From NCBI GenBank assembly GCA_038326365.1, contig JBBQJY010000001.1:12128-76127 (forward strand): a stretch of DNA of 64,000 nt. The letters run 5' to 3'. This document shows positions 1 to 64,000 of this stretch, piece by piece. The stretch is from Candidatus Curtissbacteria bacterium (GTDB lineage: Bacteria > Patescibacteriota > Microgenomatia > Curtissbacterales > GWA2-41-24). Positions within the stretch are counted from its first letter, which is position 1. Every line of letters starts with the position of its first letter. Both the position numbers and the translations under genes were made by a program. Below the pieces are notes generated by a model. It saw only the letters and a program-made list of their open reading frames with translations, had not been told where the DNA came from and did no database searches.

Positions 1-948
1 TTCAAAATCCAAATATCTGCAAATTATAAAAACAAAGATTGCGCACCAAAAAAAGACGAAGTTCACGGAAACAAAACCCAGCATAAAAAGAAAAGCCGAA
101 ATTAAGAGCCAAACAGGGGGTTGTATTTTGGCTCTAACAAACAAAAGAGCAAGCCCAACTCCAGTTATCGCAAACAAAATGTTAACTGGAAAGAATAACC
201 CCACCGGTTGCCATTCCTGAATATAGTCCAAGTTAGCAAATGTTGTGAAATCACGAGCTACCCCGGAATGCCATAGGGCAAACGGGAAAGGCGTCAGAAA
301 ACATCCTAAAAAACCTCCAGTCAAACAGAAAATTGGAAGGATTAAATCATTTTTGTCTCGCGATTTTTGGCCTAACCAATTGAGTAAAATATATAGGCCA
401 AAAACACCAAGCCCCACCAAAAAACCGCGATGAAAATTAGCCCAAAGAGCAAAAAAACAAAAATAGAAAAAAGGCTGAAATTTCTTGTTAAAAAAATTAA
501 TCTCCAACAGCAGTAAAAGCACTGCAAAAAAAACGAATGACACCATGTGTGGGCGAACAGACAAATTGGCACGAGACAGAACAATCGCGACAACAACAAA
601 AAAGGCTTTTAGCAAATTTAGCTCTTTGGTTAAAACCAAAAACGCCAGAGTTCCTAAGATTCCAAAAAGAACTACTAAGGCGAAAAAGCCAAAATATTTC
701 AAAACAACAGCAATAAAAATCTGATAAAAAAAATAAGAATTGCCCCAAATGTAACCCGGAATCGTCCAAGAAAATATGTCTGCTCGCAATATCCCCTGAC
801 CCTCTAAAAAATGGCTCCCGATAGCCTGGTGCCAACCAAAATCAGGGTCAATGGCAAAATGGGAAAGTATAAAAAGCCCAAACAAACATATAATTATATG
901 GAATTTAAAAGCCCAAATTGGCCGAAGTACCTTATTTTTTCTCAACAT
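1..948 (-). CDS. Polytopic membrane protein, probably a GT-C-fold glycosyltransferase. It is 5'-complete (ATG at 948) and runs off the window at position 1. The ORF track missed it because it has no in-window stop codon.
   Basis: I translated the minus strand from the ATG at 948 to position 1 by hand and found 316 codons with no stop. The product begins MLRKNKVLRPIWAFKFHIIICLFGLFILSHFAIDPDFGWHQAIGSHFLEGQ and is rich in hydrophobic Phe/Leu/Ile segments, with an acidic DPD motif in the first loop as in GT-C enzymes. The ORFs at 372..599 and 497..835 lie in other frames over the same DNA and are probably spurious. Confidence 0.55.
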   Translation of the reverse strand, partial: MLRKNKVLRPIWAFKFHIIICLFGLFILSHFAIDPDFGWHQAIGSHFLEGQGILRADIFSWTIPGYIWGNSYFFYQIFIAVVLKYFGFFALVVLFGILGTLAFLVLTKELNLLKAFFVVVAIVLSRANLSVRPHMVSFVFFAVLLLLLEINFFNKKFQPFFYFCFFALWANFHRGFLVGLGVFGLYILLNWLGQKSRDKNDLILPIFCLTGGFLGCFLTPFPFALWHSGVARDFTTFANLDYIQEWQPVGLFFPVNILFAITGVGLALLFVRAKIQPPVWLLISAFLFMLGFVSVNFVFFWCAIFVFIICRYLDFE

Positions 949-2584
949 TAAAAAGTGGTGATCTAATAGAAATGTAGCCCGGCGCCCTCAAGTTGAAAAT
1001 AGTTTTGAAGTCCCCACCCGCAACACCAATACTCCCCCGATTCGTTTCAAATGAAACGTTGGCTGTACTACCGTTGTCCGAATAACTAACAGATACTCCA
1101 GAAACAGACGTAACAGCCCCTCCCGCTTTTGAATCGGCTAGTCCGCGCAGTTCCTCAACCGAATATGGATTACCTCCCCAGCACGATGTCGTAGTCGGAG
1201 TAACTCGGGATCCGTCCACACCGTCTTTGCCCTGAACAAGCCAGGCGTTTAAAATATCAGCCATCTCAGCTCCCGTCAGCCAAGGATGAGATCTGCCGCA
1301 TTTTCCCGAAGAATTAGAATAGCTTTGGGTGTACCAAGATTTATAAAACCATGGAGATCCGGCAATTTTTTCCCAAGCACCGGCTGTCCAGCAACTTCTG
1401 CCTCCGCAATTTGTATCCCAACCACTCGTATTTAAATATCCACCACTCGTTGAAGCATATTGGGCCGAAAATGCGTGCCCTCCGTCTGTCAAAACAACTC
1501 CCTTAGTATCCCGAACTGCCTGCTCCCAAGCACCACCCTTACTGTGACCAATATAAACCTGGCAGGATTCAGTCGCACAAATTGATTTTGTACCGTTGTT
1601 TGTGTAAGAAAGTGCATAAGATCTTGCAGCTACAGCTTGCGCTTTTAACGCTTCGCTGTTCCAACTACCTGGCATTTCAGCAATACCATATAAATATTGT
1701 TGGAAATCAACAGATCCATATCCATCAACCGAAATATTTCCCGGTTCGCTAGAACCGCTTTGGACTTGCTTACCCGGATAATATTTATTCAAAATATCGT
1801 GATAATTTTGCCCAGAATCTGCTCTGGCTTTTGCCCCATATTGACTCATTCCATTTCTATGCGAATACGCACCAAAAGAAAACGCCGCAAAAGCTGGCGA
1901 AAAACCCGGGTTAAAAGCTGGCGAAGCATTTGAGTCATCCGCAAGTGGCACATCGCCCACCGATGTTGTAAAGGTTCCACCACTTTTTGCACTAACTATT
2001 TCCTGTTGGCGAACTGTGAGCGCCGCTATTTTGCCGGCAAGCTCACTTTGCAAGGATTTCGCCGAAGCAATTTCACCCTTCAAACCTTGCCTTTGCTTAT
2101 CTATTTGCCCCTGCGCAGAAGCCAATCTTTTTCGATCATCAGCCAGTTTGTTAATCTTTGCCGTAATCGATTCGATTAGATCCTTATCAGATCTACTTGT
2201 ACTCTGCTGAAAAGCAATCAGCTTTAGAGTGTCACGTGCGTCATCTGCCGAGAACAACGTCAGAAGCGGAATATCTACAAAGCTTCTTATGTAAAAGTTG
2301 CGCACCGTTGAAGACAAAATCAGTTTTTGAGATTGCAATTCACGTTCACTTTTGTCCAAATCTTGCCCAATCGATTTAATTTTCGTTGAAATTGAACTCA
2401 ATTGTCCCTCCAAATCTTTTACTTTACCCTCAAGTGGCGTTGTAGCTTTTTTAGATTCGTCAAGTTGATGAGACAAATCGTCAATTTGCTTTTGCAGGTC
2501 ACCAATGTCATCGGCCCGAATAGTTGTAAAAAAAACAAACAGTGGCAAAATAGCCAAGAAAAGAAGAAGCAGTAATTTCCTCAT
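932..2584 (-). CDS. Secreted SpoIID/LytB-domain protein with an N-terminal coiled-coil region (peptidoglycan remodelling)
   Basis: Signal-peptide-like N-terminus MRKLLLLLFLAILPLFVFF, then a coiled-coil stretch rich in Gln/Glu/Lys. The motif GAYSHRNGMSQYGAKA matches the SpoIID/LytB GxGMSQxGA signature. Confidence 0.6.
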   Translation of the reverse strand: MRKLLLLLFLAILPLFVFFTTIRADDIGDLQKQIDDLSHQLDESKKATTPLEGKVKDLEGQLSSISTKIKSIGQDLDKSERELQSQKLILSSTVRNFYIRSFVDIPLLTLFSADDARDTLKLIAFQQSTSRSDKDLIESITAKINKLADDRKRLASAQGQIDKQRQGLKGEIASAKSLQSELAGKIAALTVRQQEIVSAKSGGTFTTSVGDVPLADDSNASPAFNPGFSPAFAAFSFGAYSHRNGMSQYGAKARADSGQNYHDILNKYYPGKQVQSGSSEPGNISVDGYGSVDFQQYLYGIAEMPGSWNSEALKAQAVAARSYALSYTNNGTKSICATESCQVYIGHSKGGAWEQAVRDTKGVVLTDGGHAFSAQYASTSGGYLNTSGWDTNCGGRSCWTAGAWEKIAGSPWFYKSWYTQSYSNSSGKCGRSHPWLTGAEMADILNAWLVQGKDGVDGSRVTPTTTSCWGGNPYSVEELRGLADSKAGGAVTSVSGVSVSYSDNGSTANVSFETNRGSIGVAGGDFKTIFNLRAPGYISIRSPLFNVEKK

Positions 2585-2709
2585 CGAAAGACTTATCTAT
2601 TCTAACTTTTAAGTATTTATTTATCCAGTAAAGCTGTTTACCAATGATATTCGCCTTCCGCACTTTCAAGTTTTACTGCATTGGCGAAGAGATGTTAGAC
2701 TAAGTTAGA

Positions 2710-3780
2710 GTGCATTTGACTACCCAAAATCTGCTTAAATTCTCATTTCTTGTTTCAGCTCTTTTTCTACTGAGCACAAAGCTCACATTTGCAACAGTGC
2801 CTTCGGTTGTGACACCGACAACGATCGATGAAAATACCGACCACGCGACTGTCCAATTTAGCGGCCTTAGCCCCAACACTGATTACGAATACTGTGGCGC
2901 CGACTCGCCTTCAACCTGCAATGCTAGGAAAAAAACCATCAAATCCGATAGCTCAGGAACAGTAATCATAGACAATCTGTGCGCGGCCGGAGAACACCTG
3001 CTTGAGCCAAAAAGTGGAGGTTGCGACTCGGGCGACTTCTTTTGGGGAGACAGAACTTACGCAATTAAACTATACACATCTTGGCCAAATGAAATCGGCA
3101 ATGCGTCATTCAAAGTAAAACGGGTTATACCTAGTTTCGATATTACTTCAGATAACGGCTTCAAACCGGGCTCAGCTATAACTGCAAAAGTAAAAGGTAG
3201 CAGAAGGCCGATTGATAGCCCTGACAGAAACGCTTACTTGTTAGAAATTACTGGCAGTCCAAACCCTAGCAATAATTCACTTAAGATTTTTGAGCTGAAT
3301 AACTCAGAAGGAGATTACACTTTTAGCACCCTTTCCATAGCTAGCGGAGACTACACAATATCTTTAACCGGCCAAAATCATGGTTCGGAAGACGGCTTTG
3401 ATTTTGGGAAGATAGGCTTCAAAATAGATACTGCTGGCGGTGGGATAACCAGCGGCAGTGGCCCAACCTCTGGCAGCAACGCAGGCGTTGGTTCCAATCC
3501 CTGTGGCACCACTTGCCCCACAGCCCTAGGCGACCTGCCTCTCAATTTTCAAGAACTCGTCAATACCAAAATCTTACCAGCGGCTATCGGCATGGCCGGC
3601 GGTATTGCCCTAATTCTTATGGTCATTGGCTCAATCAGGATGCTTATGTCCCAAGGCGACCAACAAAAGTTAAACGGCGGTCGAGAAATGTTTGTTGCTG
3701 CTCTGGCGGGTTTGCTTTTCCTAATCTTTTCGACTCTCATTCTCAGGTTTATCGGCATTAATATTATCGGTATAAAATGA
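2710..3780 (+). CDS. T4SS pilin-like protein (VirB2/TrbC-like C-terminal two-TM hairpin) with a roughly 250-aa N-terminal secreted domain
   Basis: Signal peptide, then a C-terminus ILPAAIGMAGGIALILMVIGSIRMLMSQGDQQKLNGGREMFVAALAGLLFLIF that shares the TM-[ST]xGD-x-K-x(3)-AR-x-TM motif of the five downstream paralogs. Confidence 0.5.
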   Translation: MHLTTQNLLKFSFLVSALFLLSTKLTFATVPSVVTPTTIDENTDHATVQFSGLSPNTDYEYCGADSPSTCNARKKTIKSDSSGTVIIDNLCAAGEHLLEPKSGGCDSGDFFWGDRTYAIKLYTSWPNEIGNASFKVKRVIPSFDITSDNGFKPGSAITAKVKGSRRPIDSPDRNAYLLEITGSPNPSNNSLKIFELNNSEGDYTFSTLSIASGDYTISLTGQNHGSEDGFDFGKIGFKIDTAGGGITSGSGPTSGSNAGVGSNPCGTTCPTALGDLPLNFQELVNTKILPAAIGMAGGIALILMVIGSIRMLMSQGDQQKLNGGREMFVAALAGLLFLIFSTLILRFIGINIIGIK

Positions 3781-4457
3781 AAAAACTCTTTATTTTTTTA
3801 TTGGCTTTTGTAGCTTTCCTTCAATTTTCTAATGCGAACATCGCTCATGCCCAAACAGGCTGCCCTGCCCCAGGCTGGACTATCAGAATTCTCAACGCTT
3901 CAGGAAATGATGTAGATGTAGACTTTAGCGGCAAGCCAGCTGGCCACTTAAGCGTTGTGCATATCAGTGGATTTAAGGGTAATTATGACCTACCAATACC
4001 CGATGGCGCTCTCGATATTCATTTCCATGGGATAGATGACATTTACGCAGCAACTATGGTCTTTGCAGGCTGCAATATTTCGAATACTACTAGCTTTACC
4101 ATGCCTCCCGGTGGTGCTGGCCTACCCGGTGGTGGAGGCGGCAAGGCAACCCAATGCGGCTCGTTCGATGCATGTACATCAGGCGGTTTGGCCCCATCAG
4201 GTTTTTCAACCCAAAGCTTTATTACTCAACTCATCACCAAAATTCTTCCAATCGTCATCGGCGTTGGTGGATTCCTGGCAATCATTATGATACTTATTTC
4301 GGCAACACAATTTATAACCTCAAGCGGCAATCCAGAAGCGGCAGCAAGCGCCCGCGGCCGCCTCATTTTTGCAATTGTCGGCTTTGCACTCTTGATCTTG
4401 GCCTTTGCCATAACCAAAGTCATAGACCAAATATTTCTCAAAAGTGGAGCCATTTAA
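3777..4457 (+). CDS. T4SS pilin-like protein (VirB2/TrbC-like) with an N-terminal extracellular domain
   Basis: Signal peptide and C-terminus LISATQFITSSGNPEAAASARGRLIFAIVGFALLILAFAI. The start overlaps the upstream stop by 4 nt (ATGA). Confidence 0.5.
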   Translation: MKKLFIFLLAFVAFLQFSNANIAHAQTGCPAPGWTIRILNASGNDVDVDFSGKPAGHLSVVHISGFKGNYDLPIPDGALDIHFHGIDDIYAATMVFAGCNISNTTSFTMPPGGAGLPGGGGGKATQCGSFDACTSGGLAPSGFSTQSFITQLITKILPIVIGVGGFLAIIMILISATQFITSSGNPEAAASARGRLIFAIVGFALLILAFAITKVIDQIFLKSGAI

Positions 4458-4465
4458 GAAAGAAC

Positions 4466-4792
4466 ATGTACATTCCCCATCTTGACGCTTATGCCGATTT
4501 CGACCTTGCCAGCCAATTCTCTCCTGCCGGAATACCCGGCCTTACAAGTTTAGGCGCACTGGCAACAATCATCGTTAAATTCTTAATTTCCATAGTCGGA
4601 ATTCTAGCTATTATTTTTATAATTATCGCCGGCATAAAAATAGTCAGCTCCGGCGGAGACTCCAAAAAATTAGACGGTGCTCGCGCAACTCTTACCTATG
4701 CTATTATTGGACTAGTTGTGGCAATTCTTGCGTTTGTAATCGTCAATATTGTGCAGAAATTCCTAGGCTCGACTGTCGCCATAACCTCATGA
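4466..4792 (+). CDS. T4SS pilin-like protein (VirB2/TrbC family), about 109 aa
   Basis: The ATG at 4466 follows the upstream stop at 4455-4457. The motif is IIAGIKIVSSGGDSKKLDGARATLTYAIIGLVVAILAF. The long N-terminal extension in the 4154 ORF has no protein-like character and overlaps the upstream gene. Confidence 0.55.
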   Translation: MYIPHLDAYADFDLASQFSPAGIPGLTSLGALATIIVKFLISIVGILAIIFIIIAGIKIVSSGGDSKKLDGARATLTYAIIGLVVAILAFVIVNIVQKFLGSTVAITS

Positions 4793-5130
4793 GACTCGCA
4801 GCTGGTATAGGCACAATCACTGCCCCGCCCGAACTTGCAAAAGCTAATCCTGTGGACCCGCAAGCATATGTTGCCGGTTTTGTCAGGAACGGCATCAGCC
4901 TACTTTTAATTGTTGCTTTCATCCTTTCTTTTCTATTTACAATTATCGCCGGCATCAAGTTTGTAACCTCCGGAGGTGACGAAAAGGCTGTTTCTAGTGC
5001 CTGGTCTTCAATTTATTACGGCTTTATTGGGATGCTTATTGTAATCGGGTCATACGCTATTATAAGATTAATTGAGACCTTTTTTGGTGTTAGTATAATA
5101 TCAAGCGGTTTTCAACTGCCCACACCATAA
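4789..5130 (+). CDS. T4SS pilin-like protein (VirB2/TrbC family)
   Basis: Motif TIIAGIKFVTSGGDEKAVSSAWSSIYYGFIGMLIVIGSYAII. There is a 4-nt overlap with the upstream gene. Confidence 0.55.
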   Translation: MRLAAGIGTITAPPELAKANPVDPQAYVAGFVRNGISLLLIVAFILSFLFTIIAGIKFVTSGGDEKAVSSAWSSIYYGFIGMLIVIGSYAIIRLIETFFGVSIISSGFQLPTP

Positions 5131-5160
5131 AGTGCAAAAACAAAGGGGGTGAAACAAAAT

Positions 5161-5568
5161 ATGTTTGCGAAAATCAAAAAATTAGCCATACCATCAGTGG
5201 GTCTAGGTTTGCTACTATCAGCACCCGGATCCATCTTTGCGCAAGCAATTGGCGGAGGCGGAGCACTAGTTCCTACCGAAATTGCCCCAATTAATGACAT
5301 TGTCCAAGTAATTAGAAATGCTATCAGATTCATTTTGCTGATCGCTTTTGTCTTGGCATTTATATTCTTAATTATCGGCGGTATTCGCTGGATAACAGCT
5401 GGAGGAGACGAAAAAGCAGTCTCAAGCGCTCGCGGTATGATAACAGCAGCACTTATCGGATTAGTCGTAGTTCTAGTTTCATATGCACTCATCGTACTTG
5501 TCGAAACATTCTTTGGTGTCCATATTATCTCTGGCCCAATCACTATTCCGCAGGTTACTGATAAATAA
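5161..5568 (+). CDS. T4SS pilin-like protein (VirB2/TrbC family) with a signal peptide
   Basis: ATG at 5161 preceded by aaggggg. Signal peptide ends LLLSAPGSIFAQA, then LIIGGIRWITAGGDEKAVSSARGMITAALIGLVVVLVSYALIVL. Confidence 0.55.
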   Translation: MFAKIKKLAIPSVGLGLLLSAPGSIFAQAIGGGGALVPTEIAPINDIVQVIRNAIRFILLIAFVLAFIFLIIGGIRWITAGGDEKAVSSARGMITAALIGLVVVLVSYALIVLVETFFGVHIISGPITIPQVTDK

Positions 5569-5599
5569 AGCAGGGCTCATCACGGCTCAGTTAGCAGTT

Positions 5600-5911
5600 A
5601 TGCTAACTGCTCAAGCTATGGTCAGTCCTGCTTATGCGGCGCCACCAACTATCCACGACATCCAGACGATTTTTCAAAACATCATTGGGCTGCTCGCCCC
5701 TGCAACAGCGGTTGCCTTTTTAATAATGCTAATAGTTGGCGGCTTTAAATTTTTAACCTCCGGCGGTGACCCAAAAGCAGTAGGCAGTGCCCGCAGTACA
5801 ATGACTTACGCTATTCTCGGAGTTATCCTGGTTGTTGCCTCTTGGTTAATCCTAGTTCTTGTAAAAGAAATCACAGGCTACGACGTCACCACGTTCAAAT
5901 TGCCTTTCTAA
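5600..5911 (+). CDS. T4SS pilin-like protein (VirB2/TrbC family) with a signal peptide
   Basis: ATG at 5600 lies downstream of the previous stop at 5568. Signal-like MLTAQAMVSPAYAAPP, then LIVGGFKFLTSGGDPKAVGSARSTMTYAILGVILVVASWLIL. The 5483 start would overlap the upstream gene by 86 nt. Confidence 0.5.
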   Translation: MLTAQAMVSPAYAAPPTIHDIQTIFQNIIGLLAPATAVAFLIMLIVGGFKFLTSGGDPKAVGSARSTMTYAILGVILVVASWLILVLVKEITGYDVTTFKLPF

Positions 5912-5956
5912 AGCCGGTATTGCCAAGTACAAACTTCTCTCTGTTATACTAATTTC

Positions 5957-8900
5957 ATGCCTGTCCACAAGGACGTACTGTCCAAAGCAAAAAGGCCCAA
6001 GTCAAAGCCATGGCTAGGTATCATATTCATCGCTTTGCTCATATCCATCAACCTCTCAATTTTTACCTCAGCAGTACAAGCCGCTCCTGGAGGCGCCCCT
6101 GCTCCCCAACCCTGTTTTAACCCTGAACCCGTCTACGTTAAAGACGCAGGCGGTAATTTTGTTCTCGACGCCAACGGCCAAAAAGTAGAAAACCTTACGG
6201 ACAACTATTTAACGGACACCAATGGTGACCCTCTCGGACCGGAAGAAACAGACAATAAACTTACTAATCCTGAAGCACTCAAGTTCACAATTGTCTATAC
6301 AGGTCATAAAGGAGATCTTGTTCACTTAACAAAAAGAAATCAAGTTAAAGTCGATTTTTCCAAGCTTCAGGCAATTTTTGGCGCCCCCAACTCTAACTTT
6401 GCAGATGGCGGCGCTCAAAGCATCGACCATGCCCAAACAAACTTAATGGGTCTTAAAAATCCTCTCATATACCAGGGCCCGGCACAAAAAGCAGTATTCA
6501 AAGTGCTGACCGATGCTCAACGCATAAAATACGTTAAATACGTTTATGACAAACCCGAACTTGGAGAATCTGGCACAAAGTTTACAGATTACAACGGCCA
6601 AGATCCTAAAAACATTCACGAATTAGTGGGTGCATTTTCCCTACCCAGCCCACCTCCAGCCGGCACCACAGACCAGCATTGGCTGGATACTTGGGCAAAG
6701 TATTGGGAAAAACTACCCACTACGTACAACGAATTTACAATTGGTAAATTGGAGTTTCGAGAGCTACATGGCCTCCAATTAATCGAAAACGTCAAGAAAG
6801 GAGTCGACAATTCCTGCAGCAAATTTAATCCACTAAGAACTGTCGAATTTCCCGTACCCAACTTTTTTCGGACAGCCGCAACTTCAGGCGCACTAAACCA
6901 AGTTCTTGTCCCCAAAACCGCCCAAAGCGACCAGAATGATCTCTTGGACATCAAAGGTGCAGTTCTCGGTGTTAAAACTTCTACCTTGGATTTTTTACAG
7001 TATTGCATCAAATTTGCCCAAAAAAACCCTGTCTCCCAGGCCATCAAAAAAGTTATTAGCTTAGGAACCCAATCTATCAAAAGTTCTTATATTGCTTATG
7101 CGGCTTGGAACCTCAATTTGGCCAGCGTTGGTTCAAATTCAGCCCGCTTCACTTTCGACCCACCAGGCAACGGCAATTTTGGACTTGTTGCCAAAAACAA
7201 TAGTACAGGTCAAACATGGGACAGTGGTGCAATCTCAAATGGTACGTCGAGTGTCACCTTTAATGGCCTCACCCCCGGCAATTATCGCGCTGTGCTTATA
7301 TTTGCTACCTCCGAAATAAGCAATGCAGTCACTTTCGATATCAACTCGGCCGATCCTTCTCCTCAGCCAACATCAAGCTGGACACTTAGCGTTCAAGCCT
7401 CTCCCATTAGGGGTTCAAACGTCCGGTTTGACTACAATCCTGAAGCCAATAGCGTCATGGCGCTCATCGTCTATGACCAAAACAACAACACCGTTACCGA
7501 TTCAGGCTCAATAGACCGCAGCACAACTTGGACTTGGACAAATGCCAGACCAGGTGTTTACCACGCCCAATTATTCGCTTACGGTATCGCACCTGTTTCC
7601 AATGTTGTCAATTTTGAAGTCCAATGGCTCTTAAATAACCCCACTGTCGACATTAGACCGCTGGCCGGAATAAACAACGTCAACTTCACTTTTGCCCCCC
7701 AGGGCAACAACGACGGCGCCAATCTCTCTCTTTTAACTTATGTCAATACAACTCCCCGAGGCACTGCCTTTTATGACAGCGCCGTCTCTGGCGTAAATCT
7801 AAATGGTCAAACCTCCCATGCATTGCCTCTTAACAAAGTTCGCTGGGGAAAATGGGTGGCGGTCCTCATTAAAGGCTTAAGTGCAGTTTCCAATGAAGTT
7901 ACTTACGAAGTTCCCTACGTTTTAGAAGTAGAAAACAACTCGGGCTCCGTAACATTCCATTACGGACCCCCACTCCATATTGGCCCTCCTTCGGCAAATG
8001 CCATGGCCATTATTGTCAAAAGAAAATATATCGACAAAGTCGTCTGGGACAGCGGACCCCTAGCTCTTGATTCAACCTCTGTCCACTGGACCGATAACGC
8101 CCAACCCGGAGACATGGAAGCTTGTCTTCTTTACGATGGCAAGACCGAGCTCAGCGCCCACAATTTAGTTTGCAAGCCCATCAGCGTTTCCACCAATTAC
8201 CCCTGGAAAATTATTACTCTGGACAAAGACAAATCTTGCATAAAGGTTTCCGGCTCCGGCAAAGCAGGCAACGCTCCATTCTGCGCCATCTACCCAACTA
8301 AATTTGAACCCTCCGTCAAAGGCCAAACAAACGTTTTCCCGGGCGAATGTGCCGACCCTAACCCTAGCCGCTATAAACTAAACGACCAATCCAATGTCGT
8401 TTGCACATTCACTTTCGACTGGGACTCTTCAAAATTCGACGGTATTCCGGACAAAGAACTGCGTCTTCCCGCTTCCGGCCCCGGCAATTGGGACAAATGC
8501 GATTATGCGGGTGATTTCGTCACTTGCTATTTAACTGTCGGAATCTGGCCCGATTTTAGGGTTCCATTCTTAGCACAATCTTGGAACAACACTCAATTTT
8601 CAAATAAAGATGAGGTCTTGCCCACCCTTCAAGAAACAGGCCGTCCCGGCTATTACACATTTGGTCAACCAAAAGCTGTGGCCGAATATGATCCGCTGCA
8701 AGAGCTGGTCAACAACTGTGACCCGGCAATTCCCGGTTCCCAAGCCTGCAAGGACTTGGTCAATAAAGTCACCAGTGGTGATTACCCAACCAAATATCCA
8801 GGTCTTAGCGATTGTGTAACCAGTTACCTTATGCAATTACCCCAATTAGTTACCTGCATTAAAGGTGTCGCCAGCCTTATCCCCAAAAACCTGCCAGGTC

Positions 8901-9577
8901 AAGTCGATTCATCAACGCTGGGTGCAAGCACCGGACCAAGTGGATCTGTCCTAGGCACGGCTACAGACCAAAAAGAGCGTTTTATTGGTGCTGTGGACTG
9001 TGGTAAACATCTCACCCGCGATATTTCTCTCAAGCCCCTAGTCCTGCAAAAAGAATTAGGAGTTAAATTTGATTGCGACCTGTCAACATCAAGCGAAACA
9101 CCTCCCAATGGAGCACCCCCTCCTCCACCAGGAGGCGGTACGCCGACGCCGACGCCACCACCTCCTCCACCAGGAGGCGGTACGCCGCCAACTACAAATG
9201 ATTGTTCAGGGAAATATAACCTAAGCACAAACCCGCTTAACGACAATTTCGGCGACCCTTCTTGTGATTTTTCCGAAAGCCAACTTTATGATCTTCTCAG
9301 ATCTCTTGATCCAAGCCGTGCAGACTATTGGTTCTTTACCATAGTCCCTTGCGAAAGTGTTTATAACTCAAACAATTACAACGGGGCTTCTACTAGTGGC
9401 TCAGCATGGGGTCTATATCAAATGGGTCACGAAGCCTATCCGACGCTTGGAATCCCACGACAAATGAACTCCCCTTTCGATCGCGGTGATGTCGATTGGC
9501 GTCTGCAAACCAGCAATGCCGTAAACTATAATAATGGCCTGGGTAATACCTTTGACTACTGGGGTTGCGCAACATGA
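5957..9577 (+). CDS. Large membrane-anchored surface protein with a C-terminal lytic transglycosylase (SLT/VirB1-like) domain after a proline-rich linker
   Basis: N-terminal TM segment, then a roughly 1000-aa extracellular region rich in Thr/Ser/Asn. The linker is PPNGAPPPPPGGGTPTPTPPPPPPGGGTPP. The C-terminus CESVYNSNNYNGASTSGSAWGLYQMGHEAY matches the SLT catalytic E-S ... GLMQ pattern. Confidence 0.65.
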   Translation: MPVHKDVLSKAKRPKSKPWLGIIFIALLISINLSIFTSAVQAAPGGAPAPQPCFNPEPVYVKDAGGNFVLDANGQKVENLTDNYLTDTNGDPLGPEETDNKLTNPEALKFTIVYTGHKGDLVHLTKRNQVKVDFSKLQAIFGAPNSNFADGGAQSIDHAQTNLMGLKNPLIYQGPAQKAVFKVLTDAQRIKYVKYVYDKPELGESGTKFTDYNGQDPKNIHELVGAFSLPSPPPAGTTDQHWLDTWAKYWEKLPTTYNEFTIGKLEFRELHGLQLIENVKKGVDNSCSKFNPLRTVEFPVPNFFRTAATSGALNQVLVPKTAQSDQNDLLDIKGAVLGVKTSTLDFLQYCIKFAQKNPVSQAIKKVISLGTQSIKSSYIAYAAWNLNLASVGSNSARFTFDPPGNGNFGLVAKNNSTGQTWDSGAISNGTSSVTFNGLTPGNYRAVLIFATSEISNAVTFDINSADPSPQPTSSWTLSVQASPIRGSNVRFDYNPEANSVMALIVYDQNNNTVTDSGSIDRSTTWTWTNARPGVYHAQLFAYGIAPVSNVVNFEVQWLLNNPTVDIRPLAGINNVNFTFAPQGNNDGANLSLLTYVNTTPRGTAFYDSAVSGVNLNGQTSHALPLNKVRWGKWVAVLIKGLSAVSNEVTYEVPYVLEVENNSGSVTFHYGPPLHIGPPSANAMAIIVKRKYIDKVVWDSGPLALDSTSVHWTDNAQPGDMEACLLYDGKTELSAHNLVCKPISVSTNYPWKIITLDKDKSCIKVSGSGKAGNAPFCAIYPTKFEPSVKGQTNVFPGECADPNPSRYKLNDQSNVVCTFTFDWDSSKFDGIPDKELRLPASGPGNWDKCDYAGDFVTCYLTVGIWPDFRVPFLAQSWNNTQFSNKDEVLPTLQETGRPGYYTFGQPKAVAEYDPLQELVNNCDPAIPGSQACKDLVNKVTSGDYPTKYPGLSDCVTSYLMQLPQLVTCIKGVASLIPKNLPGQVDSSTLGASTGPSGSVLGTATDQKERFIGAVDCGKHLTRDISLKPLVLQKELGVKFDCDLSTSSETPPNGAPPPPPGGGTPTPTPPPPPPGGGTPPTTNDCSGKYNLSTNPLNDNFGDPSCDFSESQLYDLLRSLDPSRADYWFFTIVPCESVYNSNNYNGASTSGSAWGLYQMGHEAYPTLGIPRQMNSPFDRGDVDWRLQTSNAVNYNNGLGNTFDYWGCAT
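9119..9187 (+). repeat. Perfect 27-nt direct repeat (cctcctccaccaggaggcggtacgccg) occurring twice with a 15-nt spacer, encoding a PPPGGGTP linker repeat
   Basis: The two identical copies at 9119-9145 and 9161-9187 are read directly from the sequence. Confidence 0.8.
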
Positions 9578-10068
9578 ACCTGCCGCAAAATCAAAAAACA
9601 TTTCAAGTAATAATAATCGCCGTTGTCTTTTTCCTACTGGCCATGATTTTCGGCATTTTCCTAACCCAGACCGGCAAGAGCACAAAACCCGCAGCCACCA
9701 ATAAAATTGTGCCCCCTCAAGTTTCACCCGCATCTTTGCCAAAAGAAACAAAAGACCTCAAAAGCAAACTGATTTCAAAGCCTCTTAAAAATAACAAAGG
9801 CGATTTACTGCTTTATGAATCAACCAATTTTTATGTTGAATACATCACTTCTCCCCAAGTCTTTTTCGTCAAAATTGCAAAGGACGTCAACAACTCCAAA
9901 AAGCAGGCGACAGAATGGTTCATCGCACAAGGCGCAACCGGCCAAGATATGTGCAATCTGCCTGTTCGATTCATTCTATCTACTCTGGAAGCCCGCCAAG
10001 AAGACCCAAAATTTACAAGCCTGCCGGATGGCTGCACAGGACAACCGATTTCAAAACCCACTAAATAG
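9565..10068 (+). CDS. Hypothetical membrane-anchored protein (single N-terminal TM)
   Basis: N-terminal hydrophobic helix VIIIAVVFFLLAMIFGIFL. It overlaps the stop of the upstream gene. I recognise no domain. Confidence 0.45.
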   Translation: MRNMNLPQNQKTFQVIIIAVVFFLLAMIFGIFLTQTGKSTKPAATNKIVPPQVSPASLPKETKDLKSKLISKPLKNNKGDLLLYESTNFYVEYITSPQVFFVKIAKDVNNSKKQATEWFIAQGATGQDMCNLPVRFILSTLEARQEDPKFTSLPDGCTGQPISKPTK

Positions 10069-10096
10069 CTAAATTGACACAATTTAACAAGGGCAG

Positions 10097-10795
10097 TTGC
10101 ATTCACGATCGTCTATGAGCTCTCCAGACAGGAGAATCGCCATTTACGGAGCGCTTTCAGCTCCCTTTATCGCTTTCAGCGCTGCCTGCGGAGTAGATAA
10201 TCCAAAACCTCAAATCACACACCCCACCCCAATTTCTGGTGATGTCCAAGGCGCACTATTAAATCCAACTGAAGGTGCACTTCTATATAAATCACAGACT
10301 CCTCGCCCAACGTTATCAAGCTCAACACGTGAATCATTTGATCCAAACCCAAATACTACTGCGACTTCGTCACAATTAAACTGCGTTAACCCAAATTCAC
10401 CCACATTCGATTCAAATCCTGTCTCTTTTGCTGAACCCGATGCAACTGGCATCATTAAACTTACCGATGGCTCCCCGATAAACGTCAATACAAGCATTGA
10501 TAATCTCATAAACCCTGACGAAGCCGGACAATACGTGATAGATTTATGGAAGCAAAGAGTTGGAGAACCAACAAGCAGTGTCTTCTTTAAAAAAATTAAA
10601 GAGATTAAAAAGTTTAAAGAAAACAATCCAAACGATAAAAGAGTTATTAATCTAGTGAACGAGGCAGTCTGCATCGTCCACTATAACCAGGAGCCTATTA
10701 CGGGTAATTTTATGACCATCCTAAGGTCGTATGTTTATGCGATAGATCCGAACTATTTAGGTAACAATTACACCTTTTACAGTTGGAAGCATTAA
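10097..10795 (+). CDS. Hypothetical secreted protein, possibly a lipoprotein
   Basis: Signal-like N-terminus ending IAFSAACGV and a low-complexity region rich in Pro/Thr/Ser. I recognise no domain. Confidence 0.45.
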   Translation: MHSRSSMSSPDRRIAIYGALSAPFIAFSAACGVDNPKPQITHPTPISGDVQGALLNPTEGALLYKSQTPRPTLSSSTRESFDPNPNTTATSSQLNCVNPNSPTFDSNPVSFAEPDATGIIKLTDGSPINVNTSIDNLINPDEAGQYVIDLWKQRVGEPTSSVFFKKIKEIKKFKENNPNDKRVINLVNEAVCIVHYNQEPITGNFMTILRSYVYAIDPNYLGNNYTFYSWKH

Positions 10796-10830
10796 GAAAT
10801 CAAGATTCGCCCTTGATTCAAAAATTTTAG
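10796..10830 (+). terminator. Weak candidate intrinsic terminator hairpin after the 10097..10795 CDS
   Basis: aatcaag (10798-10804) pairs with cttgatt (10812-10818) around a 7-nt loop, followed by caaaaatttt. The T-tract is short. Confidence 0.3.
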
Positions 10831-11021
10831 AGTGTTAACCTAAATTAAATATTTACTCCATCGCGGGGAAGCGTAGCGAAAATCTACCACTGTACCGCAA
10901 CGGTAACTCAAAAAAGAGAAGTCCGAATACCACGATGGCTAACTAGGTCCCGAGATAGGACACATGCCCATTGCGCACAATGATTGCAAGCCTTCTTGAG
11001 GACTATCAAGGAGGTTTTTTT

Positions 11022-12164
11022 ATGCTTGACAAGCTAGTTGCAAATCCACCGCCAAACATCTCTGAGGGCCAGTTTCGCTTTGATCCATCTCATCCCCCTC
11101 TGGCGAGTAAACAAATTGCTGAAGAACTAATTGATCCAATCCCCGAAGCAATGCTTGCCTACAATGTTCGATTCGATATTAAAGCTTACTGCAATTTGCT
11201 AGACCAAAAATCAACTCACACACACGAAGAATTCATAGCTAAGTTTAATTCCCTCAACGCTTTAACCAGAACAAATATCGAAACTTCAATTGCCGAAAGA
11301 TTCAACGCCGAAATACATCGAGCTTCATACAAACTCAAAGACGGCCAGCTAATCCATGAATCCTACGAGCAACCCTTTTTGGAAATAATCAGACGCGGTC
11401 AAGAATTTAGAGAAAAGTCTGGTTCCCAAGAGATCGATCGCGAAAGAGCCGAACTTGCCGGATTTAAAAAAGTCCAGGAGACACTCGCCAGTGAAAAGCT
11501 ATCAAATGACGCAAAAGTAATTGTCATCTCACCCGTCGGCGGCATTTACGGGCACAATTTCTACGATCTTTACCAAAGAACCGAAGATGGCAAAATTAAT
11601 ATGTCTCGTTACAGCTCAAAGAATTCCTATCAAAAATTTCTAGCAGCCGCTCGGCAAATAGACCCATTTTGTGAACTTCCCGATAATCCATCCGATGCTG
11701 ATTTCTTGGCTCGTCCACTCATAACTTATTTGCCGCCTGAACAAATTCAAACCCTCATGGATCCAGATGAAAAAACAATGAGCCAGGAAGAACTTGAAAA
11801 AATAAAAATAGCTTGGGCTCCAGCAATCGGAGGCTACATAGTAGATTTACTAAAAAATCCAAACACAATAACTCAAGAAAATTATTTAGATATCCTGAGA
11901 TTTGCCCAAGCGGCCAAAAACGGCCAAACTATTTCTGCCAAAGATATTCGCCAAATTTTCTTACCTAGAATAACAACAGCTTGCGGCATATCCGGTTCTC
12001 CCTATTCGGTTGCTGATTTCATAACCAACCCTAACCTCATCCAGGATAGGTATGGATCACTCCAAATCCATTGCCAGGAATGCAACACTAGTTATCCGCG
12101 AAATTTCGGTAAACTCGAAGAAAATTGTCGATACTGCGGCGGCACCAAGGGAATCGTTTGCTAA
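11022..12164 (+). CDS. Hypothetical cytoplasmic protein with a C-terminal CxxC...CxxC zinc-ribbon
   Basis: The ATG at 11022 is preceded by aaggagg at 11008-11014. The C-terminus is CQECNTSYPRNFGKLEENCRYCGG. Confidence 0.5.
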   Translation: MLDKLVANPPPNISEGQFRFDPSHPPLASKQIAEELIDPIPEAMLAYNVRFDIKAYCNLLDQKSTHTHEEFIAKFNSLNALTRTNIETSIAERFNAEIHRASYKLKDGQLIHESYEQPFLEIIRRGQEFREKSGSQEIDRERAELAGFKKVQETLASEKLSNDAKVIVISPVGGIYGHNFYDLYQRTEDGKINMSRYSSKNSYQKFLAAARQIDPFCELPDNPSDADFLARPLITYLPPEQIQTLMDPDEKTMSQEELEKIKIAWAPAIGGYIVDLLKNPNTITQENYLDILRFAQAAKNGQTISAKDIRQIFLPRITTACGISGSPYSVADFITNPNLIQDRYGSLQIHCQECNTSYPRNFGKLEENCRYCGGTKGIVC

Positions 12165-12217
12165 ACCTGCCTTGACTATCGCCTAAATTGTCCCTAATAT
12201 TGATTTAGAGTTTGTCC

Positions 12218-13993
12218 ATGCTTTCTGCCACAAAAATAAAACTGTTGGTTGTTTTACCATTTCTACTTCTTGGCCTCTTTTTTCAACCCAAAATTGCATC
12301 TGCTCAAAGTTACGGTTGGACAATATCGGTTGCTAATGTTTCTGGTACTTCAATTACCTATAATATTACGCCAAACTCCGGTAGCGGATCGGTACTTGTA
12401 TTAACAGACCTTCCATTGGGCGATCCCAACAGAGAATGTACTATTCCACCAAACGTATCCTCATTCACCTGCACTCACCCCGCGGGGACTCATTCGGTCG
12501 AAGTTACATATCTTGGCACTAAACAATCAGCAAACATCTCAGTAACAACTGGAGGAAGTGGTGGTGGTGGAGGAGGAGGAGGTGGAGGTGGAGGTGGACT
12601 CGCTAGCTGTGCTGCTCCGAATCCCGACACAACATCCCGCCAAGCACATGACCTCGTCCTTAAATGCGGTATAGCCAACGGCAGCATGGATAACCTTTAT
12701 TTCACCTTCAGTGAAACAGCCGGCATTCTGGACAGTCTTCAAGTCCTGGTCATGGGCAGTTCTCAACTTCACGAAGAATCAAACAAAGTCACCCAAAACA
12801 CTGGTGCTCTTGCAGGAGCCGCAACACTTGTTGCATCACTCTATAGCCACCCTCCGGCGTCTGGGGTTGAATATTTAGCCGGTGAATTCCAAAAGTTTAA
12901 CCCAACAAAAGACGCTTATGCCCAAACAGGAATCGGCTACGACACACTTCAACCTGTTCAAACCATTTGGGAACTTTTCAGAAACATTTCCTACCTCGGC
13001 TTCGTTATCGTTTTTGTTGTCATTGGTTTTATGATTATGTTCCGAGCACACATATCCCCCCAAGCAGTAGCTACGGTTCAAGATTCATTACCCAGGATCG
13101 TTATCGCACTTGTTCTCGTTACATTCAGTTACGCCATCGCCGGCTTAATGATCGATCTCATGTTCTTGTTTCTGAACGTCATTCTGGGTCTTCTGCCAGT
13201 AACTGACGCATCAAACATTGTCTTCAAAAAAAGTGTTTTCGGCGTCATAACTAGCTCTTGGAAAGACACTTTTGGAACTGTTTTTCATAATGTTCAAGAT
13301 CTTCTCAGTGAGATCATCAAGACTAAATTCTTTGTGGATAAAATTCTTGCCTTCTTCGGGGGCGGTATTGCAGCCCTCGTCGTCGGTATTGCCATGTTTT
13401 TCATAATGTTTAAGGTTTTCCTAATGCTATTAACTGCTTACGTTTCCATTATCCTCTTAACAATCGCAGCTCCATTCTTCTTCCTCTTGCAAGCTTTACC
13501 CGGTAACAACAATGGCATGACTTGGTTTAAACAAATGCTAGCAAATGTGGCCGTTTTCCCAACGGTTGCCATCATGTTCATTCTGGCTGGCTATCTCGGT
13601 GGCATTACGGCACTTGGTGGTAACGACAGTAACCCAGCAATCGGCCAGTCGAGCGGTAACATTGCAAAATTCCCTTTGCTTGCAGGCGATCTGGACCCTA
13701 AAGTTTTGGGGCATCTGGCAGGTATTGGCATTCTACTCATGACGCCAGCCGCGGCTCAACTCGTTAAGGACGCACTCGGTGTCAAGGCTGTAGGGGGCGG
13801 CGCAGCAGGCGCAGCAGCAGCTGGGGCTCTAGGCGCAGGCGCAGCAGTTGCGGGAGCTCCATTTAGGCCAATTCAAGGTGGCTTTGGCAAGGCTACGTCG
13901 GACTATGCTTCAAAAGGACTCTCAACAACAGGCAGGGCAGGGTTTAATAAAGTCAAAGGGGTATTAGGAAGAGGTCCCGGAGGTGATACCTAA
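12218..13993 (+). CDS. Polytopic membrane protein, candidate VirB6/TrbL-like T4SS channel component, with an N-terminal secreted domain, a polyglycine linker and a Gly/Ala-rich tail
   Basis: Signal peptide MLSATKIKLLVVLPFLLLGLFFQPKIASAQS, a GGSGGGGGGGGGGGGGG linker, then at least five hydrophobic helices. It sits next to the pilin, hydrolase and VirB4 genes. I did not recognise a VirB6 signature directly, so this call is by context and topology. Confidence 0.4.
   Translation: MLSATKIKLLVVLPFLLLGLFFQPKIASAQSYGWTISVANVSGTSITYNITPNSGSGSVLVLTDLPLGDPNRECTIPPNVSSFTCTHPAGTHSVEVTYLGTKQSANISVTTGGSGGGGGGGGGGGGGLASCAAPNPDTTSRQAHDLVLKCGIANGSMDNLYFTFSETAGILDSLQVLVMGSSQLHEESNKVTQNTGALAGAATLVASLYSHPPASGVEYLAGEFQKFNPTKDAYAQTGIGYDTLQPVQTIWELFRNISYLGFVIVFVVIGFMIMFRAHISPQAVATVQDSLPRIVIALVLVTFSYAIAGLMIDLMFLFLNVILGLLPVTDASNIVFKKSVFGVITSSWKDTFGTVFHNVQDLLSEIIKTKFFVDKILAFFGGGIAALVVGIAMFFIMFKVFLMLLTAYVSIILLTIAAPFFFLLQALPGNNNGMTWFKQMLANVAVFPTVAIMFILAGYLGGITALGGNDSNPAIGQSSGNIAKFPLLAGDLDPKVLGHLAGIGILLMTPAAAQLVKDALGVKAVGGGAAGAAAAGALGAGAAVAGAPFRPIQGGFGKATSDYASKGLSTTGRAGFNKVKGVLGRGPGGDT
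12553..12600 (+). repeat. Simple (GGN)n repeat encoding a 16-residue polyglycine run
   Basis: ggaggaagtggtggtggtggaggaggaggaggtggaggtggaggtgga, read directly. Confidence 0.75.
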
Positions 13994-13994
13994 T

Positions 13995-16900
13995 TTACCT
14001 GGCAAATACATATTTCAATCCTTGTCGGAAAAACTCAGAACCCCCAAATAATGGCCCTTGCCACCAAATTCTCTTTGCACTTTCAGAAACACCCATTCGC
14101 GCATAAATATCGGCATACTCAGCCAAAAACCTAGCATTTCTAACAGGCAAAATACCGGGCAAGCCTCCCCAGCCCAGATATTCGCGCTTCATCCAGTCTT
14201 TATACTTCACATTTAATCGATTACTTCGAACGGCAAGGTCGATAATTGTCTCCGTATCCGCATGAGGCATATTGTCTACTTCCCCCCACCAAGATTTCCA
14301 ATAAGTACCCAGCCTCTGATGCATCGGTATCACCAGCTTCATCATCGGCTGCAGTCTAACTTCTCGCTTAGAATAAAAATTCTCCAAAGAGAATAACTGT
14401 AAAAACTCCGCATTGTTTGGCTGCTGCAAATAGTGTTGCAGCTTTGGCTTTTCAGGACTCATGAAATTCATCATGGCAGCCCTGTCACCATAAAGATCAA
14501 TCCATCTATATTTCCAGCTATTATCAACTCTAAAAAAATGACTCCACTTACAGTTATCAAACTTAACTTCACCCTGATCCAGGGCTTCTGCGAGGATTGC
14601 CGACTTTGCCCAACCCATTTCTTCCTTATTACCTTTATCGAATTTTTTGATGTTCTTAAAACTATTTGTTTTTCTTTTGATAACTTCTTTTGCCGTTTCA
14701 TTCAATAGCCCGTCAGAATTAATACCTTGTTCCTCGTCCAAAAGGTCGCTGGCAAATCGAACCAGAGTTCGGTTTTGCGGCAACAAGTTTCCATTTTCCC
14801 CAAGCATCTCGTCTTGCATGACATAGTTTGCCTTTTCTACCTTACCGCGAGATTCGTCTATAAAAAATTCCCAGGCGTGGTCAACCATTCTTCCATAGAA
14901 AAAGTCTGTAGATTGGTTGTACACATATCCAGATACTCTCCCCTTGCCACCAGCCGGATTATCTATATTTGGATCCCAAACCCTGATGCCGTCATAATCA
15001 CTCCAAGCCATAACCCAAGCAAGCCTATGAGCATTGTTTACAACCTGGTCGACCAAACCCGTGTCCACCATTTCGATTATTTGTTTATCGCTAAGATTCC
15101 ATTTTTCTTTGTTCTTAACCAGCTCCTCAATCAGTCCACCCCCCGTTGCTACAAGCTCGACGTTTCCATTTGCTTGCTCGACTTTATATTCCCGCTTATT
15201 CCCTACCATCTCACTCTTCCTTAGCCCAACAGCCTCCGCTTGCTCTTTAATTAACCCAAGCATAGTGTTCTCCCTATACCATTTACCTATAGCTTTTTTC
15301 ATATTATCAACACTATAATCATCACCAAGTTCACCTTGTATGGACTCGAGCGCAGCTCTTTCTTCGTCGGTTTTGCCTTTAATTTTCCTGTCTTTCGTCC
15401 AGCTCTCCACAAAGTTCATAAGTAGACGCTCTTTATGGAATCTACCCATGTAAATATTCATTCCGGCGTCCAGCAAATTTACAGAAAGATGCTTCCCTTG
15501 AACATCTTTATTAAATCTTTCAAAATAAACCTCGAAAGTATTGTCCTTAAGGCCCTGAACTACTTTGGAAACAGTCTCAGGATTCATGCTTGCATGCTCC
15601 ATCGTGCTATAGAACTGGTTAATTGCAATAACTGACTCGTACTTTTCCGTCAGTTGCTTCCTGAGCTCAATAGCCCTTTCTTTTTCCTCACCCTCAAGCG
15701 AATCAACAGGTATTCTCAAAACCACCTGTACTGCTCTTTGAATTTTTTGTGATAATTGCTGTTCACCAAAATCAGAGCTTTCAAGAAGCCTCAAAATCCC
15801 GTCTACTGTTTTTTCGCTTTCTTTCCAATCATTTGGCGGCAATTCCGAAGAAATATCCGAAAATCTCAAGTCAAATCCCTGACGATAAACTTGCGCCTTC
15901 CATTTCAATAACTCCGCAAAATCGGGATTTGCATCGACTTCCGTCTCAACAGTTTCGTCAAATATTTCCCGGTAGTCATCGGCTCTACCATAGATACCCC
16001 CCTCTTGTATGGAGTTGACTTGAGAAGCTGAATCTTTTATTCTCCTAAAAAGTGCAGCCAATTGCTCTGGCTTGCTCCTCTTCTCGAGTTCTCGGAATTT
16101 ACTATCTACATGAGCCCTTGCCTCTTCAACAATTTTCTCATCGTCGTCGGACACAATAGACTGAAAAAGATTCAGTTTTTCAGACCCGAGTAATGTGTAT
16201 TTTGATTTAAGTTCGTTAATAGCTAGCGACATTTGTGACAATATGTCATAATTCTTAGGATTTTCGGGGTCTGCAAGAATCATACGAGCTTCTTCGATTT
16301 GGCCTCGATATTCTGTCAATAGTATTCCGTATTGATCGCGCATGCTGGTTTCTCCATTTTCTGTATCCACTCCCTTTTCTTTCAGATACAACAGTCGCTT
16401 AACGACCTCTTCAAGATTTACATGAACTGGAACACGTCTCTTTTCAATCCTACCTTCGTTATTTGGTACCCTCTTGACTACATACATTTCTAAAGGTTCG
16501 TCCCAGTAAATTTCACCGTTTCCCCCACGAATGGCTGGTAGGTTTTTCCCTATCTCGGTGCTTTTAGGCTTGCCCGTCCAGCCAGTCAGCTCAACTGCTC
16601 CATGCTCGGCAGCCCATTTCCAGCGCCTAACGACAGCCCAATTTTTCCACTTATCTTTAGGTACAGTAATTTCGAATCCCCGACCGCGAAAAAAAGCCTC
16701 AGCTGCCGCAGGATCGTCTATATATTCTCCGCGCTTCGTGGTTTCGATTATGATCCTAGGTAGAGCATCGGCGTAAACCAAAATAGCCCCCTCTTCTTTT
16801 GCCAGTGCTTCCATTTTTTCTTCTGTTACTACCTTTAGCTTCTTTCTGATTTCATCTGCCTTCAGAGCAGACTCGCCACGGTGTTTGCGCAAGGATTCTG

Positions 16901-17213
16901 CTATTACCTCTTCAGAGTTCATGCCCACAATCTTAGATTGATCTGCTCCGCTCTCAATAAGCGCAGTTCTCAAACTACTTAAGCTTTCACTGGAAACAGC
17001 TACTTGGTTTGAAGTGTCAAAAGCCTCACTCAATTTCTCAGTGTGTTCTCGGGCATTAAATTGTTTGTTTGGTTTCTTTTTAGCACCTCCGTCACCAGGT
17101 TCAGCTCCTTTGTTTTCGTCTGGAGTCCGCAAGCTTCCATCAGGCATAGTATTTCCCCCTTTATACTCAGCGTACAAGCTGGAGGGGTCAAATGCAATAA
17201 AATCTTCTTTCAT
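13995..17213 (-). CDS. Large (1072 aa) soluble protein of unknown function, rich in charged and Trp residues, inside the T4SS-like locus
   Basis: The ORF is uninterrupted with no TM segments, no Walker motifs and no recognisable catalytic motifs. It is divergent from the ATPase-winged-helix regulator gene. Confidence 0.55.
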   Translation of the reverse strand: MKEDFIAFDPSSLYAEYKGGNTMPDGSLRTPDENKGAEPGDGGAKKKPNKQFNAREHTEKLSEAFDTSNQVAVSSESLSSLRTALIESGADQSKIVGMNSEEVIAESLRKHRGESALKADEIRKKLKVVTEEKMEALAKEEGAILVYADALPRIIIETTKRGEYIDDPAAAEAFFRGRGFEITVPKDKWKNWAVVRRWKWAAEHGAVELTGWTGKPKSTEIGKNLPAIRGGNGEIYWDEPLEMYVVKRVPNNEGRIEKRRVPVHVNLEEVVKRLLYLKEKGVDTENGETSMRDQYGILLTEYRGQIEEARMILADPENPKNYDILSQMSLAINELKSKYTLLGSEKLNLFQSIVSDDDEKIVEEARAHVDSKFRELEKRSKPEQLAALFRRIKDSASQVNSIQEGGIYGRADDYREIFDETVETEVDANPDFAELLKWKAQVYRQGFDLRFSDISSELPPNDWKESEKTVDGILRLLESSDFGEQQLSQKIQRAVQVVLRIPVDSLEGEEKERAIELRKQLTEKYESVIAINQFYSTMEHASMNPETVSKVVQGLKDNTFEVYFERFNKDVQGKHLSVNLLDAGMNIYMGRFHKERLLMNFVESWTKDRKIKGKTDEERAALESIQGELGDDYSVDNMKKAIGKWYRENTMLGLIKEQAEAVGLRKSEMVGNKREYKVEQANGNVELVATGGGLIEELVKNKEKWNLSDKQIIEMVDTGLVDQVVNNAHRLAWVMAWSDYDGIRVWDPNIDNPAGGKGRVSGYVYNQSTDFFYGRMVDHAWEFFIDESRGKVEKANYVMQDEMLGENGNLLPQNRTLVRFASDLLDEEQGINSDGLLNETAKEVIKRKTNSFKNIKKFDKGNKEEMGWAKSAILAEALDQGEVKFDNCKWSHFFRVDNSWKYRWIDLYGDRAAMMNFMSPEKPKLQHYLQQPNNAEFLQLFSLENFYSKREVRLQPMMKLVIPMHQRLGTYWKSWWGEVDNMPHADTETIIDLAVRSNRLNVKYKDWMKREYLGWGGLPGILPVRNARFLAEYADIYARMGVSESAKRIWWQGPLFGGSEFFRQGLKYVFAR

Positions 17214-17308
17214 GTCGACAAGTTTAATAGAGAAAGCTCCATTTGCCTTGACTCTTGCCTAACAATTAGCTAACAAGAAGAAAAAGACCTTATAATTGGA
17301 ATTACGCA

Positions 17309-18586
17309 ATGGGAACATTTGAATTACAATTTCCAGGAAATTTTCGCCAGGCAGAAATCGACAAGATTTTGACCTTTGTACAAACCGGCAAATTTTGCCA
17401 ATTAATTTCTACCCCTGGAAGCGGAAAAGCGACTCTTCTGAGGCTGTTGGCCTACAATCCCAATGTTTTAAAATTTCATTTGAAAGAAAAGGGAGCTTCT
17501 ATTAATTTCATTTATCTAAATCTTTTAGACCTTGAAAACTACCAAGAGATTGAAATTCTCAAATACATCCTGCTTGCTCTGAACCAAAAAGCGCAAAGCG
17601 ATGACCTTCTGGCACTAAACAAACAATTAATGGAAATTGTTCACCAGCAAGCAAGCCTTGGCCAAACTACAGTTTTTCTCTTTGACCATTTTGACGAGTA
17701 TCAGAATCAGTTACCTCCGTCGTTTTTTCAGCTTCTAAGGAGTGCGAATAGACAAGCAAGATACAAATTTTCCACCGTCTTTGCAACCAGAAGAGATCTA
17801 GCAGAGTTAGTTGACCCAACAACGATCAAAGATTTTTATGATTTTTTTACTGACAACGCTATTTATATGAAGATCTATGACCCATCCGCCATAGAATTTA
17901 TGGTCTCGCAAATTGAGGCTATATTTAAAAAGAAGATCCCCATAGCGGACAAAGCAAGCATTATTCACCAAACGGGAGGCCATACTAAACTAACGAAGAT
18001 AGTGACAGAAATGCTTATACGCCAAAATCTGTCTCTAGATAATCAGCTGCTTACGAAACCAACAATTTCTTCTACCCTCCAAGAGCTGTGGCTTTTCTTA
18101 ACAGCCCAAGAACAGCAGACCCTCTATCAAATTGCCAATGACGAATACAAAAATCAGCCAGACGAAACAAATAAACTAGAAGCCTTTGGTCTTGTCAAAC
18201 GAAACCAAACACCAGCTAAGGGTTTTGAATTAACCATCCCTTTATTTAAAGAATACATAAAGAACACTATCCCTCAGCTCACCCCAGAAAAGATTACATA
18301 TAACGAGCAAACCAGAGAGATAACCAAAGGTGCAAAAATAATCTCTGATTTGCTTTCGCCTCAAGAAAACCGCTTGCTCAAGTTTTTAATCGAAAATCAA
18401 AACAAGGTTATTCAAAGAGACGAAATCATCAAAGCCGTTTGGCTAGACTCTCAAAATGCCCAAGGCATCTCCGACGAGGCAATTGATCAAATGATTTTTA
18501 GGCTCAGAAAAAAAATTGAAGATGATCCCAACCAACCAGAACGACTGTCAACCGTAAAAGGTCAAGGTTTTCGCTTCAAAGCTTAA
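17309..18586 (+). CDS. Putative transcriptional regulator: N-terminal P-loop NTPase domain fused to a C-terminal OmpR/PhoB-type winged-helix DNA-binding domain
   Basis: Deviant Walker A ISTPGSGKATLL and Walker-B-like TTVFLFDHFDE. The C-terminus QENRLLKFLIENQNKVIQRDEIIKAVWLDS...IDQMIFRLRKKIEDDPNQPERLSTVKGQGFRF is a textbook OmpR-family trans_reg_C fold. Confidence 0.6.
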   Translation: MGTFELQFPGNFRQAEIDKILTFVQTGKFCQLISTPGSGKATLLRLLAYNPNVLKFHLKEKGASINFIYLNLLDLENYQEIEILKYILLALNQKAQSDDLLALNKQLMEIVHQQASLGQTTVFLFDHFDEYQNQLPPSFFQLLRSANRQARYKFSTVFATRRDLAELVDPTTIKDFYDFFTDNAIYMKIYDPSAIEFMVSQIEAIFKKKIPIADKASIIHQTGGHTKLTKIVTEMLIRQNLSLDNQLLTKPTISSTLQELWLFLTAQEQQTLYQIANDEYKNQPDETNKLEAFGLVKRNQTPAKGFELTIPLFKEYIKNTIPQLTPEKITYNEQTREITKGAKIISDLLSPQENRLLKFLIENQNKVIQRDEIIKAVWLDSQNAQGISDEAIDQMIFRLRKKIEDDPNQPERLSTVKGQGFRFKA

Positions 18587-18590
18587 TACT

Positions 18591-20420
18591 TTATGCAGAA
18601 AACTTAGCCTCTGCTTCTTGCGCTTTTTTGCGCATCTCCAGAAGCTCTTCCGGGTTTGTTGTGACTAATGAGTGCTCCTCAGGTGAAGCAATTACTCGAA
18701 TCGCCACGTGATTTGGCCCGGCAAAAAATATTCCTTCTCCAACGTCTGCCGCCAAAAGCAAATGCCGCTCTCCTTCAGTCAGATAAAAAACGTCAGTCAG
18801 TTTATCAATAGCAGCCGGCGATTGCTTCATCAGTATCTGAATTGACGAGTTAGTAACAATAGCCTTCCCGTAGTCGGTTTCCAAAAAGTCTTCGACGTCC
18901 TGAGAAATTGTTGTCAGGCCTAGGTAATATTTTCTTGCCCGCTTGGCAATGGAGTACATAAACGTTGCGCTGTCCGGATGCTGCATCATATACCAAGCCT
19001 CGTCCACAATTAATATTCTCTTCCTGATGTCATTTTTAATGCGCGTCCAGATAAAGTCTAAAATTAGATATATGGCAATAGGTCGCAAAGATTCTTCCAT
19101 GTTTTTAATTGAAAAAACAGTAAAAGTATTCCTAATGTCTAAGTTTGAATGCTGGTTAAAAATACCGATTAAGGACCCCTTAACGAACTTCTCGAGCCGG
19201 TCCGCAAGTCCCTTGGCTGCTTCTTCCTCCATCCCCAAAAAAGCTTTATAAAGGTCTTCCATCAGCGGTGGCTCATTTTTCTGACTAGCCGGCTCCGGCG
19301 TTATTCCTTTAGCTTTATAAGTTGCAACCAGAGCCCTGTCTAAAATTGCGTCCTCAGTCGGCGTCATCGCACCCATTATCACTTTAAAAAATCCGTGCAG
19401 TGAAAGTATTTTGAGCCCCAATTCGTTTTCACCCTCTTCGTATACTCCCGAAAGGTCAAATGGATTAATCTTCACCTGGCTATCAAAATCAAAAGAAATG
19501 TATTCCCCGCCAATTGCCTCACAAAGATTTTTGTATTCTTCCTCCGGGTCAATGACAATTATTTCTGTTCCGAACATCAAAGACCTCAAGGCTTCCAGCT
19601 TAACCATGTAAGATTTTCCGGCACCGGACTTCGCAAAAATTACCGAATTAGCATTTTCTTGAGTAAACCGATCAAAAATTACCAGCGACCCGTTGTGTTC
19701 GTTAATCCCATACATAATGCCTGTGCTGGAAGTTAAGGACGAAGAAATAAATGGGAATGTTGTCGCCAAGCTAGTCGTATCCATATTTCTGGTGATATAT
19801 AGGTGGTCTGTCGCCTGTGGCAACGTAGTTTTAAACGCTTCTTCCATTTGCAACGAAGCGTGTTTGGGAACCAAAAGCAGTGCTCCCATTGTCGACTCCA
19901 CTTGCTTACAAATTGTATTTAACTCTTCCAATGTTTCGGCCGGAACTGAAACATAAAGCCCGAATTGGAAAAAACGCTCAGAACCTTTTACCAACTCTTC
20001 CTGTAAAACTTGCGCATCCTCCAAAGCCGCCGAAACGGTCGGATCAATTACGTGGCCATGCTGAATATCAGAAGCAATCGTCGCCTCCATTTCCGTAATT
20101 TTGCGCTTCAAGTCATCAAGCACACCTTTGGCCTCAACCGGATACTGATACATGGATATTTCCAATGTGTGTTCGAAGTTAATAAGCGGCGAGAGCCAAT
20201 TAGCCTGCACATATCGAGGATAACCAACTACGAATAGTGTCCGCCAATAAGTCGATCCGATTTTGATGTAGTCGAAATCAATCTCAATGGCCGGCGGCGC
20301 AATAATGTCTTTGACTGAGACCACTCCTCGAGCCAAAGTACTAGCCCATTGTTGCTCTTTTGCAGTCAAACCCAAATCGGCATTTTTTTCCTTTTTCCCA
20401 AAGATATTAATTATATTCAT
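18591..20420 (-). CDS. virB4: VirB4/TrbE/ConE-family T4SS ATPase
   Basis: Walker A SVIFAKSGAGKSYMV and the VirB4-type Walker B RILIVDEAWYMM. The N-terminus DYIKIGSTYWRTLFVVGYPR is typical of Gram-positive-type VirB4. Length is 609 aa. Confidence 0.8.
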   Translation of the reverse strand: MNIINIFGKKEKNADLGLTAKEQQWASTLARGVVSVKDIIAPPAIEIDFDYIKIGSTYWRTLFVVGYPRYVQANWLSPLINFEHTLEISMYQYPVEAKGVLDDLKRKITEMEATIASDIQHGHVIDPTVSAALEDAQVLQEELVKGSERFFQFGLYVSVPAETLEELNTICKQVESTMGALLLVPKHASLQMEEAFKTTLPQATDHLYITRNMDTTSLATTFPFISSSLTSSTGIMYGINEHNGSLVIFDRFTQENANSVIFAKSGAGKSYMVKLEALRSLMFGTEIIVIDPEEEYKNLCEAIGGEYISFDFDSQVKINPFDLSGVYEEGENELGLKILSLHGFFKVIMGAMTPTEDAILDRALVATYKAKGITPEPASQKNEPPLMEDLYKAFLGMEEEAAKGLADRLEKFVKGSLIGIFNQHSNLDIRNTFTVFSIKNMEESLRPIAIYLILDFIWTRIKNDIRKRILIVDEAWYMMQHPDSATFMYSIAKRARKYYLGLTTISQDVEDFLETDYGKAIVTNSSIQILMKQSPAAIDKLTDVFYLTEGERHLLLAADVGEGIFFAGPNHVAIRVIASPEEHSLVTTNPEELLEMRKKAQEAEAKFSA

Positions 20421-20429
20421 ATCGAAGAT

Positions 20430-21527
20430 TTATCCTATTTTCTGCCCCCCAACAACGTTTTGCACTGGAACAGTCGCAATTCCGGCGTTTACCGCACCTC
20501 GCATCTGGCTGGCTCGGGCAATTGCTTCCTGTAAGTCATTTAGCGCTTGCGACGATTGGCCTGGGACCGAAGTGACAGCTGGCACAATAGGCGGCACATC
20601 TCCTTCTCCTGCAGCACTAGTTACGGACGTAGGCAAGATAATTGGTTGGGGCGTCGCAATTGGCGAAGGCACTTCGCCGACAAGCGGGCTTGCGGCGCTT
20701 TGGGCCAATATTGGCTCCCCTGCAACTCCGGTATTGGCAATAACCGGAGGTTGAGCATACTGACCCGCACCTGATTCAATTGTAGGCTCAGCAACAACAG
20801 CAACCCGCACATCAGGCGCTTGAATCGGCACAGGCTCGGGCGCAGGTGTTGGAACCTCCACCGCCGGCTCCACCAGAGGAGTCGTGTAGCTTGCAGCATC
20901 AAGTATTACTCTCTGAGTTCCTGTCGGAGCAGGATTATAAATATCGTAATATAATTCGATTAGCTCTTGAGTCGTCAACTGTCTCGAGAAAAGTCCAAGT
21001 CGTGCAGTTTGCTTAATAATATGATCTCTCTTTGGCGCAAGCGCTGATTTGGCGTCAGCAATGAGCTCCGCCTTACCCTTGGCATTGTGAGAATCTGATT
21101 TCTTAAAACTCTTGACACCTAGCTCCAAAGGCGAAAAGTGCAATATCAAATAAAAACGCTTATCTAGAATTGTCTTTTGTTGAACTGTTGATTGAATAAA
21201 TTCCCTATAACTCTTTATCTGCAATCTGAGATCCGGATTGGGCTGATTTCTCTCAGCCTCAACTAAATGCTGATAGTAAGCTGTAATATCGGCTTTTTTT
21301 GAACGAATCAAAACCTGCAAAGGGAAGGTTAGTGAATTAAGTAGCGCGCCATAAGCATAAATCGTCGCATCCTGTTCGGCTTCCGAAAGAATATCAAAAT
21401 TTACGGCAGTTGTAGACATCACCATTGAAACCCAACCTGTTTTTATAATCACCAAGTCATCAGTAATGTCCTCAATATCCAAGTGATCCTGGGTGGAAGC
21501 CTTAATCTTATCGCCTGCAGAAGCCAT
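20430..21527 (-). CDS. Hypothetical protein translationally coupled between the VirB3-like and VirB4 genes, with a C-terminal tail rich in Pro/Ala/Val
   Basis: There is a 1-nt overlap with the upstream gene and a 9-nt gap to virB4. No TM segment. The PAPEPVPIQAP low-complexity tail is evident. Confidence 0.45.
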   Translation of the reverse strand: MASAGDKIKASTQDHLDIEDITDDLVIIKTGWVSMVMSTTAVNFDILSEAEQDATIYAYGALLNSLTFPLQVLIRSKKADITAYYQHLVEAERNQPNPDLRLQIKSYREFIQSTVQQKTILDKRFYLILHFSPLELGVKSFKKSDSHNAKGKAELIADAKSALAPKRDHIIKQTARLGLFSRQLTTQELIELYYDIYNPAPTGTQRVILDAASYTTPLVEPAVEVPTPAPEPVPIQAPDVRVAVVAEPTIESGAGQYAQPPVIANTGVAGEPILAQSAASPLVGEVPSPIATPQPIILPTSVTSAAGEGDVPPIVPAVTSVPGQSSQALNDLQEAIARASQMRGAVNAGIATVPVQNVVGGQKIG

Positions 21528-23101
21528 TAATTTTTCACTTGTCCCTGAAGCCCTAAGGGGGCCAAGATCTCTCCTTTCAAACTTATTGATGTCGGCACAA
21601 ACGATGCCTTCTCACTCTCAATTTCTATCGTGTAATTACCGTCAGAAAGCGGTGTGGCCGACAAAAATTGGCCCAACTTGTTTGTTTTTAAGGCGCGAAT
21701 CGGAATTCCACCAGCATCCCGAACAACCAGTACTGCTCCTTCAAGAGGCGTTCCAATGGAATCTGTTACCATCCCTGAAAGCACATTAGGATTACTGGTT
21801 AGAGGAATTATTTGGGCACCAATATTGTTGGCCACACTTTTAATCTGCTTTTTATCTGTTATCGAGAATTTTGTTTGATCATCATCTTTTCGCTTAGGCG
21901 CCTTTTGGGTCCCCTGGGCAACTGCAGCAACCATCCCACCCACAGCCTCCGGTGCTCTGACTTGGGCTTTGGGTAAAACCTGACTAAGATCGGCTTCTGT
22001 CAATTTGTTTGCAAACTGCACACTGCCCACAGTAGAGTTGGTTTCGTTGGGTAAAACCACCTGTGGTGTATCGTCCTCAAAATTAAACCTCCTTGCCAAC
22101 TCGTCAGAAATTTCAAACCGACGCTCACCTCGTATTGGCAGCTTAGAGAGATCAAAATTCTCAGGCGGAGCAAAGTGCAATTTTCTTACCCTAGTCTGAC
22201 CAACTCCCCGAACCAATCTTATTTTGTTGTCAGGCTCTTTTAAGGAGATAATATTGTCCACAGAAAAGTTTGTGTCAGATGCCAAATGGGAAAGTGGTGG
22301 CGACTTTTTTGGAACCGACTCCATCCTTCGACGTCTCAGTCTATCTTCCAGTCCTTTGATAACAAATGGTTGGGCATGTTTTGCAATTCTTGGTTCGGTT
22401 GCGCCAACTATCGGCAATTGTTTGCGATTCCCAACAACAACTTTCGACTTCTCGTCAAATGCTCGAATTGCAACTGGTGTTTCAATTTTGATGCTGTCCG
22501 GCCCAACCTCGCGCGGCACAGGTTGACCAACTTTTCTGCTTACTCCGCTATTCGTATTTTTTGCGCTTGGCCAAATAATCGGAGGCGGGACGCTTCCTGC
22601 CCCCACATCGTCTCCTCCCAAGTCCAACTGAAAAATTGCTTTGTCCTCACGCATGTCGAGCGGTGACTCGTTATCCTTAGGAAGAGATCTCAAATAAGCA
22701 ATCAGCCTTTCGCGCCCTCTTTCGGTTATTTCTTCCGGAATTTTTTGCTCTTGTGTCTGGGGACGTATAACTACACTCAGAAATTCTGGTAAATTTCTCT
22801 CCTTTACCCAAATTCGTTGCGTGGGCGCAAAAATTGCGTGAATAAAAGCAACGATCCACTTGTCAAATGGCCTTCCTTGCACCGGAACCAAAGCAACGAA
22901 CAACCCAATTCCGCCAATCAATACAGAAAGAGGAATCCTAACTATAGCAGCGGTTTGGGAGAAGAAAATAAAACCCGCTACAACCATCGGTCCTACTAAA
23001 AACATAAATTGCCTGACTGTTAAGTTGCCAAAAAGTTTAAACTGAAATGAAGCTATGTGCTGCGGGACAGGATGTTGTTCCATAGGTTTGAGTACCAGCA
23101 A
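21527..23101 (-). CDS. Membrane protein with a VirB3-like N-terminal two-TM region fused to a large extracytoplasmic region that ends in a CarboxypepD_reg-like beta-sandwich
   Basis: The N-terminus FGNLTVRQFMFLVGPMVVAGFIFF resembles the VirB3 L-x-RPA-hF-GVP motif. It is the first gene of the operon ending in virB4. Confidence 0.4.
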   Translation of the reverse strand: MLVLKPMEQHPVPQHIASFQFKLFGNLTVRQFMFLVGPMVVAGFIFFSQTAAIVRIPLSVLIGGIGLFVALVPVQGRPFDKWIVAFIHAIFAPTQRIWVKERNLPEFLSVVIRPQTQEQKIPEEITERGRERLIAYLRSLPKDNESPLDMREDKAIFQLDLGGDDVGAGSVPPPIIWPSAKNTNSGVSRKVGQPVPREVGPDSIKIETPVAIRAFDEKSKVVVGNRKQLPIVGATEPRIAKHAQPFVIKGLEDRLRRRRMESVPKKSPPLSHLASDTNFSVDNIISLKEPDNKIRLVRGVGQTRVRKLHFAPPENFDLSKLPIRGERRFEISDELARRFNFEDDTPQVVLPNETNSTVGSVQFANKLTEADLSQVLPKAQVRAPEAVGGMVAAVAQGTQKAPKRKDDDQTKFSITDKKQIKSVANNIGAQIIPLTSNPNVLSGMVTDSIGTPLEGAVLVVRDAGGIPIRALKTNKLGQFLSATPLSDGNYTIEIESEKASFVPTSISLKGEILAPLGLQGQVKN

Positions 23102-23363
23102 GAAGTTACATCAGAGGAACTACATTGTAAGGACGAATTCCATGAGACTTACAAATAGGACTGCTGATATGAATGCAAATTCTACCTCCGCCGCTAATCG
23201 AACTCACCATAACATATGAAACTCGTTCGTCAAAGACCATTAATTTAGCTTCCAAATTTAAGTTTTCACAACAAACTCATGTCTCCCAAAGATATGGTTA
23301 GGTCGACAATCGAAACATCATAAAAATTTCGTTTTGCTCATTTGATATAGTAGAAGTAATAAA

Positions 23364-25931
23364 ATGTCTGCCAAAACTAGTCAGCTTAAACAAATAAGAA
23401 CTCGGACAGAGAATTCTCTCCAGGATCTTCATCGCAATAAAAGAATAACAGAAGAAAGTATCGCAACCACCTCTTCACGCCTCAGAGATCTTAAAGAAGA
23501 ATACACTCAAGCAGCCTCAGCCGGGGCAAGCGAAAGTACTGGCCAGCTTTCAGAAAACATCAACACGCTTGAAGAAAACTTAAAATCCCTTAGTGAAAGT
23601 AAACAAAAAATCGAAGAAGCAGTTTATGAAAAATCAAAAGAGATTGAAAATCTTCATTCAGAAATAGCCAAGGTTGAAAACGAGCATGAATCGTCCGATT
23701 TTTCATTCGGATCTGACAAAAAAAGGGGGGGTCATATCAAAGAATCTGCACAAACGAAAGCTTCAGGTTTAGTAACTACAACCCAAGGCGTGAAGATTAA
23801 AAAGAGAAAATTGATTGGTTTCAGGGGTAGAACAATTCAAGGCACAGGTGCACTGGCACAAACTCCTCAAACCGCCACGGTCGGTCCATCATCAGGCCAA
23901 GTAAGCTACACCATTCAAACTAATACGGCCGCAGCCAGCCAAAACGTGAGCCCTCAAAATGCCGTCTCATCCTCCACAAACCTCTCAAATGTGGTCTCAG
24001 CCGGGAGTCCATTGGAATTAGCCAAAGCGGTAATCGGGGAGGGTAAAGCCACCATTGACGGCGTCATTGGCCAAGGAAGTAGCATCACAAGTATCCTTTC
24101 CAAGGGATCGGGTTTTAGCCCTCAAAGAAAAATCGGCCTTATTGCTCTAAAAGGGGGAGTAGTTGCCTCTCTTGGGGCTGGGCTGGCAGCAGCAGCTGTC
24201 ATCGCCTATTTTGCAAAATTGGGCGCCGCAGCCGCTCACGGTGCCGCAATTGGAGCAACAGTAGGAGGAGTGGCAGGAGCAACCTACGGCGGATTTTTAG
24301 GTTTCCAAGTCGGCGTCGCACTTGCTCCTTTCACCTTCGGACTATCGATTCCAATAGCAACTGCAGTGGGAGCAGCCTTGGGCGCAGGCGTCGGGGCTAC
24401 CGTTGGTGCTTTGGCGGGCGGGCTCATTGGCTTAGGAGTAGCTAGCGGCTCCGCAACAATTATCTCCACAGGAGTAGGGGCAGGCATCGGAGGAGTTATT
24501 GGTGCAGTCGCCGGAGCAACTCTCGGAGCAGCCGCAGTAGCCTGGATTCCTTTTATCGGGCCCTTTCTAGCTCCTTTTGGTGCAGTTATTGGAGCAACCA
24601 TCGGTGCAGCAGTGGGTGCGGCAATCGGTGCCGTCGCAGGATACTATATTGGAAAATATGTCTTACAACCTATCCAGGACAACCTGGAAACGGTCACGGG
24701 TTCAGTCGGAACAGCCTCAGGAGGGCTTGTCTACAGCTTTACAACATTTATCTCCTGGACTTTTAACCTTGTCGGCGGCTTTTTCTCCGGGCTTGTCGGC
24801 GGCGCGGGTATTGTGGGAGGAGCAACCATTGGTGCAGCAGCCTCACTTTGGAATGGGGCAATTGGAATCTTGGGTAATGCTACTGGTGCTCTGGCTAGTA
24901 TTGCGGACAAAGCGCTTGGGGCACTTTCCTCGCTTGGAAGTAGTGTTTCAAGCCTCACGCTACCCGCAGTGGGCACTGCATTCGGCACAGTAGTTACAGT
25001 TACTGCTGCAGCCAGCCTTATTACCAGCGCCACGGCTTTTACCCCGAAACTTGATCTTAGTTCTGAATTGCTCCAAAAACCAGGTGAAAACGACTTTTTT
25101 TCTATAACAAAAACTGCTTCACCGCAAACTCTTAGCTCAAAAGGGCCCGACGTTACATTTACGATCAGTGTTAACGCGAAGCAGAACATAAAAGATATCG
25201 GCTTCGTTGAAAACTTCCATTACCTACAGGGCGCAACAAACCAACCCTTAGTGGTGCCTAAAACATTAACTTGTACGTTACCCATTTTAAAAGGAGACAC
25301 CTGCACTGTTAATTTCACATTTTCTACTTCACCCCTACCAGACAATGTCTTGCTTATTAACACCGTTCTGGCTCATGTCACGATCGACAACAGCGCCAAT
25401 TCAGTCCAAGACGAGTCCGCAACAGCCATTGTCAAAATTGGTTCTCCGCCCACAAACTGTCCATCGGGTTGGCCAACACCAGCTGGTACTGTCACTCAGG
25501 GTATCCAAGGAACTACCTCGCACTACCGCCTATTCCCAGCGGAGCAGGCAATTGACATTGCTGGAGCCGCAAGCCGTGGGACCCCAACATTCACCACCTT
25601 CTCAGGCGTTGTAGCTACAAAAAATGACCAAACTGAGAACCCTGGGTATGGATACTTTGTTGATGTGACGGGTAACTGCAATGGGCAGACATTCACAGCG
25701 AGGTGGGCACACTTGGAAAGCATCAGCGCAGGCGTTCCCGATGTAGGTGAAACTATCAATACAGGAACAGAAATTGGGAAAATAGATGCCACAGGCCATG
25801 TTCTTTGCGACCCCCAACCTTGCGACCCTTCCCATTTGCACTATAGCTTTTTTGGTCTTGATATGAAAACGCCATATATTCCTCAAGACCCCATAGCAAT
25901 TTGTGATGGTGATTGTGGGGTGAGCTGGTAA
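23364..25931 (+). CDS. Membrane protein with an N-terminal coiled coil, a roughly 300-aa Gly/Ala-zipper hydrophobic region and a C-terminal M23/LytM peptidase domain
   Basis: The C-terminus EIGKIDATGHVLCDPQPCDPSHLHYSF matches the M23 Gx(I/V)G..G.TG.xxGPHLH signature. The central region is (GAxxG)n-rich. Confidence 0.6.
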   Translation: MSAKTSQLKQIRTRTENSLQDLHRNKRITEESIATTSSRLRDLKEEYTQAASAGASESTGQLSENINTLEENLKSLSESKQKIEEAVYEKSKEIENLHSEIAKVENEHESSDFSFGSDKKRGGHIKESAQTKASGLVTTTQGVKIKKRKLIGFRGRTIQGTGALAQTPQTATVGPSSGQVSYTIQTNTAAASQNVSPQNAVSSSTNLSNVVSAGSPLELAKAVIGEGKATIDGVIGQGSSITSILSKGSGFSPQRKIGLIALKGGVVASLGAGLAAAAVIAYFAKLGAAAAHGAAIGATVGGVAGATYGGFLGFQVGVALAPFTFGLSIPIATAVGAALGAGVGATVGALAGGLIGLGVASGSATIISTGVGAGIGGVIGAVAGATLGAAAVAWIPFIGPFLAPFGAVIGATIGAAVGAAIGAVAGYYIGKYVLQPIQDNLETVTGSVGTASGGLVYSFTTFISWTFNLVGGFFSGLVGGAGIVGGATIGAAASLWNGAIGILGNATGALASIADKALGALSSLGSSVSSLTLPAVGTAFGTVVTVTAAASLITSATAFTPKLDLSSELLQKPGENDFFSITKTASPQTLSSKGPDVTFTISVNAKQNIKDIGFVENFHYLQGATNQPLVVPKTLTCTLPILKGDTCTVNFTFSTSPLPDNVLLINTVLAHVTIDNSANSVQDESATAIVKIGSPPTNCPSGWPTPAGTVTQGIQGTTSHYRLFPAEQAIDIAGAASRGTPTFTTFSGVVATKNDQTENPGYGYFVDVTGNCNGQTFTARWAHLESISAGVPDVGETINTGTEIGKIDATGHVLCDPQPCDPSHLHYSFFGLDMKTPYIPQDPIAICDGDCGVSW

Positions 25932-26947
25932 TGACACTCAGCACCGCTGCTTTAGTAGTAAAAAAGAGTATCTTTCCGGTTGTATTGTTGTTAGTTTTTT
26001 TTATTTCTCTCGTACTAATCTACGTCCGTTATGGTAAAAAGAGTGTGCCTCTCCCTCCAAAATTGCAACCGCCAACAATTAGCCAAAGCTTAATTCAGAA
26101 ACAACCTCAGAATTTTGACGATACAGCACTGCAATTGCCAAAAGTTCCCGCAGATTTACCTGTTTACCATTTTAAGAACCAAAACGTTGGAGAAAAGTAT
26201 GCTAGAGATGTGGCCAATAGCTTTGGGCTTACAACAAATCCAAGAGTCGAAAACACAAGCATTGGGCCGCAATTTTTCTTCAACCAAGATAATTTAGATC
26301 TCGCTGTTAATAAAATAGAAATAAGATTTAAAAATTACAAAGCTAAGCCCCAAACAACCCCAAAAACAGAAGGCGAAGTCCTGGATATCGCTCGTAATTT
26401 TATTGATAGTCTAAAATTCGCTAACCTCAATCTTAAATTAGATAACACACGAATTTTCTACCTCACGATCGAAACACAACGTTATAAAAGTACCACGCGG
26501 GATAATGCCAAATATTATGAATTGTTTTTCAATTCATTTATCAATGATCTGCCTATTTTGACTGGTAATAATGAGCCGTATTTAGCCCGAATGATCATTT
26601 CAAAACAGGGCAACATTCTCGAAGCACACATACACAACCCTGTTTCAATTCTTGATAATCAAACTTATCCCCTTAAAAAACCGACACAAGCCCTAAATGA
26701 ACTTATGGCTGGAGGAGGTAAATTGATTTCAGCAGAAACTTTGGACGAACAAGGACAATCCATTGAATTATTCAGCTTCAGTCCAGTAGACATCAACAAG
26801 GTTTCTATCAAAAAAATATACCTTGCTTACTTTTTATCAGAAAAAGAAAATGAGATGCTTCAACCCGTCTATGTCTTTGTTGGCTCATTTACAACCCCTT
26901 CAAACAAACAAGGCGAGGTCACATTATATGTTCCGGCAGTTAAGTAG
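25931..26947 (+). CDS. Hypothetical membrane-anchored protein
   Basis: N-terminal TM helix VVLLLVFFISLVLIYV. The start is taATG, overlapping the upstream stop. An alternative start lies at 25913. Confidence 0.45.
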   Translation: MTLSTAALVVKKSIFPVVLLLVFFISLVLIYVRYGKKSVPLPPKLQPPTISQSLIQKQPQNFDDTALQLPKVPADLPVYHFKNQNVGEKYARDVANSFGLTTNPRVENTSIGPQFFFNQDNLDLAVNKIEIRFKNYKAKPQTTPKTEGEVLDIARNFIDSLKFANLNLKLDNTRIFYLTIETQRYKSTTRDNAKYYELFFNSFINDLPILTGNNEPYLARMIISKQGNILEAHIHNPVSILDNQTYPLKKPTQALNELMAGGGKLISAETLDEQGQSIELFSFSPVDINKVSIKKIYLAYFLSEKENEMLQPVYVFVGSFTTPSNKQGEVTLYVPAVK

Positions 26948-27242
26948 ACACTCTAAAGCGCAGCCCGTAAATTACCTTATGTCCGAGGCTTTTATTTATA
27001 CCATCTATTAATTCATTTTCGCGCATATGCATTTCCGCGAGAATAACATTTGGAGCGGTTATTACCACTTTCCCGTTCCTATAAGTCTTCACGTTGATCT
27101 GAGATAATACCTCCAAGCCAAAATCACGCAAAGTTTCAGAAATTATTTTTTTCGTAATTTGTCGAATTTGAATAGCCAAAATAGCACCATCCGCCTTCCT
27201 TACTCCACCATTGCCCAGTACCGATCCTATCGATTTAAACAC
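26940..27242 (-). CDS. DUF721 (DciA-like) protein downstream of dnaN
   Basis: It is about 100 aa with the pattern GNGGVRKADGAILAIQI...VKTYRNGKVVITAPNVILAEMHMRENELI. Its position immediately after dnaN is typical of DUF721. Confidence 0.55.
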   Translation of the reverse strand: MFKSIGSVLGNGGVRKADGAILAIQIRQITKKIISETLRDFGLEVLSQINVKTYRNGKVVITAPNVILAEMHMRENELIDGINKSLGHKVIYGLRFRVST

Positions 27243-27280
27243 GAATTAATATTCAATTTTCAAAGGAAGATTGTCAATTG

Positions 27281-28426
27281 TCAGTTCTGGAGCCGAACAG
27301 GCATTATGATATGAAAGAAAGATGCAGAGCCAGAAGCTGCAGTAATTTTCCCAGGGTTTAAACTCTCATTCATTTCAAAACCAACTTCCTCTCCATCAAT
27401 GACACTAAGTACTTCAAGTAAATATCTAAAATTAAAGGCTATTTCCCCTCCACGACCCTTCAAATTAAATGGGATTTTCGAGTCACTAGAGCCCACCTGC
27501 GCCGTGTTTGCACTGACAGTTAGGAACTGTGCCTTCCCTTCTACACCGAGCTTCATCCTTATTATATTTCCCGAATCCCTTGCAAAAATCGATGCGATTT
27601 TAATGACCCGCACAAGCTCTTCCTTATTTATCTTGGCACTTGTTGAAAAGTTGCTGGGGATTAACTTGTCCCATGCAGGATAAGTGCCCTCAATAAGTCT
27701 CGTTGTAAACTCAACCCGACCAACCTCAAAAACTGCCTGGTTAAGATCATCAGATAAAAGCAATATTACATTTGCCTCTTTTCCTTCAACACTCTTCTGC
27801 TCCTCAACAATTTTGGCAACCTCAGAAAAAGCCTTGGAGGGAATAATAAACGACACCCCTCCTATATCCGCTCCAGCTGTTACCTCAATATGGGCATGCC
27901 CCAACCTAAAGCCATCAGTTGCAACAAGAGTTAAACCCTTTTTGCTAAGTTGACAAAGAACCCCCGTCAAAATCGGTCTACTTTCATCAACTGCCGCACA
28001 AAAAGCAACCTTGCCCACACAATTTATTAAATCAACTGGTTTAAGCTCAATCCGTTTACCTCCGACTATTTTGGGGATGGCTGGGAACTCTTCGGGTCCC
28101 ATTGTGGAAAGCCTTGCATTGAAGTCACCTGAGGAGATTAATAGTTCCTCACCAAGTTTTTCAACAGAGATAGTTCCTCCAACTAACTGCGAGATAAATT
28201 CAACCAGAGCTCGACCTACAACTGTAATCCCCCCTTCTCTCTCCACTTTCGCTTCAACCTCAACCCTACACGCTGTTTCCAGGTTTGTTGTAATTATCTC
28301 TAGTTTTTTACCACTAGACCTCAAAAGTACATTAGAAAGAATGGGCAAATTTGCCTTTAGCATTAGCGAGCGCGTGGCTACATTGAGTGCTCGTAAAAAG
28401 TCAGATTGTTCTAAAAAAACCTTCAT
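27281..28426 (-). CDS. dnaN: DNA polymerase III beta sliding clamp
   Basis: 381 aa, immediately downstream of dnaA. Three-domain clamp sequence starting MKVFLEQSDFLRALNVATRSL. Confidence 0.9.
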   Translation of the reverse strand: MKVFLEQSDFLRALNVATRSLMLKANLPILSNVLLRSSGKKLEIITTNLETACRVEVEAKVEREGGITVVGRALVEFISQLVGGTISVEKLGEELLISSGDFNARLSTMGPEEFPAIPKIVGGKRIELKPVDLINCVGKVAFCAAVDESRPILTGVLCQLSKKGLTLVATDGFRLGHAHIEVTAGADIGGVSFIIPSKAFSEVAKIVEEQKSVEGKEANVILLLSDDLNQAVFEVGRVEFTTRLIEGTYPAWDKLIPSNFSTSAKINKEELVRVIKIASIFARDSGNIIRMKLGVEGKAQFLTVSANTAQVGSSDSKIPFNLKGRGGEIAFNFRYLLEVLSVIDGEEVGFEMNESLNPGKITAASGSASFFHIIMPVRLQN

Positions 28427-28640
28427 TTATGGGTAGACGTTTACTAGGCAGAAGTTATTTCGGATTATAACACTTTGAGAAATATCTACAATTAATTACC
28501 TTTAATAGAATAGTATTATTAGTATTAGTAATGTTCAAAACCCCAAAAACTCAAAATTCCTATATAAAATCTCAATAGTTTTGTTAATAAAACGTAAAAT
28601 AGTTGGAATAATTTGGGGAAAACTTGTTAGCAACTCTTAA
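28427..28640. promoter_or_regulatory. AT-rich dnaA-dnaN intergenic region, candidate DNA-unwinding element of oriC
   Basis: It is 214 nt and strongly AT-rich with repeated agtattag units. The position is analogous to B. subtilis incC. I saw no canonical TTATCCACA boxes. Confidence 0.35.
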
Positions 28641-29972
28641 TTAAATGTTGATAGTTTCTCTAAGCCTTGATACTTCATCAGCAAACTTTTGGTTTTGAGA
28701 AATTTTAATGCGAACTTTATTTAAAGAGTGGATAACAGTTGAATGATCACGCCCGAAGCAAGAACCCACCTCATCCAAAGACAAAGAAAGTTCGAGCCTC
28801 AAAAAATACATTAGAATTTGTCTGGCACAAACCAAAGAAGCCATTCGAGAAGAACTTTTTAACTCTCCAATATTTGTCTTAAAGTGGCCGCAAACAACGT
28901 CAATAATCTGATCTTTGGTAGTAGTCTTTTTGTTACTGACTGCTTTAAATTGGGTATTTTCAAACGAACCGGTCATTTTTATCTGGGCAAGCACATTTGT
29001 TAACATTCCTTCAAGCTCTCTTGCGCCTCCTTGACAATTTGAAGCAATAAACTCAACTGTTTCCGAAGTAAGTTTTACTTTGCGCTCTGCACATTTAATC
29101 CTGATTATTCCCACCCTGAGTTCATAATCTGGAAAACCAACGTCAGCACTCATACCGCCCATTAACCGACTAACAAGCCTTTCATTTAGGCGCCCCAACT
29201 CTTTAGGGTGCTTGTCCGAGGCAACCACTAACTGCTTACCCGAAAGATAAAGCTCGTTGAAGGTATGAAAAAATTCATCCTGCGTGCTTTCTTTGCCTGC
29301 CAAAAATTGGATATCATCAACAATTAGCAAATGAACGCTTCTATATTTTGAGCGAAACGCACTTTGGGTTTTATTCCTTAGAGACTCTAAATAATCATTA
29401 GTAAATTTTTCGGCAGTAACGTACAAAATTTTAGCATCCTCGTATTTGGCCAGAACCTCGTTAGCAACTGCCTGAAGAAGATGAGTTTTGCCAACACCGG
29501 AGGGGCCGTAAATCACCAAAGGGTTGTAAACTCTGGCAAGTTCACTGGAAACTTGAGAGGCTGCCAGATAAGCTAGGTTATTAGAAGGGCCCACTACAAA
29601 GTTATCAAAAGTGTGATTGGGGTTAATTGAGTCCGCATTTTTCAAAGGAGCAAAATATTGAGGCGCAATTCCCGAAAATAAAGGGGTTCTTTCAGCAGTT
29701 TGTTCAATCTTCTGCGAAACCACAAACAACACCCTGTCCCTTGCCAGATTTTTTTCCAAAAGAACCTGTTCAATTTTTGAAAGATATCTTTTTTCAATTT
29801 GTTCTTTCAAAAAAGAATTTTTCACTCCAACAACCAAAAGGTTCTGATTCTCACCTTTTTTGTAATCCATAAGGTAAGATCCTGCAAACCAGGTCCGAAA
29901 AGTTGACGACGAAATAGAAAGTTTCAGGCCACTGAGAATGTCTCCCCAGACCTTTTGTCCATCTTTATACAT
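28641..29972 (-). CDS. dnaA: Chromosomal replication initiator DnaA
   Basis: Walker A GPSGVGKTHLL, Walker B LLIVDDIQFLAGK, and domain IV SLDEVGSCFGRDHSTVIHSLNKV. Confidence 0.95.
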   Translation of the reverse strand: MYKDGQKVWGDILSGLKLSISSSTFRTWFAGSYLMDYKKGENQNLLVVGVKNSFLKEQIEKRYLSKIEQVLLEKNLARDRVLFVVSQKIEQTAERTPLFSGIAPQYFAPLKNADSINPNHTFDNFVVGPSNNLAYLAASQVSSELARVYNPLVIYGPSGVGKTHLLQAVANEVLAKYEDAKILYVTAEKFTNDYLESLRNKTQSAFRSKYRSVHLLIVDDIQFLAGKESTQDEFFHTFNELYLSGKQLVVASDKHPKELGRLNERLVSRLMGGMSADVGFPDYELRVGIIRIKCAERKVKLTSETVEFIASNCQGGARELEGMLTNVLAQIKMTGSFENTQFKAVSNKKTTTKDQIIDVVCGHFKTNIGELKSSSRMASLVCARQILMYFLRLELSLSLDEVGSCFGRDHSTVIHSLNKVRIKISQNQKFADEVSRLRETINI

Positions 29973-30238
29973 TTATTCATCCAATGATTTAAGAGATTAA
30001 CTCTTTATTGCAGGCTGTAAGCGAAGGATCTATACCAGTCTTCTGTCAAATTGAGCGGCAGCTGTTTTGACCAGAGATCTATTCTCTAAAACGAAGACTA
30101 AAAATTAAGTCCGATACTCATAATTGCAAAGTTTATTAACACTTGTCAACATCCCAAAAGAATTGTTGAAAACTAACAAACACCAGCCTCCAACTTGCTC
30201 AATTTATCCATTTTCTGCTAATATCCCATTTACAACAA
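29973..30238. promoter_or_regulatory. Divergent dnaA / rpmH intergenic region, candidate DnaA-box cluster of oriC
   Basis: Classical rpmH-oriC-dnaA arrangement. There are degenerate DnaA-box-like 9-mers, for example ttatccatt near 30203 and ttattcatc at 29973. Confidence 0.4.
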
Positions 30239-30376
30239 ATGACTAAAAGAACTTATCAGCCTAAAAAAAGAAAGCGCCAAAAAACCCACGGTTTTCGAGT
30301 GCGAATGAGGACAACAGACGGTCAAAATGTTTTGAAAAGACGCAGGAGCAAGAAGCGTGCAAAGCTTACTGTTTGA
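30239..30376 (+). CDS. rpmH: Ribosomal protein L34 (45 aa; below the ORF-track size cutoff)
   Basis: Translates to [45 protein letters not shown]. Confidence 0.85.
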
Positions 30377-30681
30377 TGCTCCCCAAAAAAGAACGTCTAA
30401 ATCTGGCGAAAACCAAATTTGTGGGGGAAAGAATTGAAGATGAATGCTTTGTACTAATATGGCACCAAGCATCAAGTTTTAAGCTGGCTGTAGTTATTCC
30501 AAAAACTGTCGCCAAAAAAGCAGTCGATAGAAACAGGATGAGACGTCTGGTTCAGGTGTCTCTCAAAAATAAAAGCTACAAGTTAGAGCTACTTGTTAAA
30601 GTAAAGAAAAACTTAAGCGATTTAAAACAGAATGAAATTCAAAAAAATCTGGAAAAAATTCTATCAAAAATTGACAATTAA
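30376..30681 (+). CDS. rnpA: RNase P protein component
   Basis: The KKAVDRNRMRRLV motif. It overlaps the rpmH stop (ATGA). Confidence 0.8.
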   Translation: MLPKKERLNLAKTKFVGERIEDECFVLIWHQASSFKLAVVIPKTVAKKAVDRNRMRRLVQVSLKNKSYKLELLVKVKKNLSDLKQNEIQKNLEKILSKIDN

Positions 30682-30883
30682 AATAACTCGCTCTGCATTT
30701 TTTATTTATAGTGGTCTGTTTAAGTCAAACGTTCGCACTTGTAGATACGAACCTACATGTAGCGATTACGCCCAACAAGCCCTAATAAAATATGGCCTTG
30801 TAACCGGCGCGACCAAATCAATTGTCAGGCTCCTGAGCTGTCAACCATTTTCAAAAAGAGCAATAATTGACCCCCTAATTTAA
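30632..30883 (+). CDS. yidD: Membrane protein insertion efficiency factor YidD
   Basis: IWKKFYQ...CRYEPTCSDYAQQALIKYGLVTGATKSIVRLLSCQPF matches the YidD family. Confidence 0.7.
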   Translation: MKFKKIWKKFYQKLTIKITRSAFFIYSGLFKSNVRTCRYEPTCSDYAQQALIKYGLVTGATKSIVRLLSCQPFSKRAIIDPLI

Positions 30884-31719
30884 TGAACCCACTAGCACTT
30901 GTCGGCACCCTTTTCCAGTTTGTACTTTACAAGCCAATCTTTACGATACTCATCGTAATATATCACCTGCTTTCTCTACTCAGTGTGCCAAGCGCACTAG
31001 GGCTTTCAATTATCCTACTTACCATCTTGATAAGACTTATCCTGTGGCCACTCACAGCTTCCCAGCTAAAAAGTAGTAAAAAAATGGCTGAGCTCAAGCC
31101 GCACTTAGACAAAATTAAAGAAAAACACGGCAGCGACAAAATGCGCCACCAACAAGAGGTCAATAAGCTCTACAAAGAGCATGGGGTAAATCCTGTAGCT
31201 GGATGCCTCCCCCTGCTTTTACAAATCCCCGTCTTTATCGCTCTTTATCAAGTCCTAGGTGCTTTTGTAAATTCTGCTAAACCGCTAGCCGATATTAATC
31301 AATTCATACTCATACCATCGCTCAGGTTAAACGAATTACCCAACACATCTTTTTTTGGACTAAGCCTGTCGACCAAACCCAATGAGTGGTCTCACATCGG
31401 CTTTCTAATTTTGGCAATCCCTCTACTAACCGGAGTTTTACAATTTATCCAATCCAAAATGCTCATCCCAGAAGAAAAAGCCTTAGAGAAAGTTAAATCC
31501 AAAAAAGAATCCAAAGGTAATATGGAGGATTCGATGGCCCAAATGCAGGGACAAATGGCTATGATTATGCCCGCTATGATTGCTTTTTTTTCATACGGGT
31601 TTCCAGTCGGCCTGTCGCTTTACTGGAATACTTTTACCGTTCTTGGTATAGTTCAGCAGTATAAAATCATGGGTGCAGGCTCACTGAACAAATATTTGCC
31701 CAAAAATTTACAAAAATAA
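30883..31719 (+). CDS. yidC: Membrane protein insertase YidC (short form)
   Basis: 278 aa and polytopic, with the conserved region LLPLLLQIPVFIALYQVL. It follows yidD. Confidence 0.85.
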   Translation: MNPLALVGTLFQFVLYKPIFTILIVIYHLLSLLSVPSALGLSIILLTILIRLILWPLTASQLKSSKKMAELKPHLDKIKEKHGSDKMRHQQEVNKLYKEHGVNPVAGCLPLLLQIPVFIALYQVLGAFVNSAKPLADINQFILIPSLRLNELPNTSFFGLSLSTKPNEWSHIGFLILAIPLLTGVLQFIQSKMLIPEEKALEKVKSKKESKGNMEDSMAQMQGQMAMIMPAMIAFFSYGFPVGLSLYWNTFTVLGIVQQYKIMGAGSLNKYLPKNLQK

Positions 31720-31721
31720 AA

Positions 31722-32201
31722 ATGACCAAGGCAGTTAAAAAATCAGAACTGGATGAAAATTTAGTTGCTCAAAATGTCAAAGAGTTAATCGAGAAACTAG
31801 GTGTATCGGCAACTGCAGAAATCAGTAAAATCGACAATAGCTATTTTATAGACATCAAAAGCGAAGACTCTTCCTTGCTTATCGGCAAATACGGGGCAAA
31901 TCTTGAAAGTCTCCAGTTCGTTTTGGCAGTTCGCCTCAAGTTGCAAACTCAACAAGACGACTTCGAAATCTTTTTAGATATCGACAATTGGCGAAAACAA
32001 AAGGAACAAAAATTGGAAAAAATGGCCCTAGAAACCGCAGCTAAGGTCGAAGAGACTCAAGCAGAAGAGGCTCTTTATAACTTGAAACCCTCCGAAAGGC
32101 GTGTAATTCACGCGCTCTTTACCGCACATCCCAGAGTGACCACAGAGTCAACCGGCGAAGGTGACGGCCGTTATTTAATAATCAAACCCCGCAAAGCTTA
32201 A
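31722..32201 (+). CDS. jag: Jag/KhpB-like RNA-binding protein (KH + R3H)
   Basis: C-terminal R3H region LKPSERRVIHALFTAHPRVTTESTGEG. It follows yidC. Confidence 0.7.
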   Translation: MTKAVKKSELDENLVAQNVKELIEKLGVSATAEISKIDNSYFIDIKSEDSSLLIGKYGANLESLQFVLAVRLKLQTQQDDFEIFLDIDNWRKQKEQKLEKMALETAAKVEETQAEEALYNLKPSERRVIHALFTAHPRVTTESTGEGDGRYLIIKPRKA

Positions 32202-32208
32202 AGCTGAA

Positions 32209-33480
32209 GTGGCTAGTAGAAAGTTCTCATTTCTACACAAAAGCACTTTAACTCTCAGCCAAGCCCTTTTTTTATCAACTCTTGCCTCAATACCCCTTCA
32301 ATTAAATAAGTATATTTTTGTCAAGAGTTCTCTTGTTTTGGGGATTCCGGTTGACTATCGGGCAATTTCAATTTATGCCAGTGATTTTTTGACTATTGCC
32401 TTAGTCTTGACGTTTATTTTTGAGAACAGGAAAAGTTTACTCAGCATTTTTAATAAATACAAAAACATTGCAATTCCACTTTTAATCTTGAATTTCTATC
32501 TTATTGCTAGTTCCATCTTTTTTTCCCGGGATCCTCAAATATCTATTGTTTTTAATGCAAAAACTTTGCTTTTCTCAGTCTTTTGTATTATCTGTGCTTT
32601 TTATTTTTCAAAAAAGGAACTAATTGATAAATCGTATTTAGTAGTCGCCTTCTCGCTTCTTTGGCAGTCCTTTTTGGCTATTTGGCAATTTTTATTCCAA
32701 AAATCCGCCAATTTTTATTTTCTAGGTGAACGCTCCTTTGATACCACGACTACCGCTATTGCTCATTTCAGCCTTTTTGGCAACCAGCTTCTAAGGCCAT
32801 ATGGTACTTTCCCCCATCCTAACGTTTTGGCCGCATTTTTAATTATCTTTGCCCTAGTTTTGATGTCCCAAGAAACGACATGGTCCAAAATACAAAAAAG
32901 ATTGGATTTAATCAAAACTGCCCTATTGCTCGCCCTTTGTGCAAGCCTGGTGACTTTTTCCAAAACAGCGCTTTTTATTGTTGCACTATTGCCGCTGGTA
33001 AATAGTTCCAAAAAAACAAAAATAATTCTCTCTCTTGCTCTTCTCTCTCTGGCCTATTTTTATATTTCGCTTTTTGCCCAAAACTACCTCAACTCAATTG
33101 CAGAAAGACTACAATTAATTCAAGCTTCACTAGAAATAATCAGACACAATTTGTTTGTAGGCACCGGCAGCAATAATTTTATACCGGCGCTATCAAAGCT
33201 CAATATAATTTCTGTTGCTGGAGTACGATTACTTCAACCAGTACACAATGTCTTTTTACTTATTTTGGCCGAAAATGGTCTTCTAGGCCTTTTGTTTTTT
33301 GCCCTCCTTTTGTTCAGAGTCTTTAAATACTGCAACACATGGCAAAAGACTTATATTTTTTTTGCCCTCCTTATTTATATGTCGACAGACCACTTTTTTT
33401 GGACGCTTCAACAAGGAAGACTACTTTTCTTTTTCGCGCTAGGCTTTATTCTCAGTTCGCACAATAAGGCTTCAGCCTGA
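32209..33480 (+). CDS. O-antigen ligase / Wzy_C-family polytopic membrane protein
   Basis: About ten TM helices and the ligase-type motif HNVFLLILAENGLLGLLFF. Confidence 0.55.
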   Translation: MASRKFSFLHKSTLTLSQALFLSTLASIPLQLNKYIFVKSSLVLGIPVDYRAISIYASDFLTIALVLTFIFENRKSLLSIFNKYKNIAIPLLILNFYLIASSIFFSRDPQISIVFNAKTLLFSVFCIICAFYFSKKELIDKSYLVVAFSLLWQSFLAIWQFLFQKSANFYFLGERSFDTTTTAIAHFSLFGNQLLRPYGTFPHPNVLAAFLIIFALVLMSQETTWSKIQKRLDLIKTALLLALCASLVTFSKTALFIVALLPLVNSSKKTKIILSLALLSLAYFYISLFAQNYLNSIAERLQLIQASLEIIRHNLFVGTGSNNFIPALSKLNIISVAGVRLLQPVHNVFLLILAENGLLGLLFFALLLFRVFKYCNTWQKTYIFFALLIYMSTDHFFWTLQQGRLLFFFALGFILSSHNKASA

Positions 33481-33497
33481 TATATTTAAAAAGATCT

Positions 33498-34763
33498 ATG
33501 ATCAAAAAAGTCTTTTATAACGCAGGTGCACAAATAATTGGCAAAGTTATCACCGCTTCTTCTACTCTCTTCATAACAATTATTATCGCTCGCAGCCTTG
33601 GCAATGAAGGCTACGGTGATTTTACAAAGGTCTTTGTTTTCGTTGGATATTTTTATACAGTTGCCGATTTTGGATTAAATACTGTCTTCATCAAAAATGA
33701 AAACCAGGATAAAGTTTTTATCAAATACTTAGCCGGACTCAGGCTGATTATTGGATTTTGCCTAGTATTAACCGCCATTTTAATTAGCCTTTTTCTTCCC
33801 TACAACCACCAGCTGGCCATCGGTTTTAGCCCTCAAGTTAAGCTAGGAATTGCCATTGCTTCCTTGACTATTCTGACTCAAGCTCTTTTTACAACTGCAA
33901 ACGCATATTTCCAAAAAAACCTAAGATATGATCTCTCAACAGTCGCAGCAATAAGTGGAACTTTTGTCACATTAATTCTCACAGCTGTGGGATCATTGCT
34001 CCATTTTCCATTCGATTTCTATGTAGGGGTTTACACTTTTGGAGGAATAACTTTTGTTTTTACCGCCTATTTTTTAATTAAAGTATTCTTGAGAACTTCA
34101 ATCCTGCCTGCCTTCTCCTCAGGCAAATTCAAGGAGTTTATCAAAGACGCTTGGCCAGTCGGTACAGCTCTGATTTTTAACTTAATCTACTTCAGGCTGG
34201 ACATTTTAATATTGTCATACGCCAGGAGCTCTGCCGAAGTTGGTGTTTATGGCCTTGCCTACCAATTCTTCGAGGCTTCACTATCGATACCGATTTTTTT
34301 TGCAAATGCCCTTTTCCCTTTGCTTACCAATCTTCATAAAAAGGACAAGCCTGCATATCAAAAAGAAGTTAAACGATGGGCCGGGCTGCTTTTGGGGATA
34401 TCGGCCCTGCTAATGGCAGCCCTAGTTTTCTTATCATTTTCAATCCCACTTATTTTCAAAGGACAATTTATAGCATCTCAAAGCTTATTAGTACTCCTCT
34501 CGGCTGGTTTGCCCTTTTTCTTCATCTCAGCCTTACTTTGGCATATTCTAATTATTGAAAACAAACAAAAATATTTAGGCGGAACCTACTTGGCGGGGGC
34601 AATTTTCAATTTGCTAGCAAACCTTTTTCTCATTCCAAAGTATGGTGCCCTGGCAGCCGCGGCAACCACAGTGGTCTCGGAGCTTGTTATTGTTTTGATT
34701 TTATTCATTTGCTACAAATTCACAGTCGCCAATAGCAAACTTGCCATAAGTAATTTAAAATAG
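33498..34763 (+). CDS. Polysaccharide biosynthesis flippase (MOP/Wzx-like)
   Basis: 421 aa with 12 or more TM helices. The lysine-rich N-terminus is typical of the Wzx/MurJ superfamily. Confidence 0.55.
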   Translation: MIKKVFYNAGAQIIGKVITASSTLFITIIIARSLGNEGYGDFTKVFVFVGYFYTVADFGLNTVFIKNENQDKVFIKYLAGLRLIIGFCLVLTAILISLFLPYNHQLAIGFSPQVKLGIAIASLTILTQALFTTANAYFQKNLRYDLSTVAAISGTFVTLILTAVGSLLHFPFDFYVGVYTFGGITFVFTAYFLIKVFLRTSILPAFSSGKFKEFIKDAWPVGTALIFNLIYFRLDILILSYARSSAEVGVYGLAYQFFEASLSIPIFFANALFPLLTNLHKKDKPAYQKEVKRWAGLLLGISALLMAALVFLSFSIPLIFKGQFIASQSLLVLLSAGLPFFFISALLWHILIIENKQKYLGGTYLAGAIFNLLANLFLIPKYGALAAAATTVVSELVIVLILFICYKFTVANSKLAISNLK

Positions 34764-34767
34764 CTCA

Positions 34768-35178
34768 ATGTTAGTTATTAACTGCGATGGAGGATCCCGT
34801 GGCAACCCAGGCCCTGCGGCTTTCGGCTTTGTTGTAAAAGAAAAAGGAAAAATTATAGAAAAAGGTGGCGGATACATAGGCACGGCCACTAATAATGTCG
34901 CCGAGTACACAGCTGTTATTGAAGCTCTAAAACTGCTGAGCGAAAAAAAGTACAGACACCAACTCAGCTTTTACCTGGACTCCCAACTCGTTGTTTCGCA
35001 ATTGACAGGCGTATACAAGGTCAAGGACGCAAAAATTAGAGAATTAGTTATTCGCGTGCATCAATTCGAAACGGACTTTGAAAGTGTAATGTATTATCAT
35101 ATTCCCAGAGAAAAAAATAAGGAGGCAGACTTACTAGTAAATCTGGCTTTAGATCAGGCAATCCATGACTTTAAATGA
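34768..35178 (+). CDS. rnhA: Ribonuclease HI-like (RNase H fold)
   Basis: Catalytic DGG/E/D/D pattern: NCDGGSRGNPGPAAFG ... NNVAEYTAVIEAL ... YLDSQLVV ... KNKEAD. Confidence 0.65.
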   Translation: MLVINCDGGSRGNPGPAAFGFVVKEKGKIIEKGGGYIGTATNNVAEYTAVIEALKLLSEKKYRHQLSFYLDSQLVVSQLTGVYKVKDAKIRELVIRVHQFETDFESVMYYHIPREKNKEADLLVNLALDQAIHDFK

Positions 35179-35698
35179 GTTTTTTGAAATTTTAAGAAAG
35201 AACCTAATTTTTATTATCGTTCTTGCCGTCGTTGGCGCTTTAGTTGCCTATTTTGCCACTGGTTTTATCAAATCCGGCTACCTCAACCAGCAACTACTTT
35301 TCCTCACAATAGAATCCAAAAATCCCCAGGACCAACTGCGAGGACTTGATCCTTCAACGACCACTGATACCGCTGTTGCCCTCATGAATAACAGCCCTCA
35401 AACAAGTGGTTCTTCAACCGACGCCAAAAAAGTTGCCTCTCAGGTTATAAGGCTAACGACTGAAAGCAAAAATGGCCAAAACTCAGAACTTGTCGGTCAA
35501 ATGGCCACCGAAAAATTCAATGATGAAATTAAAACTTACGTACCGAACTATAACCTGAAACTAATTCAAATAAATCAAACAACAGCCCCTTCGCGCCGGC
35601 TTTTGAACACCAATGTATTAGCAGTTTTTGGAGCCGCAGTAGGTTTTCTGACGGCTTTAATGCTGATATTGATAGGCAACTATTTTAAGATTCTTTGA
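35165..35698 (+). CDS. Small membrane protein with N- and C-terminal TM helices (Wzz-like topology)
   Basis: The topology is TM, a roughly 120-aa loop, then TM. It sits between the flippase and the DUF4012 gene. Confidence 0.35.
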   Translation: MTLNEFFEILRKNLIFIIVLAVVGALVAYFATGFIKSGYLNQQLLFLTIESKNPQDQLRGLDPSTTTDTAVALMNNSPQTSGSSTDAKKVASQVIRLTTESKNGQNSELVGQMATEKFNDEIKTYVPNYNLKLIQINQTTAPSRRLLNTNVLAVFGAAVGFLTALMLILIGNYFKIL

Positions 35699-38598
35699 TG
35701 GAAAATCCTGCCCAAGTAGATGACAACGCTGTCATCTTAATTACTGATGTCTCCTCATACTTAGGAGAGGCGTTAGCCAAAAATTTTCTCAAGCACAACT
35801 TTAGCGTTTACGGAGCCGGGCATAAAAATCCATCAGAAGAAATTCTGTCTAATTCCCACTTTACTCTTTTGGACATTGATCTTGCACAGCCATTCCCCGG
35901 ACATTTACCGGTTTTTGATTTAATAATTCACTTGGCACCGGAAAAGCAAGAAGAACTGGCAAATGTGAAAGTCTCTGCTGCTTCCAAAAATATTATCAAT
36001 TTTGCCAAACAAGGAATCTGCAAAGTTGTTTACGCCTTGCCAATCTCAGCAAGCAGTGATTACTTAGATTATCTAAGCCCCCAGGAAACAAGTCAGCAAT
36101 TTCTGAATTTTTTTCTGGTCGGCCACGTTTACGGTCCCCAAATGAAGCTAGAAAGTAAGTTTCACAGCAAAAAAGAAACAAGCTTTTTCGAAAGCAACGA
36201 TCTTGTTGATCTCATTTCTCAGTCAGCAATTTCCGACAGAATAATTTTAGAAAACGAGGGGCTTACCGTAATTTACCCAACATATATCGACGATGCGGTA
36301 GATGCCTTTAATAAGTTCATATTCACCAAAAACCCAAAACCTATCCGTTTTATAATCTCTGACCACCCTCTAACCGCTCTTTCAACTGCATACAAAATCC
36401 AAAATGCAATTAGGCTAGCCTCAGGCAAAGAGCTTAATCTTTTTTTCGCTGGGGAAGAAAACAGCCCCAAACCAAAACCCGAACCGGTCGTAAAAATTCA
36501 CGAACTTGCATTTAAGCCAAACTTTACGCTCACCGAAGGTCTCGAAAAAACTATCAAGTATCTAAGTCAAGAGAATCAAATTTATAGAAATAATCAAGTC
36601 TTTGCCCCAGAAGATAAACCAACAATAGAAGTCGAGAACAAATTCCAAGAAACCAAAATAGCCAAAAAAAAGCGCTTGAATTTACCTAAATTCTCCTCAG
36701 GACCTTTGAATGCCCGTGCAAGTACAGCCGTTCTGGTAATAGCCATTTTATTTCTCGTATTCGTTTTAAAAACTGGTGGAGATATCTTTTTGGGCACTAA
36801 GTCAATCAAGTCGGCAAAATCTCAACTCGAAGCGGGCGATCTTGCCCGCGCCAGGCAAAGCGCGCAAAGTGCCCAAGGCAGTTTTACCGCTAGCTCCTCA
36901 GAGTTTAAATTCATCACTTACCCTCTCAGGGTATTGTTTGCAAAGAAACTCGATTCGATTAACAATGCTTTAAGCGCAACAGCCGCCGGGGCTTCAGCAG
37001 TGGTCGACTTTATAGACGGAGCCCAATCGCTCTCGCAAAACCTGTCAACTATTGTATCTGGAAATTCCAAAAGCCCACTTGACCTGGCTTCGGCGCAAGC
37101 ATCGCTCAACAGATCATACTTCGAAAGCGCCTCAGCAGCTAGCCTAGCCAAAGATGCTCAAAATGGTCATATATTTGCCACAAACTTTAAATCTCTGGAG
37201 GATAGTTTAACTACGCTTGCCAATGTAAGCCTCTCGGCTCAGGAAATATCTACGATTATTCCCAATCTTGTGGGAGCAGATTCCACCAAAAATTACCTAC
37301 TGCTAGTTCAGAACAATACCGAACTGAGACCGGGCGGAGGTTTCATCGGCAATTATGCTCAAATCGCTTTTGAAGGAGGCAAACTCAAAGACATTAAAGT
37401 TGATGACATTTACAACATAGACGGCCAGCTTAAAGAGAAAATTAGTCCACCTCAGCAGCTGATCGACAAACTTGGTGTAGACAAACTTTATTTGCGAGAT
37501 TCCAACTGGACAACAGATTTTCGCATTAACGCCCAAACTGCTCGGGATTTCTACAAAAAAGAGACTGGGCAGACCATAGACGGCGTAATTGCCATAGACC
37601 TAAGTTTTTTTGAAAAACTTCTTGAGAAAATGGGCCCCATAAAGTTGGAAAATTACAGCGAAGAAATAAATGCGGGCAATCTTTTTGACAAAGGAGAATA
37701 TTATTCCGAAGTAGGCTTCTTTCCAGGTTCTACTCAAAAGAGAGACTTTTTCGGTTCATTGGCCAAAGCTGTCATTGGTAAAATAGAAGAGAGTCTTAAG
37801 CAAAAAACTGTAGGTAAAAACTCTCCATATTTAGCTTTAGTTTCGGCTGCATCCGATAGTCTTGCCCAAAAACACATTATGATGGCTTTCGACGATGCGG
37901 AAGTGGGATCTTTTGTCCGGTTAAAAGGTTGGGATAACGAACTGCCCCCATTTACTTATAATCCGGCAGATAACGCACAATCAGCCAACGACTTTTTAGC
38001 TCTCTCAGAAGCCAACGTCGGTGCCAACAAAGTTAATCGCTATATAGAGAGAGCAGTTAACTATGATATGACAGTCGACCGAGATGCCGGCTTAGTAGCG
38101 ACTATCAATATAACCTATAAAAATAACAGTCCTGCCGATACTTGGCCTGCTGGAACATATGTCAACTATTTGCGAGTTTATGTGCCCCTAAACTCATCGC
38201 TAGAAAGTTACCAGGTCGATGGCCAAAATATTGATTTAAATCCTACCTTAACAGCTAAGCAAAAAAAACCAAGCACGACCGCTCAATCTTCCACCCAAGG
38301 CAATCTAACCGTCTTTGACACTATTGTCGAGGTGCCTGTAAAGCAAACTAAGAATATAACTTTCAAATATAGAATACCTAAAAATATCAAGCTGGAATCC
38401 GCACCAGCTTATAATCTCTATGTGGCCAAACAGCCCGGCACAAATAACGATGCGCTTAAGTTCTCGTTCAATCTGCCCGCCTATTTAAAAATAGATTCAA
38501 TAAACGGCTCTAAGGCCGATACCGGCAAACAAAACTACTCAAACCTAACTAATTTGGAAACCGATAAAATTTGGGAAATTAAAGTTACCAAAAAGTAA
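35695..38598 (+). CDS. Fusion protein: N-terminal NAD-dependent epimerase/dehydratase-like Rossmann domain, a TM segment, and a C-terminal DUF4012-like extracytoplasmic domain
   Basis: Rossmann-like N-terminus ILITDVSSYLGEALAKNF. A TM at about residue 340. LLLVQNNTELRPGGGFIGNYAQI is typical of DUF4012. Confidence 0.5.
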   Translation: MMENPAQVDDNAVILITDVSSYLGEALAKNFLKHNFSVYGAGHKNPSEEILSNSHFTLLDIDLAQPFPGHLPVFDLIIHLAPEKQEELANVKVSAASKNIINFAKQGICKVVYALPISASSDYLDYLSPQETSQQFLNFFLVGHVYGPQMKLESKFHSKKETSFFESNDLVDLISQSAISDRIILENEGLTVIYPTYIDDAVDAFNKFIFTKNPKPIRFIISDHPLTALSTAYKIQNAIRLASGKELNLFFAGEENSPKPKPEPVVKIHELAFKPNFTLTEGLEKTIKYLSQENQIYRNNQVFAPEDKPTIEVENKFQETKIAKKKRLNLPKFSSGPLNARASTAVLVIAILFLVFVLKTGGDIFLGTKSIKSAKSQLEAGDLARARQSAQSAQGSFTASSSEFKFITYPLRVLFAKKLDSINNALSATAAGASAVVDFIDGAQSLSQNLSTIVSGNSKSPLDLASAQASLNRSYFESASAASLAKDAQNGHIFATNFKSLEDSLTTLANVSLSAQEISTIIPNLVGADSTKNYLLLVQNNTELRPGGGFIGNYAQIAFEGGKLKDIKVDDIYNIDGQLKEKISPPQQLIDKLGVDKLYLRDSNWTTDFRINAQTARDFYKKETGQTIDGVIAIDLSFFEKLLEKMGPIKLENYSEEINAGNLFDKGEYYSEVGFFPGSTQKRDFFGSLAKAVIGKIEESLKQKTVGKNSPYLALVSAASDSLAQKHIMMAFDDAEVGSFVRLKGWDNELPPFTYNPADNAQSANDFLALSEANVGANKVNRYIERAVNYDMTVDRDAGLVATINITYKNNSPADTWPAGTYVNYLRVYVPLNSSLESYQVDGQNIDLNPTLTAKQKKPSTTAQSSTQGNLTVFDTIVEVPVKQTKNITFKYRIPKNIKLESAPAYNLYVAKQPGTNNDALKFSFNLPAYLKIDSINGSKADTGKQNYSNLTNLETDKIWEIKVTKK

Positions 38599-38600
38599 AA

Positions 38601-40193
38601 CTATCTAGTTAAGAGAGCGCCTGCTCCGGTGAGACTCGTAACTGGACCAATGGCCGCTGCAGCACCGCCTAATAGCAACATCAAAATCATTAGCCATTTA
38701 TAATCTTTCTTGGCCCAGTTGACTAACTTTTCTAATTTACTTCCATGTTTTTCTGCTAAGATTTTAGCCTCGTTGGAATTTACAACGCGATCAGCGATCA
38801 TCCTATAAACGTCTGGGTGTCTGGCAGCAATACGGGGCAATTCTTTCGAGCTCACACCACCATTTATCATTTTGTCCGCAAATCCCGAAGCGAAAAATGC
38901 TCTTTCTTCAAAAGATGTTTTTTGTCCTGGATCCATGATTTTCTGCTTCACATCGTCAAAGTCTAAACTCGTCAAATCAGACCGTTCCGATATTTGCTCT
39001 AAATATCTTGCTTGTTCCTCAGGATTCATAGCACCATATTCGTTCCAAGATTTTCGATCCAAAGTTTCGATGCTTGCCGTCGAACCAGCTGCTTTTCCTT
39101 CCCTATCCCTTGCCAATTTAATTGCATCTTCTTCCGCCTTTAATGTTTTCTTTGATTCGGCTAACGCATTGGCCAGTTGGTTTCTTTCTCGTGAAAGATC
39201 CGCCAAAGATTTCGGGTCTGCTCCAGAGGCCCTTGCAGCCGCAATATCAGTGTCTTTATCCCTCAATTTAGAAGTTAGATCTATTGTGCTGCGATCTGCC
39301 GCAAGGCGCCTCCTGTCTAGGCTCGCGACAGACAGGGTTGCCCTTTGTTCGTCGTCAGCCTCTTTGTCAAGCCTATTCCTCTCAACCTCCTCTTTAGCCT
39401 TTAAAGCATCAGAAGCTTCGCCCCACATTTGAGATAAAGCAGTTTTCTGCGCTTCATATATAGCTTTTTCTTGTCTTGTTGCTCTAACTGCTGGGGGTGT
39501 TCTATTTAATTTATTCCATTCGTCATAAATAGCATTCGTTCTTTCGTGCAACATATCGATAGGGAGAGCTTCTAGCTCTTGAAGCCGTCGTTCGGTTTCT
39601 TGAACCGCATCTTGTTGTCGTTGTTCCTCATCAAGCCTTTTTTCTTCGGGAAGTTTTCTGTCGTATACGGACTTAGCTTCACTAAACCTAAACTCTGCGC
39701 CTTTAACTTGATCGTTTAAAACACGTTGATCGCCAGGGCTTCTCCCAGCAGTTATTGCATCACCTAAAGCCTTTTTCTTGGCGGCGAGCTCCTCGTTTAG
39801 GTTTTGTACGTCTTGGGCAAGCTCACTGAAAGGTTTACCTGAATAAACCTTTACTCTTTCCCGACTTTCATCGTCAATATGCCTTACAGCTGCGCTGGCA
39901 AGGTTTTCACCAGCTCTGATTCTTGCGTCTGCTTCAGCCAAAACCGTTTCTTCGCTGGGGCTCAAAGAGGTGGTAGCCCTTTTTGCTTCAAGCGTGCTTT
40001 TTTTATATACATCTTCGGAACCTGCCCTAGCGATATATTCGAGCGCTTCGTTAGATGATTGAAACTGTCCGACAACTTTGGCCATCGCCAGCTCCCGGGT
40101 ATCAATGGGTGTGCCCTTTTTAGCAGCTTGTTCAGCGGCAGTTTTTTGTTGTGAATCTAAAAAATTACTATAGTCTTCGTTAGATCCTGGCAT
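38601..40193 (-). CDS. Hypothetical coiled-coil protein with a C-terminal TM anchor
   Basis: Long charged coiled-coil segments rich in Glu/Lys/Arg/Ala. C-terminus WLMILMLLLGGAAAAIGPVTSL. Confidence 0.5.
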   Translation of the reverse strand: MPGSNEDYSNFLDSQQKTAAEQAAKKGTPIDTRELAMAKVVGQFQSSNEALEYIARAGSEDVYKKSTLEAKRATTSLSPSEETVLAEADARIRAGENLASAAVRHIDDESRERVKVYSGKPFSELAQDVQNLNEELAAKKKALGDAITAGRSPGDQRVLNDQVKGAEFRFSEAKSVYDRKLPEEKRLDEEQRQQDAVQETERRLQELEALPIDMLHERTNAIYDEWNKLNRTPPAVRATRQEKAIYEAQKTALSQMWGEASDALKAKEEVERNRLDKEADDEQRATLSVASLDRRRLAADRSTIDLTSKLRDKDTDIAAARASGADPKSLADLSRERNQLANALAESKKTLKAEEDAIKLARDREGKAAGSTASIETLDRKSWNEYGAMNPEEQARYLEQISERSDLTSLDFDDVKQKIMDPGQKTSFEERAFFASGFADKMINGGVSSKELPRIAARHPDVYRMIADRVVNSNEAKILAEKHGSKLEKLVNWAKKDYKWLMILMLLLGGAAAAIGPVTSLTGAGALLTR

Positions 40194-40195
40194 AT

Positions 40196-40657
40196 TTAAC
40201 TTTCATTGCTTGCAAGTTTGTCCATATAGACAAAAAGCCTGTCTTGATTATTTTGTAGTAAACTTTGAAATTCGTCTGGAGTTACTTGTAAATTTAAAAC
40301 ATCTTGGTTGAAAATTGCCTGAACTTCCTCTGGCGAAAAACCAACAGCCACGAAGCGCTCAAATACAGTTTTCTCACCTTCTTCGAAAGGGTCTTTCCAC
40401 CCTTCTGGCAGTTCTTTGGCCGGAATCAACACTTCTTGTTCAAAGCGGTCTTTGTTATCCTGGAGAAACTTCACAAAGCTAGAAGCATATACTTTTGCAC
40501 TCAAGAGGTCCGGAGAAAATTTAGACATTTCTTCCTCACCTGCACCTAGGGCTTTTAGACGATCACCCACAGAAGCTGGCTGGTCCCCAAAAGCATCGAT
40601 TACTTCATTAATTGATATTGATTTCATCGGCAGTTTCAGCAATCGCACTATTGGCAA
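40196..40657 (-). CDS. Hypothetical acidic protein
   Basis: Complete ORF, in an operon with the flanking minus-strand genes. Confidence 0.45.
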   Translation of the reverse strand: MPIVRLLKLPMKSISINEVIDAFGDQPASVGDRLKALGAGEEEMSKFSPDLLSAKVYASSFVKFLQDNKDRFEQEVLIPAKELPEGWKDPFEEGEKTVFERFVAVGFSPEEVQAIFNQDVLNLQVTPDEFQSLLQNNQDRLFVYMDKLASNES

Positions 40658-41009
40658 TATTCTTAGCTGACTCCATGTCTCCTGCGTCTATTGCGGCCAA
40701 TGCATTTTTGTAAGCATTCACCTCATGAGCTCGCAAGATTTCAGCCTTTACTCTATTATACAAAATTTCAAAAGATGGGTGTTCTCTTGCCAATATTTCG
40801 TAAAAACCAACTACTGTTTTCTCGTGTTTTTCAATTTCGCTCACAGCCACAAGCGTTTCTCGTGCAATCTGCTGAGCAGCCTCAACTGTCAATCCACCAC
40901 TATTTAACCCTGAAATTACTTGGCCCAAAACCTCTTTTTCTACTCTTGCTTTTAGTGATACTTCCGTTTGTTGCATCTCTTTCAACCATACACCGATTTG
41001 TTTGCGCAT
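40608..41009 (-). CDS. Hypothetical acidic protein
   Basis: Complete ORF that overlaps the downstream gene by 50 nt. Confidence 0.45.
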   Translation of the reverse strand: MRKQIGVWLKEMQQTEVSLKARVEKEVLGQVISGLNSGGLTVEAAQQIARETLVAVSEIEKHEKTVVGFYEILAREHPSFEILYNRVKAEILRAHEVNAYKNALAAIDAGDMESAKNIANSAIAETADEININ

Positions 41010-41043
41010 ATCAACTGAATTTGGTAATATTACAAAACTTTAT

Positions 41044-41757
41044 ATGGAGCAAATACCACTAGCCGCTGCGCCTAGAACAGTTTTAGGCAGAAAAGTCAAA
41101 AATTTAAGAAGCGAAGGAATTATTCCTGCGCACGTTTTTGGCAATAAAATTGAATCGGTTCACGTACAGGTCAACGGAAAAGAATTTCATAAAGTTTTTG
41201 AAAAGGTCGGCGAAACCGGCATCATCGCTTTAACTATCGAAGGTCAACAGAAGCCGGTTTTGGTACGCGAAACTCAGATTAATCCGGTTACGGACGAACT
41301 TATTCACATAGATTTCTATCAGGTTAACTTGCAAGAAAAAGTTAAGGTAAACGTTCCAATCGAAATAATTGGAGAGTCTCCCGCCGAAGAAAAGAAAATT
41401 GGACTACTTCTAACTCCAATCGCCGAAATCGAAGTCGAAGCTCTTCCCGGCGATCTTCCGGAAAGTATCGAGGTAGACGTCACCGCGCTTGTCGAAATTG
41501 GCGATGAAATCAAAGTTAAAGATCTTAAAATCGACCGCACTAAAATCGAACTTTTAGCAGACGAAGAGCAAACGGTCGCCTCAATTGGAGATCTTGTAAC
41601 CAAGGAAATGGAAGAGCTCGAAGCGGCTGCTGAAGCCGAAGCGGCCGAAACTGTTGAAGGCGCCGCACCCGCAGAGGGCACAGCAGAAGGCGAGGAAGCG
41701 ACCGAAGACGATAATGCATCTTCAGACGAAAAGCCCCAAGAGGAAAAATCCAAGTAG
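41044..41757 (+). CDS. rplY: Ribosomal protein L25 / general stress protein Ctc, with an acidic C-terminal tail
   Basis: MEQIPLAAAPRTVLGRKVKNLRSEGIIPAHVFGNKIESVHVQV matches the L25 N-terminus. Confidence 0.8.
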   Translation: MEQIPLAAAPRTVLGRKVKNLRSEGIIPAHVFGNKIESVHVQVNGKEFHKVFEKVGETGIIALTIEGQQKPVLVRETQINPVTDELIHIDFYQVNLQEKVKVNVPIEIIGESPAEEKKIGLLLTPIAEIEVEALPGDLPESIEVDVTALVEIGDEIKVKDLKIDRTKIELLADEEQTVASIGDLVTKEMEELEAAAEAEAAETVEGAAPAEGTAEGEEATEDDNASSDEKPQEEKSK

Positions 41758-41816
41758 GACTCCAATCATATATCCATCGAAATCTTGCGGTAATTATTGC
41801 GGCAATATTGCGGTAA

Positions 41817-43910
41817 TTATTTGGATGCTATTGGCCAGTCTTCCAATAGAATACTCTTCTTCTTAACTTCAAATTGTTGATAGATTTCCTCAGTTAAAAA
41901 CGGCATAAACGGATGTAATAATATTAGGCTCTGTTTTAAAACATACTCAAGCGTTGGTTGAGCTTCTACTCTTCTCTCTTTTGACTCCTCAATATATTTA
42001 TCTGCAAATTTGTGCCAAATAAATTCATATAACTCATCGACTGCCAAATGCAGTTCTAAATTGTCCAAATACTTTGTAACCTTCCGACTCAAGTTTTCAA
42101 GTTCTGCCATAATCCAATCGTCTTCACCGGCTTTAAAATCCCCATTAGGACTAAAATCTGGTTTTAGCTCTAATATGAAACGAGAAACGTTTCGTATCTT
42201 TGTCGCAAAGTTTCTAAAGTTTTTACCTCGTTCATCAAGGATCGACTTTGAAACACGCCCGTCCCGTCCGGGAATTGAATATGTATAAAGAGCCATTCTC
42301 GTCGCATCCACTCCCCAACTACTAATTAAGTATTGCGGCTCAATTCCGTTACCTAGCGATTTTGAAAACTTCCTGCCCTCCATATCCCTCAGCATTCCAT
42401 GAAAGAACATTGTTTTAAATGGAATTTTGCCAGTGAAATAGATCGAAAGCATAATCATTCTGGCAATCCACAAATACTTAATCTCAGGTGCTGATATCTC
42501 GAAATCCCACGGAAAAACTTTTGCGAACAATTCGTTTTTATTAGGCCAACCCAAGGTAGACATTGGCCATAATCCCGAAGAAAACCAAGTATCTAAAACT
42601 TGCTCGTCTTGTTTCCATCCAGCGCCGGGCGATTCAAGTGCAACTTTTTTTTCATTATCTTTGTACCAAACTGGAATTCTATGTCCCCACCATAGGGATC
42701 TCGAAATACACCAATCGTGAATTTCGTTCATCCATTCAATCAAAATCTTCTTATAATTTTTTGGCAGGAAATTAATCAAGTCTTTGTTGACAGCCTTAAT
42801 TGCCTCCTTGGCAATATCCCCCATCTTCACAAACCATTCCTCAGATATCAGCGGCTCGACAACTGTCTTGCACCTTTCACAGACAGAAACATTATGAATA
42901 TAGTCTTCCTCTTTTACTAATATGCCTTCCATCTTAAGTTCGGGAATAATTGCCTCTCGGGCTTCTAAGACTTTCATACCAGCAAATTTTCCTGCAAGTT
43001 CAGTTAGTCTCCCCTCTTTATTGATTACTTGAATAATTGGCAAATTATGTCGCTTACCGATTTCGTAATCAGTAAAGTCGTGACCGGGAGTAACTTTGAT
43101 AACTCCTGTCCCGAAATTCGGGTCAACCGCTTCGTCCGCAATGACTCGCATTTTTTTTGAGCCAGCTAAAGTATTAATCTCAAATTCTTGCCCGACATAT
43201 TCTTTATATCTTTTGTCTTTGGGATTAACTGCCATTGCTGTATCGCCAAATTTGGTTTCAGGTCGGGCTGTTGCTAATGTTAGTGGCCCATACTTAAGGT
43301 AATAAAGCTTTTCTTTTCTCTCTTGATATTCCATCTCAACGTCTTCAATCGCTGTATTACATTTTGGACACCACTGTACAATATATGGACCTTTATAAAT
43401 TAATCCCTTGTCCCAAAAAGCTTTAAATTGATAAAACACCGCTTGTTTTGGTCGATCGTCCAAAGTGAAAACCTCCCGTGACCAATCCGCGCTTATCCCA
43501 AAAACTTTCCAAGTTTCATGAAACGATTTGTAAATTTCTTCGCGAAATTTCCATGCTTCTTCCAGCCATTTCTCTCTGCCCAAACTACGTTTGCTCTTAC
43601 CGTCTTTTGTAAGTTTCTTATCCAACGTTCCTTCAAACTGAATGCCTGCATGGTCGACTCCCGGCAACAGTAATACTTCAAACCCCTGAAGGCGTCGATA
43701 TCTACTAACAGAATCCATAATAACGTGTTGTAGTGCATGTCCAAGATGCAGTTCGCCTGTTAAATTCGGCGGAGGCATCAGTAAAGAATAAATTTTGCGA
43801 AGACCTTTTTCATCAAAAGAAAGCAATTTTTCTTTTTCCCAAAAAGAGTAAATATCCTTTTCGTATTTAAGTATTTTTTTAACATTCATTGTCATTTTTT
43901 TGTCTCCCAC
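41817..43910 (-). CDS. valS: Valine--tRNA ligase (compact form lacking a C-terminal coiled coil)
   Basis: HIGH region PPPNLTGELHLGHAL (ValRS-type PPPNxTG) and KMSKS region RKFSKSLGN. Confidence 0.8.
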   Translation of the reverse strand: MGDKKMTMNVKKILKYEKDIYSFWEKEKLLSFDEKGLRKIYSLLMPPPNLTGELHLGHALQHVIMDSVSRYRRLQGFEVLLLPGVDHAGIQFEGTLDKKLTKDGKSKRSLGREKWLEEAWKFREEIYKSFHETWKVFGISADWSREVFTLDDRPKQAVFYQFKAFWDKGLIYKGPYIVQWCPKCNTAIEDVEMEYQERKEKLYYLKYGPLTLATARPETKFGDTAMAVNPKDKRYKEYVGQEFEINTLAGSKKMRVIADEAVDPNFGTGVIKVTPGHDFTDYEIGKRHNLPIIQVINKEGRLTELAGKFAGMKVLEAREAIIPELKMEGILVKEEDYIHNVSVCERCKTVVEPLISEEWFVKMGDIAKEAIKAVNKDLINFLPKNYKKILIEWMNEIHDWCISRSLWWGHRIPVWYKDNEKKVALESPGAGWKQDEQVLDTWFSSGLWPMSTLGWPNKNELFAKVFPWDFEISAPEIKYLWIARMIMLSIYFTGKIPFKTMFFHGMLRDMEGRKFSKSLGNGIEPQYLISSWGVDATRMALYTYSIPGRDGRVSKSILDERGKNFRNFATKIRNVSRFILELKPDFSPNGDFKAGEDDWIMAELENLSRKVTKYLDNLELHLAVDELYEFIWHKFADKYIEESKERRVEAQPTLEYVLKQSLILLHPFMPFLTEEIYQQFEVKKKSILLEDWPIASK

Positions 43911-44047
43911 CCTTTCACGTGACGGGAATTACTTTTAAAAATATTTTATTACCTCCCACGTGCAAAGAAACTGAAATTTGAGTCGGGTTGATAACTTTTT
44001 TCTCAATAGCATTTTCTCACATATCAGGTAGAATGCCAAAAAATATT

Positions 44048-45028
44048 TTAAAAATGAAGTCCAGGGTCGGCGACAAGAGATAAAGGTCCCACGTAACTTT
44101 TTGTAAAAAACGCTGCTGCTGCAATCATTGCCCCATTGTCCACAGCAAATATTTTTTTTGGGAAAAATACCTTAGCATTAATTTGTAGACCATCTTTTTC
44201 CATCATAGTTTTTAAAACTGAATTAGCAGCAACTCCCCCTCCTGCCACAATCGTTCTGGCATCATAATGTTTCGCAGCAGCGATCGTTTTTAAAACTAAA
44301 ACATCTACTACAGCACGCTGAAATTCAAAAGCAATTTTATCCCGATCCACCTCCAAATTATTGTCGACGAAATTGGCAACAGAAGTTTTAACTCCCGAAA
44401 ATGAAAAATCGAAATTTTGTTTTCTTACTAAGGATTTAGGAAAATCGAAATTATTATTAGCAACTACTTTTTTTGCAGCTTGTTCAATTTTGGGTCCACC
44501 AGGATAACCGAGACCTAATTTCTTAGCAACTTTATCAAATGCTTCTCCGGCAGCATCGTCTAGTGTTGAACCGAGTAGTTCAAAATCCCCATGATCTTTC
44601 ATAAGGACCAAGTCAGTGTGCCCTCCCGAAACAACTAGCCCAATTAATGGAAATTCAGGGTATATATCAGCGTCTAACCATGAAGCATAAACATGTCCAA
44701 CCAAGTGGTTAACAGCTATTAACTTTTTATTCCACGCGAAAGCTAAAGCCTTTGCGCTTTCAACACCAACGAGCAATGAACCAATCAGCCCTGGTCCATA
44801 AGACACTGCAATTGCATCGATGTGGTCGATATCGTTTTCAACCGCCTTACTAATTAAAGGAACAATCACCTTAACCTGTTCTCTCGCAGCAACTTCTGGA
44901 ATGACTCCACCAAACCTTGCTTGCAGATCAGCAGAAGAGGCCAAAAAATTTTTTACAACATGAACCCCGTCTTTAACAATTGCCACGCCAGTCTCATCAC
45001 ATGTTGATTCAATACCCAAAATATTCAT
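44048..45028 (-). CDS. tsaD: tRNA N6-adenosine threonylcarbamoyltransferase TsaD
   Basis: MNILGIESTCDETGVAIV...GGVAANS. 326 aa. Confidence 0.9.
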   Translation of the reverse strand: MNILGIESTCDETGVAIVKDGVHVVKNFLASSADLQARFGGVIPEVAAREQVKVIVPLISKAVENDIDHIDAIAVSYGPGLIGSLLVGVESAKALAFAWNKKLIAVNHLVGHVYASWLDADIYPEFPLIGLVVSGGHTDLVLMKDHGDFELLGSTLDDAAGEAFDKVAKKLGLGYPGGPKIEQAAKKVVANNNFDFPKSLVRKQNFDFSFSGVKTSVANFVDNNLEVDRDKIAFEFQRAVVDVLVLKTIAAAKHYDARTIVAGGGVAANSVLKTMMEKDGLQINAKVFFPKKIFAVDNGAMIAAAAFFTKSYVGPLSLVADPGLHF

Positions 45029-45071
45029 AAGACTTTTGCTTAGTAAATCAAACTAAAGGGGTAAATAGCAA

Positions 45072-45581
45072 TTAAAATTCGGCGGTGTCCCCAACTTGAA
45101 TATTGTTAAGAGAAGTAATTCCCGCATTTGTTTCCAAGACATATCGAGATTCACCAGAGGGGGAGTATATCTTAAGATCCCGGTCTCGTTTACCAGGCTC
45201 AGGTGGCACGTTCTGGGCAATTTCTATGATCTTTTTGCTTTCGTCGAGCCACAAAATGTCAATCGCAAACTTCATATCCTTCATCCAAATTGCGTGTTGC
45301 GCGTTGGAATCAAACACAAAAAGCATCGCTGCATTCAGTGGTAAGCTGTCTCTTTTTGAAAGACCCTTTTTGCGATCCGCGTCGTTGTTCACAAGTATAG
45401 TGCTGAGTTTTAGATCTCTTATATTAACTAAAATCTGTCCACCGGAGGCAACATGTGCAGAATCGGTTGAACTACTTTGATTTCCGGAAGCAAAATTGAA
45501 TGCTGTGAAACCTCTACCAAAGATTAGCAGTAAAATTATGACCACAAACAAACCACCAATTACTGCCAAATCCTTTTTCAT
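45072..45581 (-). CDS. DUF192 (COG1430) domain protein with a signal anchor
   Basis: KKGLSKRDSLPLNAAMLFVF...AIWMKDMKFAIDILWLD...YVLETNAG. Confidence 0.6.
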   Translation of the reverse strand: MKKDLAVIGGLFVVIILLLIFGRGFTAFNFASGNQSSSTDSAHVASGGQILVNIRDLKLSTILVNNDADRKKGLSKRDSLPLNAAMLFVFDSNAQHAIWMKDMKFAIDILWLDESKKIIEIAQNVPPEPGKRDRDLKIYSPSGESRYVLETNAGITSLNNIQVGDTAEF

Positions 45582-45592
45582 CTGATCTTATT

Positions 45593-47452
45593 TTAAACCC
45601 CGGTACCCACCAAGTAAACGGCTTGCCATGGGCGATAGTTAGAACGAAATGTATCATTTAGAATTAAATTCCTACCCCTATAAACTTTTCTACTAAAAAC
45701 ACTCGTAGCTCCCGCCGCCGCAAAATCCACTTGTTTTGTAACGCCTTTTGGAAGCGTTGGTTCGTCTTGATATTTTGGTTCTGGTGCTGGAACTATACTG
45801 GAAATAACAGGCTCTGTCAGCGAGACCGTCCTTCCATCGCGAGTCCCATAAATATCAACCTGTATCCGTGAATTAGCAGGATCAACATTTGACTGAACTA
45901 AAAGATAATGATCTGTGTCATTTTTAAACTGCAAATCGACGCTGGGAGAAAATATCGTCGCGTCCAAACCCGCTTTAAATCCATTCTGTTCATAATATCC
46001 AACACGATATGCATGTGCGGTTCTTTTTACAATCGGAAGGCCTGCATTCAATGCAGCGCGAAAAACAGTAGTGGAAACTTGGCAAATACCGCCACCGTCA
46101 TCCAAAACCGTCCTACCTTTATTAATAACATAAGCTTGCTTAAAACCTTGATCCTTGGAAACAGGACCTACTAAATTGTCAAAAGAAAATATATCTCCTG
46201 GTTTAATAAGCGTACCGTTTACTAAACTTGACCCAAGTCCGATATTGAACGCGCGATTCGGTATAGACCCAGCAAAGTAAGATACGCCACTGGCGATAAG
46301 CTCACGAATACCCATGGAATTGACTTCGCGATTTGCAATGTCAGCTTTTGTAACAGAAACAGGCAAAGCAATAGCTAAAGTCGAGTCGAGATTGCGATTC
46401 GCAACAGATAATTTTTCGAGTAAGAATTTTTTGGTAAGTGTTCTATCCAATTCTTGACCATCTTGAGCACTTTTAAACTCACTTACTTTTCCATTTTCAA
46501 ATTTTAAAGTTGCGTCTCTTTTTGGCTTATCTATTACTTTGGCAATACTTAATAAATATGAATCTGCTTTAAGCTCATCAATACCAACGTCTAAAATCTT
46601 GCCCTCCTCTGCTGCGACGTCCATTCGGACAATGGTTAGGCTTTGGTCACCGTATGAAGTTGTAATTAAACCTGATCTTGTGGATCCGATAGGCGAAAAA
46701 GTTAACAAATCAAATAATGATTTACCGGATAAAGTCCATTTATCTAAGCCAAAACTAAAATTAATCTGTGTCCTTAAAAGCTTGTTTGCTCGTTCAAGTG
46801 CGAGCTTGGCTCCATCATCGCCAACGTTTGCTGGTGCATCAAATATTTTCAAACTTATTTCATAATTACCTAAGTTCTCAATAGATCGTCGAACACTGGA
46901 ATAAAAGCTCTCTTTGTCAATATACTTTCCAGCTATTGCCGGTTTAATACTTGCACCATTCTGATCAAAAAATATTGACGCATCGGTTGGTGAGCTCTCC
47001 AAAAAAGAGAAACTCCGATTAATAGTCGATAAAAATTGCCCATAGTCTACGCTGTATGCGGCTCTAACACTTTTGCTTTTAAACAGCTGTATCGGGTTAA
47101 TTAAAAATTTGCTATTTCGTCCTGACTCGAAAATAGACTCAGCAGTTGCTTGTGCATCATAAGAAATGCCTAAATCCGCCATAGCCAAACTGATTTCTTC
47201 ATGACCTGTGTTAAACTTCAAATTAATATCTCCCGAATCCATATATCTACGATTTACATTGCTCAAAACCTCGTTACGAGTAAGACCCGCGTAATTTTTA
47301 CCTGCAAACACCACGTTGGGCAAAACATGATTGGAAAAATAAAAAAATGTACCTACCACGAGCAGAAGAAGGAAAAGGAAACCAGCCAAAACATATGGCA
47401 AAGCCGCTTTTTGGCGTAAAAATACCTTTTTGCTTTTCTTTTTTTTACCCAT
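45593..47452 (-). CDS. VanW-family protein (membrane-anchored)
   Basis: N-terminal TM helix. The VanW signature is DGGGICQVSTTVFRAALNAGLPIVKRTAHAY. Confidence 0.7.
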   Translation of the reverse strand: MGKKKKSKKVFLRQKAALPYVLAGFLFLLLLVVGTFFYFSNHVLPNVVFAGKNYAGLTRNEVLSNVNRRYMDSGDINLKFNTGHEEISLAMADLGISYDAQATAESIFESGRNSKFLINPIQLFKSKSVRAAYSVDYGQFLSTINRSFSFLESSPTDASIFFDQNGASIKPAIAGKYIDKESFYSSVRRSIENLGNYEISLKIFDAPANVGDDGAKLALERANKLLRTQINFSFGLDKWTLSGKSLFDLLTFSPIGSTRSGLITTSYGDQSLTIVRMDVAAEEGKILDVGIDELKADSYLLSIAKVIDKPKRDATLKFENGKVSEFKSAQDGQELDRTLTKKFLLEKLSVANRNLDSTLAIALPVSVTKADIANREVNSMGIRELIASGVSYFAGSIPNRAFNIGLGSSLVNGTLIKPGDIFSFDNLVGPVSKDQGFKQAYVINKGRTVLDDGGGICQVSTTVFRAALNAGLPIVKRTAHAYRVGYYEQNGFKAGLDATIFSPSVDLQFKNDTDHYLLVQSNVDPANSRIQVDIYGTRDGRTVSLTEPVISSIVPAPEPKYQDEPTLPKGVTKQVDFAAAGATSVFSRKVYRGRNLILNDTFRSNYRPWQAVYLVGTGV

Positions 47453-47505
47453 AGATACACGGATTATGGCTTATGATATCATAGAAATGTAGAGACTAAA
47501 TTAGA

Positions 47506-48807
47506 ATGAAAACACGCCCATTTGCAAAGATTGCTCTCGTTTTATTTTTATCAATATTCTTAACTGCTTGCAAAGCCTTTCCAACTATTGGTGGAAGCAA
47601 ACAAGTGACCCTTAAATATTGGGGCCTTTGGGAATCGGCCAATGTAGTTAATCTGGTCATCAACGATTACAAAAAAGATCATCCAAATGTAAATATAGTC
47701 TACGAAAAGAAGAGCGTACAACAATATCGAGAGTCTTTAGATTCCCAAATTAATTCTGGCAAGGGTCCGGATATATTTACTTTTCATAATACTTGGGTGC
47801 CGATGTTAGCCTCAGACCTCTCTGAAATTCCGTCAAGCCTTATTTCCGCAAGCGATATAAAAAAAGATTATTACCCGATTGTCTATAACGATATGAGAAA
47901 TTCAGCTAAAAAATTTGTTGGATTGCCAACTGGCATAGACGGTATTGGCCTTTATTGGAATGAAGACATATTTAAAGCGGCTGGGATCAGCTCTCCACCC
48001 ACAACATGGCAAGAGCTGGCTCAGGATGCGGCTAAGCTCACAGTAAAAGGGCCCGATGGCAGCATCAGAACAGCAGGCGCAGCACTGGGAACCGCATCTA
48101 ATGTTGATCATTTTTCCGATGTACTTGGGTTAATGATTCTTCAAAACGGAGGCGATATCAAAAACCCCACAGACCAAAGGTCGGCCGATACTCTTGATTA
48201 CTATACCAAGTTTGCAAAGGGAGAAAACAGAGTTTGGGACGAAACTCAACCTGCCTCAACGACAGCATTTATCGGCGGTAATCTCGCTATGTATTTTGCT
48301 CCAAGTTGGCGGGTCGCAGATATTAAAGCAATTGCTCCTTCATTAAACTTCAAAATTGCTCCGGTCCCACAATTGGGAGATAGCAATAAGGTTTCATGGG
48401 CAAGTTATTGGGCAACAGGTGTATCTATAAAATCTACAAGCCAAGAAGAAGCTTGGAAATTTGTTAAATTCATGGAGGAGGACAAAAACCTTATCAAAGT
48501 TTATGACGAAGCTAGTAAAACTCAACAACGAATCTTCGGCCAACCGTACCCAAAAATTTCCCTAGCAAATACACTATCCAGCGACCCATACGTCGGTGCT
48601 TATATTACCGACGCACCTTACATGAAGTCGTTTTCAATGGCTTCAAGAACTTTTGACAGCGGCCTAAATGATCAAATAATTAAAGCCTACGAAGATGCGG
48701 TTAACAAAAGCTTGCAGGGGAATCCTTCAACAGAAGCTCTTAAAGTGACAGCTGATACTATTGCAAAAACATTAACCAAATTCACGTCCGCCCCCCCAGT
48801 TAAATAA
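47506..48807 (+). CDS. ABC-transporter solute-binding lipoprotein (family 1, sugar type)
   Basis: Lipobox LTAC. 433 aa, typical of extracellular solute-binding proteins. No permease or ATPase gene is adjacent. Confidence 0.65.
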   Translation: MKTRPFAKIALVLFLSIFLTACKAFPTIGGSKQVTLKYWGLWESANVVNLVINDYKKDHPNVNIVYEKKSVQQYRESLDSQINSGKGPDIFTFHNTWVPMLASDLSEIPSSLISASDIKKDYYPIVYNDMRNSAKKFVGLPTGIDGIGLYWNEDIFKAAGISSPPTTWQELAQDAAKLTVKGPDGSIRTAGAALGTASNVDHFSDVLGLMILQNGGDIKNPTDQRSADTLDYYTKFAKGENRVWDETQPASTTAFIGGNLAMYFAPSWRVADIKAIAPSLNFKIAPVPQLGDSNKVSWASYWATGVSIKSTSQEEAWKFVKFMEEDKNLIKVYDEASKTQQRIFGQPYPKISLANTLSSDPYVGAYITDAPYMKSFSMASRTFDSGLNDQIIKAYEDAVNKSLQGNPSTEALKVTADTIAKTLTKFTSAPPVK

Positions 48808-48848
48808 CCCGTTCTAATTTTCGCTAGCCTGCTGTATATTGCTCGGAC

Positions 48849-49709
48849 ATGAATATTACCTTAGCCATTTTAAAAACTTTGGCCTATCACGACATTTTCG
48901 ATTATCCGCTGACACAAGCTGAGTTATACAATTATTTAATAGATGCTAAAACCACTCCAAGAATACTTTCGAAAAATCTAGGATCAATAAAGGATGTTGA
49001 AAGCCGTGCAAACTATTATTGTCTTAAAGGCAGAGACAAAATAATCAAACTCCGTAAAAGCAGAGAAGCTATATCAAAGAGGAAGTTTAAAAAGGCCCAA
49101 CATTTTGCTAGAATTTTGTCCCTTATTCCTTATGTAAAATTTGTCGGCTTAACCGGTGCACTTGCCATGGAAAACAGCTCAGAAAGTGATGATATCGACC
49201 TTCTGATTATCAGTGCCAAAAATAGCCTTTGGACGACACGGTTCTTGACAAATCTATCGCTGTTCCCATACAAAAGAAGCCCTAAGTCACAAAAACAAAA
49301 AAACAAAGCATGCCTAAATATATTTATAGAAGAAGCGCACTTAACAATCAGTGAACAGAACATCTATACCGCGCACGAAATCTCTCAAATAATTCCACTT
49401 TACAACAAAGGAAAAACTTACCATAAGTTTATAGATGCCAATAATTGGCTTTACAAACATTTGCCCAATTGGCAGCCTAAAGTTATTAGTTGCAAACAAA
49501 ATAATTCCAACGCAGTTTTGTCGGCATCCTCTTTAGAAAGTCTTTTAATGCGTTTGCAACTTGGTTATATGAAGTCCAAAATAACTTCTGAAAAAATTGG
49601 CACTTATCAGCTATTTTTTCATCCAAAAGCAACGGAAGACAGAATACTCAAAATCTTCAAAACCAGGCTCAAAAGTCTTTCAGTTGACGAAGAAAGTCAA
49701 GAAGTATAA
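48849..49709 (+). CDS. Hypothetical protein, possibly nucleotidyltransferase fold
   Basis: GLTGALAMENSSESDDIDLLII resembles the GS...D.D Pol-beta NTase motif. The call is weak. Confidence 0.35.
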   Translation: MNITLAILKTLAYHDIFDYPLTQAELYNYLIDAKTTPRILSKNLGSIKDVESRANYYCLKGRDKIIKLRKSREAISKRKFKKAQHFARILSLIPYVKFVGLTGALAMENSSESDDIDLLIISAKNSLWTTRFLTNLSLFPYKRSPKSQKQKNKACLNIFIEEAHLTISEQNIYTAHEISQIIPLYNKGKTYHKFIDANNWLYKHLPNWQPKVISCKQNNSNAVLSASSLESLLMRLQLGYMKSKITSEKIGTYQLFFHPKATEDRILKIFKTRLKSLSVDEESQEV

Positions 49710-49720
49710 GATACGCCCCC

Positions 49721-49969
49721 ATGCTTATTCTTGTGCGTAAAGTCCAGCAAGGTATCTGGATAGAAGGCGATATATGGGTCAAAGTCTTGTCTATCGAACG
49801 TGACGGAGTAAAACTTGGCATTACGGCGCCCGATGATGTTAAGGTTATTAGACAAGAACTCGTTGCCGAACTTGAAATTCCAGAGGATTTGGCAAATCCT
49901 GGGAAACCTAAAGACCATTTAGGTGGTATGTCACAAGGTCCAGAAGCTCCTCGTGGCCGGAATCTCTGA
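49721..49969 (+). CDS. csrA: Carbon storage regulator CsrA
   Basis: MLILVRKVQQGIWIEGDIWVKVLSIERDGVKLGITAPDDVKVIRQEL matches the CsrA consensus. Confidence 0.8.
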   Translation: MLILVRKVQQGIWIEGDIWVKVLSIERDGVKLGITAPDDVKVIRQELVAELEIPEDLANPGKPKDHLGGMSQGPEAPRGRNL

Positions 49970-49980
49970 ATCACAACTTC

Positions 49981-50010
49981 TTGACATGCCCTCTCAAATT
50001 TTGAGATAAT
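49981..50010 (+). promoter_or_regulatory. Sigma-70-like promoter for pyrG (TTGACA-N18-TGaGATAAT)
   Basis: ttgaca at 49981-49986 and an extended -10 tgagataat at 50002-50010. The predicted TSS is about 50015-50017, in ggcgggc. Confidence 0.45.
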
Positions 50011-50018
50011 TCTGGCGG

Positions 50019-50074
50019 GCACCCCAAGTGGGTGCAGTAAGTCCCCTGAGCGCAAAGCGGAAGGGGATTTTTTT
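50019..50074 (+). terminator. pyrG leader: an upstream hairpin plus an intrinsic terminator hairpin (tcccct...agggga + T7) that sequesters the RBS immediately before the pyrG ATG
   Basis: gcaccc (50019-50024) pairs with gggtgc (50030-50035). tcccct (50042-50047) pairs with agggga (50062-50067), followed by ttttttt (50068-50074). The ATG is at 50075. Confidence 0.5.
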
Positions 50075-51703
50075 ATGAATACAAAAGTTATCTTTGTATC
50101 TGGCGGAGTAATTTCTGGAATAGGAAAGGGCGTTGCTACCTCAAGTATCGGCCTTCTTTTAAAATCTCGGGGTTTCAAAGTCACCGCAATTAAAGCAGAT
50201 CCCTACTTAAACGTCGATGCCGGTACCTTGAACCCGATAGAGCACGGTGAAGTTTTCATTCTTGACGACGGTATGGAGTGTGATCAAGACCTTGGCAATT
50301 ACGAACGTTTCCTAAATCAAAGTCTCAACTCAACGAACTACATGACGACTGGCCAGGTTTTCAAAACGATTATAGACAAAGAACGAGCTCTAGGCTATGA
50401 AGGTAAAACAGTAGAATTTTTTCAAGATCCGCCTAGAGAAATCATCAAACGTATTCAAGATTGTGCAAAATTTAACAAGGCGGAAATAATTGTCTTTGAA
50501 ATTGGCGGGACGGTAGGGGAGTATCAGAACCTGCTTTATCTCGAAGCAAATCGCCTAATGAAGTTAACCAGCCCTCGAGACATTTTACATATCCATCTCA
50601 CTTATCTGCCTATTCCTTCATCAATAGGGGAGATGAAGAGCAAACCTGCCCAAATGTCTATCCAGCAACTCGCTCAAGCCGGGATTCACGCAGACTTTGT
50701 TCTTGCACGCTCTCAGGTAGCAGTAGACGAAAAACGAAAAGAAAAAATCGCAATCGCCGTTGGCATCGAGCAAGACAGCATAATTTCTGCTCCAGATGTC
50801 GAAAGCATCTATCAGGTACCTCTAAACTTTGAAAATCAAAATCTTTCCGAAAAAATTCTGCAAAAATTGGGAACAAAACCAAGAAAAAGTGATCTTTCGG
50901 ATTGGAAAGTGATGGTCAATAGCACTCTTACAGCCAAAAAAACAGCCAAAATTGCTATGGTCGGGAAATATTTCTCGACTGGCGATTTTACACTCTCCGA
51001 CGCTTATCTTTCTGTCATCGAATCAATTAGGCACGCAGCCAGTCGCTTTGACATTAAAGCGAAAATTGCCTGGATCGATTCTGCTCAAGTAGAAAAAGAG
51101 GGTGTGAACCTTTTAGCAGGATACGACGGTATCGTGGTTCCTGGCGGCTATGGTTCTCGCGCGGTGGACGGCATTTTAACCGCTATCAAATTCGCTCGGG
51201 AGGCAAAGATTCCGTACTTTGGTCTTTGTTATGGCATGCAACAATTAGCAATTGAGTTTGCAAGGAACGTTTGCCAAATGCGCGACGCTAACACCACAGA
51301 AATTGACCCAAACACAAAACACCCCATAATCCATGTCATGGAATCGCAAAAAGATTTGGTGAAATACCATAAACTTGGGGGAACGCAAAGACTCGGATCC
51401 TGGGAATGGAAAGCAAAAAAGGGCACAAAATTTGCTGAATCTTATAAGTCACTCACAGGCTTTGACCGTCATCGCCACCGTTACGAATTTAACAATGAAT
51501 TTAGAAAGCCTCTCGAGGATAAGGGTCTGATAATCTCCGCAACAACAAAAGACGACAAGCTCGTAGAAGCGTTAGAATTAAAAGATCACCCCTTCTTTGT
51601 TGGGGTACAATTTCACCCAGAGCTTAAATCTCGCCCTCTTGCCCCCCACCCACTTTACGTGTCGTTTATGGAAGCCGTTTCAAAGCAAAATAAACCACGC
51701 TGA
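50075..51703 (+). CDS. pyrG: CTP synthase
   Basis: MNTKVIFVSGGVISGIGKGVATSSIGLLLK. Glutamine amidotransferase region GLCYGMQ. 542 aa. Confidence 0.95.
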   Translation: MNTKVIFVSGGVISGIGKGVATSSIGLLLKSRGFKVTAIKADPYLNVDAGTLNPIEHGEVFILDDGMECDQDLGNYERFLNQSLNSTNYMTTGQVFKTIIDKERALGYEGKTVEFFQDPPREIIKRIQDCAKFNKAEIIVFEIGGTVGEYQNLLYLEANRLMKLTSPRDILHIHLTYLPIPSSIGEMKSKPAQMSIQQLAQAGIHADFVLARSQVAVDEKRKEKIAIAVGIEQDSIISAPDVESIYQVPLNFENQNLSEKILQKLGTKPRKSDLSDWKVMVNSTLTAKKTAKIAMVGKYFSTGDFTLSDAYLSVIESIRHAASRFDIKAKIAWIDSAQVEKEGVNLLAGYDGIVVPGGYGSRAVDGILTAIKFAREAKIPYFGLCYGMQQLAIEFARNVCQMRDANTTEIDPNTKHPIIHVMESQKDLVKYHKLGGTQRLGSWEWKAKKGTKFAESYKSLTGFDRHRHRYEFNNEFRKPLEDKGLIISATTKDDKLVEALELKDHPFFVGVQFHPELKSRPLAPHPLYVSFMEAVSKQNKPR

Positions 51704-51793
51704 GCCACCTATTTCTGTTCTGAAGAGATGTCTCTATTGCTATGGTCTTTCTAGTAATTCGGATTTTGTGCGAACGGTTTTAAAACAAACTAC

Positions 51794-51821
51794 TTGACAA
51801 AGCGAAAATACTTGATAAAAT
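51794..51821 (+). promoter_or_regulatory. Sigma-70-like promoter for groES-groEL (TTGACA-N16-TGaTAAAAT)
   Basis: ttgaca at 51794-51799 and tgataaaat at 51813-51821. Confidence 0.5.
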
Positions 51822-51822
51822 A

Positions 51823-51849
51823 TTAGCAGTCGCAAGCAATTAGTGCTTA
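51823..51849 (+). promoter_or_regulatory. Degenerate CIRCE-like (HrcA operator) element, TTAGCAGTC-N9-TAGTGCTTA
   Basis: Compared with the consensus TTAGCACTC-N9-GAGTGCTAA it has 3 mismatches. It lies immediately downstream of the -10 and upstream of groES. Confidence 0.35.
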
Positions 51850-51879
51850 GCGATCTTTCCATAAAATTGCCCGAAAGTT

Positions 51880-52164
51880 ATGATTAAACCATTAGCCGGA
51901 TATGTCCTTATAGAACCCGCACCAAAAGAAACCAAAACAGCGTCTGGAATCCTATTGCCAGATTCCGCGGAAGAAAAACCTCAAGAAGGTAAAGTGTTAG
52001 CCTGCGGAGATGCCGCTATGGTCGATGACAAAGAGGTTAGTTGTCCTGTTAAAGTAGGGGATAGGGTGATTTACAAAAAATGGGGCGGGAACGAAATTAA
52101 AGATACAGGCAAAGATTTACTCTTAATCAAATTTGATGACCTGATGGCCATCGTTACAAAATAA
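51880..52164 (+). CDS. groES: Co-chaperonin GroES
   Basis: 94 aa, [13 protein letters not shown]... Confidence 0.95.
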
Positions 52165-52165
52165 T

Positions 52166-53791
52166 ATGGCAAAACAATTAATTTACGCAGAAGAAGCAAG
52201 AACAAAATTGAAAGCCGGTGTTGATAAGCTAGCAGCTGCCGTTGCAACTACTCTTGGTCCTAAAGGTAGGAATGTGGCTTTAGACAAGAAGTGGGGAGCC
52301 CCAAACGTCATCCATGACGGTGTTACGGTTGCCAAAGAAGTGGAACTAGAAGACCCTTTTGAAAACATGGGTGCGAGCCTTGTGCGAGAAGCAGCCAGCA
52401 AAACAAACGATATCGCCGGAGACGGTACGACTACAGCAACAGTTTTAGCCCAAGCAATCGTAGACCAGGGCCTTAAGAACGTAACAGCAGGTTCAAATCC
52501 CATGATTCTTAAAAAAGGTGTAGAAAAAGCAACCGAAGCAGTAGTAGCCGAGCTCAAAAGAATGGCCAAGAAAGTTAATGCTCCTGAAGAAATTCAAAAA
52601 ATAGCCACAATTTCAGCTGCTGACATAACTATCGGTCAAATGATTGCCCAAGCATTGGAGAAAGTAGGCCCGGACGGTGTTGTAACAGTTGAGGAGAGCA
52701 AAGGGTTGGAAACTTCAGTAGACACCAAAGAAGGAATGGAGTTTGATAGGGGATTTATCTCTAGCTACTTTGTTTCAGACACAGAAAAAATGAAAGCAGT
52801 AGTAGAGGACGCTCACATTTTAATTACAGACCAAAAGATAGCTTCACTAAACGACCTTCTTCAATTTTTAGAAAACTTTGTCAAAATGTCCAAAAATTTG
52901 GTAATTATTGCTGATGAAGTAGAAGGTGAAGCTTTAGCAACACTGGTTGTTAACAAAATTCGCGGTACCTTTAACGTTCTTGCAATAAAAGCTCCGGGTT
53001 TCGGAGATCGCCGCAAAGAAATGCTCGAAGACATTGCAATCTTAACCGGGGGTACCGTTATCTCCGAGGACCTTGGACGCAAGTTAGAATCCGTAACAGT
53101 GGAAGACCTTGGTCGAGCAGACCAGGTGGTTTCCGACAAAGAAAATACAATCATTGTTGGAGGCAAAGGAGCAAAAAGTGCAATTGAAGGCAGGATAAAA
53201 CAAATTCGAACAGAGCTTGACTCAACAGACAGTGATTTCGATCGCGAAAAGCTACAAGAGAGACTTGCCAAACTTAGCGGAGGAGTGGCGGTCATCAATG
53301 TTGGCGCTGCAACCGAGGTTGAGCTTAAAGAGAAAAAAGAAAGAGTTGACGATGCAGTACACGCAACTAAAGCAGCGGTAGAAGAAGGTTATGTTGTAGG
53401 TGGGGGAGTAGCCCTGGTACGTGCCAGCAAAGTCCTCGATAAATTAATCGCTTCAACTACAATTGTTGACGAGCGGATTGGGGTGGAAATTGTCAAAGAA
53501 GCGCTTTTGAAACCATTAGCCAAACTAGCATCAAATGCAGGTATGGATGCTGGCTGGGTTGTTAAAGAAGTAGAAAAAGCCTCCGGCAACGTCGGTCTAA
53601 ATGCTCTAACAGGAAAATTTGAAGACTTGGCAGTTGCAGGTGTAATCGACCCTGTCAAAGTTACGCGCACTGCGCTCCAAAATGCCTCATCTGTTGCAAT
53701 GATGATCTTAACTACGGAAGCTTTAATTACTGACCTTCCCGAAAAAGACAAAGCTCCAATGATGCCACCAGGCGGCATGGGAGATTATTGA
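52166..53791 (+). CDS. groEL: Chaperonin GroEL
   Basis: 541 aa, [14 protein letters not shown]...[13 protein letters not shown]... C-terminal GGM tail. Confidence 0.95.
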
Positions 53792-54155
53792 TCCTATTCC
53801 AACAATCTAATTTCTTAACGTTATAAATCTAGGAGTGTATTCTAGAATTGTATCCGAAATAAAGAGCGGTTGCGTCCACGGATGATAAACAAGAAAAAAG
53901 TGGATGGACTAGCACTCGAGGAATCACCTCAAACCAACTCCACGCTTAACTATTTGGAAAATTCAAAAAGACATCGAGTTTTGTAAAAGGTAGAGAACTG
54001 GCGAAAGTGAGTTGGATACTCAGAGACACAGCCAGAACCTATTGCAATGACAAGTCCGCCAAGATCTGCACCTACTACATTTAAAATAGGGAATTCGTTG
54101 CGACGATCTGAAAAATTGAAGTTAAGATCCACTAAATATGAGTGGTGGAAAAGTA

Positions 54156-54434
54156 TTATTCTTTCTTGTGTTTTTCATCCTCAATTTTGAACATCTTTGT
54201 TAACTGGTAAGTAACGAGTACAGCAATGATTGTAATTATGACTGCGTAAATAAACTTTGACAGAATTCCCGTGCCAACGGAAAGATATTTGTTTACAACT
54301 TCATTAACAAATTCTTGTATTGCCTCATTCCATGCCAGCGCTGCTACTACGCCAAAACCTGCAGAAGATAACGTTATCATCTGCCGGATCAGCTCTTTTC
54401 TGAAATCAGTTCCTATGTTTTTAACCTTATCCAT
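54156..54434 (-). CDS. Small membrane protein (92 aa, two TM helices)
   Basis: Hydrophobic helices AGFGVVAALAW and FIYAVIITIIAVLVTY. Confidence 0.45.
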   Translation of the reverse strand: MDKVKNIGTDFRKELIRQMITLSSAGFGVVAALAWNEAIQEFVNEVVNKYLSVGTGILSKFIYAVIITIIAVLVTYQLTKMFKIEDEKHKKE

Positions 54435-54498
54435 CTAAGTTTCGGCTATTATCCTAAATAATCACCACATTCTCAAGTCCATAAGCCGTAGCGCCTTC

Positions 54499-55155
54499 TC
54501 ATTTTAAAACAATTTTAATGTGTGCATTTTCAACATGAGCCGCCGCATTCGGGTCATCTGACTTGGCTATTACTCGATACAGTTTTGAGCCAGTTGCCAA
54601 TGGCACATAATTAGACGTCACCAGAGTAGAAGTAGAAGTTGGATTTGTCACGCGACTTTCGATGAGGGGATTATTGTCTGTAACATTCTTTAGCTCGGCC
54701 CAAGCACGGCCGTTTCCTCCGTCAGTCCAAAGGGATGCTTCGAAAACAGCGTAGTCAATCGCGGGATACTTGGATAAATCTAAGTTAATTTCCACTCCCG
54801 ATAAGTCGACGAAGTCAGTACTTTTTGTTTGGCCGCTCCCCAAAGGGATAAAAATCTCCTTATATGGTGTTTGCACGATAATCGGCGGAGTAGGCGATGG
54901 GCTCGCAACTGGCATTTTTGTACTCTCGAGACTTCGAGTGGTTGTGGTAGAAGGCTCAGGGCTAGGCGAGGAAGTGCTTATAGTCGGAGTGGGTGAGGAT
55001 TTGATGTTGACTGGAACCGCACTGTTAAGCTGAGGAAGCTGCTTATCTCCTTTATTTAAAATCCACCAGTTAATAAATACTAGATCAAATACTGCCAATA
55101 CAAATACGGCAAAAACAAATTTGCCGAAAATATTTCCGCTCAACGTTTCGTCCAT
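54499..55155 (-). CDS. Hypothetical membrane-anchored protein with a Pro/Thr/Ser linker and a beta-rich C-terminal domain
   Basis: N-terminal TM VFAVFVLAVFDLVFINWWIL, then SPTPTISTSSPSPEPSTTTT. Confidence 0.45.
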   Translation of the reverse strand: MDETLSGNIFGKFVFAVFVLAVFDLVFINWWILNKGDKQLPQLNSAVPVNIKSSPTPTISTSSPSPEPSTTTTRSLESTKMPVASPSPTPPIIVQTPYKEIFIPLGSGQTKSTDFVDLSGVEINLDLSKYPAIDYAVFEASLWTDGGNGRAWAELKNVTDNNPLIESRVTNPTSTSTLVTSNYVPLATGSKLYRVIAKSDDPNAAAHVENAHIKIVLK

Positions 55156-55215
55156 TGCAACTTAATTCTAGCAATCAATTGCCATTTAATAAAAGCCTAA
55201 GCTAAACTAAAGCTA

Positions 55216-55821
55216 GTGATAACTAAATCTCCGTCAAAAAGTCAAAAGAAAAAGCTATCAAAATTATTAAGTCGCGGTGAACAAGTCATCTATGTAACAA
55301 GTATTGGTACCCGATACTTTTACATTAATTTGCTCTTCATGCTTTTTATTCCTCTAGTTTTAACTTACGTTGGTATTTTCATGTTTTTCGGACTCATTAG
55401 CATCCCCAATTATGATTGGATTAAGTATCTCGGAATTTTTCCATTAATCCTTCTTGTTATAAATACTCCCAAATATAGCCATCTAATTAGGATGAAACAA
55501 TCTTTCACTTACGCTCTAACCAATAGGCGATTCCTTATAATTAGAGGTATTTTTTCCAGAAAAATTGTCACAGCCCCTTTGACGGCAATTACGCACGTTA
55601 CTGTCGAACAATCATTTATGCAAAGATTCTTCTACGATACTGGTGATTTGGTCATAATCACAGCAGGTTTCGACCAAAGAGAAATTGTAATTGAAAACAT
55701 AGGGAGCCCGCTCGAATTCAAAATTCTAATCGAGGAGTTAACGGAAAAAATAGAAGATGGTTGGACTGCCGAAGAGGAATCTCCCAAAGCAGATTTCAAA
55801 TTAAAATCTCTTGAGACTTAA
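55216..55821 (+). CDS. Bacterial PH-domain (bPH_2 / YdbT-like) membrane protein
   Basis: Two TM helices, then YALTNRRFLIIRGIFSRKIVTAPLTAITHVTVEQSFMQRFFYDTGDLVI, typical of bPH_2. Confidence 0.55.
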   Translation: MITKSPSKSQKKKLSKLLSRGEQVIYVTSIGTRYFYINLLFMLFIPLVLTYVGIFMFFGLISIPNYDWIKYLGIFPLILLVINTPKYSHLIRMKQSFTYALTNRRFLIIRGIFSRKIVTAPLTAITHVTVEQSFMQRFFYDTGDLVIITAGFDQREIVIENIGSPLEFKILIEELTEKIEDGWTAEEESPKADFKLKSLET

Positions 55822-56579
55822 TTTTTTTGAGGCAAGATTGAACCTGGACTTATTGTTGCCCCATGATTCCAAACTTCCAAATGTACATGAGGTCCTGTAG
55901 TGCGACCGGTCAAACCAATAGTTCCTATGGTCGATGTTGGACCCACCATATTGCCAACACGAACATTTATTTTATTCATATGAGCGTATACCGTCTTTAA
56001 ACCATCGCCATGGTCTACTCTCACCTCATTACCGTGTCCATCCCCCACAAAGCCCGCAAATTCAACGATACCAGAACCAATCGGGTGAATTGATGTGTTC
56101 AACGGTGCCGCAATATCAAATCCATTGTGATAAGCACTATAACCTTGAGAAATTTGTCCGTTGTCAACAGGATAACTGTAGGCATAAGGTTCAGCTTTTG
56201 CAACCACATTGCCTGATATTTCAACCTCGGTATTTGGTTTCTTGGCAGTGGTGGCAGCTACCAGAATAGGCTGACCATTTACTTTGATTTCTTGCGTTTT
56301 AGTTTTAAAATATGCGGATACTTCAGCTGTGGATACACATGTCAAAGCCAGTATTAAGACAACGGCAACAACTAACTTGATTCTAGGTCTAATGGAAATT
56401 TGATGTTTAAGTAGCCGTGCAGAAGTCAAAAAGGCCAGATGAGCCTCCATCGACAAGTATTTTCTTACTTGTTTTGAAATAGGGGTCTTAAAAATTAAGT
56501 GAACAAGCGACCGTCCCCTCGCCTTTTTTGTGCGTATTGAGTAAATGAGCAATCGTTTTATGTATTTAGTTATTTCCAT
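55818..56579 (-). CDS. M23/LytM-family peptidoglycan endopeptidase (membrane-anchored)
   Basis: GNEVRVDHGDGLKTVYAHMNKINVRVGNMVGPTSTIGTIGLTGRTTGPHVHLEV. Confidence 0.75.
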   Translation of the reverse strand: MEITKYIKRLLIYSIRTKKARGRSLVHLIFKTPISKQVRKYLSMEAHLAFLTSARLLKHQISIRPRIKLVVAVVLILALTCVSTAEVSAYFKTKTQEIKVNGQPILVAATTAKKPNTEVEISGNVVAKAEPYAYSYPVDNGQISQGYSAYHNGFDIAAPLNTSIHPIGSGIVEFAGFVGDGHGNEVRVDHGDGLKTVYAHMNKINVRVGNMVGPTSTIGTIGLTGRTTGPHVHLEVWNHGATISPGSILPQKN

Positions 56580-56592
56580 TTATCTTTCCATC

Positions 56593-56651
56593 ACAAGAAT
56601 ATTCTTGTATGCCTGGTAAAATCATGTAAGGAATTCTAGGGTATTACCCTA
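56593..56651. promoter_or_regulatory. Two perfect palindromes in a divergent intergenic region: ACAAGAATATTCTTGT (56593-56608) and TAGGGTATTACCCTA (56637-56651)
   Basis: Read directly from the sequence. They sit between the divergent M23 peptidase gene and the PEGA/SH3b lipoprotein gene. Confidence 0.3.
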
Positions 56652-56748
56652 TAGTCTTGAAATACAAGGCTGAAGTATAACAAATATAGGCCTTTTTGTC
56701 AAACTGGCGCGGTTGCATAGCTAGCCCCCAGATGCTAACTTAAACCCA

Positions 56749-57555
56749 ATGCCTTTTAACACAAACGGAATCTTTGCAAGTGCACAAAAGTCTTTTTTAA
56801 AAATAATAATTTTGTACACATCGGCCATATTTCTATCCGCTTGCAGCCTGACAGGCACGAAGCCGGCCGCTCTTCAAGTCACATCGACTCCAGAAGCTGC
56901 AATTTTTATTGACGGAAAACATTTGGGTAAAACGCCATTTTTTTCGGACCAGCTCAAGGAAGGTACTTACGAGATTAAGATTGTAGCCGGCAGCGCAAAT
57001 TTTCTCACCAAGGTAGATCTTTCTCCCAATACGTTAACTGTTGTTAACCGTCTGCTCAACGACAATCAACTCGGCCAAAGCGGGGAAGTTTTGTGGTTGC
57101 AAGCCGGCTCGCGGGACCTATTTTTAGCTTCGACTCCTACGGAGGCTAATATAACGATAGACGGCCAACACAAAGGGAAAACACCAATCTTAATAAGAGA
57201 TCTCGAGCCTGGGGATCATAAAGTTCTGTCAACTAAGGCCGGATACATTGATCACGAGTTTGCAATTAAAACATCAACAAAATATAAGTTAATGTCTAAT
57301 TTAACACTTGCAGCACAAATTGCTAAATCACCTGCAGCAAGCCAAGAAGAACCAACAGTTGCCAAGGTGGAAGTTCTTAAGACTCCACAGGGATATCTAA
57401 GAGTGAGAAAAGAGGCAGACCTAAACTCAGCAGAAATTGGCAGGGTCAATACAGGCGATCAATTAGAAATAATTCAAGAAACAGACGAATGGATAAAAAT
57501 TTCAATAAGTAACAAGTTTGGCTGGATCTCAAAGCAATACACGAAAAAGGTATAG
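56749..57555 (+). CDS. Lipoprotein with two PEGA domains and a C-terminal SH3b domain
   Basis: Lipobox LSAC. PEGA-like TPEAAIFIDGKHLGKTPF and TPTEANITIDGQHKGKTPI. SH3b-like GYLRVRKEADLNSAEIGRVNTGDQLEI. Confidence 0.55.
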   Translation: MPFNTNGIFASAQKSFLKIIILYTSAIFLSACSLTGTKPAALQVTSTPEAAIFIDGKHLGKTPFFSDQLKEGTYEIKIVAGSANFLTKVDLSPNTLTVVNRLLNDNQLGQSGEVLWLQAGSRDLFLASTPTEANITIDGQHKGKTPILIRDLEPGDHKVLSTKAGYIDHEFAIKTSTKYKLMSNLTLAAQIAKSPAASQEEPTVAKVEVLKTPQGYLRVRKEADLNSAEIGRVNTGDQLEIIQETDEWIKISISNKFGWISKQYTKKV

Positions 57556-57609
57556 ACTACATTCAAAAATGTACTTGATACTTAATACCTAATACTTGAT
57601 ACTAAAAAC

Positions 57610-58128
57610 ATGGTTGCAAAATCGTTGATAAAATTAGTAGATGAAGCAGTTTTACCCGCTCTTCTTTTAATTATAGCCAAAGTCCTTGGTTTACTTCTGG
57701 CAACATATTTTTTTCGCCTGCATTTTAATATCAGTCTGTCTGTCTTGCCCCACGCGTCCTTTACCAATTTGGAGGACTATATTCTAGCTGAAAACTATTC
57801 GAACTTAACCATGTTCACAGCAGCTGCAGTTGGCATGCTAACAGTCTTGCTCCGAGCACACCTTCTGCACGCCTCGCACATCAAGCCCAATATCGCTCAA
57901 AAGTTGACAAAAATTAATCTTGATGAGCTCATTCTTTCTAGCTATCATCTATACCATAAAGCTTCCGTATGGCTTACTCTTCTCTGGTTAACTACAGCGT
58001 TTTTAGCTATGTCGACTCTCGCGAAAGTTACATACGCTCCAATTACAGCCATTGCCATTATTGTATCTCTTAATTTCTCGTGGATACTTGCTCGTGACAT
58101 TCAAAGAGAAATGGAAATTGCCAAATGA
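57610..58128 (+). CDS. Hypothetical polytopic membrane protein
   Basis: Four predicted TM helices. Confidence 0.45.
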   Translation: MVAKSLIKLVDEAVLPALLLIIAKVLGLLLATYFFRLHFNISLSVLPHASFTNLEDYILAENYSNLTMFTAAAVGMLTVLLRAHLLHASHIKPNIAQKLTKINLDELILSSYHLYHKASVWLTLLWLTTAFLAMSTLAKVTYAPITAIAIIVSLNFSWILARDIQREMEIAK

Positions 58129-58571
58129 AAAGCCTACTGAATCCTTTCTTGAACTCTCTTGCGGTCTTGATGCTCGTGGGCTTAATCGCGGCCCCCATTT
58201 ACTTTGCTCAAAACTTCGCTCAAGTCGCTGGCGTCAAAACTCAAGAGTCTTACTTATTAGTTTCTCAGATTGCGAAATTTCCTGGCATGACTCTTACTCA
58301 ATCGGCACAAAATTACTCGATTACATTTACCAAATTTGCTACCAAGCAGGCATACTTGGCAACCCTCATTTTGAACAACCCGACAAATATGGCGCAATCT
58401 TACGAGATAGTTAATAAGTCCGAAGGAATCACAGTTTTTTTCGGCGAGGATCTGAAAAACTTAGAGACAAAAATTTCAATACCAAGCCAGGCTTCAGTGC
58501 CGATCAGTGTTTTATCGCAAGATACTAGTTCCTCTTCTCAGAACGCGGCTTTCAACATTAGGGTAAATTGA
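58125..58571 (+). CDS. Hypothetical membrane-anchored protein
   Basis: N-terminal TM. 4-nt overlap with the upstream gene. Confidence 0.45.
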   Translation: MKSLLNPFLNSLAVLMLVGLIAAPIYFAQNFAQVAGVKTQESYLLVSQIAKFPGMTLTQSAQNYSITFTKFATKQAYLATLILNNPTNMAQSYEIVNKSEGITVFFGEDLKNLETKISIPSQASVPISVLSQDTSSSSQNAAFNIRVN

Positions 58572-59582
58572 CTATTGCAAATAACGAAGAACCTGGTGAG
58601 GCAAAATATGACTTCCATAGATCACCAAAAAAACAATTAGGCCCCAAGCAACAACCGCACTAAGTAACGGAGCATCACTAAGTAAAACTCTTTCGGGAGA
58701 TTCGCCTTCGCGTTTTTCATAAATTACGTATAAATATCGCATGACACCATAAATCACAAATGGTACGGAAGCCATCAGCCACTTAGACGCCAAAAATGTT
58801 CTAGGCAAAAAATCACCAAATAAATTTAAAACTTGAGGCCCAGCAGAAGGAGGGGGCTGCAAAAAAGTAAACATGGTGTACGAAAACCAGCAAGCAGTAG
58901 CAAACATAACGGTGAGAGCATCAAGAAGATTTTCTGGGTATTTTGCCAAGATTTCTCTAGTGTTCATACCCTCTTTGCCAGCGCCAATAAGAAGCGTACG
59001 TTCACTTCTTCTTTTACCAATAGCCAAAAAAAGAGCCAAAGAAGCAACGGTGAGCATGAACCAGACTGTAACGTGTGCATCAATTAAAACTGCCCCAGCA
59101 TAAACTCTCAACAAAAAACCAGACGCGATCGCCAAAATATCCAAAAGCATGTACGATCTCAAAAACAACGAATACACAATTTGCAATCCGATATATATAA
59201 CCGCGGCCCACATAAAAAATGGCAAAAGTGAGCTTGCCAAAATCAGTGCCACGCAAAGAATAAAGGTAGCCCAAATAAGAGCGATATAAGGATTAATTCT
59301 GCCTGCCGCGATAGGCCTCTTACTTTTAAATGGATGTGATATGTCGCGTTTTCGGTCAATTACATCATTAATAATGTAAATACCAGAAGTAATAAGACAA
59401 AAGATAAAAAATCCGAGGGTAGTTAAAAAGAACTTCTCGTTATTAAAAAAAGATCCTTCGAAAACAAGCGGACCAAATAAGGCTAGATTCTTAAGCCACT
59501 GCCTTGGCCTAGATGATACAAATATCCAAAAGGGTAGCCAAATTATTTCCGGACCACGTTTTGTAAATTGATATTTAACCAT
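58572..59582 (-). CDS. UbiA-family polyprenyl-phosphate transferase (decaprenyl-phosphate phosphoribosyltransferase-like)
   Basis: N-terminus RPRQWLKNLALFGPLVF. UbiA motif NDVIDRKRD. Eight to nine TM helices. Confidence 0.6.
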   Translation of the reverse strand: MVKYQFTKRGPEIIWLPFWIFVSSRPRQWLKNLALFGPLVFEGSFFNNEKFFLTTLGFFIFCLITSGIYIINDVIDRKRDISHPFKSKRPIAAGRINPYIALIWATFILCVALILASSLLPFFMWAAVIYIGLQIVYSLFLRSYMLLDILAIASGFLLRVYAGAVLIDAHVTVWFMLTVASLALFLAIGKRRSERTLLIGAGKEGMNTREILAKYPENLLDALTVMFATACWFSYTMFTFLQPPPSAGPQVLNLFGDFLPRTFLASKWLMASVPFVIYGVMRYLYVIYEKREGESPERVLLSDAPLLSAVVAWGLIVFLVIYGSHILPHQVLRYLQ

Positions 59583-60625
59583 ACGAGTACACCTAAGACT
59601 ATTATAGCGACAAATAGCGCCGCAAATACTTTACCCTCCGCAGGTAGTGCAAGAGCAATCGCGCCTAAAATAGCACACAAAAGCCAATAAAACAAGGAAA
59701 CCTGGGTTTGGGTGAGACCCATTTCAAGAAGTCTATGGTGAAGATGTTTTTTATCTCCCAAAAAAGGCGATTGGCCCAGAGCGATCCTGCGCAGGACAGT
59801 AAAAACACCATCAACCAAAGGCACTGCCATTACCAAGAGTGCAGTTCCGACTTTTGCTCCCGAAAGTATCGCCAAAACTGCAATTAGATATCCTAAAAAA
59901 TAAGACCCAGAGTCTCCAGGAAAAATTCTAGCCGGATTAACATTATTAATTAAAAAAGCCAGAGTGGCGCCCGCGCCTATAACGGAAAGTTTAGTTACGA
60001 TACTTTGCCCAGGATCTGCGCCAAACCTTAAAGAAGCAGCAAATATTACAAACAAAGTAATTAGTGAAATTCCACCCAATTGTCCGTCGACCCCGGAGGA
60101 AAAATTAACCATGTTGATAACCCAAACTATCCAAAAAATTGCAAAAAGATCTGCCAAAATCAATATGGAATGAGTACCAAAGAATTGAAAAGCTACTCTT
60201 ATAACATCGAGACGAATAATTGGATCAATGCCAGTGCCAAATATTGAAAAGGGATTAGCAATAAACGTAATGCCTATTCCCGAAAGAACTACTAAAACAG
60301 CCGCTACAATTTGTGCTAAAAATTTCTGCCAGGCTCTAAGATCATATTTATCGTCAATCAGACCGACGATTGTGACCACGATCGCTCCTAAGAAAATACC
60401 TAGCAACTTTTTAGAAAACGGAACAAAGGTAAACGAGGCTATTAAAAATGAAAGAAAAATTGCTAGTCCGCCAGCACGAGGAATTATCCTTGTGTGCAAA
60501 ATTGCCGGATGAGTTCTTTTTTTTGGATTATCAACAAAGCCATATTTTTTTGCAAAAAAAATGGTTAATTGAACTAAAACATAGCCCAAGATAAAAGCAA
60601 AAGTAAAAGCGAAAAATGAACTCAT
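59543..60625 (-). CDS. MraY/WecA-family polyprenyl-phosphate N-acetylhexosamine-1-phosphate transferase (GT4)
   Basis: IFPGDSGSYFLGYLIAVL and NFSSGVDGQLGG motifs. I prefer the ATG at 60625 (MSSFFAF...) because the 60667 start would overlap the upstream gene by 46 nt. Confidence 0.65.
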   Translation of the reverse strand: MSSFFAFTFAFILGYVLVQLTIFFAKKYGFVDNPKKRTHPAILHTRIIPRAGGLAIFLSFLIASFTFVPFSKKLLGIFLGAIVVTIVGLIDDKYDLRAWQKFLAQIVAAVLVVLSGIGITFIANPFSIFGTGIDPIIRLDVIRVAFQFFGTHSILILADLFAIFWIVWVINMVNFSSGVDGQLGGISLITLFVIFAASLRFGADPGQSIVTKLSVIGAGATLAFLINNVNPARIFPGDSGSYFLGYLIAVLAILSGAKVGTALLVMAVPLVDGVFTVLRRIALGQSPFLGDKKHLHHRLLEMGLTQTQVSLFYWLLCAILGAIALALPAEGKVFAALFVAIIVLGVLVWLNINLQNVVRK

Positions 60626-61047
60626 GTGAGTAAGGTAATTATTTTGACCACACCGTAAAAAGTGCAAAAACCGACAATTAGGCTTCCGGCTGTCAGAACG
60701 CGGCTCAAAAACTTGTCCTTTTTAAGGCCAATTACAAAAACAGCATTTATTAAAAATGAAACCAATGCAAGCGCAGGAATGAGCAGAATAAAAAATGTTT
60801 TCCCTAAAATGGCTTGGCCCCAAGGTTTGGACCAAAAAATAGGAATGTCGGGAGGTAATTTATGCCAAAATATAGCAATCAGCAAAATCTGTGCCAGTAA
60901 AAAAAGGAAACAGGCAATAAGTACCCAAAAATTAAACTTATCTCGGAAAAAATCATCGCGGACTTCCTCGCTAAAAGCAAACTTACCGGCTACCGTTCCA
61001 AAAGCGTCATTTTTGAGGGGATTAACATCTTTCTTGCCAGCGGTCAT
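60622..61047 (-). CDS. Hypothetical small membrane protein
   Basis: Three TM helices after a roughly 40-aa soluble N-terminus. Confidence 0.4.
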   Translation of the reverse strand: MTAGKKDVNPLKNDAFGTVAGKFAFSEEVRDDFFRDKFNFWVLIACFLFLLAQILLIAIFWHKLPPDIPIFWSKPWGQAILGKTFFILLIPALALVSFLINAVFVIGLKKDKFLSRVLTAGSLIVGFCTFYGVVKIITLLT

Positions 61048-61052
61048 AAGAA

Positions 61053-62549
61053 TTACTTTTCACTTCTCAATGTATAAACTTCGGCAGTATCAACACGAGC
61101 TTGCAAAGTATACTTTAGAGCTAAAAGATTCTCAAGGTCAGCAAAATAACCAGCAGATTTTTGTGGTTTGATGATAAACTTTGGCGAATTATTAAAAAGG
61201 TTAGAACTTACCTCAGTATAGCCGGTCGGGACTTCGCCTACATGAAAAGATGTCACATATCGAGAAGGACTATGCGCGTCGTCGATTGCATAAAGCCAAG
61301 CGTAGTCTCCCCAAATATAAACCGAACTCCCATAGCCACCATTTAGTTTCAATGAATCCGCGAGTCCCATGAGCGTATTCACATCACGATCAAAAAAATT
61401 ATTGTAATCATCGACCGTTTTTTTACCTTGAGCATATTGCAGAAAATTTTGCCACCATTTAACTTGATTTATAGGACCTCCTGAAAGAAAATTGGAGAAC
61501 AAAAAATTCGTCAAAAAGATTATTGGTACAACAAAAACAACAATGAAAATCAATCTTGCTGCACTAAACTTTATGGACCTTAAATCTAATCTCGTGGTTG
61601 CCAAAAGCAATGAAATTGCCGGAGCCGTTTGTATTAGATAATGGCCATAAGTACGTCCGCTAAAGTAACTACCTAAAAAAGAAAACCCTCCCCAGAGCAA
61701 AAACAAGTGAAAGTAATAGACCTCAACACCCCTCAGTTTTTTAAAGAGTCCGTATAAAAAAGCACTTGTTACAGGTAAATATTTTGCAATGTTAATAAGA
61801 AGTGCATATTGTGGACTGTCCCCAAGGTAAATTTTGTAATACAGGTATGCACCAAATATGTATTCACGAACAATCCCTTTTGAAGCAAAGTACAAAATCG
61901 TTACAAGGTAAGGCACCATAAATCCGACAGTTAATACAAAACCTCGCTTTATGAATTCAACAAATTTACCACCATTTAAAAAAAGATAAAGTCCCAAAGC
62001 ACCTGCTTCAAAAGCTCCTACCTGTTTATATAGTGAGGCTATTGCAAACAAAAATCCGGACGCCAGGAGAGCCGAGAACGCAAAGTTCCGCCTTATGGCA
62101 ATATACATAGCAAGAGAAATCGGCAGTATCATATAAATTTCAGTCAAAGCTAAGTTTCCTTCTATCAGCCTCAAAGAAGTAAGAACTCCAAAAATTAAAG
62201 TTGCCAAAATAGCCCGATGACGTCCGAATGTTACTCGCCCAATTTCGTAAATTGTCGCTGCGGTTGCCAAAACAACGACGGCTGTTACCAACCTCAACCA
62301 AAACATGGAAACACCAAAAACAGAGAATATTCCTGCATAGGTCAAATAAATCATCGGGGGTTTGTTATCCCACGTTTGTTGATAAAGAACAGCACCATGG
62401 GTCATAGCTTTGGCGACCGCTGCGAATATTCCTTCATCCCCATACCAAAAAGGTTCGTAAAGCGAAGGAAACCTCAAAATAAAAACTAAAATCAGGACGA
62501 AAAAAAACAGTAAATGATGACGCTCCAGCTGTGCAAATATTCTTTTCAT
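61053..62549 (-). CDS. GT-C-fold glycosyltransferase (GT39/GT83, ArnT/PMT-like)
   Basis: YEPFWYGDEGIFAAVAKAMTHG...WDNKPPMIYL is the hallmark DE-loop plus KPP motif. Confidence 0.6.
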   Translation of the reverse strand: MKRIFAQLERHHLLFFFVLILVFILRFPSLYEPFWYGDEGIFAAVAKAMTHGAVLYQQTWDNKPPMIYLTYAGIFSVFGVSMFWLRLVTAVVVLATAATIYEIGRVTFGRHRAILATLIFGVLTSLRLIEGNLALTEIYMILPISLAMYIAIRRNFAFSALLASGFLFAIASLYKQVGAFEAGALGLYLFLNGGKFVEFIKRGFVLTVGFMVPYLVTILYFASKGIVREYIFGAYLYYKIYLGDSPQYALLINIAKYLPVTSAFLYGLFKKLRGVEVYYFHLFLLWGGFSFLGSYFSGRTYGHYLIQTAPAISLLLATTRLDLRSIKFSAARLIFIVVFVVPIIFLTNFLFSNFLSGGPINQVKWWQNFLQYAQGKKTVDDYNNFFDRDVNTLMGLADSLKLNGGYGSSVYIWGDYAWLYAIDDAHSPSRYVTSFHVGEVPTGYTEVSSNLFNNSPKFIIKPQKSAGYFADLENLLALKYTLQARVDTAEVYTLRSEK

Positions 62550-63874
62550 TATTTTCTGTTAATTTGAATATCGCCTGAGTTACTTCTGACTGCTTCGAAA
62601 TGGTCACCCACAACGTTATTGCTGACGGTAACAACTTTATTCTGAGAATAAGTGTCAAGTAGACTTTTACCCGAAGACTGTACCAGCCCTTCGCTGGAAA
62701 CTATTAGATCATTGGAAATCTTATTTTGATTTCTGTAATAAAGCACTTCGGCAAAAGACGGCAAGTTGGTAACTATTTTATCGCTCGCAGTTATTTTACC
62801 CACAATTTCTTGGCGATAAGCTTCGCGAAAAGAGTAAGGCTCACTTTTAAAAGTCCCAAGATCAATAATTCCCGATAAAGCAATAATTAGAATGATACAT
62901 AAGGCACCCAGCTGTCTCGGCAATTTTTGGGCGCTATAAACCATAACCATTGAAAGTGGTATTGAGGAACCAATCAGGTATCTCCAAAAGAAAATTGGCC
63001 TGAATGGTACTTTAAAAATACCCACCCTAAGTCCTGGCAATGTAGCCAGGATAAATGGCACCACAGCCCACAGCCATATCAAAAGGTATGGTTTTTCAAA
63101 TTTATGACGCATGGCGTGCTGAATGATGCCGACAACTAATAGCACAATTGCCAAACCAAATAATAAATCTCTAGATATACTTTGCTGCTCGCCCCCAAGA
63201 ATTCTCAGTAGCGCTTCGAAATGTGTTCGCCGCCAGTCATTGGGACTTATCCAGTAACTGCCATTTACAGAGGTAAGCTGAGAAACTAGAGCACGTAACC
63301 AGGGTAGGTAAAAAATAGCATCGACAATATAAAGACCCAAAACTCGAATAAAAATACCGCGATCAAATAAAACTATGTATAAAAATTCAGCTGCTAAAAC
63401 AAAAAACATATAGTAATGGGTATAAATTCCCAAAAGTGAAAAAGCCGCAAAAAATACGGCCCTGGGTTTTGTAAATTTTTTGGAAAGCTCAATTAGATAA
63501 AAAATAGATCCGGTTGCAGCGAACGCAAACATCGTGTAATTTCTTGCTTCAAAAGCGTATTTAAAAATAATCGGATTGAGACCAACGACTAGGACTGTGG
63601 CCGTAGCAATCCGATGTCCTAGTACATAGCGAGCAAGCTTATAAATCATTAAAAGTGATAGCAGGTAAAATGCAATCGAAATTAGTCTGGTGTTGACTTC
63701 CGTTGCGGGTAAAAATTTATAGAGCAAGCCAACAATTGTGTAATATCCAGGGGGATGAAAATCCCCAGCTGTTGTTTTGAGCATCTGGAGATAGGGTAAC
63801 TGTGAGATTAGGGAAGTCCAGGCTTCATCGCCCCAAAAGCCTCGTGTCAAGTAGTTATGGGCAAGATAAAACAC
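62549..63874 (-). CDS. GT-C-fold glycosyltransferase (ArnT/PMT-like)
   Basis: RGFWGDEAWTSLIS...GDFHPPGYY. Polytopic. 1-nt overlap with the downstream gene. Confidence 0.55.
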   Translation of the reverse strand: MFYLAHNYLTRGFWGDEAWTSLISQLPYLQMLKTTAGDFHPPGYYTIVGLLYKFLPATEVNTRLISIAFYLLSLLMIYKLARYVLGHRIATATVLVVGLNPIIFKYAFEARNYTMFAFAATGSIFYLIELSKKFTKPRAVFFAAFSLLGIYTHYYMFFVLAAEFLYIVLFDRGIFIRVLGLYIVDAIFYLPWLRALVSQLTSVNGSYWISPNDWRRTHFEALLRILGGEQQSISRDLLFGLAIVLLVVGIIQHAMRHKFEKPYLLIWLWAVVPFILATLPGLRVGIFKVPFRPIFFWRYLIGSSIPLSMVMVYSAQKLPRQLGALCIILIIALSGIIDLGTFKSEPYSFREAYRQEIVGKITASDKIVTNLPSFAEVLYYRNQNKISNDLIVSSEGLVQSSGKSLLDTYSQNKVVTVSNNVVGDHFEAVRSNSGDIQINRK

Positions 63875-63918
63875 TTTAAGCTAAGTATAGTCAAGAAGGT
63901 CGAAGAAGACAATTAGAA

Positions 63919-64000
63919 CTAGTCAAAGTTCCCCATTGTTAATTCGCGACGCCAGTCCTCGTATCTTTGTACTAAATTAATGTCTCCCAAAGCGTATGCG
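63919..64000 (-). CDS. Possible 3' end of a minus-strand CDS that begins beyond the window
   Basis: An open frame of 27 codons, ...AYALGDINLVQRYEDWRRELTMGNFD*, ending at TAG 63919-63921. It is too short to classify. Confidence 0.25.
   Translation of the reverse strand, partial: AYALGDINLVQRYEDWRRELTMGNFD

Follow-up and report, generated by a model that had tools for sequence, protein, structure and literature searches.

We identified a 23-kb type IV secretion system (T4SS)/pilus gene cluster adjoining dnaA in a Curtissbacteria-like ultrasmall bacterium. The cluster occupies positions 2710-25931 of the window, the whole 64,000-nucleotide stretch of DNA analyzed, and lies beside dnaN/dnaA/rnpA/yidC. 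A sequence-only reading had proposed such a locus here, and all genes that it named are present where it placed them; profile searches bear out its six VirB2-type pilins, PrgI/VirB3-like protein, VirB4, M23 peptidase and NTPase-winged-helix regulator. It also placed the locus next to the replication origin. The adjacency to these genes agrees with this; however, no cluster of DnaA boxes of the E. coli type was found. Judged from their translations, the remaining large ORFs of the window resemble housekeeping genes. The features are as follows.

932..2584, minus strand: SpoIID-like peptidoglycan-remodelling protein with N-terminal anchor and coiled coil (Pfam SpoIID, 8.1e-20)
2710..3780, plus strand: pilin 1, 356 aa; signal/anchor, ~250-aa extracellular domain, C-terminal VirB2-type pilin hairpin (PF18895, E 0.0036, below cut-off)
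3777..4457, plus strand: pilin 2, 226 aa; N-terminal beta-sandwich module, then pilin hairpin (PF18895, 7.6e-9)
4466..4792, plus strand: pilin 3, 108 aa (PF18895, 7.5e-8; weak TrbC match)
4789..5130, plus strand: pilin 4, 113 aa (PF18895, 0.0041, below cut-off)
5149..5568, plus strand: pilin 5, 139 aa (PF18895, 5.9e-7)
5483..5911, plus strand: pilin 6, 142 aa as ORF (PF18895, 1.8e-9; TrbC/VirB2 PF04956, 2.1e-6, 28.3 bits against a cut-off of 27.9)
5957..9577, plus strand: anchored surface protein, 1206 aa (internal repeats and motifs)
9565..10068, plus strand: 167-aa protein with one transmembrane helix (hydrophobic helix aa 15-33)
10097..10795, plus strand: 232-aa protein, secreted or lipoprotein-like and poorly conserved (no family match)
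10971..12164, plus strand: 397-aa cytoplasmic protein with C-terminal four-Cys zinc ribbon (Cys conserved in orthologs)
12212..13993, plus strand: VirB6-like polytopic membrane protein, 593 aa (fold and topology)
13995..17213, minus strand: 1072-aa soluble cytoplasmic protein (narrow family)
17309..18586, plus strand: AAA_22/STAND-like NTPase carrying a fused winged-helix DNA-binding domain of the OmpR/PhoB type (Trans_reg_C 7e-19, AAA_22 1.1e-5, NACHT-like matches)
18591..20420, minus strand: VirB4 ATPase of MPF-FATA/CD1110 type (NCBIfam conju_CD1110, 378 bits against a cut-off of 325)
20430..21527, minus strand: TrsD-like protein; aa 1-230 match a detached VirB4 N-terminal domain, followed by a Pro/Ala/Val-rich tail (NCBIfam TrsD, 3.8e-7)
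21527..23101, minus strand: PrgI/VirB3-like membrane protein (aa 11-97) with long linker and C-terminal CarboxypepD_reg-like beta-sandwich (PF12666, 34.1 bits against a cut-off of 27; PF13620, 4.9e-6)
23364..25931, plus strand: 855-aa protein with coiled-coil N-terminus, glycine-zipper membrane segments and C-terminal M23 endopeptidase (PF01551, 32.8 bits against 28.7; Gly-zipper matches)
25913..26947, plus strand: 344-aa protein with one transmembrane helix (aa 20-38), its start overlapping the end of the M23 gene

Profile searches had been proposed as a check on the locus, and in these Pfam T4SS_pilin (PF18895) matches all six ORFs at 2710-5911 (E 1.8e-9 to 4.1e-3) and conju_CD1110 matches VirB4. 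Four of the six pilins score above the PF18895 gathering cut-off, and those at 2710-3780 and 4789-5130 fall below it. The six are Sec-type VirB2 pilins, paralogues with 23-46% identity, each containing a hairpin of two hydrophobic helices (aa 288-306 and 327-345 in pilin 1). Pilin 5 matches both pilin 1 (BLASTP 1.2e-7) and pilin 4 (46% identity, E 1.2e-22). For pilin 3 the start follows the annotation of an identical public contig (L081), the mechanical ORF beginning at 4154; the true start of pilin 6 is probably further downstream than its ORF start. A six-pilin array beside a SpoIID gene recurs in relatives, and the SpoIID-like gene is a conserved divergent neighbor of the array in more than 25 related metagenome loci and also in L160. 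Its membership in the system is uncertain.

The VirB4 ATPase does not contain the usual N-terminal domain of ~200 aa: its conju_CD1110 match covers model positions 180-733 of 752, and it aligns with residues 222-772 of pCF10 PrgJ (25% identity, E 9e-44). The translation includes Walker A (SGAGKS) and Walker B (ILIVDE) motifs, and Pfam P-loop_TraG matches at 1.7e-28. The neighboring ORF 20430-21527, in which the sequence-only reading recognized no family, matches TrsD and the N-terminal part of VirB4 models (NCBIfam VirB4_plasma positions 99-278, 3.6e-5), and its ortholog in L161 bears Pfam TraC-like PF26593. By these matches it is a TrsD-like protein that corresponds to the split-off VirB4 N-domain, a detail that is new here, and the sequence shows an intact ATPase whose N-domain resides on this separate protein. 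The TrsD-like gene lies directly upstream of virB4 in 74 of 80 related genomes, and the PrgI/VirB3-like gene precedes the pair in 72, so that the trio is present in 72-74 of the 80. The NTPase-winged-helix protein is a putative regulator of the locus; its gene is kept beside the T4SS genes in eight related genomes and is absent in L001 and L161. As a separate observation, membership in the archaeal Ced system was rejected, since the CedB model gives 35.6 bits (cut-off 700) and the CedD model 31.4 bits (cut-off 600), compared with 378 bits for CD1110.

The polytopic protein begins with a signal/anchor and an FN3/Ig-like domain (aa 37-111), which a poly-Gly linker (aa 113-129) joins to a helical membrane bundle (aa 142-520); the tail is rich in Gly and Ala. 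An earlier proposal that it is VirB6-like agrees with topology and fold but not with sequence searches, which gave no match to VirB6. The best PDB fold match of the predicted model is DotA, with further matches to TrwI/VirB6, and we therefore describe it, on fold and topology, as having a predicted VirB6/DotA-like fold. A protein of this kind is conserved near virB4 in relatives.

Two proteins may act on the cell wall. The 1206-aa surface protein, whose gene keeps its place after the pilin array in relatives, contains four tandem beta-sandwich repeats of ~95 aa (aa 371-750) followed by a proline-rich linker; the N-terminal module of pilin 2 resembles these repeats (1e-5 against repeat 371-465). 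Its C-terminal 124 aa (aa 1083-1206) form a putative lysozyme-like/SLT-like domain. The motifs CES, AWGL(Y/F)QMG and NA(V/I)NY(N/K)N are conserved in six orthologs, one of which matches Pfam SLT (0.0093). The motifs and this one weak ortholog match lend weak support to the VirB1-like lytic transglycosylase suggested earlier, and the window protein itself has no Pfam or NCBIfam match; it also shows no similarity to PrgK. The second, the 855-aa protein, in which an HLH motif is visible, is the predicted cell-wall hydrolase of the system by virtue of its M23 domain, and its gene has the same position in relatives. In Southlakia epibionticum, a peptidase and a lysozyme adjoining virB4 are essential (PMC12102498).

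Gene order beside dnaN-dnaA is common to dozens of Microgenomates genomes. Across 80 species-level Patescibacteria genomes (titled Curtiss-, Shapiro-, Chisholm-, Beckwith- and Woesebacteria), VirB4 identity is 63-91%, and dnaN/dnaA lie within 10 kb of the locus in 59. Median identity at the same loci is 68% for VirB4 versus 35% for DnaA or DnaN, and this far greater conservation fits an essential role. The conservation and shared position support the lineage assignment and would fit vertical inheritance.

Neither VirD4, VirB11, relaxase nor recombinase domains were found in any scanned ORF (Pfam/NCBIfam), upholding their reported absence, and the 64-kb window contains no coupling protein, relaxase, integrase or tRNA gene. 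An element in the flank had been named as a possible refutation; in the close relative L084, the 10 kb past the window's left end carry no relaxase, T4CP or integrase. These absences bear on whether the locus is an integrative conjugative element, or its decayed remnant, that serves or once served DNA conjugation. The VirB4, PrgI and TrsD families were typed on conjugative plasmids and elements of Firmicutes, and the order PrgI, VirB4 (PrgJ), cell-wall hydrolase is the same in the conjugative MPF-FATA system of pCF10 (Prg/Pcf). However, the missing tRNA target and DNA-processing genes, the same site beside dnaN-dnaA in most of the 80 genomes, and a VirB4 conserved above DnaA, where a decaying mobile element should show the reverse, largely refute this explanation and leave it very improbable. 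Relaxases, moreover, are reported from just 103 of 3,035 Patescibacteria genomes and rarely near virB4 (PMC12102498). The locus probably derives from monoderm MPF-FATA conjugation machinery, with the conjugation-specific parts missing. Its MPF-FATA VirB4 and shared synteny agree with the earlier view of a chromosomal, Gram-positive-style T4SS or pilus of a CPR episymbiont rather than an ICE or plasmid module.

The sequence-only reading left about half of the proteins unassigned. TrsD can now be removed from that group and VirB6 is backed by fold; five remain (9565-10068, 10097-10795, 10971-12164, 13995-17213 and 25913-26947). The 167-aa and 232-aa proteins have no Pfam or NCBIfam family match. 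Orthologs of the former occupy the corresponding place in L084, L005 and L001, and the latter has only marginal matches, in L001 and L084. In the 397-aa protein, whose gene is conserved beside the VirB6-like gene, C368, C371, C386, C389 and C397 are invariant in six orthologs, and Pfam and PDB searches give nothing beyond zinc ribbons. The 344-aa gene is conserved 3' of the M23 gene in six genomes. Its product has no match in Pfam or to PrgL, and its sole PDB match is weak and cystatin-like (0.0094); as a guess, it is a possible VirB8/TcpC-like analogue.

The 1072-aa ORF noted earlier as soluble is present and belongs to a narrow family, with members inside Microgenomatia T4SS loci in every case checked. 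It may be an undescribed component or substrate. Identities of 22-37% where VirB4 has 80-91% indicate much faster divergence than that of the machinery. Such divergence in a soluble protein always encoded within the locus would suit a translocated effector injected into a host bacterium, and effector export is the commonest speculation for Saccharibacteria (PMC10633639; PMC11665869). However, no coupling protein for substrate recruitment was found, the confident predicted model has no informative PDB fold match and no recognized toxin or enzyme fold, and the invariant polar residues in the C-terminal 440 residues (59 sequences) and fixed gene position suit a machine part or enzyme equally. We consider export rather unlikely.

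It is highly probable that the locus encodes a non-conjugative Patescibacteria T4SS used in host contact, a judgment on the identity and role of the system and not on transfer direction. We infer a pilus-bearing conduit between epibiont and host. PrgI would anchor the TrsD and VirB4 motor to the membrane at the platform formed by the VirB6-like protein; VirB4 would pull pilins out of the membrane and polymerize them into a conjugative-type tube, and the hydrolases would open the peptidoglycan. Beta-sandwich modules common to pilin 2, VirB6 and the 1206-aa protein would mediate surface contacts, and the tube would join the epibiont to the host cell and carry macromolecules. These repeated modules on three surface components, and six divergent pilins of which two have extra surface domains, could instead indicate a VirB2 filament that with Ig-like surface proteins attaches the epibiont and passes no substrate. 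In Bartonella and Anaplasma, having several VirB2 paralogues is believed to widen the interactions with host surfaces (PMC12102498). However, type IV pili already serve adhesion and motility in the Patescibacteria studied so far (PMC12857230), and the ATPase has kept two wall hydrolases and a VirB6-like channel protein beside it; pure adhesion is thus improbable. For the conduit, we tentatively favor the import of material from the host cytoplasm, for example nucleic acids, over effector export. The idea draws on the first cultured Microgenomatia strain, in which tubular structures "that may be T4SS pili" reach the host envelope and host RNA is acquired (bioRxiv 10.64898/2026.06.21.733656). 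T4SSs have also been suggested to take part in acquiring nucleotides (PMC11665869).

Like the window's locus, Gram-positive MPF-FATA systems have a CD1110-family VirB4 and a monoderm layout that lacks the outer-membrane core proteins. In contrast to the window, which has six pilins and no DNA-processing genes, pCF10 has a VirD4-like PcfC, a relaxase with MobC and surface adhesins, and no VirB2 pilins. Its VirB4 is only distantly similar, the window's VirB4 N-domain is a separate gene, and no similarity to PrgH, PrgK or PrgL was detectable.

Archaeal Ced and H. pylori ComB are T4SS-derived uptake machines with a reduced set of components, including a VirB4-like ATPase and a polytopic membrane protein. 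Ced also has VirB2-like pilins, neither has a relaxase, and transfer runs toward the encoding cell. By analogy, the locus may work like these import machines.

Wang et al. 2023 (PMC10633639) described Patescibacteria T4SSs, and Quinonero-Coronel et al. 2025 (PMC12102498) surveyed them over 3,035 genomes. The published chromosomal systems have an MPF-FATA-type VirB4 with adjoining TrsD-like gene, PrgI/VirB3, M23-type hydrolases and divergent VirB2-like pilin arrays (2-11 per array, identities ~25%, up to 54%), with no relaxase or T4CP nearby (PMC12102498; PMC10633639; PMC12857230). The position near dnaA/dnaN/rnpA is also shared and was already reported for Microgenomatia (PMC12102498). The survey reports few VirB6 homologues in Microgenomatia and places just 22.6% of the VirB3 homologues there close to virB4, whereas here a VirB6/DotA-like predicted fold and the PrgI-like gene lie near it. 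The part of the survey cited here contains no discussion of the 1072-aa, 397-aa and regulator genes.

In S. epibionticum ML1, the T4SS genes (SEML1_0006-0019) likewise lie a few genes from dnaA and encode a lysozyme, a large hydrolase, VirB4, a ~290-aa protein, PrgI and a large membrane protein resembling VirB6. The VirB2-like pilins number exactly six, and relaxase and coupling protein are missing (PMC10633639). These genes, pilins included, are essential for epibiotic growth (PMC10633639; PMC12857230). S. epibionticum, in which essentiality was shown, belongs to another class, Saccharimonadia. It differs in its 1088-aa VirB6-like protein, a second membrane protein of 998 aa and a recognizable NTF2-like (VirB8-like) protein, and no counterpart was seen of the 1072-aa, zinc-ribbon or NTPase-wHTH regulator proteins. 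The feature-by-feature match does not agree with a candidate novel system: apart from a few accessory genes still unexplained, the locus is a Patescibacteria T4SS of the kind already described in 2023-2025.

The gene cluster at 2710-25931 is the Patescibacteria type IV secretion system (T4SS). It lies to the left of dnaN on this Patescibacteria (CPR) chromosome, and its principal features, together with the adjoining dnaN and dnaA genes, are as follows:

2710-5911: six T4SS_pilin ORFs (PF18895; four of six above the gathering threshold)
5957-9577, plus strand: 1206-aa surface protein
10097-10795: lipoprotein-like protein, no family assignment
10971-12164: zinc-ribbon protein, no family assignment
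12212-13993, plus strand: polytopic VirB6-like protein, 593 aa
13995-17213, minus strand: 1072-aa soluble protein
17309-18586: STAND/AAA-like NTPase with an OmpR-type winged helix (Pfam)
18591-20420: VirB4 ATPase of the CD1110 (MPF-FATA) family (conju_CD1110, 378 bits against a cut-off of 325)
20430-21527: TrsD-like protein (NCBIfam TrsD, 3.8e-7, below the trusted cut-off)
21527-23101: PrgI/VirB3 protein with a C-terminal beta-sandwich (PF12666, 34.1 bits against a cut-off of 27)
23364-25931: protein with an M23 peptidase domain at its C-terminus (Pfam)
27281-28426, minus strand: dnaN
28641-29972, minus strand: dnaA

The six VirB2-like pilins, the VirB4 ATPase, the VirB3-like fusion protein, the M23 peptidase and the NTPase-winged-helix regulator had all been proposed in a sequence-only reading of this DNA, and each is borne out by these matches, with PF18895 found in every pilin ORF, conju_CD1110 drawn from NCBIfam, and both regulator domains joined in a single ORF.

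The nearest relatives of the VirB4 ATPase are 63–91% identical and occur in 80 species-level Patescibacteria/Microgenomates genomes, titled Curtiss-, Shapiro-, Chisholm-, Beckwith- and Woesebacteria. Placed by these nearest neighbours, the protein groups with Patescibacteria VirB4s of MPF-FATA ancestry, and it is 25% identical to PrgJ, a conjugation protein of pCF10. The ORF spans only positions 180–733 of the conju_CD1110 model and aligns to PrgJ residues 222–772. The neighbouring ORF at 20430-21527, previously said to match no recognised family, matches not only TrsD but also positions 99–278 of the full-length VirB4 model (3.6e-5, below the trusted cut-off), and an ortholog bears the Pfam TraC-like domain. 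Aligned by hhalign to the single PrgJ sequence, the TrsD profile gave no significant match. Based on the TrsD and VirB4 N-terminal matches and the N-terminal model positions missing from VirB4, we interpret the separate TrsD-like gene, which adjoins virB4 in 74 of the 80 genomes, as the VirB4 N-domain. A detached VirB4 N-domain has previously been reported for the phylum in a recent survey (PMC12102498).

The six pilins are paralogues with pairwise identities of 23–46%, each containing a two-helix hairpin, and are encoded 13–16 kb away from virB4. One of the six ORFs also exceeds the threshold for Pfam TrbC/VirB2. We rejected a type IV pilus or Tad system, as the pilins are of the VirB2 type and there are no PilB/PilC-like matches within the locus. 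The 1206-aa protein contains four tandem copies of a beta-sandwich (FN3/Ig-like) module of approximately 95 aa (aa 371–750). The same module occurs once at the N-terminus of pilin 2 (3777-4457) and once at the N-terminus of the VirB6-like protein (aa 37–111).

The VirB1-like lytic transglycosylase proposed earlier corresponds to the C-terminal 124 residues of the 1206-aa protein. This domain has no Pfam or PDB match, and a word-indexed homologue search was almost empty; Pfam SLT weakly matches one of six orthologs (E 0.0093). The ortholog alignment conserves the motifs CES, GL(Y/F)QMG and NYN, which we take to resemble the SLT signature motifs. No similarity was detected between the 1206-aa protein and PrgK. 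The pilin array has a divergently transcribed neighbour, conserved in more than 25 related loci, whose SpoIID-like product (932-2584, minus strand) carries a coiled coil at its N-terminus and may also belong to the system, as another protein that remodels the cell wall. At 55818-57555 the window encodes one more M23 peptidase, a small one (253 aa, E 2e-25), adjoining a PEGA+SH3 surface protein; in Southlakia epibionticum the PEGA-domain protein SEML1_0005 adjoins the T4SS locus.

The VirB6-like protein is supported by its predicted fold and topology, but not by a sequence match to TrbL, VirB6 or PrgH profiles. Pfam TrbL matches only one of 17 orthologs (E 0.16), a profile of the protein retrieved nothing relevant from PDB sequences, and hhalign gives a probability of 0.6% for a match to PrgH. 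Structure prediction, which used alignments of database homologues, gives a polytopic helical membrane protein with a VirB6 fold, encoded together with virB4. It is a candidate VirB6 at the level of the fold, from a class in which few had been found by sequence. Two proteins with a single transmembrane helix, encoded at 9565-10068 and 25913-26947, are possible candidates for the NTF2-like bitopic component VirB8/TcpC/PrgL; neither has a Pfam, PrgL or PDB sequence match.

The PrgI-TrsD-VirB4 block recurs in 72–74 of the 80 related genomes, and dnaN-dnaA lies within 10 kb in 59 of them. At the same loci the median identity of VirB4 is 68%, compared with 35% for DnaA/DnaN. This approximately twofold difference suggests that purifying selection acts very strongly on the VirB4 ATPase. 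The block is near-universal in the class and better conserved than DnaA. The six-pilin array adjoining the SpoIID-like gene is also conserved in relatives. In the window and in the related loci L001, L002 and L005, the block (18591-23101) runs in the opposite direction to the VirB6-like and M23 genes, whereas most other Curtissbacteria (loci L003, L004 and L006-L012 compared) have both in the same orientation. No inverted repeats beyond chance-length matches flank the inversion. Many public MAG records carrying this locus (L002, L012-L025 and others) are titled 'uncultured Gammaproteobacteria' or 'Pseudomonadales', and the titles Clostridia, Bathyarchaeia, Nevskiaceae and Limisphaerales occur once each. 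In the oddly titled records VirB4 is 70–86% identical and the synteny with dnaA is the same; their titles look unreliable.

The residual novelty of the locus lies in its accessory proteins. The estimate that about half of the proteins are unrecognised fails for the TrsD-like protein and stands for those encoded at 9565-10068, 10097-10795, 10971-12164 and 13995-17213, to which 25913-26947 can be added. The 1072-aa protein has no Pfam, NCBIfam or PHROGs family match, and a word-indexed homologue search was almost empty. An exhaustive HMMER search of 1.84 billion proteins recovered a narrow family of 85 cluster representatives. Every member whose genomic context was inspected lies inside a Microgenomatia T4SS locus, and members at approximately 25% identity keep the same place adjoining the VirB6-like gene; where contigs are long enough, the gene sits between PrgI-TrsD-VirB4 and the VirB6-like gene. 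The structural model is confident, with no informative counterpart among solved structures. The protein could be a substrate-handling or coupling factor that replaces the missing VirD4, or it could be the cargo of the system. That it defines a T4SS component not found described in the available portions of the Patescibacteria T4SS literature searched is a rather doubtful proposition; if it holds, the zinc-ribbon protein would be a second such part. The locus flags both conserved proteins as candidate locus-specific parts.

The sequence-only reading had held that the locus has no coupling protein, relaxase or integrase and is not an integrative conjugative element (ICE) or plasmid module, and both statements survive a wider search. 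No Pfam or NCBIfam domain for a relaxase, coupling protein, VirB11 or recombinase was identified in any scanned window ORF. The region to the left of the window was reached by a metagenome scan with the SpoIID-like protein. The closest metagenomic relative (L084) is a contig of 1.15 Mb, on which the 10 kb further left contain smpB, a comF-like gene and glycosyltransferases, and no Pfam or NCBIfam domain for a relaxase, coupling protein or integrase occurs in this flank. The left edge of the window itself encodes a glycosyltransferase-like membrane protein. There is no tRNA gene in the 64-kb window and, judged by sequence comparison, the T4SS cluster is vertically inherited; with the missing domains, this led us to reject an ICE. 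The defining features of a conjugative element, namely a MOB relaxase, a coupling protein and, for an ICE, an integrase with its attachment site, are not found in the scanned window ORFs or in the L084 flank. A phage origin was likewise rejected, as there are no PHROG matches.

Beyond dnaN and dnaA come rnpA, yidD, yidC and jag, followed by cell-envelope and housekeeping genes up to 64 kb. This gene context agrees with the placement of the locus next to the replication origin. The placement rests on that context, as sequence signals do not pinpoint the exact origin: E. coli-consensus DnaA boxes form no cluster in 28000-31000 or in the whole window (13 matches at ≤1 mismatch compared with 15 expected), and the cumulative GC skew of the window falls steadily to approximately 50 kb. 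Promoter and terminator scans performed no better than on shuffled sequence. Directly downstream of dnaN, a 100-aa ORF (26940-27242, minus strand) has a sub-threshold match to the helicase-loader family DciA (E 2.8e-4; 21.5 bits, where the cut-off is 24). The ORF is kept at the same position in relatives and marks where the T4SS locus gives way to housekeeping genes. Amid the housekeeping genes are three successive unassigned ORFs of 530, 153 and 133 aa (38601-41009, minus strand) that are apparently unrelated to the T4SS; the two longer ones have no Pfam match.

From the gene content we infer a mechanism in which TrsD and VirB4 would form a motor tethered via PrgI to a membrane platform of the VirB6-like protein. 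Sec would bring the pilins into the membrane, where they would polymerise into a VirB2-type tube, and peptidoglycan would be opened by the M23 peptidase and the putative lysozyme-like domain, perhaps together with the neighbouring SpoIID-like protein. Surface contacts are probably made through the shared beta-sandwich module. A purely adhesive function is improbable. The function of the Patescibacteria T4SS is described as completely unknown in PMC11665869, and a role in acquiring nucleotides has been proposed. A 2026 preprint on the first Microgenomatia strain brought into culture (bioRxiv 10.64898/2026.06.21.733656) reports uptake of host RNA and tubes "that may be T4SS pili" extending into the host envelope. 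The locus, with no coupling protein or relaxase in the cluster, resembles uptake machines such as the archaeal Ced system in outline. We therefore favour, tentatively, a conduit for taking up host material over adhesion and over effector export, which we consider possible and somewhat less probable. The locus is not, however, a member of the Ced family. CedB scores 35.6 bits against a cut-off of 700 and CedD 31.4 against 600; neither CedB/CedA nor ComB homologues of the known uptake systems were identified, and the CD1110 match is far stronger. Essential in the one species tested, the Patescibacteria T4SS is a leading candidate route by which these reduced bacteria may obtain host material.

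That species is S. epibionticum, in which the T4SS was found to be essential by Wang et al. 2023 (PMC10633639). Its cluster (SEML1_0006-0019) comprises lysozyme and hydrolase genes, VirB4, a small protein, PrgI, a VirB6-like protein and six pilins, and is described without a relaxase or coupling protein. The survey of 3,035 genomes by Quinonero-Coronel et al. 2025 (PMC12102498) describes Patescibacteria VirB4s as a monophyletic clade nested in MPF-FATA, with TrsD and PrgI as neighbours of virB4 and with arrays of 2–11 VirB2 genes that are particularly common in Microgenomatia and Saccharimonadia. The same survey reports relaxases as near-absent and the T4SS as close to dnaA/dnaN in Microgenomatia. 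A 2025 review counts it as one of the newly added branches in the T4SS superfamily's membership (PMC12857230). The system type, pilin arrays, missing relaxase and origin-proximal position are all already published, so the window adds little as a discovery; its use is as an example from Curtissbacteria that is well resolved. The system matters biologically, yet it has already been described. The suggestion of a candidate novel system therefore does not stand, as every testable defining feature of the published Patescibacteria T4SS is found here: the window shares with the Patescibacteria clade of the survey its VirB4 ancestry, TrsD neighbour, PrgI/VirB3 protein and pilin array, in a cluster free of relaxase and coupling protein near dnaA/dnaN.

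Follow-up and report, generated by a model that had tools for sequence, protein, structure and literature searches.

The window analysed here, 64 kb in all, comes from Candidatus Curtissbacteria, an ultra-small groundwater-type bacterium. Reading the open reading frames of the sequence, we found six consecutive genes on the + strand within 2710-5911, numbered g1 to g6 by their positions in the array: g1 (2710..3780, 356 aa), g2 (3777..4457, 226 aa), g3 (4466..4792, 108 aa), g4 (4789..5130, 113 aa), g5 (5161..5568, 135 aa) and g6 (5483..5911 as the maximal ORF). The true starts differ from those of the longest ORFs: g3 begins at 4466, not 4154, and g5 at 5161, downstream of a GGGGG Shine-Dalgarno sequence that is the best such match of the array. 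The start candidates of g6 are ATG 5483, GTG 5516, ATA 5561 and ATG 5600, and its mature N-terminus was placed at 5639 by a conserved SPxYA|A cleavage motif (SPAYA in g6; the leaders of its orthologs end in SP[AV]YA), which gives a predicted mature protein of 90 aa. A preliminary description had the genes translationally coupled through 4-nt overlaps, which is right for g1/g2 and g3/g4 (ATGA) but for only these two of the five junctions. The spacing at g2/g3 is an 8-nt gap, at g4/g5 a 30-nt gap, and at g5/g6 a 31-nt gap or an overlap, according to the g6 start chosen. An intergenic gap always precedes position 5, and a promoter-like site upstream of g5 was not conserved among relatives.

The C-terminus of every g1-g6 protein contains two segments of strong hydrophobicity (means over 19 residues of 1.8-3.2 on the Kyte-Doolittle scale), parted by a short polar loop of the pattern G-D/N...K...R. 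The common TM-loop-TM hairpin ending described earlier was recovered in all six proteins, but the literal motif proposed for it, [ST]xGD-x-K-x(3)-AR, in none of them, and the very example given for that motif reads K-x(4)-AR, not K-x(3)-AR. The departures are GR in g1, GN without K in g2, AW in g4 and an initial A in g5. When relaxed to [STA]xG[DN]-x(1,2)-[KEQ]-x(3,5)-[AG][RW], the motif has just six matches when every reading frame of the 64 kb is counted, and each gene holds one of them. An alignment of g1-g6 has only two invariant columns, identity of the paralogs to g1 is 20-27%, and mean paralog identity within 13 genomes is 29%; the G-D...K...R loop chemistry is kept at all six positions in the same genomes. 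At the DNA level the best likeness between paralogs is a 60-nt core of 60-75% identity, and no long DNA repeats were found between the six.

The large N-terminal extracellular domains noted earlier on two of the pilins are borne out: about 250 aa in g1 and about 100-120 aa in g2, each after a signal peptide. In g1, a signal peptide of about 28 aa (res 1-28, 2710-2793) is followed by two beta-sandwich domains (res ~29-250, 2794-3459), a Gly/Ser linker with the Cys loop NPCxxxC (res 251-279, 3460-3546) and the helical pilin hairpin (res 280-352, 3547-3765). The AF2 model of g1 (pLDDT 84) has both beta-sandwich domains above 90, a disordered linker and then the helical hairpin, and Foldseek matches of the ectodomain are Ig/FN3-like (E ~1e-5). 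In g2, the order is a signal peptide of about 25 aa (res 1-25), the ectodomain, a poly-Gly linker, the Cys loop C127-x5-C133 and the pilin module (res 149-216, 4221-4424). The six Cys of g1 and the four of g2 are all extracellular. The protein encoded by g3 carries an acidic N-tail of about 35 aa before its hairpin, and g5 a signal peptide (res 1-27, cut after IFA) before a hairpin of H39-79 / H84-118 (AF2 pLDDT ~90). Classical signal peptides were found in g1, g2 and g5 themselves and in the orthologs of g6, and are absent from g3 and g4. The proposed topology of a leader followed by a two-TM hairpin thus describes g1, g2, g5 and probably g6, but not g3 and g4, which have the hairpin and no classical leader.

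Pilin family membership and the surrounding T4SS locus

Searches with the Pfam families T4SS_pilin (PF18895, gathering threshold 26.6 bits) and TrbC (PF04956, 27.9 bits) gave significant pilin matches. PF18895 scored above its threshold for g2 (36.0 bits), g3 (31.3), g5 (29.9) and g6 (38.0), and below it for g1 (17.8) and g4 (17.6); g6 also narrowly passes TrbC (28.3 bits). Among 39 sequences of positions 3-6 (the four of the window and their orthologs), PF18895 matches 36 and TrbC 11. For a lineage profile, only orthologs of positions 3-6 in other genomes were used. Of the window's 609 stop-to-stop frames with 40 aa or more, it recovered exactly the g1-g6 frames and no others, with 38 bits (E 4e-11) for g1 and 65 bits for g2, neither of which is in the profile. 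Through this profile and their own orthologs, g1 and g4 are clear pilin relatives. Fold searches with the module were non-specific, and a specific structural likeness to VirB2/TrbC was not obtained. Taken with the adjoining T4SS genes and the AlphaFold hairpin models, the Pfam and lineage-profile matches uphold the earlier reading of the six as VirB2/TrbC-like T4SS pilin paralogs, and we hold with high confidence that g1-g6 are paralogous members of the T4SS_pilin / VirB2-TrbC superfamily in a T4SS locus.

On the - strand, transcribed divergently from the array, lies a gene for a SpoIID-domain protein (932..2584, 550 aa, N-terminal coiled coil; PF08486, 71.7 bits), which is syntenic in nearly all related loci; the orthologs directly upstream of arrays are 52-79% identical. 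Directly 3' of the array, a + strand gene (5957..9577) encodes a secreted or membrane-anchored protein of 1206 aa with one N-terminal hydrophobic segment and no match in Pfam or NCBIfam; counterparts of 394-1601 aa occur in most related loci. Further on, also on the array strand, a polytopic membrane protein (12212..13993, 593 aa) shows a signal peptide, a beta-rich domain, a poly-Gly run and about 5-6 TM segments, and is conserved in synteny at 51-56% identity. It is a candidate VirB6-like platform, an assignment that we infer, since Pfam/NCBIfam profile searches gave it no family match.

A VirB4-type T4SS ATPase is encoded at 18591..20420 (- strand, 609 aa), with 99.9 bits to the TraG P-loop family PF19044 and 378 bits to NCBIfam conju_CD1110 (cutoff 325). 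Next to it, at higher coordinates, are encoded a TrsD-like protein (20430..21527, -, 365 aa), which resembles the N-terminal part of VirB4 and matches NF041427 TrsD weakly (29.8 bits, E 4.8e-7; cutoff 200), and a PrgI (VirB3-like) family membrane protein (21527..23101, -, 524 aa; PF12666, 34.1 vs 27 bits) with a C-terminal CarboxypepD_reg-like domain. A membrane protein with an M23 peptidase domain (23364..25931, +, 855 aa; PF01551, 32.8 bits; hydrophobic region at res 257-427) is a candidate cell-wall hydrolase of the T4SS. All four genes lie within 20 kb, and dnaN and dnaA lie at 27.3-30.0 kb. No relaxase or VirD4 domains were found among the ORFs scanned, in agreement with the published Patescibacteria pattern. 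We read the region as the block of pilin genes in a chromosomal T4SS of the Gram-positive (MPF-FATA-like) type, located close to the replication origin.

Positional orthology and the variable ectodomain

A detailed position-by-position comparison was carried out on 13 genomes with six modules each. The nearest neighbour of every module was in the same position (78/78), with module identities of 57-74% within positions and 17-42% across them, and the six positions have one-to-one orthologs in unchanged order. The arrangement SpoIID | 1-2-3-4-5-6 | large protein was seen in about 20 loci, with a set size fixed at six, or seven where position 1 is duplicated; in other lineages a single protein may unite 2 to 8 or more pilin modules by fusion. 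By this sequence comparison, the six pilins are shown to form an ancient, ordered, non-redundant set that is one-to-one across the lineage.

Position 5 is the most conserved (74% in the 13 genomes), and its best 120 homologs are all 110-156 aa, none reaching 200 aa. The best 120 homologs of position 1 all carry an extension (195-443 aa) and fall into at least 33 BLAST-unrelated groups. Among g1 orthologs, of which 34 full-length ones were aligned, the ectodomain is 27% identical vs 69% for the hairpin. Even in the closest genome pair, whose positions 3-6 are 89-94% identical, similarity at position 1 begins exactly at G-x-NPC, with none detectable before it. Length also varies in g2 homologs (128 to 358 aa, module 60-66% identical) and in g3 orthologs (99-112 aa in 13 aligned genomes, about 341-348 aa in the L020, L021, L026 lineage). 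The g4 orthogroup is 58% identical across genomes with the loop W conserved, and in some members a complete signal peptide is present or the protein reaches 234 aa. The variable part is thus the position-1 ectodomain, and sometimes the ectodomains of positions 2-4, while the paralog set is constant. Judged from these alignments, the ectodomain behaves as an exchangeable cassette, with the conserved G-x-NPC Cys loop as its point of attachment. An adhesin or tip role of the N-terminal extensions is plausible, and the outer domain of position 1 may bind the host cell.

A proposed heteromeric pilus and its alternatives

To the best explanation as a whole, a T4SS pilin-gene block whose products would build a heteromeric pilus, we give a probability of roughly 60%. 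The proteins would insert in the membrane with both termini outside and the loop cytoplasmic, for g3 and g4 an assumed topology since they have no classical signal peptide. They would be extracted by a VirB4-powered machine on a VirB6-like platform, possibly the 593-aa protein (12212-13993), and join in a single heteromeric structure outside the cell, a tube or short pilus that crosses the envelope towards a host bacterium. Every conjugative pilus solved so far has the pilin loop facing the lumen and both termini on the outside, so the ectodomains of positions 1 and 2 would project from the pilus surface, position 1 presenting its pair of Ig/FN3-like domains at the end of a flexible Gly/Ser linker, as host-binding, tip-like elements of low copy number. 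Position 5, always short, most conserved and with the best ribosome-binding site, would form the bulk of the shaft, perhaps with position 6, and positions 3 and 4 would be adaptors. Major and minor pilins, as suggested earlier, are compatible with the data; the heteromeric-pilus model with this particular assignment of roles is tentative and falls somewhat short of even odds. Counting against the model are the sub-threshold Pfam scores of g1 and g4, the missing leaders of g3 and g4, the poor conservation of the promoter-like site before g5, the VirB6 identity of a protein with no family match, and the fused proteins, which are awkward for a polymer built one subunit at a time.

The hairpins might instead be membrane-resident T4SS parts or two-helix anchors, with g1 and g2 as anchored surface adhesins and no tube at all, a reading that we consider unlikely but take seriously. 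No pilus has been seen so far in any Patescibacteria T4SS, the literature mentions one as a possibility only, and we infer here its formation by the g1-g6 proteins as well as its assembly, stoichiometry and order. The missing leaders of g3 and g4, the non-specific fold searches and the polyproteins, which resemble polytopic membrane proteins, point the same way. Against this stand the sequence homology to TrbC/VirB2 and T4SS_pilin, the strict co-location of the array with the T4SS, and the G-D...K...R loop kept at all six positions, as expected for one shared lattice. Moreover, mutagenesis, labelling and modelling favour a pilus-like assembly of PrgF in a Gram-positive-type system, and with the anchor left in the membrane, some 20 aa of Gly/Ser linker would probably be too short to bring an adhesin beyond the cell wall.

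A heteromeric pilus was also weighed against a repertoire of interchangeable major pilins, one or few used at once, for antigenic or host-range variation, as has been proposed for the TrwL copies of Bartonella Trw and the VirB2 paralogs of Anaplasma. The low identity between paralogs would suit such a repertoire, and the literature offers this reading for Patescibacteria arrays. However, each position has its own conserved signature, all genomes contain an ortholog of it, and the order is unchanged, without lineage-specific amplification; this one-to-one orthology argues for six non-redundant subunits and, together with the fixed set size and the lack of long DNA repeats able to drive gene conversion, makes the antigenic variation by paralogs suggested in the preliminary description improbable. 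The pilin series of Southlakia epibionticum, taken as a whole, is also reported essential. An identity as (pseudo)pilins of type IV pili, T2SS or competence systems, which typically encode their major and minor pilins in tandem, was rejected on sequence features, although type IV pili do exist in Patescibacteria. The class III prepilin motif (G|F/M-x-x-x-E), searched in g1-g4 and read directly from the sequence in g5 and g6, is present in 0/6, the hydrophobic module is a C-terminal hairpin and not a single N-terminal helix, and the only Pfam matches are T4SS_pilin and TrbC, which leaves this identity a negligible chance.

Comparison with known systems

With the conjugative pilins VirB2/TrbC/TraA of Gram-negative T4SSs (PF04956), the six proteins have in common a small hairpin of two helices around a short charged loop, leaders that are cleaved off in several members, and VirB4 in the same locus. 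Those systems, however, usually have one pilin gene each and no fused ectodomains, and their outer-membrane complex and VirB5 tip protein are absent here. Another parallel is PrgF of pCF10, a VirB2-like protein in a Gram-positive-type T4SS (ter Beek et al., bioRxiv 2025). [quoted passage not shown] That survey covered 50-150 aa proteins only, and in the 16 plasmids inspected, namely those with several candidates, just one per plasmid was judged pilus-forming, whereas the present locus has six conserved paralogs, with extended forms of 226-356 aa. The Mbov_0395 pilin-like protein of Mycoplasma ICEs, from a monoderm MPF-FATA-type system, is weakly similar to g6 (NF045849, 26.7 bits, E 3.4e-6) and g5 (15.8 bits); both scores are below the cutoff of 40, so neither protein is a member of that family.

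Tandem VirB2 paralogs in host-interaction T4SSs also occur in Bartonella Trw (multiple TrwL) and Anaplasma phagocytophilum. They are described as lineage-specific amplifications for variation, in contrast to the ancient ordered orthogroups without recombination-prone repeats at this locus. The minor (pseudo)pilins that accompany the major one in T2SS and type IV pili (GspH-I-J-K beside GspG) make up a fixed group of about five distinct tandem paralogs, in which one large-domain member caps the fibre tip and one abundant subunit forms the shaft. This is an analogy only and not homology, the fold and the targeting signal being unrelated.

Closest in kind are the tandem VirB2-like pilin arrays already published from Patescibacteria (Wang 2023; Quinonero-Coronel 2025). 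These are the 'Sec-secreted array' of VirB2-like pilins in Nanosynbacter lyticus TM7x, the essential series in the T4SS cluster of S. epibionticum ML1, which likewise numbers six genes, and 441 arrays with 2-11 genes each from 383 assemblies, Microgenomatia and Saccharimonadia being the richest in them. The present array resembles them in its tandem PF18895/TrbC-like genes of about 25% paralog identity, its adjoining MPF-FATA-like virB4 with PrgI and TrsD, its lack of a relaxase and its place near dnaA. The main texts on those arrays are silent on positional orthology of the paralogs and on pilins with large N-terminal ectodomains, and what they propose is antigenic or host-range versatility through the paralogs; at this locus it is the ectodomain that varies, in a fixed set. 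What the present locus adds is a fixed, ordered six-member set with a position-1 ectodomain that differs completely between close relatives.

Gene boundaries and family membership of the six pilin paralogs

The preliminary description had taken the six tandem + strand genes at 2710-5911 (g1 to g6) for VirB2/TrbC-like pilin paralogs, and Pfam and lineage-profile searches showed that they are real paralogs correctly assigned to the T4SS_pilin family. The gathering threshold of PF18895 (T4SS_pilin, 26.6 bits) was passed by g2 (36.0 bits), g3 (31.3), g5 (29.9) and g6 (38.0), and missed by g1 (17.8) and g4 (17.6). When the orthogroups of the six genes across genomes were designated positions 1 to 6, 36 of 39 sequences from positions 3-6 (the four of the window plus orthologs) matched PF18895 at E <= 1e-3, and 11 of the 39 matched TrbC (PF04956, gathering score 27.9 bits) at the same cutoff. 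Within the array only g6 reaches the TrbC score, as a 142-aa ORF (28.3 bits); its 103-aa form gives 24.5 bits. A lineage profile built from position 3-6 orthologs of other genomes, with neither g1 nor g2 in it, recovered both, with 65 bits for g2 and 38 bits for g1 (E 4e-11); all its matches in the window were to the array. Position-1 orthologs score 20-26 bits against PF18895, and the g4 orthogroup is 42% identical to position 5. Judged from these comparisons, g1 and g4 are homologous modules despite their sub-threshold Pfam scores. An assignment to the (pseudo)pilins of type IV pili or the T2SS was rejected, since the class III prepilin motif (G|F/M-x-x-x-E) is present in none of the six products (tested in g1-g4, read straight from the sequences in g5 and g6) and the module is a C-terminal hairpin.

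All six products carry two strongly hydrophobic C-terminal segments separated by a loop of ~12 residues containing D/E and K/R (SQGDQQKLNGGR, SSGNPEAAASAR, SGGDSKKLDGAR, SGGDEKAVSSAW, AGGDEKAVSSAR and SGGDPKAVGSAR). The loop pattern first proposed, [ST]xGD-x-K-x(3)-AR, literally matches none of the six genes because the actual spacing is K-x4-AR; a relaxed pattern gave exactly six matches in all six frames of the 64 kb, one per gene.

The first gene, g1 (2710-3780, +), encodes 356 aa from a GTG start. The annotation of P0001, the identical protein at NCBI, leaves out the first 33 residues (2710-2808) and with them the signal peptide, giving 323 aa. The 356-aa form is also called on a Logan contig, and its start aligns with those of 33 orthologs. 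The gene is followed on the same strand by g2 (3777-4457, 226 aa), g3 (4466-4792, 108 aa), g4 (4789-5130, 113 aa) and g5 (5161-5568, 135 aa), the last with an ATG 10 nt downstream of AAAGGGGG. For g3, the longest ORF, starting at 4154, overlaps g2 in a different frame and was discarded. The sixth gene ends at 5911, with candidate starts at 5483, 5516, 5561 and 5600. The 4-nt ATGA overlaps previously described throughout the array exist only at g1/g2 and g3/g4; the remaining three junctions are gaps of 8 nt, 30 nt and, only if g6 starts at 5600, 31 nt.

Leaders were judged heuristically by an n-h-c pattern and an AxA-like site. By this heuristic g1, g2 and g5 have classical leaders, with predicted cleavage after TFA, AHA and IFA, respectively, and g3 and g4 have none. 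In g6 orthologs the start immediately follows the g5 stop, and the leader is 20-25 aa long and terminates in SP[AV]YA; at that starting place the window has no ATG, GTG or TTG. An ATA at 5561 would give a good leader of 26 aa, a normal signal peptide length, and the ATG at 5600 one of only 13 aa; the GTG at 5516 and the ATG at 5483 overlap g5 by 53-86 nt. The mature N-terminus of g6 should lie at the predicted 5639.

Proteins of positions 3 and 4 mostly begin with a very short M..(V/A)YA or M..LA stretch (4466-4500 and 4789-4810 in the window), found at the same positions in L005, L009 and L012-L016, related loci of other genomes. The stretch resembles the end of a signal peptide minus its hydrophobic core, and the position-4 orthologs of two further loci, L008 and L011, carry the signal peptide in full, with the same LA at its end. 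The short start may be what is left of a leader, or else be recognised by a different peptidase. At the other end, positions 4, 5 and 6 share a conserved extracellular tail after helix 2 (FFGV.IISG...IP / ITG.DVTT...P), located in the window at 5040-5130, 5480-5568 and 5860-5911. Since VirB2 and TrbC are processed at the C-terminus, this shared tail may be a processing site.

Genomic surroundings of the array

The window is chromosomal and lies close to the replication origin. The origin-proximal genes dnaN (27281-28426) and dnaA (28641-29972) are present with yidC nearby (30883-31719), as are other housekeeping genes; no tRNA genes were found in the window and no mobile-element signal around the array. 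A VirB4 is encoded at 18591-20420 (PF19044, 99.9 bits; NCBIfam CD1110 family, 378 bits against a cutoff of 325), followed by a weakly matching TrsD-like protein (20430-21527), a PrgI/VirB3-like protein (21527-23101) and an M23-peptidase membrane protein (23364-25931). These genes belong to a monoderm-type T4SS around the array; no relaxase or VirD4 domain was detected in the ORFs scanned.

Downstream of the pilin genes, on the array strand, lie the genes of a secreted protein of 1206 aa, of three smaller proteins and of a polytopic membrane protein of 593 aa. The 1206-aa protein (5957-9577, +) is secreted or anchored, has Pro-rich PPPPPGGG linkers, and follows the array in most related loci at lengths of 394-1601 aa. 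Its C-terminal ES...GLYQM...YNNG motifs look similar to those of lytic transglycosylases; no Pfam or NCBIfam match was obtained, even at E 10. The 593-aa protein (12212-13993, +) has a beta-rich N-terminal domain behind a signal peptide, then 13 consecutive Gly and ~5-6 TM segments, and is kept in synteny at 51-56% identity; its topology suggests a candidate VirB6-like protein. This layout of domain, linker and membrane part resembles that of g1 and g2. Homology between its N-terminal domain and the g2 ectodomain (the N-terminal extracellular extension), both of which start GWTI..., was dismissed at a BLAST E of 4.9.

Divergent from the array, a SpoIID-domain protein (932-2584, -) with a signal anchor and a coiled coil lies directly upstream of it, as in nearly all related loci (52-79% identity). 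Since it belongs to the peptidoglycan-remodelling enzymes, it could open the cell wall for the T4SS, as an analogue of VirB1. In the locus L027, SpoIID and the array are separated by an inserted MazE/PIN toxin-antitoxin pair (L027:7033-7703), and a gene with Avd / 23S_rRNA_IVP domains directly follows the sixth pilin gene (L027:10811-11182). Diversity-generating retroelements use Avd as an accessory protein.

Named homologs and related loci almost all come from Candidatus Curtissbacteria (Microgenomates group, Patescibacteria). Seven related loci (L004, L014, L018, L019 and L023-L025) are titled 'uncultured Gammaproteobacteria' or 'Pseudomonadales' and hold Curtissbacteria-type pilin loci in the same synteny; the taxonomic labels of these metagenome-assembled genomes are probably wrong.

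Positional conservation, ectodomains and poly-pilins

The array was compared with 22 related genome loci and four contigs, and in ~20 loci the order of SpoIID (-), six pilin genes, large protein and, further on, the 593-aa membrane protein is retained. When the last 88 residues of 78 proteins from 13 genomes were aligned, identity within positions 1 to 6 was 69, 57, 60, 58, 74 and 62%, respectively, against 17-42% across positions, and the nearest neighbour was at the same position for every one of the 78 proteins. Paralogs in the window are 20-27% identical to g1, and within the 13 genomes paralog identity averages 29% (range 13-53%). Each position has a distinct loop signature, such as SSGNPEAAAAAR at position 2 and the W at position 4. 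Complete arrays consist of six genes, with seven in one lineage through a duplicated position 1; what looks like a fusion of positions 3 and 4 in L017 is spurious, caused by a run of N. No DNA repeats able to drive gene conversion among the paralogs were found beyond a 60-nt core of 60-75% identity. The array is thus an ancient and fixed complement of non-redundant subunits rather than a variation repertoire. Antigenic variation, which had been suggested to explain the paralog diversity, is contradicted by the one-to-one positional orthologs and the lack of long shared DNA, and a variation-type VirB2 array made of recent interchangeable amplifications was rejected on the same evidence.

The positions differ in their N-terminal extensions. 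The best 120 homologs of position 1 are all long (195-443 aa, and up to 512 aa in the loci), and lengths at position 2 span 109-849 aa. At positions 3 and 4 most proteins have ~100-115 aa, with maxima of ~348 and ~246 aa, and positions 5 and 6 are always short, with none of the best 120 position-5 homologs reaching 200 aa. The two large N-terminal domains of g1 and g2 had no match in the rest of the window. In the AF2 model of g1 (mean pLDDT 84), a leader helix is followed by two beta-sandwich domains (pLDDT >90), a disordered Gly/Ser linker, a small Cys-loop hairpin and the helical hairpin (H280-316 / H321-352). A fold search with this model indicated that the ectodomains resemble tandem FN3/Ig-like domains (E ~1e-5), with matches to transglutaminase C-terminal barrels, FNIII pairs, Bap and RbmA.

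Across genomes, the N-terminal regions of position 1 fall into at least 33 groups unrelated by BLAST, joined to a module that is ~69% identical throughout. Most of these ectodomains belong to no Pfam family, and some contain a dockerin-like segment. In the closest genome pair, L014 and L015, positions 3-6 are 89-94% identical and the position-1 proteins have 363 and 235 aa; their similarity begins exactly at a G-x-NPC Cys loop and continues at 77% to the end, with no similarity upstream of the loop. On these alignments, the position-1 ectodomain is a swappable cassette.

Position 5 is the most conserved of the six (74%). An intergenic gap of 20-120 nt always precedes it, and its Shine-Dalgarno match is the best of all (~4.2/6, against roughly 2.5-3.5 at the other positions); both the gap and the stronger match before g5 are conserved across loci. 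The AlphaFold model of g5 is a long helical hairpin (H39-79 / H84-118) with a pLDDT of ~90 in the hairpin. A sigma-70-like site (TTGAGA-16-TATAAT, 11/12) at 5072-5099 (+), in the 3' end of g4 and 62 nt before g5, was considered as an internal promoter and set aside; it is absent from 11 other loci and may therefore be due to chance.

Run exhaustively, a profile search with the g5 family returned 37,734 representatives at E <= 1e-3. Among the best 150 of these, 84 have two or more pilin modules in one polypeptide, and ten have six. Such poly-pilins (for example P0276, P0278, P0288 and P0411, and the locus L028:1777-3435) contain 2-8 modules by domain count, joined by linkers of ~25 aa without internal leaders; in P0411 (1775 aa) the search tool counted up to 16 stretches. 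P0276 (552 aa) consists of a signal peptide and then six hairpins with ~25-aa linkers, and its gene lies in an array of pilin genes with single modules. Poly-pilin modules show no ordered correspondence to positions 1-6; poly-pilins were therefore rejected as a fused set of six and are independent internal duplications. They show that the module tolerates covalent concatenation in an N-out/C-out topology. The literature compared makes no mention of poly-pilin fusions, which any assembly model has to account for.

Proposed assembly model and comparison with known systems

We propose that the six pilins would insert N-out/C-out, be extracted by the VirB4 machine and assemble together as a single heteromeric tube or short pilus. 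The shaft would consist of position 5 and perhaps also position 6, positions 3 and 4 would be adaptors, and positions 1 and 2 would be low-copy distal subunits whose outward ectodomains bind the host; both pilus formation and these subunit roles are what we infer. By a rough estimate from F-pilus dimensions, a ~27-kDa ectodomain on each subunit would be too large for the tight lattice of known conjugative pili, which favours a tip-like or sparse position for position 1. A 2025 preprint, which establishes PrgF of pCF10 as an essential VirB2-like protein of a Gram-positive T4SS, also restates that all solved pili have a lumen-lining loop and both termini outward.

Instead of a homopolymeric pilus, the array may specify a fixed, ordered conduit of six VirB2-like proteins, with a modular, receptor-binding first subunit that is cassette-swapped and determines host range; we hold this reading tentatively, at a probability of about 0.3. 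Under it, cassettes may be exchanged at the G-x-NPC Cys loop even among close relatives, the position-1 ectodomain would be comparable, by analogy, to the tip of a phage tail fibre, and fused poly-pilins would be covalent versions of the same idea. In the main rival reading, which we think unlikely, the hairpins would serve as membrane anchors and there would be no filament. When PDB sequences were searched with a profile of the pilin alignment, only designed helical proteins (E >= 0.025) and no solved pilin appeared, and conjugative pilins did not stand out among solved structures in either fold or sequence searches; the family assignment is therefore based on sequence profiles and gene context.

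A large fraction of all uncultivated bacteria are Patescibacteria, whose cells live attached to those of a host. In the one Patescibacteria species tested, the T4SS and its pilin series are essential for the host-attached lifestyle. The comparison of loci offers concrete features to test: the fixed six-member set of non-redundant pilins, position 5 as the candidate shaft subunit, and position 1 as the candidate host-recognition subunit, with an ectodomain wholly different between close relatives. If this is correct, the position-1 ectodomain could become a means of predicting or engineering host range, and the set of six provides a defined input for multimer modelling and cryo-ET.

A pilin array was first noted in TM7x in 2018, and a 2025 review describes six divergent VirB2-like pilins in Southlakia epibionticum. 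Using PF04956 and PF18895 on 3,035 Patescibacteria genomes, Quinonero-Coronel et al. (2025, PMC12102498) reported 383 assemblies with a total of 441 VirB2 arrays, each defined as 2-11 pilin genes in tandem or split by one non-pilin gene; the arrays came above all from Microgenomatia and Saccharimonadia. Paralog identity in these arrays averages 25% (maximum 54%), and they lie near an MPF-FATA-related virB4, usually without a relaxase and often near dnaA. The present array fits them in its six adjacent low-identity genes, CD1110-family VirB4, nearby dnaA, lack of a relaxase in the scanned ORFs and Patescibacteria host. This kind of array is thus already published, by Wang et al. (2023) as well, and the locus adds no new kind of system. 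Useful and testable refinements are the ordered set of six and the swappable position-1 ectodomain, on both of which the literature compared is silent.

Within the literature compared, g1-type proteins would have no precedent among T4SS pilins in carrying fused ectodomains. The minor-pilin tip complex of the T2SS and type IV pili is the closest functional analogy to the proposed distal subunits, and the array would by that analogy be its first T4SS counterpart; the likeness is one of analogy only, because the defining prepilin motif is absent from the array. The VirB2 arrays of Bartonella Trw and Anaplasma are described as composed of recent, lineage-specific and interchangeable paralogs, whereas the six pilins of Curtissbacteria are one-to-one positional orthologs.

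Follow-up and report, generated by a model that had tools for sequence, protein, structure and literature searches.

The 64-kb stretch of DNA analysed here (the window) contains a forward-strand open reading frame (positions 5957–9577) that specifies 1206 aa, just as the first-pass annotation had it. Judged by its sequence, the product is an exported, modular protein of a Curtissbacteria-type family (Microgenomatia, within the ultrasmall Patescibacteria). Six genes resembling those for VirB2 or T4SS pilins lie directly upstream on the same strand (2710–5911; ORFs 2710–3780, 3777–4457, 4154–4792, 4789–5130, 5149–5568 and 5483–5911, with the true start of the third probably internal), and are recognized by matches to the Pfam T4SS_pilin/TrbC models and by a local pilin hidden Markov model (HMM). 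The local HMM detected six genes in the window and between four and seven, mostly six, before the orthologue wherever upstream DNA is available. (Note that ORF 5149–5568 was itself used in building this HMM, and that its sole independent support is a weak pilin-like match in NCBIfam.) VirB4-like, PrgI/VirB3-like and TrsD-like genes are found no more than 15 kb from the large gene, which is encoded, as a VirB1 would be, within a T4SS gene cluster. Four distant genomes keep the gene order SpoIID, pilins, large gene and, further along, VirB4; a SpoIID gene was present in each of the four loci whose genes had been called, and the window locus also encodes a polytopic M23 protein. Scans for promoters and terminators gave no excess over chance.

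From the N-terminus, the large protein consists of a signal or anchor segment, an N-domain, four Ig-like repeats, a Cys-rich domain, a Pro-rich linker and a C-terminal module. In particular, a hydropathy scan and the sequence itself reveal a Lys-rich N-terminal segment with one hydrophobic stretch (aa 17–41) ending VQA–AP, which would serve as a Sec signal peptide or a signal anchor (5957–6082, forward strand, as are all features that follow). What had been described as a long, Thr/Asn-rich extracellular domain resolves into a conserved N-domain (aa 43–386; 6083–7114), four Ig/FN3-like repeats (aa 387–472, 473–555, 556–652 and 653–744; 7115–8188) and a conserved Cys-rich domain with 11 Cys (aa 745–1050; 8189–9106). 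The repeats were delimited by self-alignment, by weak matches to Invasin_D3, fn3 and Y_Y_Y, and by the DNA repeat families D3/D4; they constitute an insert confined to 'long-form' orthologues, the N-domain of short-form orthologues being joined straight to the Cys-rich domain. The N-domain and the Cys-rich domain are the two family-defining parts and are always found together; where upstream DNA is available, this core occurs only directly after a pilin array, and our scans found it nowhere else. The Cys-rich domain ends in a conserved RDIxLKPxxLQxxLGxxxxCxL motif and has no relative in Pfam or the PDB, and comparison of the window protein and its segments with Pfam and NCBIfam profiles returned nothing useful. 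Beyond it, a Pro/Gly/Thr linker that includes a duplicated unit (aa 1051–1080; 9107–9196) marks the junction at which the C-terminal modules of the orthologues diverge.

The C-terminal module

The last ~126 aa of the protein (aa 1081–1206; 9197–9574), which we refer to as a type-A module, are by comparison with their relatives a divergent, SLT-like domain of the lysozyme superfamily that contains four Cys. The CES motif picked out in the first-pass annotation is indeed there, as Cys1132-Glu1133-Ser1134 (9350–9358), with the Glu 74 aa from the C-terminus, and the sequence GLYQM follows at aa 1152–1156. The motif typical of SLT domains, E-S and then G-A-x-G-L-M-Q, is thus found here as Glu1133-Ser1134 and S-A-W-G-L-Y-Q-M (aa 1149–1156). 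Glu1133 (codon 9353–9355), the predicted catalytic acid, aligns with Glu35 of C-type lysozyme and with the Glu of the SLT E-S motif, and the E-S...GLxQ motif as a whole aligns with that of Slt70, EmtA and MltC. The first-pass annotation had made its transglycosylase reading depend on a catalytic Glu that can be aligned, and this residue proved to be invariant in three alignments of relatives (with counts of 32/32 and 66/66); the Glu, Ala, Gly, Gln and Met of the motif are all invariant among the 32 relatives. An AF2 model places a helix over residues 44–55, with the Glu at its end.

Lytic transglycosylases are without a second carboxylate at the position of lysozyme Asp52. In the module the position equivalent to Asp52/53 is an invariant Ala, such that the Glu35/Asp52 pair of GH22 enzymes is not found, and because there is no second carboxylate the predicted pattern is lytic-transglycosylase-like. 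The module should cleave the glycan strands of peptidoglycan by means of Glu1133, either as a transglycosylase or as a muramidase.

The kinship of the module to lysozymes and SLT domains is visible only through relatives and profiles. Neither the window protein nor its last 135 aa matched Pfam SLT at E ≤ 10, a negative outcome for the HMM search that the first-pass annotation had proposed, and the window protein had no match in NCBIfam. Thus, the window copy falls below the gathering threshold of the SLT model (PF01464; 21.3 bits); orthologue P0007 comes to 18.2 bits and orthologue P0009 to 19.6 bits, and some members of the module family reach E = 6.7e-5 and 1.4e-5 (~23–25 bits by estimate). 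When the module-family profile was compared with the PDB, the best matches were C-type lysozymes, with marginal E-values. A phmmer search of the PDB with the C-terminal domain returned noise only, a Foldseek search of the PDB with a first C-terminal model (pLDDT 64, built from 12 sequences) returned no match, and hhalign comparisons of the family profile with single sequences (Slt70, EmtA, MltC, HEWL and human lysozyme) gave probabilities of 5–63% over the E-S...GLxQ core only. The sequence V-N-Y-N-N-G occurs at aa 1189–1194; profile alignments set this helix opposite the C-terminal helix of lysozyme, not opposite AYNxG, which the alignments do not cover. Since the window copy fails Pfam SLT and the best PDB matches of the profile are C-type lysozymes, the proposed 'VirB1-like lytic transglycosylase' holds as an SLT-like domain of the lysozyme superfamily with an invariant Glu, encoded in a T4SS locus, and not as a demonstrable member of the VirB1/SLT family. 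The module family has no Pfam model of its own and is discrete: it comprises ~500 clusters, always C-terminal, 456 of them below 1e-10, with no continuum of weaker matches.

Module types and the downstream gene

Among 42 non-redundant orthologues of the large protein, 17 carry a type-A module (plus one with a masked gap), six type C, five type B, three type D and one type E, and the remaining nine have none and stop right after the Cys-rich domain. Those that bear a module have at least four types unrelated to each other, of which types B and C have no relative in Pfam or the PDB. As in the architecture of polymorphic toxins, the alternative modules all begin after the conserved ...LKPxxLQ...CxL motif and a Pro-rich linker. 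Module type is uncorrelated with identity in the core (r = 0.04), and the type-A module is also present on unrelated proteins, many of them with DUF11 repeats. A protein with a C-terminal M23 domain, P0012, was considered as a carrier of a fifth module type and set aside: it shares the Ig-like repeats only, has neither the N-domain nor the Cys-rich domain, and is encoded outside the pilin locus.

Immediately downstream of the large gene is a small gene (9574–10068) whose ATG overlaps the stop codon of its neighbour (ATGA). Its 164-aa product, for which we found no relative in Pfam, the PDB or NCBIfam, has a predicted N-terminal transmembrane segment, a Pro-rich stalk and a domain of ~110 aa with a conserved Cys pair; the positive-inside rule favours neither orientation of it in the membrane. 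This partner gene (P1/P2 clusters) is present in 30 of the 31 loci with modules A–D and in none of the nine loci without a module. Partner proteins share ~40% identity within a module type as against ~17% between types, and do so at every level of core identity. The partner tracks module type and not the phylogeny of the core (r = 0.881 in a partial Mantel test; 0/5000 permutations as high). A locus and its nearest neighbour by partner agree in module type in 30/31 cases, as compared with 16/31 for the nearest neighbour by core. Co-variation with module type, together with absence from module-less loci, led us to reject a role for the downstream gene as an invariable structural part of the locus; it is instead the co-varying small gene, immediately downstream, that is characteristic of polymorphic toxins. 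Moreover, homologues of the type-A partner follow the type-A module in three unrelated proteins (E = 3.5e-26, 1.3e-23 and 1.6e-17), one of these loci having a second, tandem partner-like gene. As the sequence comparisons have it, module and partner make up a cassette of two genes, which orthologues exchange as a unit and which is also encountered independently in other contexts. The 64-kb window contains no orphan module/partner array.

Functional interpretation

The function of the T4SS of Patescibacteria has been described as completely unknown, yet the only species tested cannot do without it (PMC11665869, PMC12102498). Patescibacteria T4SS clusters are mostly without relaxases and a recognized VirB1 (PMC12102498), and attack on the host envelope has been suggested as a role of surface lytic transglycosylases (PMC11665869). 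We favour, with a probability of roughly 45%, the reading that the locus encodes an exchangeable muralytic payload together with a cognate partner, probably for self-protection. The conserved core would be the locus-specific part and presumably attaches the protein, on the cell surface, to either the pilus or the secretion apparatus, with the Pro-rich linker joining it to the exchangeable, putatively enzymatic module. The payload may then be displayed or released at the site of the T4SS or pilus, mainly against the wall of another cell, be it a host or a competitor, and the partner, like an immunity protein, may neutralize or restrain the module at the producer's own membrane. Action on another cell had been a secondary idea of the first-pass annotation, and the cassette-like co-variation of module and partner lends it indirect support. 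We advance more tentatively the fuller proposal that Curtissbacteria-type Patescibacteria bear a polymorphic peptidoglycan-degrading effector, with a cognate membrane-anchored immunity protein, on a conserved component of the T4SS-pilus locus, and use the payload on host or rival cells.

The locus provides a handle on T4SS function, in that it combines a locus-specific surface protein, a predicted enzymatic tail and a partner gene that behaves genetically like part of a conflict cassette; it also brings to light a previously unannotated family of lysozyme-like domains with its own partner family. If the fuller proposal is true, this would be the first effector–immunity cassette tied to a Patescibacteria (monoderm-type) T4SS in the literature we searched, and the first concrete clue to the role of that essential system. 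Muralytic activity dependent on Glu1133, with specific neutralization by the cognate partner, would connect the pilin array with an attack on a neighbour's wall or with passage through it.

The main rival, which we regard as rather doubtful, is that the large protein does housekeeping work of the VirB1 kind: an N-anchored wall-opener that cuts the producer's own peptidoglycan for assembly of the pilus or channel, the predicted bitopic downstream protein acting as its VirB8-like scaffold or regulator and keeping it in place or in check. Both the position of the gene inside a T4SS locus and a lysozyme/SLT-like module with a catalytic Glu fit such a role, as does the precedent of Gram-positive VirB1 homologues, which are large, membrane-anchored and modular (SLT, CHAP, MUR, LytM) and are partners of bitopic VirB8 homologues (PMC12857230). 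Near virB4 in Patescibacteria, homologues are rarely picked up by the standard VirB1 and VirB8 profiles (PMC12102498), so divergent substitutes are to be expected, and a protein of this kind would fill the 'missing VirB1/VirB8' gap of these systems. However, a constant hydrolase across orthologous loci, as expected of VirB1, is not what we found: a module is missing from 9/42 orthologues, whose loci are also without the partner. The module–partner pair is exchanged without regard to the core or to the other genes of the locus, which would be unusual for a housekeeping assembly factor, and the pair is also found where the core protein is not. Because the modules that are present belong to several unrelated types, and because SpoIID and M23 wall enzymes are encoded in the locus as well, the protein is unlikely to be 'the' obligatory peptidoglycan-opening component of the secretion apparatus, as the first-pass annotation had suggested.

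It is improbable, in our estimation, that the protein is mainly a surface or pilus-associated adhesin whose lysozyme-like module binds glycan strands in a target wall but does not cleave them, a role suggested for inactive VirB1 homologues of some Gram-positive conjugation systems. Surface adhesins typically have features such as Ig-like repeats and a Pro-rich stalk, some orthologues manage without the module, Patescibacteria T4SS loci have yielded no PrgB-type adhesin (PMC12102498), and VirB1 homologues acting as adhesins have precedent (PMC12857230). The invariance of the catalytic Glu and its surrounding motif in both sets of relatives nevertheless points to retained catalysis, and a purely binding domain would not readily account for a dedicated partner that co-varies with it. 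Least probable, and to our minds quite unlikely, is a general wall-remodelling enzyme of growth or division that merely sits beside T4SS genes, with the partner as a membrane regulator: the occurrence of the type-A module and partner in other genomic contexts and proteins would suit it, but the confinement of the core to sites directly after a pilin array would not, and housekeeping hydrolases are not expected to be swapped for unrelated modules among close relatives.

Relation to known systems

Relative to the family 1 lytic transglycosylases (Pfam SLT; Slt70, MltC and EmtA/MltE, and the T4SS/T3SS-specialized VirB1 and EtgA), the type-A module is not only below the SLT threshold in its window copy but also shorter (~105 aa, counted from the Glu helix onward), has no clear AYNxG, ends in W-x-Y-W-x-C-A and adds an N-terminal C-x-G-x-Y...NFGDP-x-C extension; with its four Cys it constitutes a discrete family of its own. 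Unlike C-type lysozymes (GH22; insect, hen and human lysozyme, and alpha-lactalbumin), it has Ala in place of Asp52/53, is bacterial and is always a C-terminal fusion.

Patescibacteria T4SSs are related to the MPF_FATA class, whose loci encode PrgK, TraG or Orf14 (PMC12102498, PMC12857230). Like these Gram-positive VirB1-like hydrolases (PrgK of pCF10, TraG of pIP501 and Orf14 of Tn916), the large protein has a predicted N-terminal membrane segment and extracellular, putatively muralytic domains that vary from system to system. There is, however, no sequence relationship to them beyond the lysozyme-like core, and here a single C-terminal module is joined to a lineage-specific core that is able to exist alone and is accompanied by a co-varying partner gene; coupling of this kind is undescribed for VirB1 homologues in the literature we searched.

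Polymorphic toxin and effector–immunity systems (CdiA-CT/CdiI, Rhs and LXG) offer a further comparison, as do wall-degrading effectors with periplasmic immunity proteins (Tse1/Tsi1 and Tse3/Tsi3 of the T6SS; X-Tfe/X-Tfi of the Xanthomonas T4SS), with toxicity and immunity putative in the present case. The locus differs from them in having a Sec-type leader and not a known T4SS, T6SS or T7SS targeting signal, in that a fifth of the orthologues are without a C-terminal module, and in the absence of an orphan array from the window.

The duplicated linker unit

The linker had been described as encoding a perfect 27-nt tandem repeat. Two exact 27-nt copies are present (9119–9145 and 9161–9187), so that PPPPGGGTP is encoded twice within 9119–9187, but they are separated by a 15-nt spacer and are not arranged head to tail. 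Tandem Repeats Finder did not call the repeat, no other public or metagenome contig was found to carry a copy of the unit, and the linkers of homologues, although Pro-rich, have other sequences and other lengths, with the duplication in none. The pair is the sole exact direct repeat of at least 20 nt with a spacing of at most 100 nt in the 64-kb window; in the corresponding control, two matches occurred in 0/100 shuffles. Because the start-to-start distance is 42 nt (14 codons, in frame), the arrangement is better described as ~1.8 copies of a 42-nt unit, the extended match being identical at 31/32 positions.

A divergent lysozyme-like domain at the C-terminus of the large protein

As the first-pass annotation proposed, the large gene (5957..9577, plus strand) encodes a protein of 1206 aa. 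Using domain borders set by comparison with homologues, we divided this protein into a Lys-rich N-terminal segment whose single hydrophobic stretch ends in VQA|AP (before aa 43, from hydropathy), a conserved N-domain (aa 43–386), four Ig/FN3-like repeats that are missing from most orthologues (aa 387–744), a conserved Cys-rich domain (aa 745–1050), a Pro/Gly/Thr linker (aa 1051–1080), and a C-terminal module of type A (aa 1081–1206). The protein contains the motif C-E-S…S-A-W-G-L-Y-Q-M, with Glu1133 encoded by nt 9353–9355.

An HMM search for an SLT domain, which the first-pass annotation had suggested, gave no Pfam match at E<=10 for the window's own sequence; there was likewise no match in NCBIfam, and a phmmer search of the domain against the PDB was negative. 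The lysozyme/SLT relationship emerges through relatives. In particular, the domains of two orthologues (P0007 and P0009) score 18–20 bits against SLT, the cut-off being 21.3 bits, and also match Phage_lysozyme2 and C-type lysozyme. In an exhaustive profile search the type-A domain stood out as a discrete family; at 50% identity it comprises ~500 clusters (456 below 1e-10), and the domain always lies at the extreme C-terminus (median of 0 residues behind it). SLT matches at E<=1 were obtained for 19 of 32 sampled family members (best 6.7e-5), and the best among 66 other carriers of the domain was 1.4e-5. Against the PDB, the family profile gave 156 matches at E<=10 (best E=0.0058), with C-type lysozymes accounting for 60 of 60 among the matches listed; in these alignments the family Glu corresponds to lysozyme Glu35 and an invariant Ala to Asp52/53. 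Pairwise hhalign comparisons to Slt70, EmtA, MltC and lysozymes always recovered the same E-S…G-L-x-Q core, at P=7e-5 to 7e-3 and with low probabilities. From these alignments we conclude that the type-A domain is a divergent member of the lysozyme superfamily that carries SLT-like catalytic motifs, and a putative transglycosylase or hydrolase. Of the "VirB1-like lytic transglycosylase" originally annotated here, the superfamily and the SLT-like motif thus stand; membership of the SLT or VirB1 family is not demonstrable, as the window sequence matches no curated model. The type-A module is an appendage found generally at the C-terminus of surface proteins in Patescibacteria. Of 66 unrelated proteins with this ending, 35 have DUF11 repeats and one has a subtilase domain.

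The C-terminal module varies together with a downstream partner gene

Beyond the end of the conserved Cys-rich domain and the Pro-rich linker, the tails of orthologues differ. We compared 42 orthologues that were 3'-complete and non-redundant (<95% core identity). Of these, 17 (and one more with a masked gap) carry the lysozyme-like type-A module of the window, six carry type C, five type B, three type D and one type E, and nine have no tail, the Cys-rich domain being the end of the protein. For types B and C, no relative was identifiable in Pfam or the PDB; type D also displays an E-S…G-I-F-Q signature (SLT E=0.15). One type-B orthologue (L024, 7746–10634) has an extra C-terminal extension of ~200 aa with a metallopeptidase-like HELAH (HExxH) motif and a weak DUF6782 match, so that its tail comprises two modules.

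The partner gene (9574–10068, plus strand) overlaps the stop codon of the large gene by ATGA and encodes 164 aa: a TM segment at the N-terminus, then a Pro-rich stalk, then a domain of ~110 aa for which no relatives were found in Pfam or the PDB. Every type A and type D partner keeps a Cys pair, and the positive-inside rule favoured no orientation. A partner follows 30 of the 31 genes with module types A–D: partners of cluster P1 accompany A, B and D modules (with subtype differences), those of cluster P2 accompany all C modules, and neither is found behind any of the nine module-less orthologues. At two module-less loci (L069 and L080), a different TM protein of 226–254 aa (cluster P6) starts +42 and +18 nt downstream and may be a partner of another kind.

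Co-variation was computed first on fewer loci and then on 31. At every level of core identity, partner ectodomains are ~40% identical within a module type vs ~17% between types; partner identity correlates 0.88 with module type and 0.07 with core identity (partial Mantel r=0.881 for module type, reached by 0 of 5000 permutations). In 30/31 loci the module type is shared with the nearest partner neighbour, vs 16/31 with the nearest core neighbour. Moreover, three unrelated proteins with a type-A module (a stand-alone 210-aa protein adjoining dnaN/dnaA, a Levybacteria protein and one on a third contig) have a type-A partner homologue behind them (E=3.5e-26, 1.3e-23 and 1.6e-17), one of these loci with a second, tandem partner-like gene. 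The co-variation and the pairing in unrelated proteins indicate that the partner goes with the module rather than with the T4SS core, and comparison of the loci argues that module and partner are swapped together at the linker. At a Levybacteria locus (L095, 672–2891), a type-A module gene precedes a type-A partner, a shorter second partner-like gene and a protein combining Peptidase_C39_2 with Amidase_2, in that order; together these may form a small island of genes for wall enzymes and partners.

The large gene lies within a type IV secretion locus

Six VirB2/T4SS-pilin-like ORFs (2710–5911) lie directly upstream of the large gene, divergent from a gene for a 550-aa SpoIID-domain protein with a long N-terminal coiled coil (932–2584, minus strand). 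Downstream are a VirB4-like ATPase gene (18591–20420, minus strand), preceded by a TrsD-like ORF of 365 aa (20430–21527, minus strand), and a PrgI/VirB3-like gene (21527–23101). Adjoining the VirB3/VirB4 genes is a gene for an 855-aa polytopic M23 protein (23364–25931, plus strand; ~7 TM segments, C-terminal Peptidase_M23 and glycine zipper), after which dnaN/dnaA come next. The locus agrees with an earlier account of the Patescibacteria T4SS as MPF_FATA-like and origin-proximal; in that account, VirB1 or VirB8 homologues are few near virB4, adhesins are absent, and pilin arrays are abundant in Microgenomatia (PMC12102498). The order SpoIID, pilins, large gene, VirB4 is kept in four distant genomes; the SpoIID gene holds its position in 4/4 loci with called genes (L001–L004), and, wherever a locus includes upstream DNA, the orthologue directly follows four to seven (mostly six) pilin-like genes.

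The conserved core, the alternative C-terminal domains that begin at a sharp junction, and the co-varying, translationally coupled downstream gene, a genetic signature shared with polymorphic effector–immunity systems, together favor an effector–immunity-type payload. We assign a probability of roughly 0.45 to an exchangeable muralytic payload, whereby the predicted wall-cutting module would act on the wall of another cell and the partner would restrain it at home. The main rival, in which a VirB1-like enzyme paired with a VirB8-like scaffold would open the wall of the producing cell itself, fits the locus and the known Gram-positive VirB1 homologues (PMC12857230); we consider it somewhat less likely, as it explains less well that a fifth of orthologues lack the module, that exchange is independent of the core, and that the locus has other wall enzymes. 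The M23 protein, a putative second wall-active enzyme at the locus, is a candidate for the true VirB1-like function. Both T4SS-associated wall hydrolases and polymorphic effector–immunity cassettes are known kinds of system. In the literature searched (PMC12102498, PMC12857230 and PMC11665869 included), we found neither the large-protein family nor the C-terminal domain family described, and no module–partner cassette in Patescibacteria T4SS loci; what is new is the combination, along with the families.

Several other genes of the locus are of note. The N-termini of the first one or two pilins carry long extensions (356 and 226 aa), and the true start of the third is probably internal, because ORFs 3777–4457 and 4154–4792, which are in different frames, share ~300 nt. 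The 365-aa ORF has weak matches to TrsD/TraD and to the N-terminal portion of a mycoplasma VirB4 model, which suggests that VirB4 may be split, with N-domain and ATPase as separate genes. Directly after the partner gene, 10097–10795 (plus strand) encodes 232 aa with a lipoprotein-like N-terminus (…FSAAC|GVDN); longer homologues occupy the same point in L001 and L002. A 593-aa protein (12212–13993, plus strand) with a signal-like N-terminus, ~seven TM segments and no Pfam match may be a VirB6-like channel subunit; its N-terminal segment resembles the large protein's Ig-like repeats (SYGWTISVANVSGTSITYNITP…), and the three other loci with called genes have a gene of similar size (592–707 aa) there. 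The 1072-aa predicted cytoplasmic protein of 13995–17213 (minus strand), kept in size (1068–1147 aa) and position in 4/4 called-gene loci and without a family match, is a candidate for an unrecognised T4SS component, e.g. a coupling-protein substitute. An AAA_22 protein with an OmpR-type winged helix (Trans_reg_C; 17309–18586, plus strand) is encoded at that position in L001 and L002, not in L003 or L004.

A direct repeat at the module junction

The linker, the junction at which modules are exchanged, also holds what had been annotated as a perfect 27-nt tandem repeat. Two identical 27-nt copies are indeed present (9119–9145 and 9161–9187), the only exact direct repeat of at least 20 nt within 100 nt in the whole 64-kb window, and no shuffle reproduced them (0/100). 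With a 15-nt spacer between the copies, the period is 42 nt (extended match of 32 nt, 31/32 identity), so the structure is ~1.8 copies of a 42-nt, 14-codon unit rather than head-to-tail 27-mers; Tandem Repeats Finder reported neither. The repeat encodes PPPPGGGTP twice, and, since the period is in frame, loss or gain of a unit would change only linker length, by 14 aa. Direct repeats in general are prone to slippage, and by analogy slippage here is plausible. Homologue linkers are Pro-rich but of other sequence, none with the duplication, and the 42-nt unit was absent from all other public contigs searched. In the closest species-representative genome (L009), the orthologue's linker (about 11300–11900) holds a run of N (masked or a gap), followed by a TW-repeat translation before the type-A module resumes in another frame; this region appears hard to assemble or repetitive.
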